Positions 1 through 64,000 of a DNA stretch of 64,000 nucleotides are shown here, piece after piece; the stretch's first letter is position 1; every line of letters begins with the position of its first letter. Source of the DNA: an uncultured Candidatus Micrarchaeota archaeon. Lineage in GTDB: Archaea > Micrarchaeota > Micrarchaeia > Anstonellales > Bilamarchaeaceae. The position numbers and the translations under genes are program-made. Below the pieces are notes generated by a model that saw only the letters and a list, made by a program, of their open reading frames with translations, ran no database searches and was not told the origin of the DNA. The DNA lies in NCBI GenBank assembly GCA_963714085.1, contig OY970229.1, positions 1,440,001-1,504,000 of the forward strand. The letters are read 5' to 3'.

Positions 1-16
1 GGAAAAGAAATAGGGA

Positions 17-235
17 CTACTTGCCCTTGGCCTTCGTCTCAGGGACCTGGCACATCGGGCAGGCGTTCATCTTATGTATCATGAACGACAGGCCGAACAG
101 CGCCAGCAGCACGCCGGCGACGATGTTCGCCGTAGTCGCGGCCATGGAGCCGAGTCCGGAGAGCAGAAGCGCCAGTCCGGCTATCAATGCCAGCAGGCCA
201 GAGATTATTCCGCATGTCTTACACATCATAGTCAT
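17..235 (-). CDS. Small two-TM membrane protein with CxxC motifs at both ends
   Basis: 72-aa ORF with two hydrophobic helices, CKTC and CPMC motifs, and a GGTGA SD-like site upstream; directly downstream of NMD3. Confidence 0.7.
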   Translation of the reverse strand: MTMMCKTCGIISGLLALIAGLALLLSGLGSMAATTANIVAGVLLALFGLSFMIHKMNACPMCQVPETKAKGK

Positions 236-284
236 ATCACCCCTGCCTAAGGCTCCCGAGACAAGGTTTTTATCGCTTTCTGGA

Positions 285-905
285 TCAGACCCGTATGGCG
301 TAGCTCATGCGGTAGAGCCTCTTCCCGTCCCTCCTCCCGAAGAGCTTCCTGGCTATGGAGGGCTTGAAGCCGAGCTCGTGAAGCACGGATGTGGCCGCCT
401 TGGAGCTGCCCACGTAGAGGTCCAGCCCGCCGTGCATCTCCTCTATCTTGGATACGAAGGTCTTCTTGGCGAGCCTTTTTTCCAGCCTGATGGCCTGCTC
501 CTCCACGCGGGAGGGCTCGCCCCTCAGCTGCACTATCGCCTCGTAATAGCCGCCCGAGGAGCGGGAGCAGTCCGGGCACATGGTGACCTGCTTCTGCAGA
601 TCGACCTGCCGCTGCACGGTCACCTTCTTCCCTGCCTTCTCGAACGTGAAGCTGCAGACCCCTGTGTCTATGTCGCAGTCCGCGTCGACGAAATCGCCCT
701 TGCATTTGCCGGCCACGTATTCGCTTATCTTCCTGCGGTTCAGCTGCTGCCACTGGCCCTGCAGGGACATCCTGTTGCAGCGCTTGCACTGCTGGACCTC
801 CAGCCTCTTGGGCAGCTTGATGTTGAATTCGTAGCAGTCTATGCAGAAGGCCTCCACGAACTCCTTCTCGTCCGAGGTCTTCCCGCATCTGGGGCATATG
901 AGCAT
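285..905 (-). CDS. nmd3: NMD3-family ribosome export/maturation protein
   Basis: CPRCG...FCIDC...CKRC...CPDCSR..GGYYEAIVQLRG and C-terminal KLFGRRDGKRLYR pattern of archaeal NMD3. Confidence 0.9.
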   Translation of the reverse strand: MLICPRCGKTSDEKEFVEAFCIDCYEFNIKLPKRLEVQQCKRCNRMSLQGQWQQLNRRKISEYVAGKCKGDFVDADCDIDTGVCSFTFEKAGKKVTVQRQVDLQKQVTMCPDCSRSSGGYYEAIVQLRGEPSRVEEQAIRLEKRLAKKTFVSKIEEMHGGLDLYVGSSKAATSVLHELGFKPSIARKLFGRRDGKRLYRMSYAIRV

Positions 906-954
906 GTTTTATATATGCCATCCCCGATATAAAAACCATTTGGTGGGGACCACG

Positions 955-2724
955 ATGAAGGATAACATAAAATCAGCGGTCGGGCTGACCTCCTACTTCT
1001 TCTCATTACCCCCTGTGCACGTGGTGGCCCTCGCCATGCTTGCGGTCGCGTGCATCTTCGGCATCGCGTTCAATCTCTGGAACTACAGCGGCGTCGAGCT
1101 GCTCAGGCACGGCATCGTGGACGGCGCCCTGCTGCTCGCCATGCCCGCGCTGCTCACCTGCGCCGTGATCAAGCTCATGATACGGAAGATGCCGCTGCGC
1201 AGGATCGCGGCCGTGGCCCTGGCCGGAGAGGTCATATACGGGCTGGCCTACCTGGTCAGCCTGCTCCTCGTGGGGGTCAACGCCCTCATGTCCGAGCTCA
1301 TCCTCCTTCTCGGGGCCGCGCTGGTGTTCATCCTCTGGTACGCCATAGCCAGGCTGGTCTTCATACTGAAATACCGCTCCGTGCTCTTCGCCATAATCCA
1401 GCTGCTCTTCTACCTGATGTTCCTCGTCAACAGCCACATATTCGTGCTGGGGACGAGCTCGCTGGCCTACGCGGCCAGGTTCTACGTGGCCTCCTTCGTG
1501 CTCTTCGGCGCGCTCTACATATTCTTCCTCATCATCAACGCGCCCATGAAGAAGAGCTTCGGCTTCAGCTCCACGGACGCGTTCACGCTCTTCATAAGCC
1601 AGTGGCTCTACCATAACAAGGACCTGGAGAAGGCCCTGGAGAGCGTCGGCGCGAGGGTGAGGACGCTCGTAACCGTGATGGGCTTCCAGAGGGATAAGGG
1701 CGACGTCTATTTCGCGACGCCGCTCGTGCACTTCGGCCCCTTCGGCAACCTCGGGGGGAGCGAGTTCTCATACCTGCTCGCCGACACGCTGGAGAAGAAG
1801 TACGGCGCCAAGGCGTTCGTTTTCCACGGCACCGTGACCCATGACCTGAACCCGGTCTCGGCCGCCCAGCTCGAGAGCATCGTCTCGGCATGCGACAGCT
1901 GCATCGCGGAGGCCCGGTTCCGCGACGCCCAGGTCTCGCTGCTCAAGGGGAAGGAGGCCGAGTGCAGGGCCGAGGGCTTCATGATAAACGATTCCGCGTT
2001 CATCGGGCTGAGCAGGGCGCCCTACGTCACGGAGGACGTGAACCTCGGGCTCGGGCTCTTTATAATGAAGGAGGCGGAGAAGAAGGCTGACATCGCCATG
2101 GTGGTGGACCAGCACAACGCGGAGACAGGCGACATAACGAGCTTCGAGCCGGGCGACATAGTCGGCTACAACTACATGCGGGCGGTGGAGGACGCGTTCG
2201 CCAGGGGCGCCAAGAAAGGGAGCAAGCTGAAGATAGGCGTGTCCTGCAGGCCCTTCGATACCAGCCACGTGGGCAAGGCCGGGATAAAGGTCGCGGTCCT
2301 CTCTTCCTCTCCGGAGTACGTCCTCGTCCTCATAGACTCGAACGGCGTCACCCCGGAATACCGCGACGCCCTCGAGGCCAAGGTCAAGGAGGTCGGCAGG
2401 AAGCTGGGGCGGGACTGGGAGGTCGGCATCTGCACGACCGACACCCACCAGACCAACGTGGTGCGGGGGGTGGTCAATCCGCTCAAGGAGGAGGACCGCA
2501 TGCTGGCCGAGGTCGCCTCCGCGGTGGAAGAGGCCGCCAAAGACATGGCCCCGGCGAAGTTCTTCGCCGCCAAGAAGTGGTTCGACATAGACGTCCTGGG
2601 CGCCAGGCAGTCCATAGAGATAGTCTCCACCGTGAACTCCATAGTCGCGGTCGCGAAGATAACCCTTCCGCTCATCCTCATAGGCGCGATGCTGCTGTTA
2701 TTGGCGATACTGACGAAAATCTGA
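955..2724 (+). CDS. DUF2070-family membrane protein
   Basis: N-terminal TM bundle followed by VHFGPFGNLGGS, FHGTVTHDLNP, DQHN, DSN and TTDTH motifs; start moved to ATG at 955. Confidence 0.85.
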   Translation: MKDNIKSAVGLTSYFFSLPPVHVVALAMLAVACIFGIAFNLWNYSGVELLRHGIVDGALLLAMPALLTCAVIKLMIRKMPLRRIAAVALAGEVIYGLAYLVSLLLVGVNALMSELILLLGAALVFILWYAIARLVFILKYRSVLFAIIQLLFYLMFLVNSHIFVLGTSSLAYAARFYVASFVLFGALYIFFLIINAPMKKSFGFSSTDAFTLFISQWLYHNKDLEKALESVGARVRTLVTVMGFQRDKGDVYFATPLVHFGPFGNLGGSEFSYLLADTLEKKYGAKAFVFHGTVTHDLNPVSAAQLESIVSACDSCIAEARFRDAQVSLLKGKEAECRAEGFMINDSAFIGLSRAPYVTEDVNLGLGLFIMKEAEKKADIAMVVDQHNAETGDITSFEPGDIVGYNYMRAVEDAFARGAKKGSKLKIGVSCRPFDTSHVGKAGIKVAVLSSSPEYVLVLIDSNGVTPEYRDALEAKVKEVGRKLGRDWEVGICTTDTHQTNVVRGVVNPLKEEDRMLAEVASAVEEAAKDMAPAKFFAAKKWFDIDVLGARQSIEIVSTVNSIVAVAKITLPLILIGAMLLLLAILTKI

Positions 2725-2749
2725 ACAAGATAAGCGCGCGTCCCGGAGC

Positions 2750-3412
2750 TCAGCCCCGCAGAATCTCAACTGTCTTTCGTATCTCGCCCTCGCATCTTCT
2801 GCAGAAATCCAATGCCCCATCCACGACGACCTCGACGAAGTCCATGATCCCGAAATGCTCCTGCATCAGGCAAGACTTGTCAATGCATCCCTGCTCGCCG
2901 GGCCCGTGATCGACAAGCGCGTGCCCGGCCGCGTTGCGGACGAGCAGTTCCACGGTGCGCTCGGCGGTCTCAGGTTCGAGCGCATACTCCTGGCTCCCCC
3001 TTTCGAAGGAGAACGTATCGCGCACTCCTGCCACGGTGACGAGCGCGCCGGTCTGGAATCCGCCCCTGCAGGGTACATCATCCTCGAGCCCGCGGACCAC
3101 GCCGCCCGATAAGAATATCGGCACATCTATCAGGCCGATTCCGGTCACCGCTTCCCTGTTGGACCTGGCATCGGGATTGCCGCCAAGCCCAGGCACCAGG
3201 AACGAGGTATTTATGCGCACGGGTCTTTTTGAGCCGAGCGCTCTCAGAAGCTCCGCGGCCAGTTTGACATTCTCCAGCGCCCGCTCGCTGAGCACCGCGT
3301 CCTCGGCTTTTATGCCGTATCTCTCGAAGCTCTTCAGCCCGCGGACCGCGGCCGCCACCTCTTTTGGGCTCAGGCCATCCTTGTGGACCAGCCTGAATAC
3401 CGGGTAAGTCAT
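2750..3412 (-). CDS. Archaemetzincin-like paralog 1, degenerate catalytic motif (NAAGH)
   Basis: CIDKSCLM...FCRRC Cys4 motif retained, HExxH replaced; start set from the spacing of the shared promoter. Confidence 0.75.
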   Translation of the reverse strand: MTYPVFRLVHKDGLSPKEVAAAVRGLKSFERYGIKAEDAVLSERALENVKLAAELLRALGSKRPVRINTSFLVPGLGGNPDARSNREAVTGIGLIDVPIFLSGGVVRGLEDDVPCRGGFQTGALVTVAGVRDTFSFERGSQEYALEPETAERTVELLVRNAAGHALVDHGPGEQGCIDKSCLMQEHFGIMDFVEVVVDGALDFCRRCEGEIRKTVEILRG

Positions 3413-3420
3413 GCGCATGG

Positions 3421-3445
3421 TGTTATAGAAACAATATTTAACTGC
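3421..3445 (-). promoter_or_regulatory. Conserved TATA promoter of paralog 1
   Basis: Minus strand AGTTAAATATTGTTTCTATAACA ending 9 nt before the ATG; same element precedes all five paralogs. Confidence 0.7.
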
Positions 3446-3493
3446 TTCCATGACTGGGGGTTTCCAGAATCCGCCATCCCCTGCCGCGAAAAT

Positions 3494-4207
3494 CTAGTCG
3501 TCCTCGGGCTCGTGCAGCAATCCGATTTCGTTCTGTATGAGCCTTATGCATTCCCTGCAGAAACCCAATCTGACATTGATTATCTGCCTGACGAAGTGGT
3601 CGATCCCAGGTGCCGCCTGCATCAGGCAGTCGGGATGATCGCAGTGCCACTCGTCCTCTAGGGTCTTTGCGTTCCTGCCATAGCTCTCGATGAGGACATG
3701 GCCTGCCTCGTGACAGACCGCGATCTCCAAGGCGCGCATGGCGGTCTCCGGATGCTTGGTGTATTCCCCGCGCACGGTGTCGAAGCCGAAGGCGCCGCGC
3801 AGCCCTGACACGGTGACGAGCGCGCCGCCCCGGTATCTGTTGGCGCCTATCACCCTCTCCTCGGTTTTGTCCTTCGGGCTATCGACGCAAAGGAATATGG
3901 GCTCGTCGCTCAGGCCGATGCCTATGACGAGGCTACCCTGCCGGGATGCCTTCATGATATCGAAGTATTCGGGGCCGAGCCGCGGCACCAGGAAGCTATC
4001 GAACCTCATGTGCAGGGGCCCTTTCGTGCCGAGCGCATTCAGCAGCTGCCCGCCCATCCTGACTCCTTTTACCGCCTCATCGCTTATGGGCCGGACGTCG
4101 TATCGGATGTCGAACGCCCTGAACCTGTCGAGGCCTCTGGATGCGGCCGCTATCTCCGCGGCGCTCAGGCCGGGCCTGTGGATGAGGCTGAACATGACTT
4201 CCGTCAT
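3494..4207 (-). CDS. Archaemetzincin-like zinc metalloprotease paralog 2, intact HExxH
   Basis: HEAGH...HCDHPDCLM...FCREC matches the archaemetzincin HExxH..H-Cx4CxM..CxxC motif, with an insertion before the third His. Confidence 0.8.
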   Translation of the reverse strand: MTEVMFSLIHRPGLSAAEIAAASRGLDRFRAFDIRYDVRPISDEAVKGVRMGGQLLNALGTKGPLHMRFDSFLVPRLGPEYFDIMKASRQGSLVIGIGLSDEPIFLCVDSPKDKTEERVIGANRYRGGALVTVSGLRGAFGFDTVRGEYTKHPETAMRALEIAVCHEAGHVLIESYGRNAKTLEDEWHCDHPDCLMQAAPGIDHFVRQIINVRLGFCRECIRLIQNEIGLLHEPEDD

Positions 4208-4213
4208 GCATAT

Positions 4214-4238
4214 ATTGTTATAGAAAGAATGTTTAAAT
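4214..4238 (-). promoter_or_regulatory. Conserved TATA promoter of paralog 2
   Basis: Minus strand TTTAAACATTCTTTCTATAACAAT with identical spacing to the ATG. Confidence 0.7.
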
Positions 4239-4267
4239 GCTCCTATACCCGGACCGACGGAAGGCCT

Positions 4268-4954
4268 TCAGGCCGACCTTAGCAATCCGAGCTCCATCAT
4301 CATGCGCTCCATGCATTCCCTGCAGAAACCCAAATCGCGCCTCACGATGCGCTCGACGAAATCGCGTAATCCGGAATTCTCCTGCATCAGGCATTGGCGA
4401 TAGGGGCAGTGCGTTTCCTCGGCGGGGCTGTCGCCGCTCCTCCCATAGCTTTCAACGAGTATGTGTCCCACCTTGTGGCAGATGCCTAGCTCCAGGGCCT
4501 GCATGGCGATGTCCTGGTCCCTGCCATAGCTCCAGTTCCTGCTGTCGAAGTCGAACGCCTTGCGCAGCCCTGACACGGTGACGAGCGCGCCGCGCTGGTA
4601 TCTGGCCATGCCCATCGCCTGCTCCTGCTCCACGTCGTCATTGATGGCGAAAATCTGCGTATCCGTCAGGCCGACGCCTATGACGCCCATCCGCTCCTGT
4701 ATGAGCTGCCTGAAGTCCGTGCCCGGCTCCGACCTGAGGAATGCGATTGGATCGAGGCGCAACGGCCCGTCCGAGCCGAGCGCCTTCAGCAGCTGCCCGC
4801 CCATCCTGACGCCCTGCACAGTGTCAGCGCCTATCATCCGGACATCGTATTCCGCGCCGTAGGCCGCGAACCTCCTGAAAGCCCGTGCCGCGGCATCCAG
4901 CTCAGGGGCGGCCAGGCCGGGCTTGCAGAAGAGCGTGAATGTCGTTCTCTTCAT
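4268..4954 (-). CDS. Archaemetzincin-like paralog 3 (HKVGH, catalytic Glu to Lys)
   Basis: HKVGH...HCPYRQCLM...FCREC; strong similarity to paralog 2. Confidence 0.75.
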   Translation of the reverse strand: MKRTTFTLFCKPGLAAPELDAAARAFRRFAAYGAEYDVRMIGADTVQGVRMGGQLLKALGSDGPLRLDPIAFLRSEPGTDFRQLIQERMGVIGVGLTDTQIFAINDDVEQEQAMGMARYQRGALVTVSGLRKAFDFDSRNWSYGRDQDIAMQALELGICHKVGHILVESYGRSGDSPAEETHCPYRQCLMQENSGLRDFVERIVRRDLGFCRECMERMMMELGLLRSA

Positions 4955-4960
4955 GCATAT

Positions 4961-4986
4961 ATTGTTATAGAAAGGATATTTAACTG
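4961..4986 (-). promoter_or_regulatory. Conserved TATA promoter of paralog 3
   Basis: Minus strand CAGTTAAATATCCTTTCTATAACAAT. Confidence 0.7.
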
Positions 4987-5002
4987 TTCTGTTTCAAGAC
5001 GC

Positions 5003-5695
5003 TCAGACCGGCCGCAGATCCCTGAGTCCCGCCCTTATGCGGTACTCGCATGCCCTGCAGAAGCGAAATCCGGCATTCACGATGCGCCCGAGGAAGTCCT
5101 CCAGCCCGGAGCTCTCCTGCAACAGGCAGGAGCTGTTGGGGCAGTGCCGTTCTCCCATGGAGCCCCTCGCGTTCAACCCATCGGCTTCGATGAGCACGTG
5201 GCCGGCCGCCCTGAGCACGGCGAGCTCCATCGCACGCATGACTGCCTGCTCGTCCTTGTACCGTCCGGTTTCCGTGTCGAAGCCGAAGGCCTTGCGCAGC
5301 CCTGAAACGCTGACCAGCGAGCCGCGTCGGTATCTGCTCGCGTCCATCACTTCATGCTCCCTCGCATCCAATCCTACGTTGGTGGATACGAACACCCGCT
5401 CTTCGGTCAGGCCGATGCCTATGCTGCCGACACTGTCCCATAAGGACTGGTCCGGCACATCCGCCATAAGGAATACGCTGGAATCGAGATGCAGCGGGCC
5501 GCGCGTGGTGAGCGCTTTCAGCAGCTGCGCGCCCATCTTCATCTTCTCCACCGCCCCCTCGCCGATAAGCCGGACGTCAAATTGGACATTGTATTTCGCG
5601 AGGCTGTTCATGGCGCGCCTGGCGGCATAAATTTCCGTGGGCGCGATGCTGGGCTTGGAGAGGACGCTGAACATGGGCCCTTTCATTTTTCTCAT
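5003..5695 (-). CDS. Archaemetzincin-like paralog 4 (RAAGH)
   Basis: RAAGH...HCPNSSCLL...FCRAC; shares YxxGxLVxVSGLR with its neighbours. Confidence 0.75.
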   Translation of the reverse strand: MRKMKGPMFSVLSKPSIAPTEIYAARRAMNSLAKYNVQFDVRLIGEGAVEKMKMGAQLLKALTTRGPLHLDSSVFLMADVPDQSLWDSVGSIGIGLTEERVFVSTNVGLDAREHEVMDASRYRRGSLVSVSGLRKAFGFDTETGRYKDEQAVMRAMELAVLRAAGHVLIEADGLNARGSMGERHCPNSSCLLQESSGLEDFLGRIVNAGFRFCRACEYRIRAGLRDLRPV

Positions 5696-5701
5696 GGGTT
5701 T

Positions 5702-5727
5702 ATTGTTATAGAAAGGATATTTAACTG
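5702..5727 (-). promoter_or_regulatory. Conserved TATA promoter of paralog 4
   Basis: Minus strand CAGTTAAATATCCTTTCTATAACAAT, identical to that of paralog 3. Confidence 0.7.
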
Positions 5728-5743
5728 CTCCCTTACCTGGGCA

Positions 5744-5795
5744 TCAGGCGCCGACCATCATCCTCAGCACGTCGCGGATGCCCGGGGCGAAGCCC
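5744..5795. repeat. 52-bp exact direct repeat of the DUF63 gene 3' end (other copy 6597-6648)
   Basis: tcaggcgccgaccatcatcctcagcacgtcgcggatgcccggggcgaagccc occurs at both positions. Confidence 0.95.
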
Positions 5796-5834
5796 TTGCG
5801 CGTAAATCGGCCTCATCCGGGTCCTGTAATCCTT

Positions 5835-6554
5835 TCATTCCCTCGCCAGCATCTCCGTCTCGCGCGCTATCATCCTGGCGCAGTCCTCGCAGAACTCGAG
5901 CCCCCGCCTGGCTATCTCGGTCAAATCCGTGATGTGGGTGAGCTTCTGCATGATGCATGACCAGTGCCTGCAGTTCTCGGTCTCCTTGTCATCCTGCCTC
6001 ATGCCCAAGCTCCGTATGAACACCCGGCCCATCTGGCGCGTGAGCATCGCATCCATTATGCTCGCCACGAGCTCCGGGTCGCCGTATTCCCGCCTTCGCG
6101 GGTCAATGGGCACAGTGGAATAGAACCTCTCGCGCAGTCCATACACGCTGACAAGCGCGCCCGTGCGGTACCTGCCCAGGCCAACCGGCTCGTATTCCGA
6201 CCCTCCCCTCCCTCCGATCTGCAGGCGCAATTCCTTCTCGGTCAGGCAGACGCCTATGATGCCGGGCCCGATGCGGGCCGGGTCTATGGGGCGCGTCCCA
6301 TCCATCGGCACGAGGAACGTCTGCGGGTCTATATGTGCCGCGCCTATGGCTCTTATGATCCACTCGTGGTGCCAGAACAAGCTCACGCCCCTGAGCGCAC
6401 GGCTATCGAGTTCCTGGATGTCGTACCGCAGGGGCTTCGCGGCGTCGCCTTCGGGGCCGTAAGCAGCGAACCTGTCGAGCGCCCTGCGCGCACCCTGCAG
6501 CTCCGGCTGGAGTATGCCCCGCTCGTGCAACAGCCTGAGCTTCGGTCCTTTCAT
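5835..6554 (-). CDS. Archaemetzincin-like paralog 5 (RQMGR, all catalytic ligands lost)
   Basis: CRHWSCIM...FCEDC retained; GRYRTGALVSVYGLR shared with the other paralogs. Confidence 0.7.
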   Translation of the reverse strand: MKGPKLRLLHERGILQPELQGARRALDRFAAYGPEGDAAKPLRYDIQELDSRALRGVSLFWHHEWIIRAIGAAHIDPQTFLVPMDGTRPIDPARIGPGIIGVCLTEKELRLQIGGRGGSEYEPVGLGRYRTGALVSVYGLRERFYSTVPIDPRRREYGDPELVASIMDAMLTRQMGRVFIRSLGMRQDDKETENCRHWSCIMQKLTHITDLTEIARRGLEFCEDCARMIARETEMLARE

Positions 6555-6560
6555 AGGCCT

Positions 6561-6584
6561 ATTGTTGTAAAAAGGATATTTAAT
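6561..6584 (-). promoter_or_regulatory. Conserved TATA promoter of paralog 5
   Basis: Minus strand ATTAAATATCCTTTTTACAACAAT with the same spacing. Confidence 0.7.
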
Positions 6585-6596
6585 CGTTGTGCTGGC

Positions 6597-7439
6597 TCAG
6601 GCGCCGACCATCATCCTCAGCACGTCGCGGATGCCCGGGGCGAAGCCCATTATCATCAGGACGAGCGCGATGTAGCGCTTGTCGCCCGCGTCCATGTCCT
6701 CCTTCATGACGAAATAGGCCGCTGCGAAGGACACCGCTATCTTCACCAGGTAGAACGCGAAATACGTCCGCCCTATCGTGCCGATGCCGCTCGCCACGAC
6801 ATGCTGCTCGAAGTACTGTATGCCGCTTATCCTGGAGAACACGTCTATGACGAAGAACGTGGCAGCGCCGTCCAGCGCATGGCCGGCGACGATGCCAGCC
6901 AGGACGCTGTCCCTGAAATACAGGTACGCGATGGCGGCCGGGACCGCGGCCAGCAGCATCACGGGCACCGCGTAGAGCGCGTACTGCATGAAGGGGACCA
7001 GCAGCAGGAAATGGGGGAGCCAGAGCACGAGCCCTACGTACATGAGCCATTCCATCCTCTTCATCCGATAAAGGACCGCCATGGAGACGAAGAGCAGGGC
7101 CGCGGTGACCAGGTATATCCCGGGCGAGGCGGTGAGGAAGCCGTAATCATAGATGTGCGAATTGAGCACGAGCGCATGCACCGGGGTCACGGGCTTGAAC
7201 ACCCCGCTGCCTATCGCATCCGTGACCACCCGCACGGTGGAGCCCAGGAGCACGAAGCTCAGGACGCCGCAGACGAAGCTCCGGTCGAACGCGATCTTCG
7301 TCTTCAGGTAGCGGTAGAGCAGGTAGACCGCCGCTATCGCGATGATGGCGTAGGTGAGGGTGTTCACGACGTTGTAGCCCTCGTGCGAGAGCAGCGGTTC
7401 GAGATAATAATCATTAATAAAGCTATCCAGAGTAGGCAT
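6597..7439 (-). CDS. DUF63-family membrane protein
   Basis: GYNVVNTLTYA, GHALDGAATF, EQHVV and GFAPGIRD motifs; multiple TM segments. Confidence 0.85.
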   Translation of the reverse strand: MPTLDSFINDYYLEPLLSHEGYNVVNTLTYAIIAIAAVYLLYRYLKTKIAFDRSFVCGVLSFVLLGSTVRVVTDAIGSGVFKPVTPVHALVLNSHIYDYGFLTASPGIYLVTAALLFVSMAVLYRMKRMEWLMYVGLVLWLPHFLLLVPFMQYALYAVPVMLLAAVPAAIAYLYFRDSVLAGIVAGHALDGAATFFVIDVFSRISGIQYFEQHVVASGIGTIGRTYFAFYLVKIAVSFAAAYFVMKEDMDAGDKRYIALVLMIMGFAPGIRDVLRMMVGA

Positions 7440-7442
7440 CAC

Positions 7443-7745
7443 ATGGTTGATGGCCGGAAAAAGCTTATAAAATCCAGCGTCAGGCAGTCCATAGCGAAGC
7501 TGATGGACGAGGCGCAGGACGCCTGGGCCGCCGGCAGGCCCGAGCGCGCCAGGCGCTACGCGCAGATGTCGATGGATCTCGTCAGGAAGCACAAGGTCCG
7601 GCTCAGCGAGGACCAGAAGCGCATGTTCTGCAGGAAGTGCTTCACATGGTGGGTGCCCGGAGACACCGTGAAGCTGGCCTTCGACAAGCGCCACAACGTC
7701 ATACGCATGAAGTGCGCGAACTGCGGCTACACGAGAAGGCTCTAG
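7443..7745 (+). CDS. rnp4: RNase P protein component 4 (Rpp21)
   Basis: ARRY...KRMFCRKC...PG...CANCGYTRR; the real gene is the C-terminal part of the 5964..7745 ORF. Confidence 0.9.
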   Translation: MVDGRKKLIKSSVRQSIAKLMDEAQDAWAAGRPERARRYAQMSMDLVRKHKVRLSEDQKRMFCRKCFTWWVPGDTVKLAFDKRHNVIRMKCANCGYTRRL

Positions 7746-7784
7746 GACAATCATTTTTATATCTTGCTCCGCAATCCCATACTC

Positions 7785-8768
7785 ATGTTCTACGAGCTGG
7801 CAAAGCCAGATGTCGCTGAAGTCGAGAAATACATCGCTTCAGTCCTGGAGCCGGAGCGGAAGGAGGTCTACGGCATGCTCCTGCCCTACATAATGCGCGG
7901 CGGCAAGCGCATGAGGCCCATGCTCGCCATACTCTCCTGCCGGGCAGTGGGCGGGGACACGAAGGCGCTCATAAAGCCGGCCGGCATAATCGAGATGTTC
8001 CACAATTTCAGCCTCATCCACGACGACATAGCGGACAGCTCCCAGTTCAGGCGCGGCGAGCCCACGCTCCACATGAGCCACGGCACGCCGATAGCGCTCA
8101 ATTCCGGGGACGCGCTCTACACGCTCCTGCTCAAGGAGCTGGTGGGATTGGACATGCCCAGGGCGAAGCACCTGGAGCTCCAGAGGAGGTACATCGCCAC
8201 GTTCAAGCAGGTCGTGGAGGGCCAGGGCACCGAGCTCGCCTGGGAGCGCTCCGGGCGGTTCGACGTGAGCGAGGAAGAGTACCTCGCGATGATCGACGGC
8301 AAGACTTCCGCGCTCATCGGCCTCTCCTGCGAGACCGGCGCATATCTCTCGGGCGCGCCCAAGCGCGTGTGCTCGCGCCTGGCCAGGTTCGGCAAGAAGG
8401 TCGGCGCCGCGTTCCAGATACACGACGACGTGCTCAACGTCACCGGGACCTTCGAGAAGTACAAGAAGGAGATCGGAGGCGACGTCACCGAGGGCAAGCG
8501 TACCCTCATGGTGATCCACTGCCTGAAGAACTGCGACGCCGCCGAAGGGGACAGGATAAGGGCCATACTCGGAGGCCACAGCGCGAAAAAAGAGGACATA
8601 GACTACGTGGTATCCTCGTTCAGGAAGCACGGCTCTGTGGAGTACGCGCGCGGCATCTCCGCGAGGCTCGCGGCCGAAGCCCGCTCCGAGCTCTCCATGC
8701 TCGGCGCCTCGGAGGCCAGGGAGGCGCTGCTCGCGCTCTGCGACTACGCGATATCGAGGGACACCTGA
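7785..8768 (+). CDS. idsA: Polyprenyl diphosphate synthase (GGPP synthase type)
   Basis: GGKRMRP, HDDIAD..RRG, GQ, KT and FQIHDD motifs. Confidence 0.9.
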   Translation: MFYELAKPDVAEVEKYIASVLEPERKEVYGMLLPYIMRGGKRMRPMLAILSCRAVGGDTKALIKPAGIIEMFHNFSLIHDDIADSSQFRRGEPTLHMSHGTPIALNSGDALYTLLLKELVGLDMPRAKHLELQRRYIATFKQVVEGQGTELAWERSGRFDVSEEEYLAMIDGKTSALIGLSCETGAYLSGAPKRVCSRLARFGKKVGAAFQIHDDVLNVTGTFEKYKKEIGGDVTEGKRTLMVIHCLKNCDAAEGDRIRAILGGHSAKKEDIDYVVSSFRKHGSVEYARGISARLAAEARSELSMLGASEAREALLALCDYAISRDT

Positions 8769-8805
8769 CCAAAGGTTTAAATATTTGCCCCGATAATCCT
8801 TGCTC

Positions 8806-10932
8806 ATGCGATCCCCCGTGTGCGTCGTCCTGCTCGTGCTGCTAGCCGTAGGAGCGTCCATGTCCTTCGAGCCGAAGAACTACCTTTATGCGAACGAGAG
8901 CGGAGCGACAATCACAAACGCCAACTTCCAGCAGGGCGGGGCCAACTACACCATTGTGAGCATAAACGGGAACGCGGCGTTCCTGCTGCAGAACGGCCAA
9001 CCGCTCCAGGACCAGGCGACGATGACGCGGGTCCTTGGCAACTACTACACGCAGACATACTACCCGACCGCGGCGGAGATACGCCAGCTCAACGACTACC
9101 TGCTCGCATACAACAGGAGCAAGAACGCCGGGACCGTCAACACGCCCGGCGAGGGGGACGACAACTGCAGGGACGCGCTGTTCATAGACGGCCGCATCAT
9201 GAACGGGAACACTCCCGTCGTCTGCGTGGACGATGCGAGCTGCACCATCGCCGCGAGCTATCTCTTCGAATACGGCAGCGTCGCCTTCGGATGGGGCTCG
9301 CCGTCGCAAATACTGGACCCGCTGGAGAACTACTCCTACGCGAGCTACGGCTCGGAAAAGCTCATGAACCAGGACTTCGCGGCGCTGGCCACGCTCAATG
9401 CGAGCAACGTGTACCAGAACCTGCAGTCGATCCAGAGCTCCATACCCACGCTCCGTGGCTATGAGTACGACATGAAATCCAGTCCGTTCCGCTCGCCGGA
9501 CCTCAACGACCCCAACGACGTGGCGTCCTGCGAGGGCGTGTGCTGGGGGCTCTGCCCTCCGCTGAAATTCGACTCCACGCAGCTCCAGAGCCTGGATAGC
9601 GCCCTGAGCTCATTGATATCCCAGGTCGCCCCATTGGCCTCGCAGACAACGACCGGAAGCGGCGTATACGCGAGCACGATGTCGAGGCTAGAGGCGTTTG
9701 CGAACAAGGTCAACACGACCTATTACACCGGGCTCTACAGCCCGCTGGTCTCGGTCGCCGGGCCGGTCATGGCATCCGCCCAGACCACCAACTCGCTCAT
9801 ACAGAACGCCTCGCTCCAGGCGAACCTCTCCGCGCTCGAGAGCCTCAACAGCGGCATAAACTCCAGCATAAGCAGCGGGGATTTCGGCAGTCTCGACACC
9901 GAGCTGGCCCGCTACCAGGCGCTGATCCCGGTCGTGAACAATCTCTCCACCTCCGTATTCAGCGTCTACAACGCGAGTCTGGGCGCCAAGACGCGCGCCG
10001 ACACGATGGCATTCGTCCTGGAGGCTACGGACCTGGACCCGCTCGCAAGGGCGGATGCGGACACGCTCAAGAACAGGACGAACATGCTCGATGCCGGGTT
10101 CGCCAACGGGCTCCCGGAGCAGACATACGTTAATCTGACGAAGAATTATACGGACGTCTATTCGCAGAGCCAGGCGCTGCTCAGGCAGACCCGCGAGAAC
10201 CCCGGCGCCATGCTCCTCCTCAGCTTCAGGAGTTTCGCAGGCAAGATAAACCAGGGGCTCGCAGACAGCATAGGGTCAGCAAAGCTCATGCCGCTGAACA
10301 AGGTGCCGCAGAACCGGCTGCAGGTATTCGGCCTCTTCTCCCTGGCGACGTTCCTCTCGCTGGGCTCGCTGTGCCTGCTGGCGTTCCTATCGATCCTGGC
10401 CCTCAGGCAGTTCACGACCAGGTCCTCGAGATACATCCTCCTCGTCCTGTTCCTGCTATCCATGCTCTCGGTATCCACATTCGCGGCTTTCATGTACGTC
10501 TACCTGGATAAGACGTCGAGCCACGCGGACGTGGGCGAGTTCCTGGCGGACGCTGCGGCCAGGAACAGCAGCACGGTGCTCATAGACACGCAGACCGCGT
10601 CAGCGCTCGCAGTCGGCCCCATGCAGTCCTGCGGCGATTCCATAGCCCAGGCCCTGGTCGCAGGCAACAAGACCGTGACCCTGCTTTACCTCGGGCCGTC
10701 CGGCTGCACCGAGCAGTCCGGTCCAAGCGCCGTCAGCGTGACCAAGGCCGGGTGCCTCGGCAGCCTCGCCAACGCGTCCAGCGCCATCCTGCTCAACTAC
10801 TCGTCGTCCAGCGAGGTGTCGGATTTCAGCGTGATATACCGGGACCGCGCGGACATAGCGGCCGGGGTCCAGTATTACGACTCGTGCCCGCTCGCATCGC
10901 TCGAGAGTGATTTCTATGGCGGCGCCCACTAA
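8806..10932 (+). CDS. Large exported membrane glycoprotein, unknown function
   Basis: Signal peptide, many N-x-S/T sequons, Cys pairs, two internal TM helices and a Cys-containing C-terminal domain. Confidence 0.75.
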   Translation: MRSPVCVVLLVLLAVGASMSFEPKNYLYANESGATITNANFQQGGANYTIVSINGNAAFLLQNGQPLQDQATMTRVLGNYYTQTYYPTAAEIRQLNDYLLAYNRSKNAGTVNTPGEGDDNCRDALFIDGRIMNGNTPVVCVDDASCTIAASYLFEYGSVAFGWGSPSQILDPLENYSYASYGSEKLMNQDFAALATLNASNVYQNLQSIQSSIPTLRGYEYDMKSSPFRSPDLNDPNDVASCEGVCWGLCPPLKFDSTQLQSLDSALSSLISQVAPLASQTTTGSGVYASTMSRLEAFANKVNTTYYTGLYSPLVSVAGPVMASAQTTNSLIQNASLQANLSALESLNSGINSSISSGDFGSLDTELARYQALIPVVNNLSTSVFSVYNASLGAKTRADTMAFVLEATDLDPLARADADTLKNRTNMLDAGFANGLPEQTYVNLTKNYTDVYSQSQALLRQTRENPGAMLLLSFRSFAGKINQGLADSIGSAKLMPLNKVPQNRLQVFGLFSLATFLSLGSLCLLAFLSILALRQFTTRSSRYILLVLFLLSMLSVSTFAAFMYVYLDKTSSHADVGEFLADAAARNSSTVLIDTQTASALAVGPMQSCGDSIAQALVAGNKTVTLLYLGPSGCTEQSGPSAVSVTKAGCLGSLANASSAILLNYSSSSEVSDFSVIYRDRADIAAGVQYYDSCPLASLESDFYGGAH

Positions 10933-11428
10933 GAAGATCGCGGCCAAGCTGCCGATGGAGAATCTGAAGGTCGCCGCAACGGCCGTGATCGTCATCATCG
11001 CCCTCGTCATGGCGTACTACTTCCTCTACTACCAGTCCGGCCCGGCGTCGCCCAAGCTCGGCGCGCCAATCAACATGCCTACATTCGCGGCTCTGCTCTT
11101 GCAGGCGCAGAACGTCTACGTTGTCATGGATGTCAGCAACGCTACCGGGCAGGTCAAGCAGGGCATCATAGAATGCGGGGTGGATTTCGCAGGCAGCCCT
11201 GGCCTGGGGGGCAAGAACAAGACCTTTTTCTCCATAGACACCGGCGGGCATTGCATCGGCGCGAACGCCACCTACCCCAGCTCATGGTGCTTCGGGCAGA
11301 TGGAGAACGGCCTGAGCATACTGGTCCAGCCCGGCAACTCGACCTCGTTCTACACCAACGCGATGGTCGTTGGCATCGGAGACAATTACACTGCGGGAGG
11401 CTGCTCCGTCAACCTTGTGACCCAGTAG
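10916..11428 (+). CDS. Membrane-anchored 4-Cys protein, unknown function
   Basis: N-terminal TM helix; overlaps the upstream stop; resembles the C-terminal domain of the upstream gene. Confidence 0.7.
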   Translation: MAAPTKKIAAKLPMENLKVAATAVIVIIALVMAYYFLYYQSGPASPKLGAPINMPTFAALLLQAQNVYVVMDVSNATGQVKQGIIECGVDFAGSPGLGGKNKTFFSIDTGGHCIGANATYPSSWCFGQMENGLSILVQPGNSTSFYTNAMVVGIGDNYTAGGCSVNLVTQ

Positions 11429-11432
11429 GATC

Positions 11433-14180
11433 CTATCTCGTCTTGTACCTGAGAAACGCCCCGATCCCTCCGAAACCCGCCAGGAACTGCGCGCCCTCGG
11501 TCGTGTTCGTGGAGACGATCTCGACAGGGATGTTGTTGCCCTTGGCGAGCTCATCCAGGTAATCGAGCAGCAGGATGTCCTCCTTCAGCCTGTATGTCCC
11601 TTGCCTGCTGCAAGTGGGGCAATCGAGCGCCTCTGCCGGTTTCTCCTTGGTGAATATCTCGTCCGCAAAGCCGCACGAAGAGCACACGTAAGAAGCCTTC
11701 CGGTAAAGCAAACCCTCGGAGAGCAGCACCTTCTGCGCCTGCTTGCTGTTTATCGCGTCGCGGACCTGCTTGGCGCCGTAGGTGGCCAGGCCCTCGGAGA
11801 CGACCTCCTTCATGAACGAGTCCACGAGCTTCTTCTCCTTTATGGCCTCCTGGTCGGCGAGCAGCGATTCGCTCTTGGCGAGCACCTCGCGTATGCCGTA
11901 CTCGTCCGTGTAGCCCGTGTCCACGGGGCCCAGTATCTTGAGCTGGTAGTTGAACGGGGACGCTTTGAGGAAGTTGTCCTTGGTCGGGCCAGGGCCTCCC
12001 ACGAGTATGGCCTTTGTCCTGCCCAGGAAGTGCTCGTCCATGGACTCGCCCACGCGTATGTAATATTTCTCTATGGATTCCTCTATGAGGCGCTGGTACC
12101 GCCGGGCGCTGTTATGGACGATGAATCCGTTGGCGACGAAATTCGAATAGACGGGTATGGTGATATCATAGAAGTTTTCCTTGTTTTCGACCGCGCTCTT
12201 CTCGCTTATGGAAGCCACCGTCAGGTCGGAATTATAGAGGTCGAGGAGCCTTTTGTAAATCCTTTCTCCCCTTTCGCTGTATCGGCGCTTCTCAAAGACC
12301 CTGAGTATGTTATGCGCGAAGGCTTCCCTCCCGAGCGGTTTAAGGTTCCTGAAGAAGCAGCTCGCCGCATGGAAGTCCGAGGTCTTCAATCCAAGCTCCT
12401 TCGCCAGCCTGAAGACCTCCCTTCCGTCGATCGGTATCTGGTCGGTGTATTGCTGCCTGAGCGACTTGTCGCACGCCGCCTTCAGCCTCAGCTTCTTGTC
12501 CCTGCGGGTGAAGCCGACGCTCCGCCCGAATCGCCTGAGGGCGTTCCTGTCGCTTATGGAAACGCACCATTGCCTGTTTCCCGTGACGTTCTTCTCCGAG
12601 AATGAAGAGAGTATGCCGAGCCTGAGCAGGAGGAGCTGGACCTTCTGCAGCAGCGCCCGGTCGACCATCGCTATGTCGGCGCCACCGCTTCCCTTCAGGT
12701 ACCCCTCGGCATCGTAAAGCCCGGACAGGAACGCGGCTATCACCTTGTCATCGCACCTTGCAATGCCCTCCGGGATGTCGCGGCTGACCACGGAAACTAT
12801 CCCTGAAGCGATCTGTTTTATCGCGTCGACGAACTCCAGGGAATGTATCCTGATTTCGTAGTACTCCTTTTTCGCGAAACTCCCACGTTGCCCGGTTTTA
12901 TCCACGACGCGGACGACCGGTTCCACACCGATGGCCCTTCTGATGAGGCTGCAATAATCGTCAACAAGCTCCCTTCTGCCCTCGTATATTATTATCCTGT
13001 TCCCGTCCAAGGTCCCATCGCCGCATATTATCCCGAAAAGCCTCGCGAGGTCCTCGTTCCAATATTCGGGGAAGGCCAGCGTGTTACTCGCCAGCCTCTC
13101 CTCGTCAAGTCCGATGCCGTAAATCCTGTAAATCTCACGGAGGTGCGCGTCGGTCGGGGTCTGCTTCCCGCTCTCCATGAAGGAGATGACCATCTGGGTC
13201 ACACCAGCCCTGGAAGCGACCTGCTTCTGTAAAAGCCCCATCCTCAGGCGCGCCTGTTTCAGCCTGCGCCGCTCCTTTTCGTCAAGCACGATGCGCGTTT
13301 TCGGGACGAAGCCGGTTTTCACCCGGCCTGCGTTGCAGTTGATCTTTCTCGCCATGACCAGCCTGTCGTTCTCATCCAGGTCTTTGGCGAACTTCTCCTT
13401 TATCCCGAACTCGCTGAGCACGAAGAACCTGTGATACGGGGTCGCCCTTATCTCGCATGATGGGGCCCGCGTCCTGATGATTATGGAATGCCTAGCCGGA
13501 GTCACGAAACGGTCGGAAACCGGCACCGGGGTCGTCCTAGAACTTTGCATGTCGAGCCCGACCACACCGCGCCCTTCCTCCAGCGTCTCGATGCCCGCAA
13601 TCGCCCCATCCTCCCTGACGACCAGTGTCCCCGCGGAGAGGCACTGCCCTCCCTTCTTGATCTTCTGGTGCGCGGTGGAGTTCATCTTCTTCAGTATGTG
13701 TATCTCCGTGCCCCGCACGAGCGCCAGAGTCGCCTCCCTGCCGTCCATGACCACCACGCCGTAGGAGTCCGTGACCTCCACCATGCGCTGGAGCGGCTCC
13801 AGGAAGAAGCGCGAATCGCAGCGGTAGATCCCGACCTGCAGCTGCTGCGGCGGCTCGAGCGAGAATATCTCTATGTCCGTCTTGGCCGGGTTGTCGGATA
13901 TGTTGCCGCAGAAGACCGCGATGCCGTTCTCCGGCGCCTTCTTGAACAGCTTCAGGTGGCCCATTATCCTCTCGAGGGCGCCCATCACGTTCGTGCGCGT
14001 GGACTTGGATTTTATGTTGGACGCCTGGGAGAGCTCCTCCCGCAGCTTGTTGCCCATCTCGTGCACCGGCGAGCCGGCCGGTATGTAGACCGATATGAGC
14101 TGGGTGCCGCTGCCCTTGTACTCTCCCAGCTTCCTCAGCATCTTCTTGAGGGTGTAGACCTTTTCGCTGTCGACCACCAT
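11433..14180 (-). CDS. prf1: Peptide chain release factor aRF1, intein-containing
   Basis: GSGTQLISVYIP, ASNIKS, YRCDSRF, GGQ|intein|SARRY and FGGIGAFLRY; 404 aa after intein removal. Confidence 0.95.
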   Translation of the reverse strand: MVVDSEKVYTLKKMLRKLGEYKGSGTQLISVYIPAGSPVHEMGNKLREELSQASNIKSKSTRTNVMGALERIMGHLKLFKKAPENGIAVFCGNISDNPAKTDIEIFSLEPPQQLQVGIYRCDSRFFLEPLQRMVEVTDSYGVVVMDGREATLALVRGTEIHILKKMNSTAHQKIKKGGQCLSAGTLVVREDGAIAGIETLEEGRGVVGLDMQSSRTTPVPVSDRFVTPARHSIIIRTRAPSCEIRATPYHRFFVLSEFGIKEKFAKDLDENDRLVMARKINCNAGRVKTGFVPKTRIVLDEKERRRLKQARLRMGLLQKQVASRAGVTQMVISFMESGKQTPTDAHLREIYRIYGIGLDEERLASNTLAFPEYWNEDLARLFGIICGDGTLDGNRIIIYEGRRELVDDYCSLIRRAIGVEPVVRVVDKTGQRGSFAKKEYYEIRIHSLEFVDAIKQIASGIVSVVSRDIPEGIARCDDKVIAAFLSGLYDAEGYLKGSGGADIAMVDRALLQKVQLLLLRLGILSSFSEKNVTGNRQWCVSISDRNALRRFGRSVGFTRRDKKLRLKAACDKSLRQQYTDQIPIDGREVFRLAKELGLKTSDFHAASCFFRNLKPLGREAFAHNILRVFEKRRYSERGERIYKRLLDLYNSDLTVASISEKSAVENKENFYDITIPVYSNFVANGFIVHNSARRYQRLIEESIEKYYIRVGESMDEHFLGRTKAILVGGPGPTKDNFLKASPFNYQLKILGPVDTGYTDEYGIREVLAKSESLLADQEAIKEKKLVDSFMKEVVSEGLATYGAKQVRDAINSKQAQKVLLSEGLLYRKASYVCSSCGFADEIFTKEKPAEALDCPTCSRQGTYRLKEDILLLDYLDELAKGNNIPVEIVSTNTTEGAQFLAGFGGIGAFLRYKTR
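12111..13643 (-). mobile_element. Intein (511 aa) with XRE-type HTH and LAGLIDADG endonuclease in aRF1
   Basis: Starts CLSAGT after GGQ; TPYHRF block B; GIICGDG and LSGLYDAEG motifs; ends YDITI..NFVANGFIVHN followed by Ser. Confidence 0.95.
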
Positions 14181-14181
14181 G

Positions 14182-14742
14182 TTACTTGACCACGACCTCT
14201 ACCCTGCCATCCTCGAGGAAATACTTCATGCCGACTATCTTCAATTTCCCCTCGGACTCCAGGTGCTTGACTATCCCGCTCTTCCTCCTTATCTCCCTTA
14301 TCACCGACTTTATGTTGGCGGTCGCGGACTTCTCCACGTCCCCCGCGCCACGCTTGACCGGGCCGCGCAGCTTCTTCATTATCGCGGCTATGTTCGGCGG
14401 GCTCTCGCCGCCCTTGCACGCCGCGGTCACCGCGCCGCACTTCTCATGGCCCATGACCACGAGCAGCGGGGTATGCAAGTGCTCGGTCCCGTACTCTATG
14501 CTTCCCAGCATTATCTTGTCCATGACGTTGCCCGCGTTCCTCACCACGAAGACGTCCCCGAGCCCCTGGTCGAATATGAACTCCGGGGACACGCGCGAGT
14601 CCGAGCAGGTCACGACCGTGACGAACGGCGTCTGGCCGTCCTTGGTCTCGCTGCGCCTGGCCTTCATGTCCTTCGGGGCCAGCGCGCCTTCGACGTATCT
14701 TTTGTTCCCTTCCAACAGCCTGTCTATCTCAGCCATCATCAC
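14182..14742 (-). CDS. Beta-class carbonic anhydrase
   Basis: CSDSRV, RNAGN and GHEKCGAV motifs. Confidence 0.92.
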   Translation of the reverse strand: MMMAEIDRLLEGNKRYVEGALAPKDMKARRSETKDGQTPFVTVVTCSDSRVSPEFIFDQGLGDVFVVRNAGNVMDKIMLGSIEYGTEHLHTPLLVVMGHEKCGAVTAACKGGESPPNIAAIMKKLRGPVKRGAGDVEKSATANIKSVIREIRRKSGIVKHLESEGKLKIVGMKYFLEDGRVEVVVK

Positions 14743-14843
14743 ACCTTCAAGTGGGCGTCAAACGTCTTCTATTGCCCTGCGACCTTTTATTAATATTATG
14801 CCGGATAAGCTTATTTTGTAATAACATCTTCAGGGCAACAAAC

Positions 14844-17800
14844 ATGTGCGGCATCATCGGCTATGTCGGCAACAGGAAGGCTTCCGAAGTCATCACCGAA
14901 GGTCTCAAAAGGCTCGAGTACCGCGGCTACGACTCGGTGGGCATGGCCGTGTCACAGGGCAGTTCGATAGAGCTGCGCAAGGACAAGGGCATGGTGGAGC
15001 AGGTCTCCGATGCGCTGGATTTCACCAGCGTGTCCGGAACCATGGGCCTCGGCCACTGCCTGCATCCTGACACCATGGTCCAGCTCATGGACGGGACCGT
15101 TTGCCGGATAGGCGCTGTCAAAGATGGCGATGCAGTCAGCTCCATGGACTTCGGGTCTCTCCGGTTGCACCAGCGGGACTGCAGGGTCATGCGCCACCGC
15201 GCCCCCCAGGAGATGTTCGAGATCAGGACCCCGGCGAATTCCATAACCTGCACCGGAGAGCATCGGATGTTCGTAGCACAGGGTGATGGCTTTGTCGAGA
15301 GGGCCGCCTCCGAGTTGCGCAGAGGTGACCTCCTTCTCTGCGTTTCCAGAATCGCGGTGGCCGGCGTCTCGCAGCCACTTTCCCCGGTTTCGGTAAAACG
15401 ATACTACGCGTACACTAAATCCACTGTAGGACGTTTTAAGGAGTTCCTGAGAAAAAACAACTTGGAAATCGCAGAAGCGGCATATCACATGGGCGTGAGC
15501 AAGTCTGTCTTACGCCATTTTCTTGGCATGGACCGCAATCTCGAGGAAGCATATCTTGAAAAGCTATGCGTGTTCGCTGACATCGAGAAGGATGAGTTCA
15601 CCCCGGTGCATTCCATACACGGGAAAAACATAACGCTTCCTGCCAGGACCAGCGAAGACCTTCTTCAATTCATGGGCTATCTCACTGGCGATGGCTATAT
15701 AGGCCCGAGGCACATTCGCTTCAAGGATGCCCGCAAAGAGGTCTTGGAGAAGTACGCGGTGCTCGCGAAACAGCTATTCAACCTGGACAGCAAGATAATC
15801 AAGCTTCCAGAAGCTGACGCTTTTATGCTCGAGATGAACAGCAAATTCGTCTGTGACTGGATGCGCCTCAATTTCCATGAGATTTACAAGAAAGGCAAGG
15901 AAAAACGCCTCCCGGTCTGGCTCGGAAGAGTGCCTGATGACGAATTGCGCGGTTTCATAAGAGGCTTTTTCGATGCTGAATCCGCTTGCGCTACCACGTC
16001 TCACCAACTGGTTCTCGTGAGCACGGTTGAGACTATCATCCGGACGTTACAACTCTTTCTTCTGCGTTTCGGCATCCTTTCGTCTTTAATGAAAAGGCGG
16101 ACGGAATGGGGGCCGGCGTTCTCATTGAGCCTGAACACTTACGATGACATCTCGAAATTCGTGAGATGCGTTGGTTTGACATCAAGCGAGAAGAACCATA
16201 AACTCGAGCGAATTCTCTCCGAGATGACGCCCGGCTTGTCTTTCACCTACAAGCCGATTCCGATGCGCAATGAAGCCATAAAACGCAGGTATGGAGTAGA
16301 TCATGCAGGCCCCGGCAATTCCTACATGAGTCCTATGGTAGCTAAGAGGCTGGTCACACAGCTTGAAGACGACGGGGACCCTGCCGCCGGACAACTCGGC
16401 AGATATCTTGATTCCGATGTCATATTCCAGGAGATCTTCGAGATAACACGCCACGCGTCTGATATCGAGTATGTATACGATATTGAAGTTCCTGGTACTG
16501 AAAACTTCGTCGCAAATGCTCTGATAAGCCACAATTCCCGCTGGGCGACGCACGGCGCGCCATGCAAGGAGAACGCGCATCCCTTCGTGGACTGCACGAA
16601 GAAAATCGCCCTAGCGCACAACGGGGTGCTGGAGAACTACCTGGAGCTCAAAGACGGGCTGAAGAAATCAGGCCACAAGTTCAGCTCCGAGACGGATTCC
16701 GAAGTCGTGGTCCACTTGGTGGAAGAGGAGAGGAAGAAGCTCCCGCCGCTCAAGGCGTTCATGGCCGCGGTCAAGAGGCTGAAGGGCTCCTACGCGCTGC
16801 TCTGCACCATGGCGGACGGAGCGGAGACGCTCTACTGCGCGAGGAGGAACAGCCCGCTGGTGCTCGGCATCGGAGAAGGCGAGATGTTCGCGGCGTCCGA
16901 CATCCCGGCCATGCTCGCTTATACGAAGACGTTCGTGCCGCTGGAGGAAGGGGACATCGCGGCGCTTTCCAAGAACGGGTACAAGGTCTACGACGTCAGC
17001 GGCAAGGAGGCGACCAGGAAATCCATCACTGTGGACTGGGACCTGGATATGGCTGAGAAAGGAGGCTATCCGCATTTCATGCTCAAGGAGATAATGGACC
17101 AGAAGCACTTCGTGCGGGAGAGCCTCGCCGCGGATGTCACGAAGGCAAGGTCGCTGCTCGACTCCCATGACGACATAGACATAATAGCCTGCGGGACGTC
17201 CTACCACGCGGGCACGATGCTCAAGATACTCCTCTCGAAGGAGCTGGGGAAAAGGGCCGAGGCGTTCATCGCGTCCGAATATCCGTTCGTCGCGAACCCG
17301 GACAAGAAGACGCTCATCATCGCGATATCTCAGTCCGGCGAGACCGCGGACACCATGCAGGCCGTGAGGTTCGCGAAAAGCAGGGGCTCCAAGGTGCTCA
17401 GCCTCACAAACGTGGTCGAGTCCTCCATCACACGCATATCGGACGAGGTCGTCTACCTGAACGCGGGGCCGGAGATATCCGTCGCTGCCACCAAGACGTT
17501 CACTTCACAGGCCGCCGTGATATACAAGCTCGTCCTGGGTTCCGGGAGGCTCGCCGCGGTCCCGTCGCTCATAGAGAAGGCGATGGACGAGGAGAGCGCC
17601 ATCAGGGCGGTGGCGGCCAAGATCTCGGACAAGAAGGACATGTTCTTCATAGGCAGGGGGCTGAACTACCCGGTCGCCATGGAGGGCGCGCTCAAGCTCA
17701 AGGAGATATCCTATCTGCACGCGGAGGCGTACGCCGGAGGGGAACTGAAGCACGGCCCGCTCAGCCTGATAGAAAAAGGGGTCCCGGTGGTCGCAGTGGC

Positions 17801-18065
17801 TCCAAAAGACGATTCCCTCGCAAAGATATTCGGCAACATAAAGGAGGTCAAGGCAAGGGGCGCGTTCGTGGTCGCGCTCACGGACGACGAGGACGTGCGC
17901 AGGGAGGCGGACGTCTCCATCCCGCTGCCTTCCAGTGCGGACACCGTGCTATATCCTTTCCCGGAGATAATCATACTGCAATTGCTCGCCTACCACGTTT
18001 CAGTCCTGCGCGGCATAAACCCGGACCGCCCCAGGAACCTCGCAAAGAGCGTGACAGTGGAATAG
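14844..18065 (+). CDS. glmS: Glutamine-fructose-6-phosphate aminotransferase, intein-containing
   Basis: MCGIIG start, EYRGYDS, GH|intein|SRWATHG, SQSGET and NLAKSVTVE. Confidence 0.97.
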   Translation: MCGIIGYVGNRKASEVITEGLKRLEYRGYDSVGMAVSQGSSIELRKDKGMVEQVSDALDFTSVSGTMGLGHCLHPDTMVQLMDGTVCRIGAVKDGDAVSSMDFGSLRLHQRDCRVMRHRAPQEMFEIRTPANSITCTGEHRMFVAQGDGFVERAASELRRGDLLLCVSRIAVAGVSQPLSPVSVKRYYAYTKSTVGRFKEFLRKNNLEIAEAAYHMGVSKSVLRHFLGMDRNLEEAYLEKLCVFADIEKDEFTPVHSIHGKNITLPARTSEDLLQFMGYLTGDGYIGPRHIRFKDARKEVLEKYAVLAKQLFNLDSKIIKLPEADAFMLEMNSKFVCDWMRLNFHEIYKKGKEKRLPVWLGRVPDDELRGFIRGFFDAESACATTSHQLVLVSTVETIIRTLQLFLLRFGILSSLMKRRTEWGPAFSLSLNTYDDISKFVRCVGLTSSEKNHKLERILSEMTPGLSFTYKPIPMRNEAIKRRYGVDHAGPGNSYMSPMVAKRLVTQLEDDGDPAAGQLGRYLDSDVIFQEIFEITRHASDIEYVYDIEVPGTENFVANALISHNSRWATHGAPCKENAHPFVDCTKKIALAHNGVLENYLELKDGLKKSGHKFSSETDSEVVVHLVEEERKKLPPLKAFMAAVKRLKGSYALLCTMADGAETLYCARRNSPLVLGIGEGEMFAASDIPAMLAYTKTFVPLEEGDIAALSKNGYKVYDVSGKEATRKSITVDWDLDMAEKGGYPHFMLKEIMDQKHFVRESLAADVTKARSLLDSHDDIDIIACGTSYHAGTMLKILLSKELGKRAEAFIASEYPFVANPDKKTLIIAISQSGETADTMQAVRFAKSRGSKVLSLTNVVESSITRISDEVVYLNAGPEISVAATKTFTSQAAVIYKLVLGSGRLAAVPSLIEKAMDEESAIRAVAAKISDKKDMFFIGRGLNYPVAMEGALKLKEISYLHAEAYAGGELKHGPLSLIEKGVPVVAVAPKDDSLAKIFGNIKEVKARGAFVVALTDDEDVRREADVSIPLPSSADTVLYPFPEIIILQLLAYHVSVLRGINPDRPRNLAKSVTVE
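15057..16535 (+). mobile_element. Intein (493 aa) with LAGLIDADG endonuclease in glmS
   Basis: CLHPDT...TGEHRM...GYLTGDG...IRGFFDAE...VYDIEV..NFVANALISHN followed by Ser; visibly more AT-rich than the host gene. Confidence 0.95.
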
Positions 18066-18091
18066 GTTCTTCCAGAGCAGGCCACGCGGCT

Positions 18092-18739
18092 TCAGGTGCC
18101 GAGCATCGTTACGAGCTCCCCTTCCGCGTCCCCGATTTTGCAATTGAACGTTATGAGCTCGTAGTGTTCCTTCAGCGTTTCGATCATCTCGACCGCATGC
18201 GCCAGCCCGACGACCGCGATGTCCGGCTCGGTCTCAGATACCCTCTGGGCGGAATAGTGGCTTCTGAGGCTTGCCAGCTGTTTCATTCTGGCGATTAGCT
18301 GCTCCATGGTCGGGTATTCGGTGTTCATCTCCAGGGACCGTTCCAGGCTTCGCTTCTGGCCGCTCAGAGGAACGCATGCCTCGGGCGCCCCATATAGCCC
18401 TATCTGCGCCAGTCTCGACCCCACCAAGGCCAGGTGCGCCTGGACACGTTCCAATTTTAAGCGGCCCTCGCGCATCGCTCTGGAGATCCCCATCGCCTTG
18501 AACTCCTCCCAGAGCTCGGGTTTCTCAAGCAGGACAGTATCCACCCCTTTGGCGCGCAGGTCATGATAGATGTCGCCGAAGTAGTCGACCTTGGTAAAAG
18601 ACGTCCGGTAATCCTCCCTCAGCTCCAGGCCCACGCTCCTGGGCTTCCTTCTGTCCAACTCGGCTATCAGGTCGCGCATCTCTTTCGCGTCCCTGTGCAT
18701 GACGGCGATGAGGCTCTTCTTCTGGAACGATAACTGCAT
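18092..18739 (-). CDS. Hypothetical protein
   Basis: 215-aa ORF with AT-rich TATA upstream; VGLE and VVGLAH weakly recall the TraB/EreA-like fold. Confidence 0.6.
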   Translation of the reverse strand: MQLSFQKKSLIAVMHRDAKEMRDLIAELDRRKPRSVGLELREDYRTSFTKVDYFGDIYHDLRAKGVDTVLLEKPELWEEFKAMGISRAMREGRLKLERVQAHLALVGSRLAQIGLYGAPEACVPLSGQKRSLERSLEMNTEYPTMEQLIARMKQLASLRSHYSAQRVSETEPDIAVVGLAHAVEMIETLKEHYELITFNCKIGDAEGELVTMLGT

Positions 18740-18796
18740 AAATATATATTAAATACAACAATTTATAAACGCTTCCGGCGCCCTGATGAGAGGGCG

Positions 18797-20437
18797 CTAT
18801 TTCTTCCTCAGCACCCGCGTGAACACGAGCCATGCCGCAACGATGAGCACGATGGCGCCCACCGCGATAACGACCGGGCTGGTGCCCTTGGAGCTGATGC
18901 TCAGTACCATGGAATAGTCTTTGTACCCCATCTTCTTGATGGCGAGCGTGTGGGTGCCGGCCGTGGCGATGGTGACGTTCAGCGAATTCCCGGCCGAGAA
19001 ATAGCTGGTCCCGTCCACGACGGCGCTGAAGCGGTCCACAGGGGAGCCGTCCACGGAGTCGTAGACGCGGATCGTGAGCGGGTCCCCGGCGAGCCCGGTG
19101 CCCGAAGTGGTCGGCACGAAATCCGACAGGCTCGCCGTCGCGTCGCGGGTCACGGTGATGGAGGTGAAATTGCCGTTCTCCTGCCCAGCCGAGTCAGCCA
19201 CCATGCAGGATATCGTGTTCAGCCCGGAGGCCATGGTCGCAGACGGGTCCACGTAGTACACCCAGGAGCCGTCCGCGCTTACGTTCGCGTTCTGCCACTG
19301 GCCCCTGTCCACGCTGACAAGCACGGACTGCGAGCCGGAGGCGGATACCGAGTTCCCGCTGATCTCGACCTCCTTGTAGCCCTCCACGCCCCCCTCTACC
19401 GGCGAGGTTATGGAGCAGGCCCTTTCGGTGGAATACGAGTATATGCCATCGTCCGCGGAGCCGAAGATGACGTGGTTCTGGTAGAAGAGGGGGTCTGCGA
19501 CCCAGCCGTCCACGGTGCCCATCCAGATGATGTTGCCGGTCGCAGCGTCTATGGCGTATATGCTGTTCGCTGTGCTGCCGACGAAGATGACCGCGTCGCC
19601 GCCCATCTCGCCCGGCTCGGGCTGCGTCTCGATGGCCAGCGGGGTCCTGCTCCTCCACCGCACGGCCCCGTCGCTCTGGTCCAGCGCGTACACGCTGCCG
19701 TCGTTGCTTCCGAAGTACACCGTGCCGTTCTCCACGAACGGGGTGGAAAGCACCCAGTCGCCGGTGTCGAACGACCATTTCTCTATGCCCGCGCTCAGGC
19801 TCAGGGCGTGCAGCTTATCATCCAGGCCGCCCACGTAGACGCTCTGCCCGTCCACCACAGGCTTGGAGAGCCACGTCCCGCCGACCGAGTGCTGCCATTC
19901 GGGCGCGCCGGTCTGGCTGGTCATCACCAGGCTGCCGCCTTCGTTGAATATCAGGCTGCTGCCCGACGCGGTTATCTGGCCGCTGACGTTTTCGGACGGG
20001 TGGATGTTCGTGACGTCTCCGGCAGTGCCTATCGCGAACACGCCCTGGGCGGTTGCCAGGAAGACCTTGCTCGCTGTGGCATCTATGCCGTATACGTACG
20101 TTACGTTCTCCGTGGCTGCCAGGTCGAACTGCTCCACGGCCGAGCCGTGCGTACCGAGCATGGTCACCTCGCCGTCCGTGGTCGCGACCACGAGGTTGTT
20201 CTGGGACAGGACCGGCTGCAGCGGCACGCCTTTGACGATGACTTTCCAGGTTACGGAGCCCGTGGTCGGGTTCAGGAGGAAGACCTCGCCCGCTGACGTG
20301 GCCACGGCTACGCCGCCTGCGAACGCCACTGGCTTTGTCGTGATCTCCCCGCCGGTGGCGACGTGCCATACCTGCGAGGCGGATACCAGCGACGGGAAGA
20401 ATACGAGGAAAGCCAGCAGGCAGAACAACTGTCTCAT
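18797..20437 (-). CDS. Exported PQQ-like beta-propeller (BamB-like) surface protein with C-terminal TM anchor
   Basis: Signal peptide, repeated VYxGSxDGxxYALD..G..W blades, Ig-like region and C-terminal TM plus basic tail. Confidence 0.85.
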   Translation of the reverse strand: MRQLFCLLAFLVFFPSLVSASQVWHVATGGEITTKPVAFAGGVAVATSAGEVFLLNPTTGSVTWKVIVKGVPLQPVLSQNNLVVATTDGEVTMLGTHGSAVEQFDLAATENVTYVYGIDATASKVFLATAQGVFAIGTAGDVTNIHPSENVSGQITASGSSLIFNEGGSLVMTSQTGAPEWQHSVGGTWLSKPVVDGQSVYVGGLDDKLHALSLSAGIEKWSFDTGDWVLSTPFVENGTVYFGSNDGSVYALDQSDGAVRWRSRTPLAIETQPEPGEMGGDAVIFVGSTANSIYAIDAATGNIIWMGTVDGWVADPLFYQNHVIFGSADDGIYSYSTERACSITSPVEGGVEGYKEVEISGNSVSASGSQSVLVSVDRGQWQNANVSADGSWVYYVDPSATMASGLNTISCMVADSAGQENGNFTSITVTRDATASLSDFVPTTSGTGLAGDPLTIRVYDSVDGSPVDRFSAVVDGTSYFSAGNSLNVTIATAGTHTLAIKKMGYKDYSMVLSISSKGTSPVVIAVGAIVLIVAAWLVFTRVLRKK

Positions 20438-20441
20438 GATC

Positions 20442-20921
20442 CTACCCCTTGAGCAGCGAATCATGCGCACCGGAATCTATCTCGCGCAGCACTGTCTTGG
20501 GGGGTTTGCCTTCGATGGTCACTCCAAGGCTCTGGCAGCTTCCCACCACTTCCTTGAGCGTGTCCTTGAGCGACTTCCCTAGCGAATTGCTCTTTGCTTT
20601 GGATATCTTCACGAGCTTCTCCAGCGTGATGTTGCCGGCCGGGGCCTCCCTGGTCCCTGCGCCCTTTTCTATGCCGGCCTCCTTCTTTATTAGCTCGGCC
20701 GTGGGCGGGGTCCCTACCTCGACCCTGTACTCCTTCTTCACGGTGTCGACGACGACCTTCACCGGGACCTTCATGCCCGAGAAGTCCTTGGTGGCGCTGT
20801 TTATGTCGGCCACGACCTTGCCCGCGTTTATCCCGAGCGGCCCGAGCGCCGGCCCGAGGGGCGGGCCCGCGGTCGCCTTGCCGCCGTCCACTATGACGTC
20901 TATGATCTTTTCCATGAGCAT
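20442..20921 (-). CDS. rpl11: 50S ribosomal protein uL11
   Basis: GGKATAGPPLGPALGPLG and GMKVPVKV. Confidence 0.97.
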   Translation of the reverse strand: MLMEKIIDVIVDGGKATAGPPLGPALGPLGINAGKVVADINSATKDFSGMKVPVKVVVDTVKKEYRVEVGTPPTAELIKKEAGIEKGAGTREAPAGNITLEKLVKISKAKSNSLGKSLKDTLKEVVGSCQSLGVTIEGKPPKTVLREIDSGAHDSLLKG

Positions 20922-20930
20922 ACGCCTCCT

Positions 20931-21257
20931 TCACTTGCTTAAGAGCTTGTTGATCTCCTCGAGCTGCTGCTCGGCTATCTCCTTGTTCAGGTCCACCATC
21001 TCGAGCTTGAGCCTCTCGCCTTCGAGCACGGCGTCCATCTCCGCGAGCCGCGCCTTGAGGGCGGTCCTCCGCAGCTCGTTCTTCTCCTCCTTGAGCTCGA
21101 CCTTCTCCACGACCTCGCGGTCCGCCTTTATCCTCTCCATGGCCCGTTCCACGAGCTTCTTGTTCACGGCGAGCTGCTTGAGCATCATCTTCGCCTGCTT
21201 CTCCCTGTACCGGAGCTGCTCCTCCATGTTCCTCTTCTGTTCGTCGGTCTGTTCCAT
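20931..21257 (-). CDS. Coiled-coil hypothetical protein
   Basis: E/K/L-rich 108-aa ORF with host-like codon use, 9 nt upstream of rpl11. Confidence 0.7.
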   Translation of the reverse strand: MEQTDEQKRNMEEQLRYREKQAKMMLKQLAVNKKLVERAMERIKADREVVEKVELKEEKNELRRTALKARLAEMDAVLEGERLKLEMVDLNKEIAEQQLEEINKLLSK

Positions 21258-21319
21258 CGGTATCTACCCTTTACGTCAGTGACTGGTTATACATCAGAAA
21301 AAGTTATAAACATGCGCGA

Positions 21320-22012
21320 CTAGCCCCACCCTTCGAGGTGCACCCTCTTCTGGTCCGCGCCCATGCCTATAACGCACTCCCTAAGGGCGGTGGCCATTGC
21401 CATCGGGCCGCAGATGAACCAGTCGTATTCCTTCGGGTCGGCCACGAACTCTCGCAGGAACGTCTCCCCTATGCGGCCGCACCTGCCTGCCCATCCGGCC
21501 GGCTCCTCCCTGGTGAGCGTCAGCACGACCTTGAGCGAAGGGTTCTTCTTCTCGAGCTTGAGCAGCTCCTCATGGTAGAGCAGGGATTTCCTGTTCCTGG
21601 CGGAATAGAAGACCAGGAAGCTGCCCTTCCTCTTCTTCTGCACTACGTTCCGCACCATGGACATCACAGGCGCTATGCCGGTGCCGCCGCATACGAACGC
21701 GCACTTGTCCCCCTCGCAGGGCGCCGCGCCCATCGGGCCTTCTATGCCGACCACGGCGCCTTTTTCCAGCAGCGCCAGCTTGGAGGTGAATCTTCCGCCC
21801 ACCATCTTTATGCAGAACTCGAGGTCAGGGGAATCAGGCGCGGACGCGATGGAGTACGGCCGCTTGTCCAAGGAGGCGCCGTTGCCGTCCAGCAGGTGCA
21901 TCATCGCGAACTGGCCCGCCTTGTACAAGAGCCTCTCGCCCACGGGCTCCATGGCGAACACGCGTATGCCGTCCGCTGCCTCGCGGACTTCCGCTATCCT
22001 GTACCTGAGCAT
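21320..22012 (-). CDS. FAD/NAD(P)-binding oxidoreductase (FNR family)
   Basis: GQF, RPYSIAS, GGTGIAP, ICGP and C-terminal EGW. Confidence 0.9.
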   Translation of the reverse strand: MLRYRIAEVREAADGIRVFAMEPVGERLLYKAGQFAMMHLLDGNGASLDKRPYSIASAPDSPDLEFCIKMVGGRFTSKLALLEKGAVVGIEGPMGAAPCEGDKCAFVCGGTGIAPVMSMVRNVVQKKRKGSFLVFYSARNRKSLLYHEELLKLEKKNPSLKVVLTLTREEPAGWAGRCGRIGETFLREFVADPKEYDWFICGPMAMATALRECVIGMGADQKRVHLEGWG

Positions 22013-22064
22013 CGGACTACCTTTGCGCATAAAGCTTATAAAATGCGTCTCCGATATGCGTAGC

Positions 22065-22799
22065 ATGTCAGAGCTCTCTCGCGCCATAAGGTATTCGTTC
22101 GACTTCTACACCAAGCGACTGGGCATCATAGTGCTCTTCTCCATACCGTTCCTGCTGGCGTTCGCCATACTCTCGCTGGTCTCCGCGCCCACGTACATCG
22201 CGCTCGGCGGGCTCTTCAGCAGGACCGGCTCGATCCCGGACCTCTCGCTCCTTGACATAGTCATCATAGCGGTCGCCTACATAGTCTCGTTCTTCATAAT
22301 CGCGGACGCGGTCACGAATGTGAATCTGATAACCCGCTCCCAGCGCACCCTGACCATCACATCCAGGGAGGTGGTTGCCGCCGCGGGCAGGTACGCGATA
22401 CGCATATTCTACATATACACGCTCATGCTGCTCGTAATATTCATCGCGCAGCTCCTGCTTTACGGCAACGCGCTCAGTTCGTGGCTCTTCCCGCTCTTCG
22501 TCCTGGCGCTCTCGTCGCTGCTCTTCTTCATGGCGCCGGCGGTCGTCATAGACGAGGAGGACAGCGCGGGCGCGATACGCAAGTCCGTGGCCATGGCGCT
22601 CCGGAAGCCGCTCCTGATACTCGCGTGGGCGGTGATCGGCCTCGTCGCGCTCTCGGTCCCGAAGGTCGTCTTCGACCTGCTGCTGCCCCACTGGATCGCG
22701 GTATACCTGGTCTTCCTGGTGAACTCGCTCTTCGTGCTCCCGTTCCTGCTCGTGCTCCAGACGCAGCTGTACATGGAGAAGTACCCGCTGGCGAAGTAG
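22065..22799 (+). CDS. Multi-pass membrane protein
   Basis: About six TM segments; divergent TATA region at 22030-22045. Confidence 0.75.
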   Translation: MSELSRAIRYSFDFYTKRLGIIVLFSIPFLLAFAILSLVSAPTYIALGGLFSRTGSIPDLSLLDIVIIAVAYIVSFFIIADAVTNVNLITRSQRTLTITSREVVAAAGRYAIRIFYIYTLMLLVIFIAQLLLYGNALSSWLFPLFVLALSSLLFFMAPAVVIDEEDSAGAIRKSVAMALRKPLLILAWAVIGLVALSVPKVVFDLLLPHWIAVYLVFLVNSLFVLPFLLVLQTQLYMEKYPLAK

Positions 22800-22814
22800 C
22801 GCCCTTGCGACGCG

Positions 22815-23477
22815 TCAAACAGGCTCCAAGATGCTTGTGTACCTGACGGACGGCCAGCCGTAGAGGTATACGAACCGCCTGAAGTAGTCGCCGCCGTATA
22901 CCCCGCAGGAGACGAGGCCGACGACAGCGGAATCCGGGACGACTATCGTGACGCTCTCGTCACCGACCTGCTCCAACAGCCCGCCTTTCCTATTATTTAT
23001 CCTGAACGGGCGTGCCTGGCCCCTGAACCTCACGATGACCACGTCCGCCCTGAGCATGCCATCCTCATCCGCTATCGGCATGCCGCTTCCCGAGTCCAGG
23101 AGATCGAGCAGGGGCTTTCCGCTAGGAGCGAATCCCTGGTCGCAGAACAGCACGGTGTCTTCTTCAAGGCGCAACTGCCCCGGGTCCGGCTCGAAGACGA
23201 CCTTCTTCCTCATACCGTGGTAGTCGCATTCCGTCCTCATCTGCTTCCGAAGCGGCTTGCCCGGATCCCCGACCACGCCGAGAGTCCCGGTATGGAACGG
23301 CCTCGCACGGACGATCTCCGGAGGGACCGGTTTCAATCTGCCAGGTTGGTCCGTACCAAGCAGCACTTCCTTATACCATGGCTGCGGCCTGACCCGCCTG
23401 TGCTTCATATTGCCGTGGTGGACGGTCTCCAGCCAGGTCTGCCTGCGGACCATCTCCAATCCATTATCGATACCCAT
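22815..23477 (-). CDS. Hypothetical protein with Tyr/Gly-rich C-terminus (possible CLec-fold)
   Basis: 220-aa ORF with AT-rich promoter region upstream; ends GVYGGDYFRRFVYLYGWPSVRY. Confidence 0.6.
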   Translation of the reverse strand: MGIDNGLEMVRRQTWLETVHHGNMKHRRVRPQPWYKEVLLGTDQPGRLKPVPPEIVRARPFHTGTLGVVGDPGKPLRKQMRTECDYHGMRKKVVFEPDPGQLRLEEDTVLFCDQGFAPSGKPLLDLLDSGSGMPIADEDGMLRADVVIVRFRGQARPFRINNRKGGLLEQVGDESVTIVVPDSAVVGLVSCGVYGGDYFRRFVYLYGWPSVRYTSILEPV

Positions 23478-23622
23478 AGACGCGTTCCCCTTGCGGATTA
23501 TGTCGTTACTTTAGTATATTATGAGTATATATTAAGAATCCGTCTTTTACGACAAATAACGGCTCGATGCCAATGCCGCCGCGGATTCCATTTTTAAAAA
23601 GCTTCCCTCCGAAAGCCCACCT

Positions 23623-24621
23623 ATGCCAAAGAGATCGCAGACCGAAAGCCGCAAGAGGGACCATATTCAGATAGCGCTGGAGAACGACGTGCAGTACTCC
23701 CGCACCACCGGACTCGAGAGGGCGGAGCTCCTGCACAACGCGCTCCCGGAGGTGGATTTCGACTCCGTGGACCTCTCCGTGAAATTCCTGGGGAAGAAGA
23801 TCTCATACCCCCTGCTGATCTCAGCCATGACCGGCGGCTATCCTGAGGCGAGGAAGATCAACGAGGAGCTGGCCGAAGCCGCGCAGAAGCACAACATCGC
23901 GTTCGCGCTCGGCTCCCAGCGCGCCATGCTCGAGAACCCGGCCATCAAGGAGACGTACCAGGTGAGGCACGTCGCCCCGGACATCCCGGTCATAGGCAAC
24001 ATAGGCGCGATACAGCTCAAGACCTGCCCGATAGACAAGGTGCTCGGCCTCGTCTCCGCCGTGGAGGCGGACGCCCTGGCGGTGCACTTCAACCCGCTGC
24101 AGGAGGTCATACAGCCGGAGGGCGACCGGGACTTCTCCGGCGTGCTCGCAGCGATCACGAAGCTGTGCGAGAGCTCCGACGTCCCGATAATCGCGAAGGA
24201 GACTGGGACGGGCATATCCCAGGACGTGGCGCTCAAGCTGAAAGACGCGGGCGTGGCCTGGATAGACGTCGCCGGAGCCGGCGGAACGTCCTGGTCCAAG
24301 GTGGAGTACGCGCGCAACGGAGCGACGCCGGGCTTCGAGGAGTGGGGGATACCCACCTTCGAGTCGCTCATCCAGTGCAGGGGCGTGCTCCCCATGATCG
24401 CGAGCGGCGGCATAAGGAGCGGCATAGACGTCGCGAAGTCCATAGCGCTCGGCGCGGAGCTCTCCGGCGCCGCATACCCGTTCCTCAAGGCCCTGGACCG
24501 CAGCCAGGCCAAGCTCGACGAGACGCTCAGCCTCTGGGAGGCGCAGATGAAGAAGGCCGCGTTCCTCACAGGCTGCAGGACGGTCGAGGACCTGAAGAAG
24601 GCGAAGATGGTGCTGCGCTGA
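23623..24621 (+). CDS. fni: Type 2 isopentenyl-diphosphate delta-isomerase
   Basis: RKRDH, AMTGG, GSQRA, NPLQE..QPEGD, KETG and GAGGTSW motifs. Confidence 0.96.
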   Translation: MPKRSQTESRKRDHIQIALENDVQYSRTTGLERAELLHNALPEVDFDSVDLSVKFLGKKISYPLLISAMTGGYPEARKINEELAEAAQKHNIAFALGSQRAMLENPAIKETYQVRHVAPDIPVIGNIGAIQLKTCPIDKVLGLVSAVEADALAVHFNPLQEVIQPEGDRDFSGVLAAITKLCESSDVPIIAKETGTGISQDVALKLKDAGVAWIDVAGAGGTSWSKVEYARNGATPGFEEWGIPTFESLIQCRGVLPMIASGGIRSGIDVAKSIALGAELSGAAYPFLKALDRSQAKLDETLSLWEAQMKKAAFLTGCRTVEDLKKAKMVLR

Positions 24622-24695
24622 GCGCCGGCCTCCCTTGTCTGTGTCAAAACGTGTAAAATGATACTTTTAATAATGGTTTCAGCTAATCTACAGTC

Positions 24696-26366
24696 ATGGC
24701 TAAGCCAGCCGAACCGATCCGCGTCGCGCGCTACCTGCCCCAGATGCAGAAAGACGTAGACAAGGCCAGGGACACATACCGGAGGCTGGATGCCGAGCCG
24801 TTTTTCGACCACCACGTGCTCCCGGTGCTTGATTACGCCGTAGGGGAGACGATGGTGACCGCGTCCGAAGTGGAGAAACCCAAAGAGAAGCTCAACCGCG
24901 AGCTCGAGCTCCTGATACTCTACAACCGTATCCTGGACATATCCTCCGTCCCCTGGGGGAACATCATAGGCCAGGACATCAAGGGATGCCGCGCCCTGCG
25001 CTCGCTGGACGCGGATCCGGACCGCGACTGGGCGGATTACGCGAAGTTCCTGCGCAGGAAGGACGGCTCAATGCCGCGCGCAGTGCTCGCGGTGCTGGCC
25101 GAGAAGGGGTGCTACCATGAGCTCAAGCCCCCGATATTCTACGGGATGGATCCCCGGAGCGCGCCGGGGGTGGACATCCCGCGCGACCTGGAGCAGGATA
25201 TGAGGGCGAGCGCCGAGCCGAACCTGGCGGTCTGGCGCAAGATAGCGAACCTCCTGGGCTACCATGACGCCTATAACAGCATAGGGGCCAGCGCGCTCCA
25301 ATACATAGAGAGGTTCCAGCCGCTCATAGCCGAGGCCAAGAAGGAGAGGGCGAGGCTCGCCCAGGCCATAAGCCGCACCGCGGAGGCGCTCAGGAACCTC
25401 CTCGCCAAGGTGTGCGACGACCTCAGCGCGTGCGGAGTGCGCTACGTCATAGAGACGAGGGGGGAGAAAGGCGAGGCCAGCCAGGTCCTGAAGCTGAAGA
25501 AATACCGCGACAAGAAGCAGAGGAAAGCCGGCGAGAAGGGCGTAGGGCGTAACTGCAGCGTCCTGGTGACCAACGACAACGTCGCGGCGAGGATCATAAT
25601 AGCGCGGAGCGAATGTGCCATGACCGAGAACCTCGCAGGTGTGCGCACCGCGGAGAAGGTCCTTTTCGAGCAGGCCGAGATGCTCAGGCAGGATGGTGTT
25701 TTCCCATACTTGGACGTGAAGCTAAAAGATTATATCGTGAGGCCGAAGCCGAACGGCTACCGCGCAGACCACCACGACATCAGGATGGTGGCCCACGGGG
25801 ACAGGAATACAGCGTACGTCAATGTGGAGGTGCAGGTGCTCACCCAGGAGATGTACGACTTCAACATGCACGGAGGCGCCGCCCACATCGTATACAAGGG
25901 GACTGACCAGGAGAGCGCGGCCGGCATGGGGCAGATACGGTCCACGCTGCTCGACAACTGGCAGCGCCTGCTCCACGACCTCGAGACCATGAGGGGCAGC
26001 GGGTCGGGCACGATGTACCAGCCGTTCCCGCGCTCGGCTGCCAAGCCTGTGACTGCCACGGTCATGGTCCGGGTGCAGAGGAACGGGGCGATGGAGCGGT
26101 TCCAGGTCGCCCACGAGGCCGGGGACCGGGCGCTCGACGTCCTGGCCAGGAGCGGGCTGGATATAAGCAGCTATGCGTTCAATGAAGGCCAGTCCGTCTC
26201 AGACAAGATCGCCCCGGGCGGGACCTTGCACGTGGTGTACAAGCCGGATACCGTGAGCCCCGCGCTGGCTGACTGGTTGCGCCGCTCGACGGCCCCGTAC
26301 AAGACATTCACCCGCACCAGGCTTGCCGAGATCTCCCGCGAGGCCGGCAGGAAGAAACGGGGCTAG
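24696..26366 (+). CDS. Divergent RelA/SpoT-like (p)ppNpp synthetase-domain protein
   Basis: KxxxSxxxK, DNVAARII, KDYIVRPKPNGY..H, VEVQ.LT and GGAAH.YK motifs, followed by TGS-like and DWL segments. Confidence 0.8.
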   Translation: MAKPAEPIRVARYLPQMQKDVDKARDTYRRLDAEPFFDHHVLPVLDYAVGETMVTASEVEKPKEKLNRELELLILYNRILDISSVPWGNIIGQDIKGCRALRSLDADPDRDWADYAKFLRRKDGSMPRAVLAVLAEKGCYHELKPPIFYGMDPRSAPGVDIPRDLEQDMRASAEPNLAVWRKIANLLGYHDAYNSIGASALQYIERFQPLIAEAKKERARLAQAISRTAEALRNLLAKVCDDLSACGVRYVIETRGEKGEASQVLKLKKYRDKKQRKAGEKGVGRNCSVLVTNDNVAARIIIARSECAMTENLAGVRTAEKVLFEQAEMLRQDGVFPYLDVKLKDYIVRPKPNGYRADHHDIRMVAHGDRNTAYVNVEVQVLTQEMYDFNMHGGAAHIVYKGTDQESAAGMGQIRSTLLDNWQRLLHDLETMRGSGSGTMYQPFPRSAAKPVTATVMVRVQRNGAMERFQVAHEAGDRALDVLARSGLDISSYAFNEGQSVSDKIAPGGTLHVVYKPDTVSPALADWLRRSTAPYKTFTRTRLAEISREAGRKKRG

Positions 26367-26396
26367 ACTCCCCGCTTCACTTGGCCCTGCCCATCG

Positions 26397-27815
26397 TCAC
26401 AAGCCCAGTTCATGCCCTGAGGACAGAAGCCGCATCTCGTGCTCTCTCTTCAACCGGGCGCGTTCAATCTCGACGGCGTTCTTCAACAATCTGACTTTCC
26501 GTTCTTTTAACCCCAGGTCAAGCTCGCTTATGGGTTGGATCAGGTAATGCCCTCCTTTCACGAGCCAGCTGAAGACGCCGGAACCGATACACGTTGCAGC
26601 CACCGCGCCTACGATACAGCCAGTGATTTTAAAAACGGTCGGACCCAGTATCAGCGTCATAAGCCCCATCGGGATCCCTACCATCGTTCCGAACAACGTG
26701 CCCTTGGCCAGCATAAAGGAGTTTTCGCTGGCTCTGTTTACCTTCGTCTCCAGCGAATAATAGAAAAATTCTCGTTTTCTCTGTATCTCTTTCGCCTTCG
26801 CGAGCCTGATCCCGCAATCCTGCGCCGTTTCCTCCATGATGGCGATCCTCAGGTATTTGGACATCTCCTCGCAGGAAGCGTATCTTCTATCCGTGGCGGC
26901 CTGCAGCGAGTTCTCGAGTATCTTGCGCAGCGGGCCCTTGACATCCTTGGGAATGACATACCTGTCCGCGCCGCGGTCGTGGATGTCGAAGGCGTCCTGC
27001 CCGGTCAGGGCATAGAGCAGCGTCGCGCCGACGCAGAACAGGTCGGTCTGCTCGCACGGGCCGGTCAGCGCGTCCATGGGGGCGAATCCCGGGGAGAAGA
27101 AGCAGGTCGTCATCTGGGTGCAGGTGTCACGGTCCTCCTTCACATCTTGCATGTAGGCGGCTCCCAGGTCTATCAGTTTCACGCCGCGCACCTTGGCGTC
27201 CTTCAGATCCACGATGATATTGGACGGCTTGACATCGCGGTGCACCACGCCAGCGGAGTGCATGCAGGAGAGGGCATCGAGGACCTGGGACATCACGTCC
27301 AGGAGCTGGAGCCTGGTCAGGGCCCCATTCTTCAGCAGGGCTTCGAGCGACTCGCCTTCCGCCCATTCCCTCTCCAGACGGATGGTGCCGTCTTCATCCT
27401 CGACCGGCGCCCCGAAATACTTCAGGAGGCCGGGATGCTCCTTGCTGACGGCCTGGATTCGTTGCGACGCCATGTGCTCCCGCTCCGGAAGCGAGAGCGG
27501 CTTCCAGCTGCGTTTGGTGCCGTCGCTCCCGTCCGGTTCCGGGGCTCCCCTCTTGCAATGTTCCAGCGTGACCTCTTTTACTGCCGTGATCAAGCCCCGG
27601 TCGTTTGCAACTTTGTAGATGTTCGCGTTGCGGCCCGGAATCTTCTGGATGACTATCTTGCCCAGGACCCGCCGCACGTCCGTGAGGGGTTCTGTTCTGG
27701 AGATCGGCGTCAGGGCATAGCGATGGCCCTGGGCGTCGGAGATGACGTCCCTTCCGCCCTCTTTCGAAAGGCGCGCCGTCCTCACATCCAGGAGGAACTT
27801 CTGATTTTCAGCCAT
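26397..27815 (-). CDS. Hanks-type Ser/Thr protein kinase with C-terminal TM hairpin
   Basis: AVKE, HRDVKPSNI, IDLG and DLFCVG; two hydrophobic helices near the C-terminus. Confidence 0.85.
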   Translation of the reverse strand: MAENQKFLLDVRTARLSKEGGRDVISDAQGHRYALTPISRTEPLTDVRRVLGKIVIQKIPGRNANIYKVANDRGLITAVKEVTLEHCKRGAPEPDGSDGTKRSWKPLSLPEREHMASQRIQAVSKEHPGLLKYFGAPVEDEDGTIRLEREWAEGESLEALLKNGALTRLQLLDVMSQVLDALSCMHSAGVVHRDVKPSNIIVDLKDAKVRGVKLIDLGAAYMQDVKEDRDTCTQMTTCFFSPGFAPMDALTGPCEQTDLFCVGATLLYALTGQDAFDIHDRGADRYVIPKDVKGPLRKILENSLQAATDRRYASCEEMSKYLRIAIMEETAQDCGIRLAKAKEIQRKREFFYYSLETKVNRASENSFMLAKGTLFGTMVGIPMGLMTLILGPTVFKITGCIVGAVAATCIGSGVFSWLVKGGHYLIQPISELDLGLKERKVRLLKNAVEIERARLKREHEMRLLSSGHELGL

Positions 27816-27879
27816 AAAATACCATAAATATAATGGGTTGAAGGATATAAGAACTTATGGTCATCGCACGGTCAGGATG

Positions 27880-28377
27880 TCAGACGCCCCTGAACTCGTC
27901 CATCTCCTTCACGACGTTGAGCACCATGTTCGTGTTCGTCTTCTCCACGTGCTGTATGGCGAGTATGCGCTTGACCAGGGCGCTGAGCTCGGACCTGGAC
28001 TTGCACATGAGGATCGCTATCGAGTCGTACTGGCCGGTGACGTCGTAGACCGCCGCCACGCCATGGAGCTTCGCTATCTTCTCCTGCACGTCGAGCAGCG
28101 AGCCGTGCGATATGGATATCTGCACAATCGCCATAAACTCGTAGCCGAGCCTGAGGAAATCCAACCTCGCGGAGTAGCCCTTTACGTAGCCGCTCCCCTC
28201 CAGCTTCCTCACCCTCTCCATGAGCGAGGCGGGGCTGAGGCCCACGGATTCGGCCAGCTGCCGGTACGAGCGCCTGCAGTCCTCCCGCAATTCCTCGATT
28301 ATCTTCCTGTCCACGGCATCCATTTGTTCGGATTTCATCGGTTTCGCCCCATCATCACAGAACATTTGTTCATTCAT
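27880..28377 (-). CDS. Lrp/AsnC transcriptional regulator
   Basis: DxxDRKII..L..D.R.S..QLA HTH and YDVTGQYD RAM domain; divergent from glnA. Confidence 0.92.
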   Translation of the reverse strand: MNEQMFCDDGAKPMKSEQMDAVDRKIIEELREDCRRSYRQLAESVGLSPASLMERVRKLEGSGYVKGYSARLDFLRLGYEFMAIVQISISHGSLLDVQEKIAKLHGVAAVYDVTGQYDSIAILMCKSRSELSALVKRILAIQHVEKTNTNMVLNVVKEMDEFRGV

Positions 28378-28507
28378 TTTTTAAACAATCCTGTCAAATG
28401 AAAGGCAAAACCGAGAAAAATATTAAATACGGCATGCGACGAAAAACGCGTAACAATTAAAAGGTTGGGGGCATCGATAAGGAAGGTTTGACTCAGAGGC
28501 TGGAAAA

Positions 28508-29941
28508 ATGGAAGACCAAAACACGACTTTAGGGAGAAGGGCGAAGGAGACCGCCGCAAAGGCGCAGTGCGAGCTGGTGGACGTGAAGTTCTCGGATCTT
28601 CTGGGCCAGTGGCAGCATTTCTCGATCCCATCGGGCGCGATCAATTTCGATTCCACGGACTCGTTCCCCTTCGACGGCTCGTCGATTCGGGGGTTCCAGG
28701 AGATAGACGAGAGCGACATGAACCTCATCCCGGACTATTCCACGGCGATCGTGGACCCGTTCTCGAGCAAGAGCCTGAGCGTGGTGTGCGACGTCTACGA
28801 TCCGATCAAGAAGCAGTTCTACCAGAGGGACTCGCGCGTCATCGCGAAGAAGGCCGAGGCCTACCTGAGGTCGAGCGGCATAGGAGACACCGCGTATCTC
28901 GGGCCAGAGGCCGAGTTCTTCGTCTTCGACGACATCCGCTACGCGCAGGACGAGCACTCGGGCTACTACTTCGTGGACTCGTCCGAGGGCATATGGAACT
29001 CCGGCAAGGAGAGCGAGAACGGGGAGGGCAACCTGGGATACAAGCCCAGGTACAAGGAGGGCTATTTCCCGACCCCGCCGCATGACAGCATCCACGAGCT
29101 GCGGAGCGAGATGATGCTCACCATGATGCGCTGCGGCATCACGGCGGAGAAGCACCACCACGAGGTGGCGACCGCTGGCCAGTGCGAGATCGGCATAAAG
29201 TACGACTCGCTGGTGCGCTCTGCGGACAACATCCAGCTCTTCAAGTACGTGGTGAAGAACGTCGCGAGGAAGCACAGGAAGGTCGCGACCTTCATGCCGA
29301 AGCCGCTGTTCAACGACAACGGGAGCGGCATGCACACCCACCAGAGCATATGGAAGGACGGGAAGAACTGCTTCGCGGGCGAGGGCTACGGCGGCCTGAG
29401 CGACACGGCGCTCTACTACGTGGGCGGGCTGCTCAGCCACGCGAGGGCGCTGGCGGCCATCTGCTCGCCGACGACCAACTCCTATAAGAGGCTCGTACCG
29501 GGCTTCGAGGCTCCGGTCAACCTGGTGCACAGCTACCGCAACAGGAGCGCCGCGGTCAGGATACCCGTGGTCGAGCCCGGCGACTGGAAGGCGAAGCGTG
29601 TGGAATACCGCCCTCCGGACCCGAGCTGCAACCCGTACCTCGCGTTCTCGGCCATGCTCATGGCAGGGCTGGACGGGATAAGGAAGAAGACGTCCCCCGG
29701 CGAGCCGATAAACGCCAACATCTACAAGCTGCCCAAGGAGCAGGCCGCGGGAATCAGGCAGCTCCCCGGAAGCCTGGACGAAGCGCTGTCCGAGCTCGAG
29801 AGCGACCACGCGTTCCTATTGGAAGGCAACGTCTTCACAAAGGACGTCATAGAGATGTGGCTGGAGAAGAAGCATGACGAGATAAGCCAGGTCGCGCTGA
29901 GGCCGCACCCCTGGGAGTATCATCTCTACCACGACGTGTGA
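28508..29941 (+). CDS. glnA: Glutamine synthetase type I
   Basis: FDGSSI, HHHEVA, FMPKP..NGSGMH, NSYKRLVPG.EAP and NRSAAVRIP. Confidence 0.97.
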   Translation: MEDQNTTLGRRAKETAAKAQCELVDVKFSDLLGQWQHFSIPSGAINFDSTDSFPFDGSSIRGFQEIDESDMNLIPDYSTAIVDPFSSKSLSVVCDVYDPIKKQFYQRDSRVIAKKAEAYLRSSGIGDTAYLGPEAEFFVFDDIRYAQDEHSGYYFVDSSEGIWNSGKESENGEGNLGYKPRYKEGYFPTPPHDSIHELRSEMMLTMMRCGITAEKHHHEVATAGQCEIGIKYDSLVRSADNIQLFKYVVKNVARKHRKVATFMPKPLFNDNGSGMHTHQSIWKDGKNCFAGEGYGGLSDTALYYVGGLLSHARALAAICSPTTNSYKRLVPGFEAPVNLVHSYRNRSAAVRIPVVEPGDWKAKRVEYRPPDPSCNPYLAFSAMLMAGLDGIRKKTSPGEPINANIYKLPKEQAAGIRQLPGSLDEALSELESDHAFLLEGNVFTKDVIEMWLEKKHDEISQVALRPHPWEYHLYHDV

Positions 29942-29974
29942 GCTCCAGAAAAATCAGCTAGGAAAGGGCTGCTT

Positions 29975-30412
29975 TCATTCTATCTTTACCTTGACGACCG
30001 TAAGGTCCGGGGTAGGCTCCACCCTTATGCCCCCCAAGTCCCATGGGCGGTTCTCCGCGCTTCCGTCGAAGTTGACGCGGAACGGCAGCGAGCGGCCGCC
30101 CGATGCGTCGCGGACGTGCAATCTGAAGGCGACCCCGCGCCCGTCCACGTCCGCCACGCTGATGCTGCTTTCGGACTTGCCGCCCACTATGTTCGCGCGC
30201 CAGATGACGTCCCCTGCCTTGGCCGGGACCTCGCAGAGCGGCATATGCCTGCAGACCGCCGCTGTTCCAGTGATCTCCATCCGGCCCGCCGGCTTCATCA
30301 ACTCCTTCGCCGAATATCCCACGGCTCCGAGCGCTCCGGCAAAGAGCAACACGTTCGTGAACTTCCTCGCCCTCACGCGTGTCCGGAGTTTCTGGGTTTG
30401 AACGGTTTCCAT
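29975..30412 (-). CDS. Hypothetical membrane-anchored protein
   Basis: Basic N-terminus, one TM helix and a beta-rich domain. Confidence 0.55.
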   Translation of the reverse strand: METVQTQKLRTRVRARKFTNVLLFAGALGAVGYSAKELMKPAGRMEITGTAAVCRHMPLCEVPAKAGDVIWRANIVGGKSESSISVADVDGRGVAFRLHVRDASGGRSLPFRVNFDGSAENRPWDLGGIRVEPTPDLTVVKVKIE

Positions 30413-30506
30413 GGCATCATCTTGTCGGATATTGGAAAGAAGCCATTATAACGTATCCTTTTTACCACAACAAATCCGATGGACATGGGAATAGAAAATA
30501 AGGGAG

Positions 30507-31211
30507 TCACTCCTTCTGCAGAGCGAAGGCGTACCTCCTCTCCAGGTTGACGTCCCTGCTGATGTCCACTACCCTGTCCACCGCGCTGAGCACGCTCGTG
30601 AACACCCAGTAGGTCGCGGTGATGCCGAGGGCGAACACCGTCCGCTCGAACGCCACGACGGGTATGAGCGCGATCCACAGCGCGGGCACGGTAGGCACGG
30701 TGTAGAGGAACAGGATGCTCCCCACCGCGTGCGCGGTGAAGGTCGCGCCGTAGCTCCGCAGGAGCAGGTTGTCCGGCATGAACTTCACGATTATCGGTAT
30801 GGTCCAATAAAGCGCGTAGAACCAGGCCTGCGCTCCCACGGGGTTAAGCCAGAAAGCGAGCATGGCGAGCGCGGGGATCACCAGGCTGAGCCTGTCCGAG
30901 AACGCCTTCGCGCCGTTCTTCCAGAAGTAATAAGCCGCGAACATCATGGGCGTGAGCTTTGCGACGTCCCAGAGCGTGAATGAGGCCGAAGCGCCGCCGA
31001 CCACGAAGGCCGCGGCCTTTGCCAGGAACACGGCTGCGACACCGGCGATGCCCAGGAACCCTCCTGCCACCGGGCCGAAGAGCTCGAACAGCGTGAACGA
31101 CTGCCCCGTCACGCCCTGTATCGCGAACACGTTCGTGTTCAGGCCGATGAAGGCGAGAACCGCGAAAAAGCCCAGGAATGATAGTCCCCGAATAGAAAAC
31201 AGTTTCTCCAT
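30507..31211 (-). CDS. Integral membrane protein, possibly ECF S-component-like
   Basis: 234 aa with about six TM segments and host-like codon use. Confidence 0.7.
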   Translation of the reverse strand: MEKLFSIRGLSFLGFFAVLAFIGLNTNVFAIQGVTGQSFTLFELFGPVAGGFLGIAGVAAVFLAKAAAFVVGGASASFTLWDVAKLTPMMFAAYYFWKNGAKAFSDRLSLVIPALAMLAFWLNPVGAQAWFYALYWTIPIIVKFMPDNLLLRSYGATFTAHAVGSILFLYTVPTVPALWIALIPVVAFERTVFALGITATYWVFTSVLSAVDRVVDISRDVNLERRYAFALQKE

Positions 31212-31316
31212 GGTCCCACTCCCGCAATATGCCTCTGGATTATGAATATCCTGTTATATTTATTAAGTTACCCGCACCGCTCCTCTTTAAAATACCTTTG
31301 TTACATAAATTATAAC

Positions 31317-32705
31317 ATGCCAAAGGACTCGCCGCCAGTCTCTTCCATGGTCACAACGCCAGAGCCTCACGCCAGGCCGCACCCCAGGCCGAAATTCCCC
31401 ACACCCGAGCCCGAGCGCAGCAGCAGGCCAGAGTCCCAAGAAGACGATCTGGTGGGGAAGGTGCTCGACAACCGCTATCTCATCATCAAGCGCATCGGTG
31501 AAGGCGGCATGGGGCACATATACCTTGCCACCAACAAGAATATGCCGGGCAGGATGTTCGCAATAAAGGTGCTGCGCAAGGACCACAGTTTTTTCCAGAA
31601 GGAGGCCATGGCAGTCCAGAAAATCGGCCACGACGGCATAGTCAAGGTCTACGACTATGGCGTGATTGAAGACGGGAAAAAAGACCGGCCTTACCTGGTC
31701 ATGGAGTACCTGGAGGGCGTGGACGTGGGCGGACTGCTCGAGAAGAAGAAGCGGCTCAGCTGGCCAGTGGCCAGGGACATAACACTGCAGGTCTGCGCCG
31801 CGCTCCAGGCGGCCCACGAGAATGGCGTGATCCACCTGGACATGAAACCCCAGAACGTGTTCCTCTCAGACCCCGAAGGGAAGGATTCCGTGAAGGTCCT
31901 GGATTTCGGAATCGCATGGCTTCCCGAAAGCGTGGCCGGCATAGAGTCCTCTTCGGCCAAGGGCTTCGTGGGCACCGCGGCCTACGCGCCGCCCGAGCAA
32001 TCCCGCGGTTCCAAGGAGTGCGACCACCGTTCCGATATCTATGCAGTGGGCGTGATGCTCTACGAGATGCTCTGCGGCAGCCTACCGTTCGTCAGCACGA
32101 GCGTCAGGGAGACCAGGCTGATGCACGCCGAGTGCGCGCCCCCGCCTTTCTCGACCTACGGGCAGACCAGCGGCATACCGGACGGAGTCGAGGCGGTGGT
32201 CATGCGCTGCCTCGAGAAGACCAAGGAGGGGCGTTACCAGTCCATGACCGAGTTCGCGCAGGCGCTTCTGGCCGCGGACCAGAAGTCGCGGCAGCTCCTG
32301 GACATGCCCGACGTGCTGCAGGAGGACGACCACGAGAGGCCTCCGCGCAACAGGATGGAATCCTCGTCATTCGTCGGATGGATCGCCGCAGCGCTCATAG
32401 GTGTCGCGGCGGCCTGGGGGATCTGGGCCCACAGCAAAGGCAGCGGCGATGCCCCGGTTGAACTGAGACAGGACGCGCAGCCCGCACTGGCCGAGACGCC
32501 TGACGCTTCGGCAGAGCGACCTCCAGAGAAGAAGGAGCAGCCCAAGAAGCCACACAAGCCGCACAGGGCGCACCGGTCGAACGCCGGGAGCCATCCAGAA
32601 GCGCAGCCATCCCAGAATGAGGGGCATCCGCCCGCCAATCAGGCCAAGACCCTCCTCGGTCAGCCGGTGGACGATTCGGCTGAAGAGGGCTATTCTCCGG
32701 AATGA
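31317..32705 (+). CDS. PknB-type membrane Ser/Thr protein kinase
   Basis: GEGGMG, AIKVL, HLDMKPQN, DFG, GT..Y.PPE and SDIY; TM helix and Pro-rich tail. Confidence 0.9.
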   Translation: MPKDSPPVSSMVTTPEPHARPHPRPKFPTPEPERSSRPESQEDDLVGKVLDNRYLIIKRIGEGGMGHIYLATNKNMPGRMFAIKVLRKDHSFFQKEAMAVQKIGHDGIVKVYDYGVIEDGKKDRPYLVMEYLEGVDVGGLLEKKKRLSWPVARDITLQVCAALQAAHENGVIHLDMKPQNVFLSDPEGKDSVKVLDFGIAWLPESVAGIESSSAKGFVGTAAYAPPEQSRGSKECDHRSDIYAVGVMLYEMLCGSLPFVSTSVRETRLMHAECAPPPFSTYGQTSGIPDGVEAVVMRCLEKTKEGRYQSMTEFAQALLAADQKSRQLLDMPDVLQEDDHERPPRNRMESSSFVGWIAAALIGVAAAWGIWAHSKGSGDAPVELRQDAQPALAETPDASAERPPEKKEQPKKPHKPHRAHRSNAGSHPEAQPSQNEGHPPANQAKTLLGQPVDDSAEEGYSPE

Positions 32706-32725
32706 AGCCGGAGCGGTGAAAGCAT

Positions 32726-32741
32726 TCGGGCCTGGAGGGAT
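32726..32741. repeat. 16-bp exact copy of the tRNA-Lys 3' end (other copy 33487-33502), att-like
   Basis: tcgggcctggagggat at both positions, bracketing the 32749..33483 gene. Confidence 0.85.
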
Positions 32742-32748
32742 CATACGC

Positions 32749-33483
32749 ATGAGAACCATGAACCATGTCCAGCAGGCTGCCGGGGAGAAGGCAGGCTGGA
32801 ATCCCAGGATGCGCTACGAGGTGCTCAGGGGCCCGGACGACATCAAGGTCCTGGACCGCGAGCGCGATTATTTCCTGGTGCTCTCGCGGAAAAGCCATCA
32901 CTACCTGGGCGCAGTGCATTTCTTCAGGCCGGGCCTCACCAGGGACGGGCAGGTGTTCTCGCACATACCAGTCACCGCCACGTGGCTGCGCGGATATCCT
33001 GCGGAAGTACGGAGACTGAAAATAACGCCCGGGCTCCAGTATCTCGAGGTCGGCGCAGGATACGGCGGCTTCATACCGCGCGTGCTGCTCGGGTCCCGGC
33101 AGGGCTCGCCCAAGCCGATAATCATAGACTCCGCTGATTTTGACGCGATGCACGGCCTCCTGTCATACGCGAAGGCGCGCATCGGGTTTCCGGACCGCAT
33201 CAGCGGTATCGTGGACAAAATCCTGGAGCGGCATGAGCTGATCACGGACTCCGGCAAGGTGCGCCTCATCAACATGAACCTCGGCGATGCGCTGCGCAGC
33301 TTTCCGGACCTTGCGGGAATCGCGGACGTCCTGGTGGACAGGTGCGGGGCCATAAGCTATCCCGAGCTCGAGACGCTCGACGGCGAGAAGCCTGAAAAGG
33401 GGGTCGTCGCGCGTAGGGTCTCGGACCTTGAGAGCATGCTGTTGAAAAAAGGCGGGGAGATATTCACCCTGGGCGTTTGCTGA
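32749..33483 (+). CDS. Class I SAM methyltransferase-like hypothetical protein
   Basis: YLEVGAGYGG motif I, IIID, and a C-terminal LLKKGGEI strand. Confidence 0.6.
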   Translation: MRTMNHVQQAAGEKAGWNPRMRYEVLRGPDDIKVLDRERDYFLVLSRKSHHYLGAVHFFRPGLTRDGQVFSHIPVTATWLRGYPAEVRRLKITPGLQYLEVGAGYGGFIPRVLLGSRQGSPKPIIIDSADFDAMHGLLSYAKARIGFPDRISGIVDKILERHELITDSGKVRLINMNLGDALRSFPDLAGIADVLVDRCGAISYPELETLDGEKPEKGVVARRVSDLESMLLKKGGEIFTLGVC

Positions 33484-33487
33484 GGAT

Positions 33488-33561
33488 CGGGCCTGGAGGG
33501 ATTTGAACCCTCGGCCTGCGGATTAAAAGTCCGACGCTCTACCAAGCTGAGCTACAGGCCC
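33488..33561 (-). tRNA. tRNA-Lys(UUU)
   Basis: GGGCCTGTAGCTCAGCTTGGTAGAGCGTCGGACTTTTAATCCGCAGGCCGAGGGTTCAAATCCCTCCAGGCCCG folds as a cloverleaf; anticodon TTT; no intron, no encoded CCA. Confidence 0.95.
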
Positions 33562-33771
33562 GGAAGCGAAACGAGGCCCGATGCCTGAAGGCATGGTTTC
33601 CTGTTTCGTTGAAGATACTTGCCCATAATGCTTATAATGGGTAGGGCTTTCTTCTCCGCAGAAACCGCCCTCGGCGTTCCAAAACAATCCATTCCGGCCC
33701 GCGCTCCTCAGGGCATGAAGGATTTAAAAACACCTCACGATAAACGATATACCTTTGTGGCAGTTGATCCG

Positions 33772-34344
33772 ATGACGCAGGAATACGATCTTTCCAGGAT
33801 AGAGGACGCGATAAGGAGGAATTTCCCGGAGTCCAAGATTTTCGGCGTGAAGGCGACCGTGGACACCATCATGGAATTCATAAAGAAGGAGACCGGCACC
33901 ATGGACGCCTTCTGGCTCCAGAAGGCGACCGTCACGGCCATAAACGACCTGGCCCGCGACGCGTTCGCCCGCGTCCCAGCTTCGAAACGCTTCGTCTTCA
34001 TACCGCACTGCCTCAGGCACATAAAGTCGTGCAAGGCGCAGGCCGGGGAGGAGGGCTACGCCTGCCTCAAATGCGGGGCGTGCAAGATAAACGAGATCAT
34101 GAAGGCGTGCGAGAGCCGTGGCATACGCGCGTACATCGTCGCGGGCGGCTCCCAGCTGGTCAACATCGTGAAGAAATACGAGCCGGCCGCGGTCCTGGGC
34201 ATAGCCTGCTTCGCCGAGGTCCGCATGGGCCTGGACAAGATGATGGAGCTGGGCATACCCACGCAGGCCGTCATACTCTCCACCTGCGGCTGCGTGAACA
34301 CCGACGTCAACCTGGACGAGGTGTACGCGAAGATAAACCTCTGA
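33772..34344 (+). CDS. DUF116-family Cys-rich protein
   Basis: PHCLR...C..CG.C.I, GGS, GIAC and CVNT.V motifs; start uncertain. Confidence 0.85.
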   Translation: MTQEYDLSRIEDAIRRNFPESKIFGVKATVDTIMEFIKKETGTMDAFWLQKATVTAINDLARDAFARVPASKRFVFIPHCLRHIKSCKAQAGEEGYACLKCGACKINEIMKACESRGIRAYIVAGGSQLVNIVKKYEPAAVLGIACFAEVRMGLDKMMELGIPTQAVILSTCGCVNTDVNLDEVYAKINL

Positions 34345-36525
34345 TCAGAGCCTGCTGCGCGGGACCCTCACGACCGTATCCTTGTTGGCGCCCAGGTCCC
34401 TGCGCCTATCCGCGTTCTCAGCGAGCGTCCTCGCCATCTTCCTGTAGTCCTCTGCAGGGGCGCCGGGATAGACCGCGGTTTCCAGCATCTTCGGCCTCTT
34501 GGGGTTCATGTCGAAGCCTATCAGCGCGACCGGTTTCGCATTCTCGATTACCTCCACGAGGAACCGCTCCGAAGGCAGGGTCTTGAGCCCCTGCCTGAAC
34601 CTGGCATCGAGCTGCCTGTTGGCTTCCGCCGGGACGTCCAGCCCTATCGCTTCGGGCTTCGGCTCGCCGTTGCCTTCGGACGAAGGGAGCTTCTCCAGGG
34701 AAGCTATCCGCGCCCTGCTTCTCGCATGCGTGATCTCGAACACCAGCACGTTTAACTCTCCGGCGAGCTTCCTCCTCATCCTTGCGAGGTCCTCGGTCCG
34801 CACCCCGCAGGCCTCCAGCGCCTCGTTCCCCGGCGGGTTTATCGCGACCACTCCGGATTCGACCAGGCTGAACCCGTTCTGGACCATGCCCCGGAGCGTG
34901 GCGTCTGTCGCAGAATAATCCGGGCCGAATGTCGCTATGACCGTGGGAGCGAAAGCGAGGTTCTCATGGACCGCCTGGAACAGTTTCGTGAGCGCTTCTG
35001 TGGAGAGCCTGTGTATGCTGTGCAGGATTACGGTGTCGGCCTCAAGCACGCGGCACCCTTCGAGCGACTTGAATCCCCCCATGGGGACGTGATGGGGGTC
35101 TATGTCCGCTCCGGTCTCCTCGGCCGCCCTCGTGAGCGGGTCGGGGTAGAGCGACACGCACGCGACAGAGCCCTGCAGCAGGTTCCCGAAGCACCTTATC
35201 AGCCCTGCCATCTCCCTGAACGCGGAGAGGTTGCGCAGCCTCCTTCCCAGCGCCGCATCGCTTGCGTCCGTCCGCTCGCCGCGCTCGAGCGCGAGCTCCA
35301 CCGCCTGGTCCGCGGATAGCCCCTGCCCGGCGCAGAAGGCGAGCCAGACCGACGGGTTCGTGCACAAGCGCGCCTGGACCGTCTCATCGCTCACCCCGGT
35401 CGACCTTGAGATGGCGCGCACAGTGGCCGGGCCCGGCAGCGACGGAATCCTGTCCATGATTATCCGGTCCACGATTTCATAGCCCCTGGTCCTGGCCTTC
35501 CCGAACGGGCAGCTGCACAGTTCCCTGTTCGACATCCTCTTGAGGAAAACCTCGTCGCCCGCTCCGTCCATCCAGGCGATCGCCCGCGCCTCGGCCGCAT
35601 CGCGCAGCGCTGTATCGGAATCATATGCCTCCTGGACCGTGTTGCGGCTTATGGTCAGGGCTTCCGCGAGCGCGTTGGCCGACGGGATTCCGTCGAAAGA
35701 CTCCAGCCTGCTGGCGATTATCGCTTTGAGCCTGTCGCGGATTTTCCGCTTGGCGTTCTTGAAGCTGCAGTTGTTCGCTTCGGTGCTGCTGAGATTGTCC
35801 AGGAACCGCTGCTCCTCCAGGCCGTCCAGCCATTGGACCGCCCTCGCCTCTGCGGCATCCTTCAGCCCGGGGACGGACTCGAAGCACTTGGTTATGATGC
35901 GGGTGCTGAGCCCCATCGCCGCGGCCAGCGCCGTTGCGGACGGCAAGCCTTTGAACGAGGGTATCTTCTCCTTGGCGATTATCCGTCCGAGGATTTCGCG
36001 CGCCCTTGCCTTGGCCCCATCGAAATCGTTCAGGTCCTTTTCGATCTGGACGAATTTGCTCACGAACTCATCGTCTTTAAGGGTCCCCATCCAGGCCACC
36101 GCCCTCTCTTCCACAGCAGGGCGCATGGCAGCGTTCGCCCTGAAGCGCCTGGAAATCGCACGGAACCCCAGGTGCATTTCCTCCGCAAGAGCCGTGGGCG
36201 TGGGCAGCCCGTCGAAAGACGCGATTCTCCTGAGGATGAATCCGTCCAAGAGCCCGTGCATCCTGGCATTGGCCTTTTCGTAAGGGCAGGTCGTCAGCTG
36301 CGAGCCGCTTATCGTGCGCAGCAAGGCCCCTTCGTCAAGGCTCTCCAGCCATTCCACCGCCCTCGCCTCTGCAGCATCGCGCAGCGACGGATTCGAGTTG
36401 AGATGGCGGTTTATCGCGTGGATGGACACGTCGGGAATCGCGTCATGGAGCGCGGTGGCTGAGGGTACGCCGTCGAACGATGGCAAGAGCGCGAGTATCC
36501 TGCTGTCAAGGTCCCTCTTCGTCAT
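34345..36525 (-). CDS. Protein with about 4.5 tandem ~86-aa GntR-like HTH repeats
   Basis: Repeated SFDGxPSxTALA...RDAAEARAxxW units. Confidence 0.75.
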   Translation of the reverse strand: MTKRDLDSRILALLPSFDGVPSATALHDAIPDVSIHAINRHLNSNPSLRDAAEARAVEWLESLDEGALLRTISGSQLTTCPYEKANARMHGLLDGFILRRIASFDGLPTPTALAEEMHLGFRAISRRFRANAAMRPAVEERAVAWMGTLKDDEFVSKFVQIEKDLNDFDGAKARAREILGRIIAKEKIPSFKGLPSATALAAAMGLSTRIITKCFESVPGLKDAAEARAVQWLDGLEEQRFLDNLSSTEANNCSFKNAKRKIRDRLKAIIASRLESFDGIPSANALAEALTISRNTVQEAYDSDTALRDAAEARAIAWMDGAGDEVFLKRMSNRELCSCPFGKARTRGYEIVDRIIMDRIPSLPGPATVRAISRSTGVSDETVQARLCTNPSVWLAFCAGQGLSADQAVELALERGERTDASDAALGRRLRNLSAFREMAGLIRCFGNLLQGSVACVSLYPDPLTRAAEETGADIDPHHVPMGGFKSLEGCRVLEADTVILHSIHRLSTEALTKLFQAVHENLAFAPTVIATFGPDYSATDATLRGMVQNGFSLVESGVVAINPPGNEALEACGVRTEDLARMRRKLAGELNVLVFEITHARSRARIASLEKLPSSEGNGEPKPEAIGLDVPAEANRQLDARFRQGLKTLPSERFLVEVIENAKPVALIGFDMNPKRPKMLETAVYPGAPAEDYRKMARTLAENADRRRDLGANKDTVVRVPRSRL

Positions 36526-36615
36526 TTATAACGTTGTACTTTATGTATAAACGCTTTTATAAATCCTCTTCGCCCCTGGGCTCATTAATTAATACCTTAT
36601 CTGCGATATCCGGCC

Positions 36616-36999
36616 ATGGTCCTCTGTTATCGCAAGGGCTCGCGCGCGGAGCACGAGCTCATAGACTATTTCTCCCAGAAAGGATACTGCGTGATACGCG
36701 CGGCCGGCTCGGGCGTCAACTCCCTCTCCCCGGACATCCTCGTCTTCAGGCGCGGGGTGCAGTGCGGCATAGAGGCAAAGGCGCACGAGACCACCTGCCT
36801 CGGGATAGACCGCGAGCAGTTCGAGAACCTCAGGAAATGGGAGGACGTGAGCGGCATAAACTGCTATATCGGGTGGAGGCGCAGCCGCGAGCCCTGGTAC
36901 TTCGTGCCCCTATCGGTCTTCAAGGAGAACGAGAAGAGCTTCTCGGTCAACTGGGGCCAGGCGCAGGCTGTGGGGAAGAAGCTCGAGGAGTTCGGCTGA
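36616..36999 (+). CDS. hjc: Archaeal Holliday junction resolvase
   Basis: KG.RAE.EL, RAAGSG, PDIL and IEAK. Confidence 0.93.
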   Translation: MVLCYRKGSRAEHELIDYFSQKGYCVIRAAGSGVNSLSPDILVFRRGVQCGIEAKAHETTCLGIDREQFENLRKWEDVSGINCYIGWRRSREPWYFVPLSVFKENEKSFSVNWGQAQAVGKKLEEFG

Positions 37000-37069
37000 C
37001 CCCACAAAGCCACTAAAAAAGAGACATACTTTTTTATATTGTTCCAATCACAACATATCCTGGGGTATC

Positions 37070-37555
37070 ATGAAACTTCACGGAAACAATCCGGGCATCG
37101 TGAAAGCCGGCGCAGCAAAAACCGCCAGGAACGAGTTCAAGACAAGCTCGTTTTCCGGGCGGCTGCGCACGGGCGTAGTCGCCAGCGCATTGTTCGCAGC
37201 GTCCGTGACCGGATGCGCCGAGACGTCTTATTCGGACAGGCAAAGCACGCCGAATCTGGTTGCTAAGGTGGACCAGCAGAAGACAGGCGACGGCGATAGA
37301 CTCGATACGACGATTGCTGGCGTGCTTGCCGCGACCGGATTCATGACAGCGATCGGGGTTTTCGCGTACTATTCCGGCAAGAAGGAGATGCCATCTGAAC
37401 GCGTCATGGTCCTATTTACTCTCGACATACTGGCTTCTGCCTGGTTAGTGGGATACGCTGCCACTGACGGGCGTATGGGCGGCGGTCCCCAGCCACTGTC
37501 CAATTCTCCGTTCCCGTACGGGTCTCCCACGATAAGCCTGCCGGGCCATCGCTGA
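37070..37555 (+). CDS. Putative lipoprotein with two TM helices (paralog A)
   Basis: SFSGRL..G.VA.ALFAAS..GC lipobox-like leader shared with 38074..38571. Confidence 0.65.
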   Translation: MKLHGNNPGIVKAGAAKTARNEFKTSSFSGRLRTGVVASALFAASVTGCAETSYSDRQSTPNLVAKVDQQKTGDGDRLDTTIAGVLAATGFMTAIGVFAYYSGKKEMPSERVMVLFTLDILASAWLVGYAATDGRMGGGPQPLSNSPFPYGSPTISLPGHR

Positions 37556-37660
37556 TTTCCCCGCTTGCGATATCCTGGTGTCAGCTCATTATCCTCTTCA
37601 TCCTTGAGTTCCAGTAGCGAGGGCGCAATCTTTAAATCAACATCGGGCACAGAATCATTC

Positions 37661-37912
37661 ATGACCGAACAACTCCAGCTGAAGCAGCCCAATCCCCTAT
37701 CCGAGGTCCATGTGTACCAGAAGGTCCAGTCCGAAAACAGGTTCTCGGATCTGAAGACGTGGCTGACCAGCATAGATCCCCATCTTGGCGAGTGCATAGA
37801 CAAGGGGAAGTTCGTCCTCTCGCTCGCGAAGATCGAGAACGTGACGCTCGCCGTCAACGTCGGCCCCACAGGCGCGAAGAAATTCACCTTCGGGTTCGAC
37901 GTCAGGTTCTGA
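37661..37912 (+). CDS. Small hypothetical protein
   Basis: TTTAAA about 25 nt upstream of the ATG at 37661; ends FTFGFDVRF. Confidence 0.5.
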   Translation: MTEQLQLKQPNPLSEVHVYQKVQSENRFSDLKTWLTSIDPHLGECIDKGKFVLSLAKIENVTLAVNVGPTGAKKFTFGFDVRF

Positions 37913-37913
37913 G

Positions 37914-37957
37914 TATCTCTTCCATCCTCTCTATCCGATAATTGGTCACCGCCACGC
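37914..37957. repeat. Displaced copy of the kae1 3' end (39/44 identical to 38583-38626)
   Basis: Minus strand encodes VAVTNYRIERMEEI then LRT-stop; all five mismatches are synonymous. Confidence 0.92.
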
Positions 37958-38073
37958 TGCGCAGATAACCCGCCAGCCTGACGTTATGAGTACCTGGTCC
38001 TTGTTGCCACAAAAATACTGAAAGGGACATACATTCTTATATAGTTTGAATTACAACTTATTCCGGGGTTCCC

Positions 38074-38571
38074 ATGAAAAGTTCTATTAAACATTCTGGC
38101 GTAGTCGAGGATTCTGCAGCAGTCAAGAAAATCGCCTCCCGCAACTCGTTCAGGTCCAATTCCTTCTCAGGAAGGTTGTGCTCCGGCCTGGTCGCCGGCG
38201 CACTGTTCGCGGCTTCCCTTGGCGGTTGCGCGGACACTGCCTATTCACAGAAGCAGAGTTCGGGCGGAGAAGCAATCACACAGCCGGATAAAGGAAAAGA
38301 CCTGACTCCGCTGGATAACGCGATTATCAGCACGTTTGCCTCAGGAGCTGCCGGTTTTGGGCTCTATGAAGGTGAAGGCAGCAAGGTTGACAAGTTCCAG
38401 ATCGTGACTATTTCAACGCTCTCGTTTGCTGTTTTGTTTTTAACGCTCGAAGCGGTAAGGCACTCGAATAAGCATGGAAGCTCCGGGGGATATCCGCCCG
38501 TAGGATGGTCGCTGTGTGGCGATTGCGTTGATCCCGCACCCGCGCAGTCCATGGGTCCGATTCAGCGCTAG
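38074..38571 (+). CDS. Putative lipoprotein with hydrophobic segments (paralog B)
   Basis: Same leader and similar upstream promoter as 37070..37555; more AT-rich than neighbours. Confidence 0.65.
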   Translation: MKSSIKHSGVVEDSAAVKKIASRNSFRSNSFSGRLCSGLVAGALFAASLGGCADTAYSQKQSSGGEAITQPDKGKDLTPLDNAIISTFASGAAGFGLYEGEGSKVDKFQIVTISTLSFAVLFLTLEAVRHSNKHGSSGGYPPVGWSLCGDCVDPAPAQSMGPIQR

Positions 38572-39548
38572 CGCCGCTTCATTATCTCTTCCATCCTCTC
38601 TATCCTGTAATTAGTGACAGCCACGCACTTCTTCACCGACATCGCGCCGTATTTCCTGAAGAGAACCTCTCCGGCGTAAGCGATCATGGCGCCGTTGTCG
38701 CGGTTGAACTCGTTGGGCGCCACGCCGAACTCGACCGAGTCCTCCTTGCACATCGTGCCGAGCATCTCCTGCAACCGTTTGTTCTGCGCGACCCCGCCGC
38801 AGCAGATGAGCTTTTTCTTCTTGGTCAGGAACAGCGCGCGTTCCGTGGCCTCGCACGCCATGGCGAACGAGGTCTCCATGAGCGAGAACGCCAGATCGTT
38901 CCTCTTCGCCCCGCCCTTGTGCAGCTTCTCAGCTGCGGTCAGAAGCCCAGAGAACACCAGGTTCATGCCTTTCACGCTGTAGGGGAGCTCGATGTATCTT
39001 CCGCCGGACGCGAGCTTCTCGAGCTGCGAGCCGTGGGCGTATTTCAAGCCGATGACCCTGCCGAAGCTGTCGAACAGGTTCCCGATCCCTATGTCCAGCG
39101 TCTCGCCCAGGACGTGCCACGCCCCAGCTCTCCTGACCAATATCTGGCTGTTCCCTCCGGAGAGATAGAGCACGAGCGGGTCGCGCAGGCCCGTCAAGTG
39201 CTCCGAGACCGCGATGTGGGCGTAGCAGTGGTTCACTCCGATTATTTTCTTGCCGAAGCGGCCCGCGAGATAGCGCGCCCCGGCTATCCCGACAGCGAGA
39301 GGGGAGCCGATGCCAGGGCCCTGGGAGAACGCAATCAAATCAACATCTTCCATGCGCATGCCCGCATCGGAGAGCGCCTTTTCAAGCACAGCGCCGAACA
39401 CATCCGCATGGTGGTCCGCTGCCTTCCTCGGGAGTATGCCTTCCTCCTTCGGCCTGTAGACGTCCGCTGCGTTGGAGAGGACCTTCCCATCCTTCACGAT
39501 TCCCACGCCCAATGTATGCGCCGTGCATTCGACGCCTAGAGTTATCAT
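38568..39548 (-). CDS. kae1: tRNA t6A threonylcarbamoyltransferase Kae1/TsaD
   Basis: LGVECTAH, FSQGPG, NHCYAH, LSGGN, GETLD and DNGAMIA. Confidence 0.96.
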   Translation of the reverse strand: MITLGVECTAHTLGVGIVKDGKVLSNAADVYRPKEEGILPRKAADHHADVFGAVLEKALSDAGMRMEDVDLIAFSQGPGIGSPLAVGIAGARYLAGRFGKKIIGVNHCYAHIAVSEHLTGLRDPLVLYLSGGNSQILVRRAGAWHVLGETLDIGIGNLFDSFGRVIGLKYAHGSQLEKLASGGRYIELPYSVKGMNLVFSGLLTAAEKLHKGGAKRNDLAFSLMETSFAMACEATERALFLTKKKKLICCGGVAQNKRLQEMLGTMCKEDSVEFGVAPNEFNRDNGAMIAYAGEVLFRKYGAMSVKKCVAVTNYRIERMEEIMKRR

Positions 39549-40144
39549 ACGACTCCCCTGAGCACGATGATGGACATCGTGTTGTATACCATGTGGATGG
39601 CGATGCAGGGCAGTATGGATCCGGATTTCTTGAATATTAGCGCGAGTATGAGCCCTATGAAGAACACGCCCGCTATCTCCGTGACGGAGCCGTACGCGAC
39701 GTGCACGACCGCGAACGCGATGGCCGAGAGCACCACTCCGAATCTTGAGCTCAGCAGCCCCCTGAAGAACAATTCCTCGCTGAACGGGGCCAGGACCACA
39801 GCCAGCAGGAGCACGGAGAGCGGCAGCTCGTTGGCCACCGCGGCCACGTTGGCCTCGTCGTTCAGGTGCAGATAGTTCAATGCCAGGGTGAGGACGATCA
39901 GCGCGGCGAACAAGGCCACCATTCCGCCTACGAAGAAAAGCAGGTTCCTTTTCAAGTCCCCCGGGATCCCCAGCTTCCTGAAGAAATCAGTCCTGTCCTT
40001 GTCGTAGATGAAGAACAGCGCGAAAGAGAGGAGGCCCAGGTGCAGCCCGAGCGTGTAGCCGAACATGTTCCCGAGCAGCAGGGAGCCTATGAAAAGGAGG
40101 AAAGAGAAAACGAGGAGCCCCAGGAAAACCGTCCGGGCTTTCAT
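39545..40144 (-). CDS. CPBP/CAAX (Abi) intramembrane protease
   Basis: APFSEELFFRG, FAVVH and HMVYN. Confidence 0.9.
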   Translation of the reverse strand: MKARTVFLGLLVFSFLLFIGSLLLGNMFGYTLGLHLGLLSFALFFIYDKDRTDFFRKLGIPGDLKRNLLFFVGGMVALFAALIVLTLALNYLHLNDEANVAAVANELPLSVLLLAVVLAPFSEELFFRGLLSSRFGVVLSAIAFAVVHVAYGSVTEIAGVFFIGLILALIFKKSGSILPCIAIHMVYNTMSIIVLRGVV

Positions 40145-40306
40145 CTATTTCTTCTCGAAATAGCCGCACTTGCCGCAGCTGCGCCTGTCCTTGTGGTCGG
40201 CCAGCCTGTTGCCAGGGCCGCATTTTGGGCAGTATTTCACGGGCTTCTTGTAGGGTTTCGCCTGCCTCTCCTTCTTCTTCGGCGCAGCTTTCTTGTCGTC
40301 AGCCAT
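40145..40306 (-). CDS. rps27ae: 30S ribosomal protein S27ae (eS31)
   Basis: CPKCGPG..LA.H.DR..CGKCGY; follows S24e. Confidence 0.93.
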
Positions 40307-40311
40307 TGTCA

Positions 40312-40653
40312 TCACTTCTTCGCTTTCTTGGCAGGCGCCTTCTTCTCGGCAGCCGCCTTCTCCTCTGGCGTCTCTATTATCAGGCCTTCCCTTTTGAGTA
40401 TGTGCCTCGGCTCGTTCTTCATGAGCGCTTCCTTGCTCATATACGAATGCGCGGAGAGGGTCGCCTTCTTCAGGCCGAATTCCGTGGACACGGAGCGGAG
40501 CACGACCAGCTCCGGGTTCGCGCCTATCTTGCCGCACAATGCGCTCTTCATCTCCTTCCTCGGCGGCGTCGCGGCCTCGAAACTGACCGTCGCCTCTATC
40601 TCCTTCCGATCAAGCAGCTTGTTCTCTGTCGTGGATTCTACCTTGACTTCCAT
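40312..40653 (-). CDS. rps24e: 30S ribosomal protein S24e
   Basis: [18 protein letters not shown] and EPRHILKR. Confidence 0.93.
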
Positions 40654-40657
40654 TGCA

Positions 40658-41050
40658 TCACCTGATTCTTTCCATCATCCTCTTGCCCATGGACTCGAGT
40701 ATCTCGGCTTCCTTGCCGGGCGCGGCCGCGGCCACCAGCTCCGGCGGGATGTTTATGTCGTATATCTCGTAGGTCCTGCTGTCCATGACCTGCGCGGTCG
40801 TGCCGCTCACGGACATTATCTGCACGTTCTTGCGGTCTATTATCGGGACGTCCACGTCCGCGTCACCGGGCGTGAGCAGCGTCTTCTTCTGCCCTTCGAA
40901 TATGCCTATGGCGGTTATCCTCATCTTGGCCGCGCCGTGCTTGCCGGGCTTAGAGCTCTCTATCTCCACTATCCTGCAGGGGATGTCGTCTATCAGGACG
41001 TACTTCCCCTCCTTCAGCTCCTTGGCTGTCGCGAATACTTTCTCAGTCAT
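40658..41050 (-). CDS. eif5a: Translation factor aIF5A
   Basis: SKPGKHGAAK hypusine motif. Confidence 0.97.
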   Translation of the reverse strand: MTEKVFATAKELKEGKYVLIDDIPCRIVEIESSKPGKHGAAKMRITAIGIFEGQKKTLLTPGDADVDVPIIDRKNVQIMSVSGTTAQVMDSRTYEIYDINIPPELVAAAAPGKEAEILESMGKRMMERIR

Positions 41051-41123
41051 AAGCGCACCCGATAATCAGGTTATCTTTCTGATTGTTAAGAGAGAATAGT
41101 ATAAAAAGGTAAGTTTTTTAACT

Positions 41124-41831
41124 ATGGTCATGACTCTCATCGACGCGCATTGCCATCTGGGCAACCTGCCCAAGTACATAATCCCAGACGGCTTGCTCCC
41201 GGTGACGGTGGGATATTCCCATTCATCGAACCAGAAGGCGGTGGAAGCGGCGAAAATCCACGGCGTCCCTTTCGTCCTGGGAATCGCTCCGCAGACCGCG
41301 ATAAAGGAGGACCTTTCCAAGATGGGCGAGTGGGTGGACTTCATAAGGAAGAACCCTCCCAGCGCCATCGGCGAGGTCGGGCTGGATTACCACTGGGCGG
41401 AGAACGAGCAGGACACGAAGAAGGAGCAGATCGTCTTCCAGAGGATGATAGAGCTCGCGGAGGAGATGCGGCTCCCCCTCGTCATCCACGCGCGCGAGGC
41501 CACATCTGACGTGCTCGACTCCTTGCAGCTGCGGAATTTCCGCAACGGGTTCATGCTGCATTTCTTCTCCGGGAGCCTCCATGACGCGAAGCGCGCCGTG
41601 GAGATGGGCGGCTACGTCTCCATCCCGCCGGTGCGCTCCAAGGACCGGACCGCCGCGATAGGCGCGCTCGGGCTCGAGCATCTCCTGGTGGAGACCGACG
41701 CGCCCTATGTGGGGAGGACCCCGGACGCCGTGATGGACTCGGTCGCATACGTGGCTGAAGTGAAAGGTCTGTCGGTCGAAGAGGTCGGGAAGGCGACTGC
41801 GGAGAATGCGAAAAGATTCTTCAGGCTCTGA
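41124..41831 (+). CDS. tatD: TatD-family nuclease
   Basis: DAHCH, GEVGLDY, IHAR and ETDAPY. Confidence 0.92.
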   Translation: MVMTLIDAHCHLGNLPKYIIPDGLLPVTVGYSHSSNQKAVEAAKIHGVPFVLGIAPQTAIKEDLSKMGEWVDFIRKNPPSAIGEVGLDYHWAENEQDTKKEQIVFQRMIELAEEMRLPLVIHAREATSDVLDSLQLRNFRNGFMLHFFSGSLHDAKRAVEMGGYVSIPPVRSKDRTAAIGALGLEHLLVETDAPYVGRTPDAVMDSVAYVAEVKGLSVEEVGKATAENAKRFFRL

Positions 41832-41891
41832 ATCCCCCTGGTTCAAAGTATTTATTAATGGAAAACGTCATATCCATTCGAGGAGAATCGG

Positions 41892-43481
41892 ATGTCGAAC
41901 GCACCACCGGCCCTGAAACCGCAGGAAACCGATAGGGTCTACTTTGAGAAGGTGAGGATACAGGTCGCCCCCGGGCTTCCCGACCCCGTGGTACGCGAAC
42001 TCGTCAGGGTCGGCAATCCGGATAAGATAAAGGAGGTAAGGTCTGCCCTTTCCAGGCTCGATGGCGAAGCCGCGCATGGGGCCTACTCGGCGCTCTATGA
42101 CGAAAAGGTCGCAAAAGCGTTCGTACAGGACCCGAGCGGAGTGCTGAGGGCGTTTGCGGAAATCACAAAGTCAATGGAATTGTACCGACGTCCTGGTACG
42201 GAACACGGCCCGCTTTGGGTCCTGAAGGGGAACGTCCCGCTGATCACAGGGAGGTTCTATGACAGATACGGGGAAGCGAAAGCGCTTTTGGACTCTTTGG
42301 GACTGCTAAAGGACAAGAATGTCATAGCGTTCAAGACCGAGCCCGAGCTGCTGCTCGGCTGTGCGTATGCGATAAGCGTTATCGGCGAGAGAAAAACAAG
42401 GGAACTGCATGAAAAATTCGGGATCGACTATTTCGCCAGGTACACGAAAGAGCAGTTGGAGGACCTTTGTGCGCATGCGGATGATAGGAAGCAGTCGTCC
42501 AAGCCGGTCCTGCTCGCGGTCTTCAACAAGGCGGACTCGAACGGCTTCTTTTATGCGGAATCCCGGAAGCTGGAGCAATTGATGAAAGGGTATACGGTGA
42601 TCATAACCGAAACCGATTCGGAAGACGGCTTTTACGGCGCGGTTTCGGACGTGTCGAAAAAATACGGGAAGATAGACACCCTGGCCATAGGCGGGCACGG
42701 CGATCCCGATGGGATACTCCTCGGATACCCGAAGGGGAAGTCAAACGACAAGTCGAACGAGAAGGGGCATCTTGACCTCAGTGATGAAGATGAGATGAGA
42801 AGGATAGCCGATTGTTTTGTCAAGAGGCCGTCTGTCATCCTCATCTCATGCTCGACAGGGAAGGGTGAGCATCCTATAGGCGCCCTTATCTCGAGGGCCT
42901 GGGGTGCGCATCTATCCGCGCCAGAGGAGGACCTGGGCGCCGCCGTATACCTTACTGACAAATCTGGAAAACTGGTATCCGTCACGTATTCGACATCCGT
43001 GTGGGCCAAATCCTCCGCGGATTCCGACATAAGGACCTCGGATTTCGACGCAGGCCGGTTGACTTCGAGGGCCGGGGGTGAAGCCGCTCTGGGGCGCTTG
43101 GACCAGGGGCTGGTCGATGAAGGTACTGACATCTACGGTTTCATAGGCGCCAATATGGACCGGATGGTCAAGTCGAAAATCACACCAGAGAGATTCGAAC
43201 TCATATCAGCGGTCTATAAATCCAAGCTGAAAGAACTCGATGAAGAGATAAACCGGGTCCAGACGAGGATGAAGGGAGACGAGGAATCCGAAGACTTCAA
43301 TGTCCAGGTTTATAAAAAAGCATTGGCCAGGATGCAAAAAACCGCATCGACCATCCGGAGTCAGCTGGAATCGCTTGAAGCTTCGGTCGAGACGGGTCCT
43401 GACAGACTGAAAGAGCTGCGGGAAAAAGAGAAGACGGATTTCGAGATCCTGATGAAGCATACGCGCCTTTCGAAACGATGA
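41892..43481 (+). CDS. Hypothetical protein with GHG/SCSTG putative catalytic dyad and C-terminal coiled coil
   Basis: LAIGGHG...VILISCSTG; more AT-rich than neighbours. Confidence 0.65.
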   Translation: MSNAPPALKPQETDRVYFEKVRIQVAPGLPDPVVRELVRVGNPDKIKEVRSALSRLDGEAAHGAYSALYDEKVAKAFVQDPSGVLRAFAEITKSMELYRRPGTEHGPLWVLKGNVPLITGRFYDRYGEAKALLDSLGLLKDKNVIAFKTEPELLLGCAYAISVIGERKTRELHEKFGIDYFARYTKEQLEDLCAHADDRKQSSKPVLLAVFNKADSNGFFYAESRKLEQLMKGYTVIITETDSEDGFYGAVSDVSKKYGKIDTLAIGGHGDPDGILLGYPKGKSNDKSNEKGHLDLSDEDEMRRIADCFVKRPSVILISCSTGKGEHPIGALISRAWGAHLSAPEEDLGAAVYLTDKSGKLVSVTYSTSVWAKSSADSDIRTSDFDAGRLTSRAGGEAALGRLDQGLVDEGTDIYGFIGANMDRMVKSKITPERFELISAVYKSKLKELDEEINRVQTRMKGDEESEDFNVQVYKKALARMQKTASTIRSQLESLEASVETGPDRLKELREKEKTDFEILMKHTRLSKR

Positions 43482-43552
43482 GGGCTCGGCCGGGCGCATC
43501 GCCGAGATTAAAAAGCTTGGCAACGCTATAATACCAGATGATCGGTGCTCAT

Positions 43553-44032
43553 ATGTTCGACTTCCTCAAGAAAAACCCGAAGAAGAAGGAGAAACCAGAC
43601 ATAGCGCTGCTCGTGGACGGGCCCAACACCATACGCAAGTCTATGAAGGTCGACCTGGTGAAGGTGAAGCGCGAGGTCCAGAAGTACGGCAACATCCGCG
43701 TCGCGAAGGTCTACCTGGACCAGTACGCCTCGGACAAGCTCATCGAGGCCATGGTGAACCAGGGCTTCCAGACCGAGATAACGACCGGCGACGTGGACGT
43801 GACGATGGCCATCGAGGCGATGGAGTACGTCATGAGCCAGGACATAGACGTCATCGCGCTCATGACCAGGGACACGGACTACCGGCCGGTGCTTGTGAAA
43901 GCCAGGGCGAGGGGCAAGCGCACGATGATAGTCGCGAACGATGTCGGGTTCTCGGCCGCCCTGCGCAACACTGCGGACATAGTCATCATCTTCAATGAGA
44001 AGGAGGAAGCGAGCCACATACTCAATCATTAA
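43553..44032 (+). CDS. NYN-domain (PIN-like) protein
   Basis: LLVDGPN, GDVDV, TRD.DY.P and AL.N.AD. Confidence 0.9.
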   Translation: MFDFLKKNPKKKEKPDIALLVDGPNTIRKSMKVDLVKVKREVQKYGNIRVAKVYLDQYASDKLIEAMVNQGFQTEITTGDVDVTMAIEAMEYVMSQDIDVIALMTRDTDYRPVLVKARARGKRTMIVANDVGFSAALRNTADIVIIFNEKEEASHILNH

Positions 44033-44094
44033 AAAGGTATTGTACAAGATTGTAGTCTGCAAATCTTGAACATATTTATCTACGAGGTATATTC

Positions 44095-44208
44095 ATGGGT
44101 GCGAAACCGAGAAAGTGGAAAAAGAAGAACAGGATGCGCTGGAAGTGGGTGAAGAAAAGGCGCAAGCGCATCAAGAGGAGGCAGAAGAGGCGCGTAGGAG
44201 AGCTGTAA
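44095..44208 (+). CDS. rpl41e: Ribosomal protein L41e (eS32), 37 aa, absent from the ORF track
   Basis: [44 protein letters not shown] upstream and T-rich tract downstream. Confidence 0.88.
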
Positions 44209-44233
44209 ATCTTTTTTCCTCTTTTAAATTTTC

Positions 44234-45463
44234 TTATTCTGGATTTTCCGTTCCCTTATTATCATTGTCCGTTCCGGGGTCGTCCTGGTCTCCGGGTATC
44301 GCACCCGGGTCTTCAGAATCATAATCATCAGGCCCTTTAGCCGTCTCCGCGTTCCTCGTCCCCACATCCTTCTTCCACTTCGCAGCGACCTGCGTCATCG
44401 CTTCCCTGACCCCCGGGTCCGATGCGTGAGCTGCGACCTGCTCTGCGACGCGGACCTGGTCCTCGGAGGCGAACGCGCCCTCGAGCGCGCCCGTGAATTG
44501 GGACCTCGTGGCGGGTGACAGTTCCGAGAGGAATCTCTCCACCCGCGGCCCGTCGAAACCATCTGAGAAGAACGTGTCCTTCACGCAGCCATTCAGCACG
44601 ACCAGCCGCTCGGGCTCCGGCAGCTGCCTGAGGGCGGATTCCGCGGAGCGCGGGTTCCTAAGCAGCGAGCCAGCGAGCGCATCCACGATCTCATACGCTG
44701 TTTTACGGGCGTACGCGCTCCTGGTCATGCACGCGAGGCCCGGCACCTTGTCCCAGTCGCCTGAGGCCGTGTCGTCGATCATGCCCGGGGTTACCGCATT
44801 GGCCAGGTCGACCACGTTGCCCATGTTGAAATAATCGGGATAGAGGTTGGCGAAATCCCGCAGCGTCTCGTCGCTGACATTCCACCCCGGATTCACGGAG
44901 ACCATGTGCCTGAAGAGCGGGATTATGGTCTCGGGGTTGTTCCGTTCCCCGAGCTGTTCGATGGCACTGTCCAGGTCGGTCTTGTCGTATATCCTCATTA
45001 TGTGCTCCGTGCTCGCCACGATGCCATCGCTCAGCTTTTTCACCTGGGACTCGGCGCTTTCGAACATGTACGTTATGCCGGATGCCGCTCCAGGCTGGTC
45101 GCCGGCTTTCGGCGCTTCCTGATCAGAAGGCGGGCTTCTTTCAACAGTTTTCCGGAATTCGGATTGGCAGTCCAGGCTTCCCGGGGGGAATCTCCTTTTG
45201 AGCTCCTTTAGGACCTCTTCGGCCATGTGCTCGGCCGGGGTTTTCTCGGGAACCCGGGCAACGGGCGCAAGGGCGGGCGGCCTCTCCGCCTTTTCCGGGG
45301 CCTGCTCCGCCTCCTCCACGTCCTGGCTTTGTTTATGGCGGTCCGGTCCGGGCTTGAATCTGCAGGTCAGGTAGCCCATAGTGGCTGCCATAAGCGCGAA
45401 GCCTACCACTGCGCGCTTGAAGAATGGCGAGTATTTCGGCTTGTCGGTCCTGAGCCTGTTCAT
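44234..45463 (-). CDS. Hypothetical membrane-anchored protein
   Basis: N-terminal TM helix, Pro/Glu linker, helical domain and acidic tail. Confidence 0.65.
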   Translation of the reverse strand: MNRLRTDKPKYSPFFKRAVVGFALMAATMGYLTCRFKPGPDRHKQSQDVEEAEQAPEKAERPPALAPVARVPEKTPAEHMAEEVLKELKRRFPPGSLDCQSEFRKTVERSPPSDQEAPKAGDQPGAASGITYMFESAESQVKKLSDGIVASTEHIMRIYDKTDLDSAIEQLGERNNPETIIPLFRHMVSVNPGWNVSDETLRDFANLYPDYFNMGNVVDLANAVTPGMIDDTASGDWDKVPGLACMTRSAYARKTAYEIVDALAGSLLRNPRSAESALRQLPEPERLVVLNGCVKDTFFSDGFDGPRVERFLSELSPATRSQFTGALEGAFASEDQVRVAEQVAAHASDPGVREAMTQVAAKWKKDVGTRNAETAKGPDDYDSEDPGAIPGDQDDPGTDNDNKGTENPE

Positions 45464-45531
45464 GTGAATATGATATTGCCAGGGACGCCTTTTAAATGTT
45501 TGTTGAAGTGGAAAAAACAGGAGCTAAAGCG

Positions 45532-46134
45532 TCAGCCGACGGCTTTTTTGGGTGGCGGAGCGCTCGGCTGCCCGCTCGGCGGGTTCTTCATCGGGTTGGG
45601 TTTCTTATCCTCTTTTCCATAAGGGCCCAGCTGTTGCCTGCAGAAAGCCTTCAAGCCGGCCAGACTAACGGCATTCAACGCGCCACAGTTCGATACTTGA
45701 AGGGAGGTGGTCTCGAGTTTGCTTTGGATGCTCGGTAAGTCGACCTGGTTCGTGCCTTTATACGCCCGTTTGCATATCTCGTCGAAAGCCCAGTCGCGAA
45801 CATGTAATTCCGCGCTGTCCAGGTCCGCAAGCAGTTCAGGAAGAGTGCCTAATTTGTGCAGGTATTCCCGGCACGACAAACGCAGCCTACCCGCTTCCTC
45901 AAGCATATCCGGCGGGGCGCCTTCCCAATGCCTCTCAGAGGCGTTGAGTTTGCCCAACACCCGTATTATCTGATCCCTCTGGCCGGTATCGTGAAACACG
46001 CGGCACGCGTATCTCGCATCCTGGACCGCGGCGTGCGCGATCCTGAGGTTGTCGTTTGAAATCCGATCGCATATTCCCTCCACATCTAGGGGTTCAGGAG
46101 CTGTCTCTATCCTATTCCCTCCGTCTTCCGCCAT
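45532..46134 (-). CDS. Hypothetical helical protein
   Basis: 200-aa ORF with GGTG SD-like site and TATA-like sequence upstream. Confidence 0.55.
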   Translation of the reverse strand: MAEDGGNRIETAPEPLDVEGICDRISNDNLRIAHAAVQDARYACRVFHDTGQRDQIIRVLGKLNASERHWEGAPPDMLEEAGRLRLSCREYLHKLGTLPELLADLDSAELHVRDWAFDEICKRAYKGTNQVDLPSIQSKLETTSLQVSNCGALNAVSLAGLKAFCRQQLGPYGKEDKKPNPMKNPPSGQPSAPPPKKAVG

Positions 46135-46195
46135 GCACCCACCGCTTATAATGTGTAAATACAGGTTTTAAAATTATTCAGCGGACGGACCGGAT

Positions 46196-46543
46196 TCACG
46201 GATTTTCCGGAATCTGCGGCCTCTCCACGGGCTCGCTGAAATACGCCATCCCAACCCTGATCATCAGGGTCGGCTTGTGCAGGGAGCCTTTGAGGAGCGA
46301 CCTCCATCCGACATTCATCCCGTTCGCGTTGACCACGAGCTCAGCCAGTATCCCCCTCCCGATTTCATCCCTTGCAAGTTCCACAAGCAGCTTCGTTCCG
46401 CCTCTGCTCGCGAGCGACCCTGATATCACGTCCCTCATCTTCTTGGATGTGAACAACCTTGTGAATATCCTGACCGTCCTCTCGCGATCCCCGGTTATGT
46501 AATCGAATACGGCCCGTCTCCCCTCCTTGTCATCGTCCAGCAT
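46196..46543 (-). CDS. Hypothetical protein, possibly the distal half of a frameshifted gene
   Basis: 115-aa ORF whose frame stays open upstream into the end of 46563..47165. Confidence 0.45.
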   Translation of the reverse strand: MLDDDKEGRRAVFDYITGDRERTVRIFTRLFTSKKMRDVISGSLASRGGTKLLVELARDEIGRGILAELVVNANGMNVGWRSLLKGSLHKPTLMIRVGMAYFSEPVERPQIPENP

Positions 46544-46562
46544 CCTCTTGCATAAGTCCGCA

Positions 46563-47165
46563 TTAACCCTGGTGGCGCAAAGCGAGAATGAAAACGTCTT
46601 CGTTCATGGAAGGGCTCCGGATCAATGACGCGAGCCGGCTAACCCAGTCCGCGGAATCCCTGTAGTTGGAAAGGTCGGAATGGGGCGCGGGCAGTTTCTC
46701 ATCCGTCATCGGATGCCTGTCGTGCATTCCTTTTATTATCCTGATGACGGGGAGCCAGCATGAGGGGCTTGTCACCATGGCATACCCTATGTCCCTGCCT
46801 TCCTTGGTCTCGCCTCTCCTCATCAGCAGCATCCTGCCCTCTTTCGTATCGCAGATGTCCAGGAAGCAATTGAGCCCATTCCCGCCCTTCAGGAAGTCCA
46901 TCATCCGTTCTACAGCGGTCGGGAGCTTCAGGACCTCCAGATAATGGTCGAGCAATTCCGGGTTTTTTACCAGATCGTCGATGTGTCTCTTCCCTTTCGG
47001 GGTCTCCATATACTGGGAAAGGGTCCCTCCGAAAAAGCTCTTCACCGCGGGGTCTTCGCCGAGGCCCAGCCCCCTCAAGCCTTCGGTCAGGGTCTGCATC
47101 TCGGAGATCTTCCTCTGCCTGGCCTGGCCTCTGTTGAACATCTCCCTGAAAAAAGATTTATGCAT
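46563..47165 (-). CDS. Hypothetical protein with TKEGR-like repeats
   Basis: 200-aa ORF with TATA upstream; TPKGK, TKEGR and TKEGR. Confidence 0.55.
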   Translation of the reverse strand: MHKSFFREMFNRGQARQRKISEMQTLTEGLRGLGLGEDPAVKSFFGGTLSQYMETPKGKRHIDDLVKNPELLDHYLEVLKLPTAVERMMDFLKGGNGLNCFLDICDTKEGRMLLMRRGETKEGRDIGYAMVTSPSCWLPVIRIIKGMHDRHPMTDEKLPAPHSDLSNYRDSADWVSRLASLIRSPSMNEDVFILALRHQG

Positions 47166-47289
47166 GAGTTACCTTTTGTAGCAACATTCTTTAAATACCC
47201 GTCTTCCTCTGTTCATCATTTCCTGACAACATTTATAAACACTTCCAATCATACACATAACAGCACTAAACTTAACAATTGTGATATCT

Positions 47290-49711
47290 ATGGAAAATCA
47301 GAGGCAGAGGACGCTTTTCAGGAGGGCATACGAAAAACTCACGGTGACGAACGCGAAAAAGGCGCTCGCTGCCGCAACTTTCGCCGCAGCGTTTGGCGGA
47401 TGCGGAAGGGACGCCCTTCTTACGCTTCAAAAATCCGGCGGATCAGAGCCTGGCCAGCAATCCGATGCTGGTTTCGTGGCGAAGGACGCACAGCCTCAGG
47501 TCAGTGTCGACGCCCAGCTTCCGCTCGATTCCACCATGCCTATCGCCGACGCGCAGCCGAAGCAGGATACGTCACCGGCTTTCGCCCGGGACACGGCCGT
47601 TGCCAAGGACACGGGCTCTGCTGCAGTTCCGGACGGCGGCATCGAGGTCCTGGGCCCGGACGCCATGCCGGATATTATCCCGACCCCTGGTCCTGACACC
47701 ATGCCGGCCTGTGTGCCGGGCACGCAACCGACGCAGCAGCCCGATAGCGGGGCTCTTGCTGACGGCGACCCGAAAGCTGCGCCGGTCTTGTTCGTATACT
47801 CCTTCAATACGCTCATCGGAGACAACATCGACCGCACGCTGCTCGACCGCGGCACGGGGCCCTCGACATACCCCATGGGCTCGGACACCGACGTGAACGC
47901 GAACCCGTTCACGGACGGCACCAGCGCGGGCAATCTCGGCCCTTCGGACACCGCATTGTTCAAGATCGACGCCACAATGTTCCCGCCGTTCGCGACTGCG
48001 GCTATAACGGACAATGATGCCGCCAAGTCCTATCAGGCGCAGCAAGCAGTGTGGATAAGCGGCAACACCCACTACTCGGACGCAGCGGCGGCCGTGGTCG
48101 GCACCCTTAACTCGGTTTCCTACACCGTGAAGCTCAGCGGCGCGAACGACGATTTCGGCATACCCGTGTGCACCACGCCGACGAACACCACGAACTACAT
48201 GGTCTGCGACCCGAGCTACCAGACCGCCACGCACAAGGTCACAATTCCGTTCCTCGGCGCCAACTGGGTCATCACTGAAATGACCCCGCCCAGCACGCCG
48301 CTTACCAGCGAAACCCTGCTCGCCAGCGGAGGCTCCGTGAAGCTCGCGCAGGAGGCGGCCGGAGGCACAATAAATGTCGTGGGTACGGGCCCGGGTCCGA
48401 CATACCTGACAGCCGGCAACCTCAGGTTCACGCTCGTGAGCGTCGACCCGTCCGGCGGGACAGCCGTACTCTCTGTTCTGGATACGGCGACCTGCAAAGA
48501 CCTGGGAAAGATTACGTTGCAGGCAGGCACGACCACATATTTCACGGATACGGACGATGGGGTAACGGATCCGCTCCACATCTGGAAAATCTCGCCTGGC
48601 TATACCCTCGGCGCGAGCTGGGCCGACATGTCGATATTCTGGAGAGAGATGACCCTCACATCCGGCCAGGCTCTCGACAATGACAACAGCACCAACCCCT
48701 ACTTGACGGTCTACCTCGGCTGGACGAACAAGGGCGCGTCTACAATCGACACGAACCCTGACCACCTGAGGATGATAGGCCTCTACGCCGCGAGCGGGGA
48801 CATATCGAAGCTCAGCAGCGGAGGGAGTTCGGACCTGAACACGGGCGACTACGTGCCCATACCGCAGAACCCGGTGAGCATGCAGCTGCAGTACAAGGGG
48901 CTCGCATCCACACCGGCCTCGCAGACTCCGCTGACGTTCACTCTGGAACGGGATTCGAACCTCAGCGTCTCGGTCCAGTCCGGCGCGAACAGCCAGACCT
49001 GCACCATATCCGCGCCGTACGTGCACGTCGCCTCTGGGGGATCAGGTTCTATTTTCACTGTCGACGGCATGCAGGGGGCGAACGGAACCGCGTCCGTCTC
49101 GGGCAACGAGTTCTACGTCGCGACGGGCGGCGCGTCCTGCAACGGCTCCACAGGGCAGCTGATGGCAGGGGCGCTTTTCATGCCCTCTTCCGGCTCCATG
49201 AGCTACCTGGACTACGCGTCATACGCGAAGTCGGGCCAAGTGATAGTGAATTATCCTCTCGCAGGGGCCACCCTCCCGGGCATGTCATCCGGGCCAGGGA
49301 CCATCTCATACCAGAACGTGGATGTGGGGAACATGCTGCCCGCGGGCGTAGACTTCGTCTTCTCCGTGGGCGAGGACGCGGGCGTTCTCGAAACCCGCGC
49401 CGATATTCTCACAGTTCGGCCTCAAGCTGAACGGGACGAGCTCGACCTTCAGCTTCGACCTGCAGACGTCCAACGGGGATTATTGGTTCAAGCAGGGCAC
49501 CATCATATCCTGCGGAGCCGGACCAGTCACGGTGCCGAACAGCGAAAGCTCGCCGTCCGGCTGCATGCTACCGTCCAGCGGGGACATGTTCAGGAAGCCG
49601 GGGTACATAAACGACCGCGGCTCCACGTTCCTCGATATAGGGGAAACGAAAGTCCTGCTCGCCACCGCGAGCCCGCTGACCTACGCGCAGTTCGTGCTGG
49701 CGAAGAAGTAG
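47290..49711 (+). pseudogene. S-layer-like lipoprotein with a +1 frameshift near 49411-49414
   Basis: Lipobox FGGC, Asp-x-x linker and Thr/Gly/Ser-rich body; plausible sequence continues in the +1 frame (FGLKLNGTSS...GYINDRGSTF...FVLAKK, stop 49711), ending just before the convergent gene. Confidence 0.75.
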
Positions 49712-49714
49712 CTC

Positions 49715-49909
49715 TTATTTTTTCTTCATCAATTTCCGGTACTCTTCCATTCCCAGCTGTATCGGCGGCCCGGAATAGCCGCATTTGGAGCACTTTATCG
49801 TCGCACCTATGCTGTTCACGCGCCAGTCGCTCATCCCGCCCGTGGAGAAATACTCCTTGGCCTCCACGGGCTTGAGGCATTTCGGGCAGAAAGTCACATC
49901 CGGAGCCAT
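49715..49909 (-). CDS. Small zinc-ribbon protein
   Basis: FCPKC...CSKCGYSGP. Confidence 0.75.
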   Translation of the reverse strand: MAPDVTFCPKCLKPVEAKEYFSTGGMSDWRVNSIGATIKCSKCGYSGPPIQLGMEEYRKLMKKK

Positions 49910-50013
49910 GGCTACGACCTTCGGCGTTAGGTTTAAAAATGCTTCCCGGAAATAACAAGCCTTACCCAATTACCAATCCGGGGCATGACTCTGGTTTGGG
50001 AGGGCTTGATTAT

Positions 50014-50652
50014 ATGCCGATAGACAAGAAGAAGCTCAGCGACGCGCTAAAGAAGGCGCTCGAGGACAAGGGGAAGAAGAAATTCAACCAGAGCGTGGAG
50101 CTCATAATCAACGTGAGGGGCGTGGACTTCGCCAAGTCCGAGAACCGCCTCAACCTGGACATCCTGCTCCCCAAGGGCAAGGGAGGCAAGGAGCTGAAAG
50201 TCGCGGTCATAGCCGAAGAGGCGATCGCGAACGAGGCCAAGAAGGCGGGCGCGGACCTCATAATCCCGCCCGCGCAGCTTCCGGCCTGGTCCGCGAAGGA
50301 GAAGATGGTGGAGCTGGCGGACAACTACATGCTGCTCGCGCAGCCCAACCTGATGGGCCAGGTGGCCAAGTCCCTTGGTCAGTACCTGGGTCCGAGGGGT
50401 AAGCTCCCGAGGCCCCTGGTCGGCAACGTCGCGCCGCTGATAGCCAGCGCGAAGAAATCGATCAGGATCGTCTCCAGGGGCAAGTACCTGCCAGTGGCCC
50501 AGGCCTTCGTCGGCACTGAGTCCATGAGCGAGGAGGACCTGCTGGAGAACGTGGAGGCCGTGTACGATGCGGTCAAGAACAAGGTGTCCGAGCCGAGCAT
50601 AAAGTCCGCTTATGTCAAGCTGACGATGGGCAGGCCGGTGAAGGTGCTGTGA
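50014..50652 (+). CDS. rpl1: 50S ribosomal protein uL1
   Basis: KFNQSVEL, LGPRGK.P and VKLTMG. Confidence 0.96.
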   Translation: MPIDKKKLSDALKKALEDKGKKKFNQSVELIINVRGVDFAKSENRLNLDILLPKGKGGKELKVAVIAEEAIANEAKKAGADLIIPPAQLPAWSAKEKMVELADNYMLLAQPNLMGQVAKSLGQYLGPRGKLPRPLVGNVAPLIASAKKSIRIVSRGKYLPVAQAFVGTESMSEEDLLENVEAVYDAVKNKVSEPSIKSAYVKLTMGRPVKVL

Positions 50653-50662
50653 GGTGGCGTTC

Positions 50663-51532
50663 ATGAAGAAGGATTACAAGGTCGACCTGAAGAGGAAAGC
50701 GGTGAAGGAGAAGGTCCAGGACGTGGAGAGCGCCATAGCGGACATGAAGAAATATCCGACCACGGCGGTCATAGACCTGAGGAAGCTCCCCACCTCGCTG
50801 CTGCAGAACCTGAGGAAGAAGATCCGCGATGACGGGGGCAAGGTGCTCATACTCAAGAAGCCGGTGCTCGAGCGCGTGCTCAAGGCCAGCCCGAAGCTCT
50901 CCGACAAGGCCGCGGACTGCGACAAGCCGCTCGGCCTCATACTCACGTCATGGTCGCCGCTCGAGCTCTACCAGTTCTTCAAGCAGAACAAGAAGAGGAG
51001 GGCGGCCAAGGTGGGCGACGTCGCGCCGTTCGACATAATCGTGCCAGAAGGCGAGACCGACCTGCCGCCTGGTCCTGCGCTCTCGGAATTGAAGACCGCC
51101 GGGCTCAACGTCCAGATAAAGGGCGGGAAGATAATGATATCCAAGGACAGCACGGTGGCCAAGATGGGCGAGCCCATAACCGCGCCCAAGGTGTCCGCGT
51201 TGCAGAAACTCAATGTCAAGCCGTTCGAGATAAGCGTGAACTATGTATTCGGGTTCGACGGCAAGTACGTCTACGCGGCGGACCTCTTCGCCATAGACGA
51301 CACGATCGCGGCGGACCTCCGCCTGTGCATGTCCGACGCGTTCAACCTGTCGCTCAACGCGTCCTACCCGACAAGCCAGAACATAGACGCGCTGCTCACC
51401 TTCGCGATGAAGCAGTCGGCTAACCTGGCGATCAACGGCGGCATATACTCATCTGGCTCGATGGAGCAGCTTCTCGTCTCTGCCCTGCGGCAGGGTTCGG
51501 CTCTGGAAGGCCTTGAGACAAAGAAACAATGA
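50663..51532 (+). CDS. rplP0: 50S ribosomal protein uL10 (P0)
   Basis: AK.G..AP.DI.VP.G.T..PPGP, GGKI.I.KD and L.KL..KP. Confidence 0.95.
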   Translation: MKKDYKVDLKRKAVKEKVQDVESAIADMKKYPTTAVIDLRKLPTSLLQNLRKKIRDDGGKVLILKKPVLERVLKASPKLSDKAADCDKPLGLILTSWSPLELYQFFKQNKKRRAAKVGDVAPFDIIVPEGETDLPPGPALSELKTAGLNVQIKGGKIMISKDSTVAKMGEPITAPKVSALQKLNVKPFEISVNYVFGFDGKYVYAADLFAIDDTIAADLRLCMSDAFNLSLNASYPTSQNIDALLTFAMKQSANLAINGGIYSSGSMEQLLVSALRQGSALEGLETKKQ

Positions 51533-51541
51533 GGTGGAAAT

Positions 51542-51853
51542 ATGGCGAAAATAGATCCTTATCTGCATGCGGTACTTCTCCTCCATGGGGCGGGGAAGGA
51601 GGTCACTTCCGAGGGCATAGTCAGCGTACTCAAGGCCGGCGGAGTGTCCGCCGACGAGGCGAAGGCCAAGGTCCTCGCGGACGCGGTGAAGGGAGTGAAC
51701 TTCGAAGAGCTCCTGAAGCAGTCCATGATGGTGGCTGCCCCGGCGGCTGCGGCTCCGGCTGCGGCAGAGGGCAAGAAGGAGAAGAAGGAGGAAGAGAAGG
51801 AGGAGAAGAAGGAAGAGCAGGCCGCAGAGGGCCTCGCGAGCTTGTTCGGCTGA
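51542..51853 (+). CDS. rpl12p: Ribosomal stalk protein P1 (L12p)
   Basis: LLLH..GKE, Ala-rich hinge and EEQAAEGLASLFG. Confidence 0.96.
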   Translation: MAKIDPYLHAVLLLHGAGKEVTSEGIVSVLKAGGVSADEAKAKVLADAVKGVNFEELLKQSMMVAAPAAAAPAAAEGKKEKKEEEKEEKKEEQAAEGLASLFG

Positions 51854-51923
51854 ATCCCCTTCCAATTTTTCTTTCTTTCAACAAAATAACGAAACATGGT
51901 TTTGGTTTTTAGAGGTGGAATGC

Positions 51924-52148
51924 ATGGCGGAACGAAGGCCTTTTGACGTGTTGAACAGCTCGCTGAACAACACAGTGATAATCGGGATGAAGGGAGGGTA
52001 CGAGTTCAGGGGCGTGATGGTCGCATACGACATACACATGAACATCGTGCTGGAGAAGGCGGAGCAGATGAGGGACGGCCAGGTCACCAGGGGCATGGGC
52101 ATGATACTCCTGCGCGGCGACTCGGTCACGTTCATCTCGCCGTCCTGA
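51924..52148 (+). CDS. Sm-like (LSm/SmAP) RNA-binding protein
   Basis: RPFDVL, YD.HMNIVL and LRGD. Confidence 0.93.
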   Translation: MAERRPFDVLNSSLNNTVIIGMKGGYEFRGVMVAYDIHMNIVLEKAEQMRDGQVTRGMGMILLRGDSVTFISPS

Positions 52149-52299
52149 TGAGCGAAGCTCATCGGGGCATCGTTGCCATCTGGCAGCGGGGTCCTGAAAG
52201 GGAAATCTTTAAAAATTTCTCTTATCAAAGCTGTCATCACCTTTTTCTGAAAGGTTGGCAGCCAGAATGGATAATCAAACGTTATGGAGGATGAGTTGA

Positions 52300-53577
52300 A
52301 TGGCAAAGAAAGAACACCTGAACCTAGTGTTCATCGGACACGTCGACTCTGGTAAGTCGACGACAGTGGGAAGGATTCTGTACGAGACCGGAGCCATCTC
52401 CGAGCAGGTGCTGAACAAGCTCAAGGAGGAGGCGGCCAAGGTCGGAAAGGCGACCTTCGAGTTCGCATTCGTCATGGACGAGCTCAAGGAGGAGCGTGAG
52501 AGGGGAGTCACCATCGACATCTCCCACAGGGAGTTCGAGACCCCGAAGTACTACTGCACCATCATCGACGCGCCGGGGCACAGGGACTTCGTGAAGAACA
52601 TGATCACGGGCGCATCCCAGGCGGACGCCGCGGTGCTCATGATATCGGTCAAGGACGGCATCCAGCCGCAGACCAAGGAGCACGCGTTCCTCGCGAAGGT
52701 GCTCGGAATCAGCCAGCTGACCGTGAACATGAACAAGATGGACGCGGTGGGCTACAAGAAGGAGGAATTCGACAAGGTCAAGGCGGAGGCAGAGAAGCTC
52801 CTGAAGGGCATCGGCTACAAGATAGAAATGGTCAAGTTCGTGCCGTGCTCCTCGTACAACGGGGACAACCTGACCAAGAAATCGGACAAGATGCCGTGGT
52901 ACACCGGCCCGACGCTCATAGAGGTCGTGGACTCGTTCACCATCCCGGCGAAGCCGAAGGACAAGCCGCTCAGGCTGCCGATCCAAGATGTCTTCACCAT
53001 CACAGGGCACGGGACCGTGCCGGTGGGCAGGGTGGAGACCGGAGTCCTTAAGCCGGGCATGTCAGTAGTGATAATGCCATCTGGCGCGAAGGGCGAAGTC
53101 AAGAAGATCGAGATGCACCACCAGGAGCTCACGGAAGCCGGCCCTGGCGACAACGTGGGCTTCAACCTGAAAGGTGTCGAGAAGAAGGACATCAAGAGGG
53201 GAGATGTCCTCGGTCCGACCACCTCGCCGCCGACCGTGGCAGCCGAGTTCAAGGCGCAGATCGTGGTGCTCAACCACCCGACCGCGATATCGGTCGGCTA
53301 CACGCCGGTATTCCACATCCACACCGCGCAGTTCGCGGGCAGGATAACGGAACTCGTCGAGAAGAAGGACCCCAAGAGCGGCCAGGCTATGCCCGGCAAG
53401 CCGGAGTTCCTCAAGACCGGCGATGTCGGCGTTGTGAAGATACAGCCGCTCAAGAACGTCGTGATCGAGAAGTTCTCGGAGTTCCCGCCTCTGGGCAGGT
53501 TCGCCCTCAGGGACATGGGCCAGACCGTGGCCGCGGGAGTCGTGCTCGACGTCACCCCGAAGAAGCTCGAAGGGTGA
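52300..53577 (+). CDS. tuf: Elongation factor aEF-1alpha
   Basis: [30 protein letters not shown] and GRFALRDMG. Confidence 0.98.
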
Positions 53578-53578
53578 A

Positions 53579-53615
53579 ATCCTTTCTTTTTTATTCTCTC
53601 TTTTATCTTTCTCCC
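53579..53615 (+). terminator. Oligo-T archaeal terminator after tuf
   Basis: cctttcttttttattctctcttttatcttt directly after the stop. Confidence 0.6.
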
Positions 53616-53661
53616 TAAAACAAACCCCCTAGCGCGAGCCCGGGGAAGATGAAACGAAAAA

Positions 53662-54417
53662 TCATTGTCCGCCCGCGGCGCGCTCGACGACCGTCACCGC
53701 GAAAGCGCAGGCCCATGGGATGTTGGCAGCGACACGGACCCCGTTTCCGACGAAGTAAGCCAGGGAGCCGTGATAGCCGGTGGAGCCCTCTAACGAGTCC
53801 TCGGCCATCACGTAAGCATGTTTTATGCTGGGAACTGGACGCTCTGATCCTGACAGGCGGCTCCTGGCATCGAGCAAGATCAATGCGTCCCGCCTCGAAA
53901 GGACCCTGACATCCGCCTCGGTGAACCCATCAGTCACTGAGATGACATGCCGGTCGTCTACTCGCTTCAGCCTGAGCTTTTCCAGCCTGATGACCGCCAT
54001 GCCGACGGCCTGCCTCAGGCCGATTCTCCCGGAAGCCCCTCCTGGCCGCGCTATCGAAACACCCACGTCGGGTATCTCCAGGACGTTCTTGATGCCGTGC
54101 TCGACATAGACCCGCCTGTCCCCTAGCGGCTCATCTCTTTTTTCAAAAAAGCCTCTCGCATAGACTGCGTATTCGCCGGTCCTCATCCACGTATCGCTCA
54201 AATCGGGCGGCAGCGACCTCTTTATCGATTCGCGAACACCGGCTATGTACGATTGGTTGTGGTCTTCCACCAGCATGATCCGTTCGGTCTCAGGGGCGTA
54301 GAGCCCGCTTGAGCGGAGGGCGAACGTCATCCTCTGGGTGTAGGCGCCCTCCAACGGCCGTATCCTTCGGCCGTCTGGCAATCTGTAATTAGCTTCCTGA
54401 ACCGCCGTTGCACCCAT
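53662..54417 (-). CDS. Hypothetical protein, weakly similar in layout to 22815..23477
   Basis: 251-aa ORF with AGGTG SD upstream. Confidence 0.55.
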   Translation of the reverse strand: MGATAVQEANYRLPDGRRIRPLEGAYTQRMTFALRSSGLYAPETERIMLVEDHNQSYIAGVRESIKRSLPPDLSDTWMRTGEYAVYARGFFEKRDEPLGDRRVYVEHGIKNVLEIPDVGVSIARPGGASGRIGLRQAVGMAVIRLEKLRLKRVDDRHVISVTDGFTEADVRVLSRRDALILLDARSRLSGSERPVPSIKHAYVMAEDSLEGSTGYHGSLAYFVGNGVRVAANIPWACAFAVTVVERAAGGQ

Positions 54418-54532
54418 GTCTACACCTGATTGTCGTAGGTATACTGTGCATTGACGTACTTAAAAACCTATCTTTTGACACACTCCCGCCATGGCGGTCT
54501 CGAGTCCGCCGGGACCGTGCCGCCCCCCGGGC

Positions 54533-55501
54533 TCATACGACCGGTATGTAGCTCGTCTTGTAATTGCTCACCCGCGAGTAATACACGTATTCCTTGATAT
54601 CGTCCGGGAACCTGGTCCTCAGCCCATCCATTATCCTGATGAGCTCGTCGAAGCCCTGCACCTCGAGGTCTATCTCCACGTCGCTGGTTATCAGCGTCCG
54701 CTCTGCGTAGACGACGTTCGGCAGGGAAAGGGCATGGGCCTTTATCTCTTCGGTGCGGCCATGGTCCCTGAGCCAGATGTCGACCTTGTAGTACTCGTAG
54801 CCTAAGGCACTTATGTCTATTATCGGGCGGAACCCGACGATCACCTTCCTTTCTATCAGGCTCCGCAGGCGGTAGCGCGCCGTGACGATGCTCACGCCCA
54901 GCTTCTTCGCTATGTCCGTCAGGGAGGCGCGGGCGTTGTTCGAGATGAACGCGAGCAGCGCGAAATCGACTTTGTCGAGCTTCTCGATCGCCGTCTTGGC
55001 GATGGTCGCGAACGTCTCCTTCCCGTTCGCCTTGGACGGCAGCAGATACGACCTCGTGAACTCGAGGTACTCCGTCATGGTCGAAAGATGGGTGCTGGAT
55101 ACGTACTCTCCGAACCGTTCCTTGAAGGAGAACCAGAAAGCCTCGTATTCCCAGGGGTCGCGGGCCCATATCCCCAATGCGAGGTGGAACTGTCCGGTGA
55201 TGCGGTAGAAAACCGAGACGTTCTTGGCGTCCCGCAGGTAGTCCGTCATCTCCTCTTCTATCTTCGGGTTGGTGTTCTGCAATCTTATGTAGAGGCGGTA
55301 GACCGTGAATCCGAGCTTCGCGAAGTTTATCACCGTGTAATAGCCGTTTATGACGCCATCCTTCTCCAGCTGCGCGATCCGGTATTTCACGGTCTCTTTC
55401 GCGACCCGTATCCTCTTGCCCAGCTCGCTGTAGCTTATCCTCGCGTCCTTGTCCAGCTCCGAGAGTATCTTCCTATCCGTCTGGTCCAATTCCTTCATCA
55501 T
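54533..55501 (-). CDS. Tandem (double) Lrp/AsnC-family regulator
   Basis: Two LD..D..IL..L...AR.S HTH plus RAM units. Confidence 0.9.
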   Translation of the reverse strand: MMKELDQTDRKILSELDKDARISYSELGKRIRVAKETVKYRIAQLEKDGVINGYYTVINFAKLGFTVYRLYIRLQNTNPKIEEEMTDYLRDAKNVSVFYRITGQFHLALGIWARDPWEYEAFWFSFKERFGEYVSSTHLSTMTEYLEFTRSYLLPSKANGKETFATIAKTAIEKLDKVDFALLAFISNNARASLTDIAKKLGVSIVTARYRLRSLIERKVIVGFRPIIDISALGYEYYKVDIWLRDHGRTEEIKAHALSLPNVVYAERTLITSDVEIDLEVQGFDELIRIMDGLRTRFPDDIKEYVYYSRVSNYKTSYIPVV

Positions 55502-55627
55502 ATTGGCTATTTCTTATGAAATAATATAAAAATCATTCTATTTTAGCAAAAAACCTGTAAAAACATTAATATAATCGTTAAGCACAATAGAATACAGAAA
55601 TTAACACATAAAACACGGTGACCCAAG

Positions 55628-56716
55628 ATGAAACTCCTGTACGCGCATGTGAAGGATCTGAACGTCCGGGCAGGCGCGAGCGATTCCCATGCCGAAAAAA
55701 AACTAAAGAAGGCGCTGGGCAGCTCTTTGCCCCAGCTGGACGAGCGCTCCATGATCACCAGCGCGGATAACGCGTTGCTGGTCTTCGCCAGCATAGAGAA
55801 GGGCGATGACAAGACGGACCTGGAGGAGGTCAAAAAGGACGTGCTTCGCGCGAGGGCGCTGCTGGGAGTCCCGGAGATAGTGATTGGAAGCTTCGCGCAC
55901 CTGAGCAATGATACGGCAGAACCAGGGCTTGCGAAAACGGTGGTTGAGAGGCTGCTTGAGCTGGTGCGTCTTGAGCACACGGCTACAAAATCCCTGCCAT
56001 TCGGGTGGGACAAGAGCTTGGATTTCCACCTGCCCCTGCACCACTACAACATGGCGCACCGGGAGTTCAAGCCGCCCGCGACGTGGGACGATTTGGCGGA
56101 CGATTACCACGCGTACATGCTGCGCACAGGCCATTACGAGGCGCAGTACCGCCTGCTGCATTCCTTAAAGCGCCGGCACATCCATGGGAAGGTGCTGGAC
56201 GTGGGATGCGGGGCAGGGGAGGTGTTGAAGTACCTCTATGCCGGGCGATCAGGAATATGCACGTACATAGGGTTGGACACCTCGGAACGTATGGTGAGCC
56301 TGGCAAAACGGAACAATGCGGCCTGTGCGGTTACGGGTAGAGCCCCATTCCCGGCCCGCTTCGTGCATGCAGGCGTCGAAACAGCGGAAGGCCCATTCAA
56401 AAGCGTCATACTGCTGAACAGTATCGGATACCTGGACATGGATTCCACGCTGGAACGCATAAAGGGCATCATGTCTCCAAAAGCGAAGCTGATAATCGGG
56501 GAGGAGGATCCTTTCGTCCCCGGTTTCATTGGAAAATGCGCCATGAGAATGAGGAAACTGCTTGAAAACGCCAGACATGTACCGGTGGAGGAACTCGCAC
56601 GGCTGATAAGCGCAAAAGGTTTCCTAAAAATTGACGAGAGCAGGGTTGACATAGACGGAGAGCACGGCCTGGTCGGGATGGTCTTCCAGAAATCCAGCGC
56701 CAAAGCCCGACCGTAG
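55628..56716 (+). CDS. Archaeal ThrRS editing domain fused to a class I SAM methyltransferase
   Basis: LLVFASIEKGD, FAHLS..A.P..A and PFGW.K (editing domain), then VLDVGCGAG and GLD.S..M (MTase). Confidence 0.78.
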   Translation: MKLLYAHVKDLNVRAGASDSHAEKKLKKALGSSLPQLDERSMITSADNALLVFASIEKGDDKTDLEEVKKDVLRARALLGVPEIVIGSFAHLSNDTAEPGLAKTVVERLLELVRLEHTATKSLPFGWDKSLDFHLPLHHYNMAHREFKPPATWDDLADDYHAYMLRTGHYEAQYRLLHSLKRRHIHGKVLDVGCGAGEVLKYLYAGRSGICTYIGLDTSERMVSLAKRNNAACAVTGRAPFPARFVHAGVETAEGPFKSVILLNSIGYLDMDSTLERIKGIMSPKAKLIIGEEDPFVPGFIGKCAMRMRKLLENARHVPVEELARLISAKGFLKIDESRVDIDGEHGLVGMVFQKSSAKARP

Positions 56717-56720
56717 CGCT

Positions 56721-58100
56721 TCAGTCGATAATCTCCTTCAGCATGCCGGCGATCTCCTTGGCGTCGAAAGTGCCCTTGGTCTCCTGCATGACCTTGCCCA
56801 CCAGGAAGAACAGGGATTTCTGGTTCCCTGACCTGTAATCGAGGACCGCCTTCTCGTTCGCCTTCATGGCTCTCAGGCACGCGTCCTTCAAAGCCGACGA
56901 GTCCGCGCTCTTCAGCAGGCCGGAGCTCTTGGCGATATCGGTAGGCGTGGCCGCGCGCCCCTCTTTCAGAGCGTCCAGCAGCAGCGCGAGGACCTGGTCC
57001 GCGGCGTTGTCGGTTATCGCGCCGGATGAGAACAATCCGTAGAGCTCGCCCAGCTGCTTCGCGGTGAGCCCGCTCTTCCTGAACGCAAGGTTGCTTAGGT
57101 TAAGCTTCCTCCGCACCGGTCCGCGCATCCAGTTCGCGAGCTTCTGGGCGTCGAACTGGCCCGCGATGCTCTCATAAGCGTCTGCGAACTCCTTCTCTAT
57201 CACGAGCACGGACGCATCGTCCTTGCCTATCCTGTACTGCTTGACGAGCCGTTCCGCGCGCATGTCCGGCAGCTCGGCGACATCCTTGGCTACGCCCAGC
57301 CATTCCTCCTTGGTTATGCGCACCGGCGGGATGTCCGGGTCAGGGACGTAGCGGTAGTCGTCCGCGGTCTCCTTCTTCCTCATCCTTTTCGTGATCCCGC
57401 TGTTCTCGTCGAAATGCCTGGTCTCCTGGACGACCTCCATCCCCTGCTCGCGCATGGTCTGCTGCCTCTTTATCTCGAACGATAAGGCGTCGTAGACGTT
57501 GGAGAACGAGTTGATGTTCTTGACCTCCACCCTCGCGCCGCCCTCTATGCTCACGTTGGAGTCCACGCGCATGGTGCCCACGTCGTCCTTGATGGCGTCG
57601 AAGTAGCGGAGGTAATGCTCCAGCTTGCCCAGGAAGTCCCTGGCGTCCTGCGGGTTTTTCATGTCCGGCGCGGTCACTATCTCGGCCAGCGGGATGCCGC
57701 TCCGGTTGTAGTCAACCTGCCCTTCCTTGAGCTCGTACCTGCCAGGATCCTCTTCGAAGTGCACCTCCCAGATGCCGATAGAATTGAACTTCCCACCCTT
57801 TGCCAAAGGCCTGGAGGTCCGTTGATACCCAGAGGGAAGGTCTGGGTAGAAATAATGCTTCCTCTGCACGAACACCGGCGCATCCAGCTCCGGCTTCGCA
57901 CCGAGCATGGCCGCTATCCTGAGCGCGTTGCTTATCGCCCTTGCGTTGGGCGCCATGGGCTTCCCGCCTGGCTGGCCCGAGCATACCGGGCAGATGTTGC
58001 TGTTCGGTTCTGCGTGGCCGTAATCCGTGCGGCATTTGCAGAACAGCTTCGCATCCGTGTTCAGCTGGACGTGTATCTCCAGCCCTATCATGACATTCAT
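56721..58100 (-). CDS. gatB: Asp/Glu-tRNA amidotransferase subunit B
   Basis: IGLEIH, RKHYFYPDLP, EIVTAPD, EVKNINS and DYRY.PDPD. Confidence 0.97.
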   Translation of the reverse strand: MNVMIGLEIHVQLNTDAKLFCKCRTDYGHAEPNSNICPVCSGQPGGKPMAPNARAISNALRIAAMLGAKPELDAPVFVQRKHYFYPDLPSGYQRTSRPLAKGGKFNSIGIWEVHFEEDPGRYELKEGQVDYNRSGIPLAEIVTAPDMKNPQDARDFLGKLEHYLRYFDAIKDDVGTMRVDSNVSIEGGARVEVKNINSFSNVYDALSFEIKRQQTMREQGMEVVQETRHFDENSGITKRMRKKETADDYRYVPDPDIPPVRITKEEWLGVAKDVAELPDMRAERLVKQYRIGKDDASVLVIEKEFADAYESIAGQFDAQKLANWMRGPVRRKLNLSNLAFRKSGLTAKQLGELYGLFSSGAITDNAADQVLALLLDALKEGRAATPTDIAKSSGLLKSADSSALKDACLRAMKANEKAVLDYRSGNQKSLFFLVGKVMQETKGTFDAKEIAGMLKEIID

Positions 58101-59458
58101 CTGTCCAGCCTCTCTATCTCCTCCATGAGAGAAAGGACTTTCGCGTCCGAGAACCTGCTTCCCAGCACCTGCATGCCTGGCCTGAACTTCCCTGCCTTGC
58201 CGAATGGCACGCTGCCCGCGGGTATGCCCGCCAGGTTGGCCGGCACGGTGAGTATGTCCGCCAGGTACATCTCCAGCGGGTTGGTCATCTTCTCCCCTAT
58301 CTTCCAGGGCAGCACGCTCATGGTCGGGCCGAGCAGCAGGTCATGCTTGGATAAAGCGTTCTCCATCGCCTTCTTCAGCACCGCCCTGGCTTTCAGCGTC
58401 TTTCCGTACCAGGCGTCCTGGTATTCCTTGGTGGTTATGAAAGTGCCGAGAAGTATCCTCCGCTTCACTTCCAGCCCGAACTTGTCGCCGCGCAGCCCGC
58501 TCACGTCTTCCACCATATTCTCCAGCTCGCGGTCTAATTTCCCGTATCTCAAGCCGTCGTATTTCTGCATGGCGCTGGAGAACTCCGCGAACACCGTAAG
58601 ATAATAAATCGGTATCGCATGCTTGAGCTCTGGTATGGAAATCTCGGAAATTGAATATCCGTTCTTCTTCAGCTTTCCAGTGAGCGAATGGAAACAATCG
58701 AGTATGCGCTCGTCCGCGCCCTCGAGGAATTCCTTGGGAACGGCTATGGACGGCTTGCCCTTGAATGAGAGATCAACGGTCTTCGGGGTCAGCGCGGTCG
58801 CCTGGTCGCGCTCGTCGCTCCCGCCTATGACCGAGAGCATGAGCCGGACATCGGAGACGTTCCTCGCGAGAGGTCCTATCTGGTCAAGGCTCATGGCCAT
58901 GTCCGCGAGCCCGTACCTGGAAACCAGACCGTAGGTCGGCTTCATGCCCGCAACGCCGCAGAAAGAGGCAGGGCATCTTATGGAGCCCCCTGTGTCAGAG
59001 CCTAAGGCGATGTCGGCGAATCCCGCGGCTACCGAAGCCGCGCTTCCGCCGCTGCTCCCTCCCGGGACGCATTCATGGTCAAGCGGGTTCCTGGTCTTCA
59101 TGATCGCGCTGTTCGTGGTGTCGCTGCCGCAGGCGAACTCGTCCAGGTTCGCGCTCCCTATGATTATCCCGTCTTCTGCCTCGATGCGCTCGACCACCGT
59201 GGCATTGTAGGGCGCGACGTAGTTCTCGAGCATCTTCGAGCCGCAGGTGAGACGCTTCCCGCTGTAAGCTATGATGTTCTTCACGGCGATGAATTTCCCG
59301 GCGAGATGGCCGAGCCTCTTCCCGGAAGCGGCTTTCGCGTCGAGCGCTTTCGCCTTGGCTAACGCTTCCTTCTCGTATACCTCTATGAACGCTCCTATTT
59401 TCCCGTTTTCCCTCTTGATTTTCTCAAGCAGGCCGGAGACGCGCTGGGTGTATTCCAT
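58097..59458 (-). CDS. gatA: Asp/Glu-tRNA amidotransferase subunit A
   Basis: PGGSSGGS, GSDTGGSIR.PA and EVKRRILLG. Confidence 0.96.
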   Translation of the reverse strand: MEYTQRVSGLLEKIKRENGKIGAFIEVYEKEALAKAKALDAKAASGKRLGHLAGKFIAVKNIIAYSGKRLTCGSKMLENYVAPYNATVVERIEAEDGIIIGSANLDEFACGSDTTNSAIMKTRNPLDHECVPGGSSGGSAASVAAGFADIALGSDTGGSIRCPASFCGVAGMKPTYGLVSRYGLADMAMSLDQIGPLARNVSDVRLMLSVIGGSDERDQATALTPKTVDLSFKGKPSIAVPKEFLEGADERILDCFHSLTGKLKKNGYSISEISIPELKHAIPIYYLTVFAEFSSAMQKYDGLRYGKLDRELENMVEDVSGLRGDKFGLEVKRRILLGTFITTKEYQDAWYGKTLKARAVLKKAMENALSKHDLLLGPTMSVLPWKIGEKMTNPLEMYLADILTVPANLAGIPAGSVPFGKAGKFRPGMQVLGSRFSDAKVLSLMEEIERLDR

Positions 59459-59462
59459 GCTA

Positions 59463-59747
59463 TCAGTCCATGGATTTGGGCGCTATCAGCAGCCGCCCGT
59501 CCTTGCGGCCGAACTGCGCGACTATCGCGTCGGCCTCCTTGCCCTTGGCAGGGCTGTCCTGCCTCCTGCTTCCCGAGCCGCCACCGACGTAGAAGAGCGG
59601 CTCCCCACCGGAGCCCAGCTCGCTTATGCTCGAGAAATATTCGAAAATTGCGGAGAACTCGGCCTCGAGCCTGGAGATCTCTGCTTCGCTGAGCCTCACC
59701 CTGGAGAGTTCGGCCATCTTCTTGACCAGGTTCTTGTCTATCTTCAT
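59463..59747 (-). CDS. gatC: Asp/Glu-tRNA amidotransferase subunit C
   Basis: V.K.A.LSR..L.E.E, R.D and C-terminal APK; lies between aspS and gatA. Confidence 0.88.
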   Translation of the reverse strand: MKIDKNLVKKMAELSRVRLSEAEISRLEAEFSAIFEYFSSISELGSGGEPLFYVGGGSGSRRQDSPAKGKEADAIVAQFGRKDGRLLIAPKSMD

Positions 59748-59758
59748 TTGGATTTCCT

Positions 59759-61084
59759 CTAGGGGTTCATCCTGTGCTTGTCCCTCGGGAACATTATGGC
59801 TTCGCGGATGTTCTCGAGCCCGCAAACCGCCATGGTGAGCCGGTCGAGCCCTATGCTCCAGCCCGCGTGAGGCGGCGCTCCGAGGCGGAACGCGTCGGTA
59901 TAAGATTTGAAGTATTCGGGGTTCATGCCGCGGGCCGCTATCTGCTTCTCCAGCAGGTCCGGGGTGTGGATGCGCTGCGCGCCCGAGCATATCTCCATGC
60001 CGCGGTATATGATGTCGTAGGACTTGCAGAGCTTGGGATTGTCCTCATAAGGCATGGAGTAGAACGCCCTCACCGAAGTGGGATAGTCCTTGACTATGAG
60101 CGCCTCGCTTTTCACAAGCTCGCACATCTTCGCCTCCTGCTCCTTGGAGAAATCATGGCCGAAGCGTATCTTGTCCCCGGCTGCTGAGAGCCTCTCCACC
60201 AGCTCGGTGTAAGTGAGCACCGGAATCTGCGCCGGAAGCACGAACTCCTTCCCCAGGACCTTGAAATCAGCGCCGTTCTTCTCCTTCAAGCGCGCGAGCA
60301 TGCTGGTGAACACCCGGGACAGTATCGCTATCGCGTCGTCGTTGGTCGCGAACGCCATCTCTATGTCCATCTGGTGTATCTCGTTGATGTGGAACGGGCC
60401 TTCATGTTTTTCGGCCCTGAACACCGGCGTGGTCATGAAGACCCTCTCCATGCCGCCTATCACCGCCAGCTGCTTGTAGAACTGCGGGCTCTGGCCCAGG
60501 AACGCGGGCTTGTCGAAATAGTCCAGCTTGAATAACTGCGCGCCGCCCTCGGTCGCGGTGGATACTATGCACGCCGGGTTTATCTCCTCGAATCCGAGCT
60601 GCAATAGCACTTCCCTGAAGCCCGTCTCCAGCGACGCGCGGATGTTGAACACCGCCCTTGTCTTGGCGCACCTGAAATCCAGGGAGCGGTTGTCCAGCCG
60701 GACGTTGAGGCCCGGCTCGTTCTTCTGGTCCGGATAGAAGGCGGGGGTCTGGTAGACCTTGCCCAGGACGGTTATGCTCTCGGCCTCCAGCTCTATGCCA
60801 TTCGGAGCCCTGGAGTCCTTCTTTATCTTCCCTTTGACCTGTATCGTGGATTCGCGCTCGAGTTTCTCCTCGAGCTTGAAGGGCACCTTGATCTGCAGCC
60901 TCCCGCTCCCGTCCCTGAGGGTGACGAATGCCAGCGCGCCCATCTCCCTCACGCCATGCACCCAGCCGGCCACGGTGACGGTCCTGCCGTCGTCCTTCTC
61001 GCCTATCTCCGACAGGTAGCGCTCCTTCATCGAAGTGGACGTGGCCAGCTTGGCTGTCGGGTCTTCCTGCGAATAGTCTGACAT
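59759..61084 (-). CDS. aspS: Archaeal-type aspartyl-tRNA synthetase, probably non-discriminating
   Basis: AGWV, TEGG, QSPQ.YKQ, FRAE, SGAQR, PPHAG..IG.DR and FPRD; co-transcribed with gatCAB. Confidence 0.95.
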   Translation of the reverse strand: MSDYSQEDPTAKLATSTSMKERYLSEIGEKDDGRTVTVAGWVHGVREMGALAFVTLRDGSGRLQIKVPFKLEEKLERESTIQVKGKIKKDSRAPNGIELEAESITVLGKVYQTPAFYPDQKNEPGLNVRLDNRSLDFRCAKTRAVFNIRASLETGFREVLLQLGFEEINPACIVSTATEGGAQLFKLDYFDKPAFLGQSPQFYKQLAVIGGMERVFMTTPVFRAEKHEGPFHINEIHQMDIEMAFATNDDAIAILSRVFTSMLARLKEKNGADFKVLGKEFVLPAQIPVLTYTELVERLSAAGDKIRFGHDFSKEQEAKMCELVKSEALIVKDYPTSVRAFYSMPYEDNPKLCKSYDIIYRGMEICSGAQRIHTPDLLEKQIAARGMNPEYFKSYTDAFRLGAPPHAGWSIGLDRLTMAVCGLENIREAIMFPRDKHRMNP

Positions 61085-61156
61085 AACGATTGTTCACCTA
61101 TTAGCAGGGGATATCTCTTACCAAATATTTTTAATTGCCTAGGCACGGGGAACCTG

Positions 61157-62107
61157 TCATTCCTTTCTCTGCTGCATGGCCCGGGTCATGTTCTTGGCTG
61201 CTATCATGTCGTCCGTCATCTCCATGAGGTCGTCAACGTACTCCGCTATGCGTATGCACCTCTCCAGCACGCCCCTGGTCGCATCCCGTTTCTTCCGGTT
61301 CTCCTCTTTGTCGGATTGCGAATAGAGCCTGGCAAGCTTCCTCTTGCATTCGCTGTTCAGGTCGTGCAGCTCCTCAGGCGAGGCCTCGGCGAAGAAGTTA
61401 TCCATCACCTTCTCGTAGACCGACCCTATCAGGGAAAGAGCCTCGGTCGTCTGCCTGCTGTCGCTCCCCCCCGGGAGCTCCTTGGCGATCCCCTCCGCAT
61501 GGTCGGATATCCGCTCTATGCTTTTCGCGGCCAGGGCCTTGCTTATGGTGAGGGCAGGCCTCATATTCTCCATGCTGAGCGCCCGGAGCAATAATATATA
61601 GAGCCGGTCTATCTCCTTCTCGCGCCTCTCGACCTCGTCCTTCAGCTCGGTCTCCCCTTCCTTCATGCGGGAGCAGAGCTGTATGAGCGTGAGGCAGCCG
61701 GTGTGCATGCGCCTGAGCAGGGCGTCTATGCCTATGTTCTTGTCCTTGTAGAAGATGTCCAGCGTTATCTCGTCGCTCTTCTCCTCGGATATCTCCACGC
61801 CGCTGAGCAGCAGCCTCGCCTCCTCGGCCACGGTCGCGCTGTTGTCCCCCTTGAGCACGATCCTGTTCGCGCCGGCCAGGTAGGCGGCTATGATCCTCTG
61901 CAGGCTCTTCTCCACGTTCTTCGAGTTGTTTATGCGGGCCACGTAGTCCTCGTTCCTGGACCTCATGCTTATCGTGAGCGAGGCGTCCTCATTCTCGCTG
62001 ATGGCCGCCTCTGTCCCGGCCTTTATGCCGTTCCTGTCCGCCCAGCTCTTGGGCAGCGATATTATGTACGTCGATTTCCCGGTCTTCTGGATCCTGCGGT
62101 ATTCCAT
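61157..62107 (-). CDS. phoU: AbrB-PhoU phosphate uptake regulator
   Basis: RRIQKTG.STYIISLPK.W, IIAAYL.G, E.EIDRLY and ERI.DH. Confidence 0.88.
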   Translation of the reverse strand: MEYRRIQKTGKSTYIISLPKSWADRNGIKAGTEAAISENEDASLTISMRSRNEDYVARINNSKNVEKSLQRIIAAYLAGANRIVLKGDNSATVAEEARLLLSGVEISEEKSDEITLDIFYKDKNIGIDALLRRMHTGCLTLIQLCSRMKEGETELKDEVERREKEIDRLYILLLRALSMENMRPALTISKALAAKSIERISDHAEGIAKELPGGSDSRQTTEALSLIGSVYEKVMDNFFAEASPEELHDLNSECKRKLARLYSQSDKEENRKKRDATRGVLERCIRIAEYVDDLMEMTDDMIAAKNMTRAMQQRKE

Positions 62108-62313
62108 TTTTCCACCTTTCATATAGAAGAGCTTACGATATATATTCCTATAGTCATAACTATATTCTATATGGCTTAGGTATATAAGCACTCCCCAGGC
62201 TCTCATTCCTCGGGGATGATAAAAATGGAAGAATATACTAGGAACATATGGGAGTTCATCGGGATCTGGAACGGCGAAAGCTCGAGGGACTGGTTCTGCA
62301 AGGTCGATGGGGA

Positions 62314-62613
62314 ATGAGCAAAGCAATCGAGCTGATGCTGGAAGAGCTGGAGGTCACGAGCAGGGAGGCGTCGCTGTATGTCGCCCTGCTGGAGAGCAGG
62401 AGGGCGGACATCCGTGCCGTGGCGAAGAAAGCGGGCCTCGGGCGGGCCGAGGCCATGGCAGCGCTGGAGCGACTCGTGGAAAAGGACCTCGTGCGCCGCA
62501 GTCTGAAGGACGACATGGTCGAATACACCGCGAAGGACCCGGTCGAGCTCAAAGTGATGCTCAAGAAGAAGAATCTCCTGTCCCTGCTCTTCAATTCGAA
62601 CTGCCTCTTGTGA
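62314..62613 (+). CDS. TrmB-like winged HTH protein
   Basis: L..REA.LY.ALL, L.RL.EK.LV and Y.A..P. Confidence 0.8.
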   Translation: MSKAIELMLEELEVTSREASLYVALLESRRADIRAVAKKAGLGRAEAMAALERLVEKDLVRRSLKDDMVEYTAKDPVELKVMLKKKNLLSLLFNSNCLL

Positions 62614-62699
62614 GCCTAGCGCGCATCTTTCAATCGGCGCAATACTCGGGATGATGAAATGGAACGATGGTTCTGCAGAGGCGAAGGGAAATGAGCGAA

Positions 62700-62848
62700 A
62701 GGTTCGTGGTGCCTGGCGAGTTCGAGCTCAGCAAAGAGCCTCCGCATACACCTCTTTTCTGGAAAACCGGCTCGAAACCGTGGCGAAGGAAGCGCGTCCC
62801 GGGCGTCCAGACGCCATGGCAGCGCTGGAAAGACTGATTGTAAAATAG
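62700..62848 (+). pseudogene. Degenerate truncated duplicate of the TrmB-like gene
   Basis: ASAYTSFLENR..VAKEA..GRPDAMAALERLIVK versus ASLYVALLESR..VAKKA..GRAEAMAALERLVEK. Confidence 0.6.
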
Positions 62849-62907
62849 CTTCGTGGTTATTGATTAAGTGATATGTTTAATAACCGTTTTCCACACACCA
62901 TAACCCT

Positions 62908-64000
62908 ATGGACGATCCGGAAAGGAGCGGGATTCTCGCGTTCGCATACTGCATGGGGGAGTTCCAGACCAGGGACCTCGGGCAGGTCTACGAGCCGCTT
63001 TCCACCACCCCTGCCGGGAAAGTCCTGTTCCAGATCGGCGTCGGGCGGAAAGCGAGAAAGGAGATAACCGAATTGCTCGCGGCCGTGCTGGAAGCGAACC
63101 CCTCGGTGGTCCATCTGTCGGGCGGCACCTATAGCAGGGCGGGTCGCCTGCAATCCATGCTCAAAGACGACAAAGCAGTGGTAAGCGAAGCGGCGAGGAA
63201 GTGGTTCGCGAGGATACCCCCGGAACTGGTCAGGATCGTGATCGAATGCGGGCGCAATATCCTCAACGGGCCGGACTCGTCATGGGCCGTGGTCGGCCTG
63301 CCCGAGGATGTGAGGGCGGCCAAAGCGGATTACCAGCCGGTCATCGCGAACATTGAGACGGCGGCCTGCAACCGGGGATGCGGGCACTGCTCCAACATGG
63401 CTACGGAGCGCCTGGCCAATATCAGCTTCGATGGGATGATCAGGGGATTCGAGATTCTGCCCCCGTCCGCCGACGGCGTGTGTTTCGCCTACGGCGAGCC
63501 CTTCGGGTTGACGGACATCTACCAGGGAAAGAGGGTTAACCTGGGCCACGCGGTCGGATATCTTCTGGAGAAGTTCCCGGACATGAAGCGCGTTCGTATC
63601 GTGACATCCGGGATCAACTTCGCGGACCCGCTGGAAGCAGGCGCCGCCGAAGTCCTCTCAGGGATCAGGGACGAGTGGAAACAGCGCGTCATGTTCGCCG
63701 TAAGCCTGAGCGACTATCCGCATTTCGGGCTCAGGGGCAAGGCTGAAGCCGCGAGGAAAGTGCAATTGGACACCGTCCGGTTCGTACTTGAGAACGGGTT
63801 CTGGTTGTGGTTCAACTCCTTCCTCGAGCCCAAACAGTCAGTGTCGGAGATAGTCATGCCTCTCTGTGACGGGCTGTTCCCGCGGTTGGATCCGGATGAG
63901 ATCAAGATGTTCTCGCTTGAGCCCTTCATAAGAACCAAGGTCGATCTGCGTGGAAGGGCGGGAGCACGGGCCCGGAGATATTCCCCTGACGCTCCGGCCC
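62908..64000 (+). CDS. Radical SAM protein (partial, runs off the window; absent from the ORF track)
   Basis: Open frame from ATG 62908 with CNRGCGHC (CxxxCxxC) at about 63367-63390, then YGEPF and VTSG. Confidence 0.8.
   Translation, partial: MDDPERSGILAFAYCMGEFQTRDLGQVYEPLSTTPAGKVLFQIGVGRKARKEITELLAAVLEANPSVVHLSGGTYSRAGRLQSMLKDDKAVVSEAARKWFARIPPELVRIVIECGRNILNGPDSSWAVVGLPEDVRAAKADYQPVIANIETAACNRGCGHCSNMATERLANISFDGMIRGFEILPPSADGVCFAYGEPFGLTDIYQGKRVNLGHAVGYLLEKFPDMKRVRIVTSGINFADPLEAGAAEVLSGIRDEWKQRVMFAVSLSDYPHFGLRGKAEAARKVQLDTVRFVLENGFWLWFNSFLEPKQSVSEIVMPLCDGLFPRLDPDEIKMFSLEPFIRTKVDLRGRAGARARRYSPDAPA

Follow-up and report, generated by a model that had tools for sequence, protein, structure and literature searches.

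Single accessory genes docked behind core-gene 3' ends without an integrase in a Micrarchaeota genome

In the genome of an uncultured Candidatus Micrarchaeota archaeon, integrase-less gene gain behind the tails of core genes is a real, genome-wide route. The docking gene is followed by its cargo and then by a displaced second copy of its own 3' end, and about 1% of genes bear this readable scar of single-gene gain. The layout was noticed at three loci in a 64,000-nt stretch of contig OY970229.1 (positions 1,440,001 to 1,504,000; the window).

Re-measurement of the three window repeats reproduced the proposed architecture. The last 52 nt of a DUF63 gene recur exactly (5744–5795 and 6597–6648, 52/52), as do the last 16 nt of a tRNA-Lys gene (32726–32741 and 33487–33502, 16/16), while the two kae1 copies match at 39/44 positions (37914–37957 and 38583–38626). 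The cassettes are as small as claimed (about 0.65–0.85 kb), with periods of 853, 761 and 669 nt and inserts of 801, 745 and 625 nt at DUF63, tRNA-Lys and kae1, respectively, and a single gene in each. As the sequence-only reading had it, the repeats are unrelated between loci, sharing no arm or inverted repeat; the DUF63 52-mer and the tRNA-Lys 16-mer occur twice apiece across the 1.57-Mb genome. The claimed lack of an integrase or transposase was borne out for the 62 window open reading frames scanned against Pfam (picked out of 270 that are 70 aa or longer), and the three related tyrosine recombinases of the genome (open frames of 408–449 aa) all lie outside the window. An assembly artefact was ruled out at tRNA-Lys and kae1 by independent short-read contigs from run X1, which cover both tRNA-Lys repeats (31516–33654) and both kae1 junctions (37714–38368 and 38342–39238) with 0 differences; the DUF63 repeat, at 52 nt, is longer than the contig word size. 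Neither an excised circle nor an empty allele appeared in the X1–X4 contigs, which at about 5x, with little coverage from X2–X4, are uninformative on this point.

The first docking gene encodes a DUF63 membrane protein of 280 aa (PF01889; 6597..7439, minus strand, start from the gene call), 86% identical to its orthologue in a congeneric genome (G001). Downstream of its in-use tail (6597..6648, minus, including the stop codon) lies the cargo A5 (5835..6554, minus), predicted to encode a 239-aa archaemetzincin-like protein without an HExxH-like motif. It is followed by the displaced tail (5744..5795, minus) and then by ancestral intergenic sequence, which matches what follows the DUF63 stop in G001. 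Further downstream, a resident array of four related genes, A1–A4 (2750..5686, minus), has a common promoter-like upstream motif and no tail-copy bracket; G001 has three members, and a further relative (G002) has none behind its DUF63 3' end. We checked the family for the HExxHxxGxxH zinc motif and a Cys cluster. All five proteins keep the Cys cluster. A2 alone has an intact HEAGH, which A5 lacks and A1, A3 and A4 have in degenerate form. The label archaemetzincin-like is a weak one, drawn from a match to PDB 2x7m (E=0.13) and an Atlas lead with 10% Peptidase_M54; there was no Pfam match. Within the local family A5 has diverged furthest (28–33% identity to A1–A4 and to the three G001 paralogues), and a homologue search returned nothing besides A5 itself. 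The tails are exact even though A5 and its neighbours share only about 30% identity. This calls for a very close donor or for later homogenisation of the tails, a point against the capture reading set out below, and the exact pair cannot tell whether both repeats derive from the recipient target.

At the kae1/TsaD gene (Pfam TsaD, 326 aa; 38568..39548, minus), the in-use repeat (38583..38626, minus) is followed by a convergent gene for a 165-aa lipoprotein-like protein (38074..38571, plus), the stop codons of the two overlapping in a single CTAG. The C-terminus of kae1 has been replaced: it ends in EEIMKRR, and the G001 orthologue ends in EEILRTSRRTRK. The displaced tail (37884..37957, minus) has a foreign 5' part and an ancestral 3' continuation. 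Its segment 37914–37957 differs from the in-use copy at five sites, all synonymous, and 37884–37913 continues the ancestral kae1 C-terminus, overlapping the end of a conserved, convergent 83-aa gene (37661..37912, plus) whose 3' end once overlapped the ancestral kae1 tail. In G001 this gene, with a 78% nucleotide match, directly abuts kae1. A second lipoprotein-like gene (37070..37555, plus), 43% identical to the cargo over 97 aa, has no recognisable tail bracket. Neither it nor the cargo was found in G001.

At the third locus, a tRNA-Lys(TTT) gene (ARAGORN; 33487..33562, minus) is followed by a rare cargo of 244 aa (32749..33483, plus) and the 16-nt copy of its 3' end (32726..32741, minus). 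Between the cargo stop and the tRNA end there are 3 nt, and between its start and the repeat 7 nt, which leaves no room in the unit for a promoter of its own; read on the plus strand, the copy offers GGAGG 10 nt ahead of the cargo ATG, a possible ribosome-binding site. The cargo has a glycine-rich motif that we take to be of the type found in class I SAM methyltransferases, and a weak methyltransferase lead in the Atlas (Methyltransf_11 at 0.90, rank 16), with no Pfam match. Four homologues were found, at 36–81% identity, and none in the 98 other family genomes; in G001 no such cargo lies between the kinase gene and tRNA-Lys.

The three loci thus share a layout, and yet they are probably not one class, for the tRNA-Lys repeat resembles the 12–14 nt cores of the genome's integrase-type tRNA units. 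The tRNA-Leu, -Asn and -Glu units of the same genome have such fixed cores together with conserved arms and are themselves integrase-less; no conserved arms were found at tRNA-Lys. We lean towards regarding the tRNA-Lys unit as an integrase-less relic of the family's tRNA-targeting tyrosine-integrase elements. A further claim, that the archaemetzincin and lipoprotein arrays sit at docking sites, holds for the bracketed members (one of five and one of two, respectively) and not for the remainder, so these paralogue arrays were mostly not visibly built by tail-bracketed insertion.

Genome-wide, a non-coding copy of the 3' tail lies 0.4–2.4 kb downstream of 13 of 1219 genes, against 0/1219 with the tail upstream (Fisher p=2.4e-4), 0/1377 inverted and 0, 0 and 0/1218 in three permutations, which upholds the predicted enrichment. 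These 13 include g131, though its tail is not ancestral in G001. We dropped g1341 (a repeat region), tRNA-Ala (two tRNA genes), g735, g1033 and g1293 (paralogues), and g874, the second copy of an end of an element that we take, from inspection, to be TnpB-like. In G001, 8/1099 genes have a downstream tail copy, with none in the upstream control; among them C5 splits a gene, C48 is a pilin-like paralogue unit and C3 lacks a cargo gene. Nearly all are at other genes, the one gene in common having different boundaries (about −84 and −51), which means many targets, unrelated in sequence. The candidate 5'-head duplications that were inspected proved to be paralogue or repeat-protein matches (g85, g120, g488 and three in G001), and at g167 the 5'-head control picked up a 61-nt copy of an internal fragment. 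The stops of tail-bracketed cargoes abut or overlap the new gene end. Scanned cargoes had no Pfam match to restriction-modification (R-M), integration or transfer genes, and viral contigs gave no match to three tail patterns or the tRNA-Lys cargo and no cargo relative. In other genera there were 0/167 genes with a copy in 200 kb of G068, 0/199 in 200 kb of G083, and 0/27 atpD loci with one within 1.5 kb, a difference from genus g1 that is not significant (p=0.06–0.10). The single case outside is L172, where atpD itself lies between two copies of the upstream gene's tail. A partial literature search found no report of genome-wide tail-bracketed cassettes in Micrarchaeota.

A relative retains the empty sites that the sequence-only reading called for: in G001, DUF63, kae1, tRNA-Lys, atpD, rtcB and TYW3 are single-copy and without cargo. 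The copies were also compared as proposed. Across 19 repeat pairs (without atpD3, gdh2, g278, g131, C5 and C48) there are 66 synonymous and 33 non-synonymous differences, 61/99 of them at third codon positions. With pS at 0.36 and pN at 0.05, both copies in a pair were at one time working gene ends. This tells against local tandem duplication of a tail together with the adjacent gene, or a genuine duplication of the target at a break, followed by fast cargo divergence and gene conversion of the tails, under which the dead copy should decay randomly. Such a history would suit the exact DUF63 repeat, the host-like GC of the window cargoes (0.52–0.62) and the sites where cargo is paralogous to nearby genes, but we consider it quite improbable, since A5 is an outlier to all seven local paralogues and sister of none, 11 of the 16 cargoes tested have no paralogue in the genome, and the kae1 C-terminus was replaced. 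An RNA-based route was rejected too, as the cargo is in many cases antisense to its docking gene.

In many cassettes the cargo is distantly homologous to the gene resident next to it (DUF63, 28–33%; rtcB, 41%; an AA-kinase locus, 36%; kae1, 43%; also TYW3) and sometimes a core gene, such as the argC-like gene at uvrC. One cassette is common to both species: at g259, orthologous in the two genomes, a two-gene cargo matches at 93–97% per block against a genome mean of 80%, and G001 has a displaced copy with the codons of the present genome, which itself has no copy. This is one instance of cargo whose nearest relatives occur with the same tail allele in another lineage, contrary to local tandem duplication.

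We give about an even chance to the reading that small units of a tail and its neighbouring gene, coming from relatives, integrate by one crossover in 16–80 nt of tail homology, so that the protein-gene loci would be scars of short-homology, Campbell-type gene capture. The incoming piece would comprise the last 18–84 nt of a core gene and the one or two genes following it in the chromosome of a related lineage, and it would either be circularised or arrive with a tail on both sides. One recombination inside the recipient tail would let the core gene retain its promoter and body and gain a nearly equivalent new end, with the cargo immediately after it and, downstream, a hybrid tail whose 5' part is the donor's and whose 3' part is the resident's. 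The same recombination could later excise the bracketed unit again, allow its transfer and stack it ahead of older units, without the unit carrying an integrase. 3' ends would prevail because an event at a 5' end would exchange the promoter, and because long repeats would lead to renewed excision. The enzyme may be RadA, which is present in the genome, or a RadA-independent short-repeat pathway; 16–50 nt is short for RadA.

In line with a hybrid tail, displaced copies tend to be foreign in their 5' part. When 11 repeats were polarised with G001 as the outgroup, it agreed with the in-use gene at 11, 24 and 3 sites by thirds of the repeat and with the displaced copy at 4, 6 and 10 (38 against 20 in total; gradient p=0.042), a weak test given non-independent sites, boundaries set by hand and a distant outgroup. 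Homology-facilitated illegitimate recombination of linear DNA, with a long crossover in the gene body and an illegitimate joint in the recipient 20–80 nt before the stop, would instead leave an in-use tail that is all donor and a displaced copy that is all resident. This process, already proposed for T6SS immunity arrays (PMC5361080), accounts for boundaries that vary, cargo homologous to the neighbour, the placing of new units in front and the synonymous differences, and the sequence after the displaced copy is indeed ancestral at kae1, TYW3 and DUF63. We nevertheless judge it unlikely, as the 5' parts are more often derived or foreign, the g259 copy has the other species' codons, the atpD boundary described below is unexplained, and DprA and ComEC (like reverse transcriptase) were not found in the 88% complete genome, a negative result that also counts against short-homology capture.

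The boundaries cut both ways for short-homology capture. In its favour, left boundaries at coding-gene sites range from −18 to −84, unlike the fixed cores of the tRNA-Leu, -Asn and -Glu units. Every copy has an abrupt left boundary, with a one-sided homologous anchor and a non-homologous second joint as in homology-facilitated illegitimate recombination. The five atpD copies of two species (the present genome and L166) all begin at about −63 to −71 and have silent variants and one cargo in common. This fixed boundary counts against capture, since fragments with random ends would not be expected to give it; repeated use of a single old junction would accommodate it, as a post hoc rescue and not a test. 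Stacked cassettes are found at atpD (three) and gdh (two), so the suggested integron-like arrays without attC do exist, but outside the window and not as the DUF63 and kae1 arrays.

The fixed boundary and the stacking are better accounted for if the cassettes are CIME-like integrase-less relics or satellites, whose attP, carrying a replacement gene tail, was recombined by tyrosine integrases in trans (many since lost, or one relaxed family). This too expects a foreign 5' part and synonymous divergence, and it fits tRNA-Lys best. The genome also has other tRNA units that combine conserved arms with the lack of an integrase. The search for recombinases acting in trans yielded the three tyrosine recombinases noted above, none of them XerA-sized, with matches in 60/99 family genomes; a serine recombinase was not found beyond one sub-threshold match. 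Of 27 cassette-side arms, 7 contain the word TCGGG where 0.7 would be expected (corrected p about 0.005), and the tRNA-Leu integrase units have a similar word in their arms. Housekeeping 3' ends are described as usual IME targets (PMC5704250) and IntpTN3 as recombining with low sequence specificity (PMC8371274). Even so, we hold this explanation to be possible but rather unlikely. It sits poorly with about 20 unrelated coding-gene targets over two genomes, almost none in common, with differing boundaries at gdh, g278 and atpD in G065, and with cargo that is often a neighbour's homologue or a core gene (argC-like at uvrC; atpD in L172). Coding-gene sites share no arms, with none conserved at DUF63 or kae1, and arm inverted repeats in 22/24 units did not rise above shuffles (2/24 beat all 40). 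No tyrosine recombinase lies near the coding-gene sites of the present genome, and 0/6 atpD loci sharing a contig with a listed integrase have one within 30 kb downstream, the other contigs being short.

A bolder and doubtful proposal is that the last 20–80 coding bases of any core gene could serve as an attachment site, with tail-tagged minicircles of one or two genes crossing species and a dedicated host factor or a relaxed member of the local tyrosine-integrase family of about 410 aa acting on them, in a distributed integron-like system of this genus without attC or platform. Hints in this direction come from the TCGGG word in the arms and from the boundary kept at atpD. Overall, docking at gene tails through circles or homology, as originally suggested, is partly supported, by the enrichment, the empty sites, the contig-spanned junctions, the lack of an integrase on the cassettes and the signs of movement of tail plus cargo, with tRNA-Lys probably set apart.

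To our knowledge, accessory-gene gain in tiny-genome DPANN archaea has been little studied. The scars described here would record donor allele, crossover zone and arrival order, which makes the origins of accessory genes testable by comparative genomics. Some 'paralogue' arrays may really be xenologues captured from relatives, and the essential genes kae1, atpD, rtcB and rpp29 are seen to have had their C-termini swapped by incoming DNA. Gene-tail capture would also supply a concrete mechanism for the unexplained class of insertions with long target duplication, and a simple tail-copy test could gauge how common it is.

Integrons gain one- or two-gene units, newest first, by means of IntI, attC ends and a single platform. 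The cassettes resemble them in unit size and, in the atpD and gdh arrays, in order, but have no IntI, no attC-like end or common inverted repeat and no single platform. Insertions with long target duplication (PMC2853133) are likewise small units without integrase or transposase and of unknown enzyme, flanked by direct repeats that are unique and tens of bases long, and relatives have the corresponding empty sites. In H. influenzae two of their repeats overlap gene 3' ends, and further repeat cases in the supplements may also do so (PMC2853133). Inserts of 625–801 nt (below 20 kb), unique repeats above 30 bp at DUF63 (52 nt) and kae1 (44 nt), and empty G001 sites place our loci close to that class, with the 16-nt tRNA-Lys repeat below its >30 bp. 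Those insertions carry R-M cargo and their repeats are read as target duplications (PMC2853133), whereas the cargoes scanned here gave no R-M match and the repeats are coding tails ending at or near the stop, with synonymous differences like those of two-lineage alleles, at about 1% of genes. The synonymous divergence and foreign 5' parts speak against both repeats being recipient copies. CIMEs and tandem ICE-IME accretion also leave integrase-less units between two tRNA or housekeeping 3' ends, newer ahead of older, but CIMEs keep the attL/attR of a defined integrase at few hot spots (PMC5704250); the coding-gene units occupy about 20 unrelated genes without common arms or a cognate element at the sites examined, and the tRNA-Lys unit may simply be a CIME. 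The T6SS effector-immunity arrays of V. cholerae take up each new module at the front, behind an upstream homologous anchor, so that the former 3' end and the genes after it move back; their members are not sisters (PMC5361080; process also in PMC2884548). That displacement occurs only at toxin loci whose 3' domain varies (PMC5361080), whereas ordinary housekeeping genes across the genome serve as anchors here, and the copies look like donor/resident hybrids. The microcin H47 island of E. coli, which does not carry a recombinase, leaves the chromosome as a circle and integrates RecA-independently in 11–20 bp identical blocks of imperfect direct repeats, leaving hybrid sites; it is one 13-kb island with 144–148 bp repeats, and coding tails or a genome-wide habit are not described in that source (PMC5426353). 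We therefore regard the coding-gene cassettes as a new variant on insertion with long target duplication and CIME accretion.

At three loci in the window, a second copy of a docking gene's 3' end lies past a cargo gene. DUF63 and kae1/TsaD, both assigned by Pfam, serve as docking genes, as does tRNA-Lys(TTT). Sequence comparison bore out the repeats described in the sequence-only reading, with identities of 52/52 at DUF63, 16/16 at tRNA-Lys and 39/44 at kae1, and with inserts of 801, 745 and 625 nt, respectively, each holding one gene. The same reading had seen no integrase or transposase in the window, and none was found among the 62 window ORFs scanned against Pfam. The window sits within one 1.57-Mb contig. 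Contigs from a short-read run (X1), possibly made from the source sample, cross the pair of repeats at tRNA-Lys and the two kae1 junctions with 0 differences, the read check that had been proposed; these two loci are therefore not assembly errors.

Tail-bracketed cassettes are a real, genome-wide feature of this archaeon (G000) and are actively turning over. Using our own hexamer model, 1342 genes were called, and the sequence not covered by gene calls was searched, up to 5 kb from each gene, for copies of its last 75 nt. Such tail copies lay downstream at 13 of 1219 genes (16 copies) compared with 0/1219 in the upstream control (Fisher p=2.4e-4). Permutation of tails against the downstream DNA of other genes gave 0, 0 and 0 of 1218, so that the predicted enrichment over control is present. 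Inverted tail copies were absent (0/1377), and head and mid-gene controls yielded 1–5 genes each, those inspected being paralogues or repeat proteins. The 13 are housekeeping genes with no relationship to one another: a pyridine-nucleotide disulphide oxidoreductase, an amino-acid-kinase-family gene, a YgjP-like gene, atpD, gdh, TYW3, rtcB, uvrC, rpp29, an ABC permease, DUF63, kae1 and one with no family, where short names are labels given to Pfam families. A further gene, g278, has a tail copy at a distance of 5.6 kb. Cassettes are stacked three deep at atpD and two deep at gdh, and cargoes, in either orientation, include nucleotidyltransferase/HepT pairs, a sigma-70-like gene, an argC-like gene and orphans.

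Some units have features of their own. The YgjP-like gene's repeat (L050:2673-3843) is 33 nt long, extends 15 nt beyond the stop, includes a word that, read in reverse complement, resembles a tRNA T loop, encloses an insert of 39% GC and is missing from the corresponding tail in the congeneric genome G001; this may be an element of another kind. A tandem pair of sigma-70-like genes (regions 2–4; L049:2648-3982 and L049:4156-5427) occurs in this archaeal host, the first of them carried as cargo in a tail-bracketed unit, the promoter included. Separate from these units, the window has a direct repeat of 67 nt (79%, spacing 361 nt) where related reading frames begin (window:62417-62483 and 62778-62844).

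G001 belongs to the same genus, with a mean nucleotide identity to G000 of 80%. In the 1.279 Mb examined, tail copies were found at 8/1099 genes downstream and 0/1110 upstream; six of the eight were clean, five of these with cargo. The only site common to both genomes is g278, and its boundaries differ. The empty sites expected in relatives were found: G001 has no cargo, and synteny is restored, at DUF63, kae1, tRNA-Lys, atpD, rtcB and TYW3, the remaining G000 sites having been left out for a short contig, broken synteny or lack of an orthologue. Conversely, four G001 tail-copy sites are empty in G000. Archaemetzincin-like genes behind DUF63 number none in G002 (a further genome compared), three in G001 and five in G000. 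Of this array, placed at a docking site in the sequence-only reading, just the front member, A5, is bracketed; A5 is also an outlier, at 27–33% to all seven others. Outside the genus, 200-kb samples gave 0/167 genes (G068) and 0/199 genes (G083), and tail copies were absent at 27/27 atpD loci examined; L172 supplied one tail-copy case, and G065 has an internal fragment of atpD. Enrichment within the genus is suggested, though not significant (p=0.06–0.10).

In L172 (480-1270), two copies of the tail segment of an atpB-like upstream gene flank atpD, making a core gene the cargo. The G002 DUF63 is split over two contig ends (L241:2270-2296 and L242; ends of C49 and C64), about 66–71 nt ahead of the stop; the ends overlap by 6 nt, 15 bases there are unrelated, and the break may mark an inserted repeat element or a further cassette. 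One small cargo gene is found, 86% identical, at unrelated sites in the two congeners (L052:2233-2598 and G001:C13:7205-7570); the G001 gene has no tail copy, and a 61-nt fragment of the L052 gene lies 1.9 kb off in G000. A 726-aa gene with ~86-aa internal repeats and a weak GntR match (window:34345-36525, reverse strand) was not found at this position in G001.

The two copies of a tail could have arisen by local duplication with conversion. Across 19 in-frame pairs, however, there were 66 synonymous versus 33 non-synonymous differences (pS 0.36, pN 0.05), and third codon positions held 61 of the 99. Since the differences are mostly synonymous, both copies were once gene ends, in separate lineages, which counts against local duplication followed by decay. 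We rate local duplication with conversion as very unlikely. At kae1, the G001 C-terminus is EEILRTSRRTRK, a sequence also encoded, except for a new stop, by the window's displaced copy; the in-use gene terminates in EEIMKRR, and its stop (CTAG) also serves the convergent cargo. In its ancestral form, the tail overlapped a convergent gene of 83 aa, still intact after the insertion.

With G001 as outgroup, sites in 11 repeats that agree with the in-use gene (11/24/3 by thirds) favour the 5' two thirds, and those that agree with the displaced copy (4/6/10) favour the last third (p=0.042, a weak test, as boundaries were placed by hand, as were a few edge sites, and the sites are non-independent). 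A single crossover within the repeat, with DNA in which a tail was already attached to the end of the cargo, gives this pattern. Linear homology-facilitated illegitimate recombination is an improbable alternative route. The clearest case on tail-copy origin is g259, where the same two-gene cargo, toxin-antitoxin-like by our reading, occurs in both congeners (93–97% per block); G001 carries a 69-nt tail copy with G000-type codons, and G000 has the cargo and no copy. Often (at DUF63, rtcB, the AA-kinase locus, kae1 and TYW3) the cargo and a resident neighbour are diverged homologues, which points to the equivalent chromosomal region in relatives as its source rather than a general mobile pool, a reading tempered by the 11 of 16 cargoes tested that have no paralogue in G000.

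Integrases, acting in trans or since lost, might instead have made the insertions. G000 encodes three tyrosine recombinases outside the window (frames of 408–449 aa, mutual identity 41–61%), each beside a tRNA, and constant 12–14 nt cores and conserved arms mark its integrase-type units at tRNA-Leu, -Asn and -Glu. In CDS-tail units, those at protein-gene tails, the left boundary varies from -18 to -84 and arms are not shared; in 22/24 of them, arm inverted repeats do not exceed shuffles. Some evidence does favour site specificity at these tails: five atpD copies (G000 and the sister contig L166) begin within about -63 to -71, and TCGGG occurs in 7/27 cassette arms, at variable distance. The atpD copies also share silent variants and one cargo, and may thus descend from one junction. 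No integrase was found within 30 kb downstream of atpD in six informative contigs, and searches of viral contigs with three tail patterns and the tRNA-Lys cargo found no carrier. In G000, RadA is present; a serine recombinase (above cut-off), DprA, ComEC and reverse transcriptase were not found. Overall, we regard integrases as a possible but rather unlikely cause at CDS tails. The tRNA-Lys repeat, a 14-nt core after AT as in several tRNA units, lacks recognisable arms; this unit is probably an integrase relic.

Integrase-type units are stacked on G000:C1 at tRNA-Leu (498324 and 304582), a tRNA at 637309 and tRNA-Glu (1308139), with three units behind one tRNA-Leu and two behind tRNA-Glu. In G001 (C13:42200-42760), tRNA-Lys(TTT) has two intron-like inserts, one in the D loop and one in the T loop, and escaped detection by ARAGORN; behind it lie three short non-coding units that end in GAGGCCCG, resembling the tRNA's own end.

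The most likely mechanism, plausible at about even chances, is capture of tail-plus-neighbour pieces from relatives through short tail homology. Pieces comprising a relative's gene tail and neighbouring gene or genes, circular or already bracketed, would integrate via one crossover inside the tail homology, and, once integrated, units could be used again and stacked. What is inferred here is the circle, the enzyme, the route of transfer and a selective reason for the 3' polarity.

Other genes in the window include an eRF1 gene (11433-14180, reverse strand) and a glmS-like gene (14751-18065, forward strand), each with an intein bearing a LAGLIDADG domain; rtcB, elsewhere in G000, also has an intein match. 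An intein within release factor 1 appears unusual. A 556-aa protein (24696-26366, forward strand) has a RelA_SpoT domain match (E=6e-9) in this archaeal host, and a protein kinase gene adjoins it.

Literature searches turned up no account of genome-wide tail-bracketed cassettes in Micrarchaeota. The cassettes fail integron tests. Archaeal integrases can recombine at low specificity, as IntpTN3 shows (PMC8371274). Accretion of CIMEs, integrase-less relics of integrative elements flanked by att sites (PMC5704250), fits the tRNA units and perhaps atpD, while T6SS displacement arrays (PMC5361080) and the H47 island (PMC5426353) serve as working analogues. Insertion with long target duplication (PMC2853133) is the closest described class, from which the present cassettes differ in that their cargo is not R-M and their repeats act as alleles of two lineages.

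Follow-up and report, generated by a model that had tools for sequence, protein, structure and literature searches.

Genes and features of the kae1-hjc interval

The window analysed here is a 64,000-nt stretch from the genome (G000) of an uncultured Micrarchaeota archaeon. At the locus of interest its plus strand carries, in this order, a DUF116 gene, a gene for a protein of 726 amino acids (aa), the Holliday junction resolvase gene hjc, lipoA, an 83-aa ORF and lipoB, after which kae1, a CAAX protease gene and S24e follow on the minus strand (Table 1). The product of kae1, an essential gene of tRNA modification, matches PF00814 with 231 bits in a Pfam profile search and the PDB entry 2ivn with an E-value of 8e-94; the named sequences nearest to this kae1 carry the label Micrarchaeota. 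The insert at kae1 is 610 bp long, below 20 kb, and contains one orphan ORF (lipoB) and no mobile-element gene.

Table 1. Features between hjc and kae1, in window coordinates. G001 is a genome of the same genus; numbers with L denote loci.
Feature	Position	Strand	Remarks
Live hjc (Holliday junction resolvase), ends EFG-stop; left border of the variable slot	36616..36999	+	Pfam PF01870
Leader and cargo gene lipoA (37070-37555, 161 aa)	37000..37555	+	lipoB paralog, 38% identical; absent from G001
Scrap of another kae1 3' end (RMKRIMS-stop), convergent with lipoA	37581..37604	-	L088 tail 20/24
Stranded scrap of an hjc 3' end (EFQ-stop)	37606..37617	+	12/12 bases equal to the G001 and L043 hjc ends
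83-aa ORF, resident kae1 neighbour	37661..37912	+	G001 ORF 73% identical; native codon use
Stranded old kae1 tail	37884..37957	-	repeat 37914-37957, LRT-stop (37902), RRTRR-stop antisense to the 83-aa ORF
49-nt spacer, presumed far end of the incoming DNA; joint to old tail 37957/37958	37958..38006		without informative match
AT-rich leader of lipoB	38007..38073	+	homologous to the lipoA leader
Cargo gene lipoB, 165 aa, lipoprotein-like orphan	38074..38571	+	convergent with kae1, stops overlap; absent from G001
Live copy of the 44-bp repeat (kae1 codons 308-322)	38583..38626	-	repeat comparison
Live kae1 (TsaD/Kae1, 326 aa)	38568..39548	-	ends EEIMKRR; Pfam PF00814, PDB 2ivn

The leaders of lipoA and lipoB are 67% identical over 254 aligned columns, which include the N-terminal part of the coding regions, and this homology begins just behind the hjc stop codon. 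Neither lipoA nor lipoB has a Pfam family match. Among 138 candidates of 90-289 aa, no homolog of lipoB was found except lipoB itself, and its Atlas matches (at most 0.86, with low recognition) serve as leads only. An earlier note on this DNA had spoken of an incoming lipoprotein gene; that the gene is incoming is upheld below, while the word lipoprotein, which derives from a lipobox-like motif recognised by eye with neither a family nor a homolog behind it, is softened here to lipoprotein-like. The 83-aa ORF has no Pfam family and an uninformative Atlas match (0.79), and the origin of the 49-nt spacer was not found in the genome or in the fetched loci. GC3 is 82% in both kae1 and the 83-aa ORF, 67% in lipoA and 58% in lipoB.

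The 726-aa gene (window 34345-36525) contains internal repeats spaced 258-261 nt and has a GntR-type HTH match. A different gene occupies the same slot in L042, and no stranded DUF116 tail was detected beside the 726-aa gene at the threshold of the scan described below. A Ser/Thr protein kinase with a membrane segment is encoded near tRNA-Lys (window 31242-32705); L042 has one too.

A new kae1 end and a stranded old tail

The 3' part of kae1 is present twice. The live and the stranded copy of the 44-bp repeat are alike at 39 of 44 bases and are spaced 669 bp apart; across the genome (one contig of 1,571,539 bases, both strands) the next best match reaches just 29/44, so that the repeat is unique and a chance origin is rejected. 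In the kae1 frame, the live gene ends in VAVTNYRIERMEEIMKRR-stop and the stranded copy in VAVTNYRIERMEEILRT-stop. The base differences between them (T/G, C/G, T/C, C/T and A/C) fall in the same five codon pairs that had been listed before, and 5/5 are silent (p = 0.004 under the stricter null of an identical duplication, in which the live copy takes silent changes only and the stranded copy any change). Both reported stop overlaps were recovered as well, that of the stranded stop (37902) with the convergent 83-aa ORF and that of the live stop with lipoB. Past its TGA the stranded frame continues as RRTRR to a further stop at 37884, which matches the SRRTRK-stop of G001, so the old kae1 tail was probably longer than EEILRT.

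The repeat contains a 23-bp identical block at its end. At the five differing sites, G001 agrees with the live copy four times and with the stranded copy never, and L042 agrees with the stranded copy at three; with G001 favouring one copy and L042 the other, the 44 bp alone would not tell which allele was resident. After EEI, the live tail resembles the kae1 ends of other lineages (EIM in L043, L044 and L088). Because solved homologs align up to residue 320 and the change starts at residue 323, after EEI, the function of Kae1 is probably untouched by it.

At window 7039, the coding sequence of a DUF63 gene gives a 24/33 match, which was taken as chance. In diversity-generating retroelements, the differences between template and variable repeats occur at adenines; those in the kae1 repeat lie elsewhere, and such an element was rejected as its source.

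An empty site in a genome of the same genus

A search for kae1 in 41 genomes gave a match in 39. G001 has DUF116, hjc, the 83-aa ORF and a kae1 that ends in EEILRTSRRTRK, and it lacks lipoA, lipoB and the 726-aa gene. This is exactly the relative that had been predicted, with an EEILRT end (followed here by SRRTRK) beside the counterpart of the ORF at 37661 and no gene corresponding to that at 38074. Relatives do not all carry both copies, an arrangement that would have spoken for another history; they differ from one another, and G001 is empty. The stranded copy (LRT-stop-RRTRR-stop) aligns with G001 through the entire 83-aa ORF at 77%, and this alignment together with the GC3 values suggests a resident origin for the 83-aa ORF and the LRT tail and an outside one for the lipoprotein-like genes. 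No donor with lipoA or lipoB was found among the fetched loci and the 138 candidates.

The repeat, the empty site in G001 and the silent differences bear out the view that kae1 carries a replaced C-terminus, with its old tail stranded one gene downstream. The scar is real, well supported and of a known principle, equivalent layouts being in print for bacteria.

Extent of probably foreign sequence in the live gene

Sequence affinities suggest that the last 40-45 or so codons of live kae1 are probably foreign. Compared with L042, the live gene diverges by 13% in codons 1-280 and by 25% in codons 281-307; compared with L043 and L044, divergence is 24-25% in codons 1-280 and 12-15% in codons 281-307. 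Informative sites place a change point at codon 278-285, siding with L042 before it and mostly not after it: 120/156 and then 4/14 with G001 as comparator, 132/176 and then 3/15 with L043, and 134/174 and then 5/18 with L044. The permutation p is at most 0.007 for four of the five comparators and 0.17 for L046. Given that the repeat starts at codon 308, the foreign tract seems to be longer than the repeat.

A tree of codons 281-322 loses the pairing of G000 with L042, with weak support (53-54%), and in codons 43-75 the two are nearly as divergent as in the 3' tract. L042 may itself carry a foreign kae1 tract, since its own kae1 tail is altered. A second sign comes from the kae1 genes of L047 and L088, which show 6 mismatches over 240 nt mid-gene and 18 over the 120 nt just before the tail. 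The informative sites of hjc gave no clear change point.

A second scar beside lipoA

Two further scraps lie between lipoA and the 83-aa ORF. The kae1 scrap matches the L088 kae1 end at 20/24 bases, a level found at one genome position, and the L044 end at 19/24, a level found at three, in a comparison for which 13 tails were tried and the borders were picked after the fact. The hjc scrap sits where G001 has its hjc end, and the live hjc ends in EFG as in L042. The sequence YWNSRMKRIMS-stop (37581-37616), which the earlier note had offered as a weaker candidate for an older kae1 tail, turns out to be composite: the 24 nt for RMKRIMS-stop are a kae1 end, and they adjoin 12 nt of an hjc end.

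The interval is thus a mosaic of three parts (hjc, lipoA and kae1 scrap; hjc scrap, 83-aa ORF and old kae1 tail; lipoB and live kae1). Such a mosaic needs two events, meaning that the kae1-hjc interval was rebuilt twice. Either a G001-like locus received two additions, with hjc as the anchor of one and kae1 as that of the other, or displacement took place at kae1 twice in succession, as the older tail suggested in the earlier note would imply.

Recurrence behind kae1 in relatives

We surveyed 167 distinct kae1 loci, leaving out G000 and G001 and counting tails where at least 800 nt of downstream sequence were present. Stranded kae1 tails occur in three of the nine loci with at least 75% identity (L045, L047 and L088), in 0/66 loci at 58-75% and in 0/72 below; two hits beside N gaps in L039 were discarded as scaffold artefacts. 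The recipient-type allele is represented by L043, in which kae1 is followed by a radical SAM gene. L047 and L045 are product-type alleles, with kae1, cargo, old tail and the same radical SAM gene as L043, and their cargo genes encode different membrane proteins. In the donor-type alleles (L044, L046 and L004; L091, L057 and L009) the same cargo families lie directly behind kae1, and no scar was found in them; homologs without a scar in this position indicate that the cargo genes are normal occupants of the slot behind kae1.

The cargo genes of L047 and L088 are 93% alike and their joint is common, while their downstream radical SAM genes are different. As these two loci share cargo and joint, the kae1 cases represent about three independent events, including that in G000. 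The three joints fall in a span of about 12 nt (codons 307-311) and are not identical.

Tail scars across two genomes

The insertion feature is not special to kae1. We compared the last 90 nt of each called gene with 6 kb on either side, using a score of 18 or more; the genes were called with a simple model that misses some, so the scar rates are approximate. In G000 (1181 genes), there were 14 non-paralog hits downstream versus 0 upstream, 12 of which were kept on inspection; a whole-gene paralog missed by the filter and a repeat protein were dropped by hand. In G001 (1010 genes; 1,203,011 bases covered of about 1.3 Mb), there were seven downstream versus 0 upstream, and six were kept after a match inside another gene was dropped. 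The other G000 controls at this score gave six hits for 5' ends upstream, four for 5' ends downstream and seven for mid-gene segments, which by eye are mostly undetected paralogs or repeat proteins, with two that look like real duplicated gene starts. At G000 643553 and 757572, a short duplicate of a gene start lies upstream of the gene, the mirror image of a tail scar.

Hosts of the G000 scars include uvrC, rtcB, a dihydrolipoamide dehydrogenase-type oxidoreductase, ATP synthase D, RNase P p29, an ABC permease and DUF63. One orthologous host gene is scarred in both genomes, with joints at -58 and -51 and different inserts. Four of the 12 cases in G000 have an insert similar to the gene that follows the stranded tail, so that tandem arrays build up. 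Over the 18 cases from both genomes, the scar boundaries range from -18 to -73 nt before the stop, and no junction motif was found (p 0.43). No cargo gene that was scanned has a restriction-modification family match. When the 18 pairs are pooled, 46/65 differences are silent versus 36% expected for identical duplication (p 1e-8, with sites treated as independent); four pairs are identical, and in one pair all three differences are non-silent. Of the 12 cases in G000, kae1 alone has a clean counterpart in G001 with the site empty; most of the remaining 11 could not be polarised.

G000 encodes three tyrosine integrases (PF00589), two of them beside tRNA genes; the nearest is 170 kb from kae1, and 10 of the 12 scar sites have none within 60 kb. 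DprA and ComEC have no family match in G000 (88% complete) or G001; DprA was found in G002.

Several scarred loci have features of their own. A scar of the same kind lies in an array of four paralogous genes (3494-6554), where the final 52 nt of a DUF63 gene come back unchanged one gene further downstream (window 5744-5795 and 6597-6648, minus strand). One cargo gene (L302:1647-2981, G000 152647-153981) encodes 444 aa with matches to Pfam sigma-70 regions 3 and 4 above the cut-offs, and related sequence is present in an array of G001. The rtcB gene (L306:1379-3256) has an intein-domain match (E 1e-11) in addition to its stranded tail. Behind the oxidoreductase gene, the cargo (L301:945-1954) consists of a minimal nucleotidyltransferase and a 132-aa neighbour, which we take to be an MNT-HEPN layout.

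Origin of the scars

The explanation that we favour, with moderate confidence, is a one-sided, homology-anchored recombination with DNA from relatives, similar to homology-facilitated illegitimate recombination. Its observed basis is the repeat, the empty site, the silent divergence, the foreign cargo, the recurrence and the variable joints; the crossover position, the donor, the route of DNA entry and the joining enzyme or step are what we infer. Incoming DNA from a related archaeon, consisting of a kae1 3' part and the gene behind it (lipoB), would pair with the resident kae1 and cross over where the sequence is conserved, near codons 278-290. A stall of strand exchange in the divergent codons 291-307 may leave the free end close to the tail. 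The far end, which lies about 49 nt past the leader of lipoB, would then be joined to resident kae1 at codon 308 without long homology, and unrelated sequence is indeed found before the stranded tail at this far joint. In this way about 70 bp of resident kae1 would be exchanged for about 740 bp, leaving kae1 whole with a new end and the resident codons from 308 onward stranded beside their old neighbour. A second event of the same type would leave the kae1 and hjc scraps beside lipoA. The tails that survive may measure 18-73 nt because longer repeats are lost by recombination and shorter ones go unnoticed. Counting against anchored recombination, the clustering of the kae1 joints at codons 307-311 is tighter than a free joint needs. 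The same holds for the absence of a donor with lipoA or lipoB among the loci and candidates examined, the weak tree support and altered L042 tail noted above, the four identical pairs and the one pair with non-silent differences alone, the lack of a DprA or ComEC match in G000, and the limitation of a clean empty site to kae1.

That clustering would suit a different route, in which a small circle made of a kae1 3' piece and a cargo gene is integrated by host recombination through a single (Campbell) crossover in short homology. Trimming of the stranded copy may have followed, and a cassette flanked by repeats could excise and move again. The 23-bp block at the end of the repeat and the agreement of G001 with the live copy are as a crossover there would give, and L047 and L088 have common cargo and joint in front of different radical SAM genes. 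We nevertheless think a circle unlikely: if limited to the repeat, it cannot give the apparently foreign tract that starts about 25 codons upstream of it, the closest relative, L042, sides with the stranded copy at three of five sites, and no excised-form joint was seen among the contigs listed from three runs, where contigs drop rare forms. Quite improbable in our view is the relic of a site-specific element whose attP held a kae1 end, as for e14 in icd, reduced to one gene, or a mini-cassette that depended on an integrase acting in trans. The layout is the same as that described for icd/icdC in the available text (PMC13626634), G000 does encode tyrosine integrases, and kae1 was hit repeatedly in one clade (3/9 versus 0/66 and 0/72). 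However, the 12 hosts in one genome are unrelated, the joints at one orthologous gene are unlike, there is no junction motif, and the integrases lie beside tRNA genes in two of three cases and beyond 60 kb from 10 of the 12 sites; the cargo families are ordinary slot occupants behind kae1 in relatives, and the 610-bp insert holds no element remnant.

A true target duplication, with copies identical at insertion that diverged afterwards, would account for the identical pairs (4/18) and recalls the 46-47 bp repeats with 44-47 matches that appear in the available text of Furuta et al. (PMC2853133). The silent bias, in the pooled pairs and at all five sites of kae1, refutes it for kae1, where the live tail after EEI is moreover like the kae1 ends of other lineages and unlike random cargo sequence; we hold it to be very improbable as the general explanation, although it may apply to the identical pairs. 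The silent differences, their bias over 18 cases, the GC3 of the cargo and the change of affinity near codon 280 also favour allele replacement over decay of a local duplicate, as had been argued from the kae1 locus. Scarcely credible is an assembly chimera of two strains. The source organism is uncultured, the run X1 may be the source sample, and no contig among those listed spans the whole locus or positions 37378-37713, where the two scraps lie. Yet short-read contigs of X1 (37714-38368 and 38342-39238, 0 differences) run from the stranded tail through lipoB and the live tail, a contig of a second study (38429-38627, 1 difference) crosses lipoB and the live tail, and the layout recurs in three other assemblies. 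With the joints of both tails bridged by short-read contigs, the chimeric assembly that the earlier note had considered was not seen.

Relation to known systems

Insertion with long target duplication was defined by Furuta et al. for restriction-modification genes, and in the available text of that study no archaeal case survived their selection (PMC2853133). The kae1 scar is similar in having a repeat of more than 30 bp (theirs include 46-47 bp; here 44 bp with 39 matches) and a short insert without mobile-element genes, with an empty site in a relative (here G001). It differs in that the cargo is varied instead of restriction-modification genes, the repeat consists of the end of a core gene's coding sequence, and the kae1 copies are two alleles diverged at silent sites, whereas both copies in that system come from the target.

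As far as the available parts of these sources go, anchored illegitimate recombination that displaces old 3' parts has been proposed for T6SS and Rhs arrays (PMC5361080), and homology-facilitated illegitimate recombination has been proposed as a source of variable segments in general, and a RecA threshold for E. coli is quoted there as near 30 bp (PMC2884548). Similarly to the V. cholerae T6SS immunity arrays, orphan Rhs and CDI ends, the scars combine what is probably a conserved upstream anchor with a non-homologous far joint, the old 3' part is pushed downstream, events stack and there is no integrase (PMC5361080, PMC2884548). Those systems are known from competent bacteria and from toxin-immunity loci, whereas the hosts here are housekeeping genes in a DPANN archaeon, what is stranded is a short tail without function, and the DprA and ComEC families of bacterial competence were not found in G000 or G001. 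In E. coli icd/icdC, as described in the available text, the incoming DNA of prophage e14 likewise gives a new 3' end, and the old end is left as a fragment on the far side with mostly silent differences (PMC13626634). However, e14 is a 15-kb prophage that excises (PMC13626634), and an element of its type has its own integrase at one end, whereas the kae1 insert has 610 bp and one gene, the joints are variable, the hosts are many and the nearest PF00589 gene is 170 kb off. No title on stranded gene tails in Micrarchaeota was found in the literature searched, mostly open-access papers without supplements, and the words integrase, mobile and direct repeat are absent from the main text of PMC12892359.

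These observations indicate that a DPANN archaeon with a reduced genome can gain single genes without a transposase or integrase and with an essential gene left unbroken. Of particular value in such an archaeon are the unusually complete set of empty, filled and donor-type alleles side by side and the double scar. Such scars can be counted (they mark about 1% of genes in two genomes), and gene flow between relatives that differ by 10-25% can be read from them directly. The C-terminal tails of core genes are mosaic here, which can mislead phylogenies and strain comparisons. A bolder proposal, to which we give little credence, is that in this clade of Micrarchaeota the last 50 or so bases of core genes are standing landing pads, at which a host enzyme integrates and excises small integrase-free circles of a gene tail plus one cargo gene. 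If true, strains would swap accessory genes via an integron-like system over about 1% of genes, with the kae1-hjc interval as a favoured slot.

Repeats of other kinds are also present in these genomes. In L042, an AAA_14 ATPase gene (L042:7147-8379) lies between kae1 and hjc and is flanked by direct repeats of about 37 nt that are unrelated to the kae1 tail; its G000 homolog (1312677-1313768) has repeats of 64-73 nt around it and is close to tRNA-Glu and an integrase. The last 25 nt of tRNA-Ser, tRNA-Leu and tRNA-Ala are present a second time in the G000 genome (462889, 498324 and 615913, respectively).
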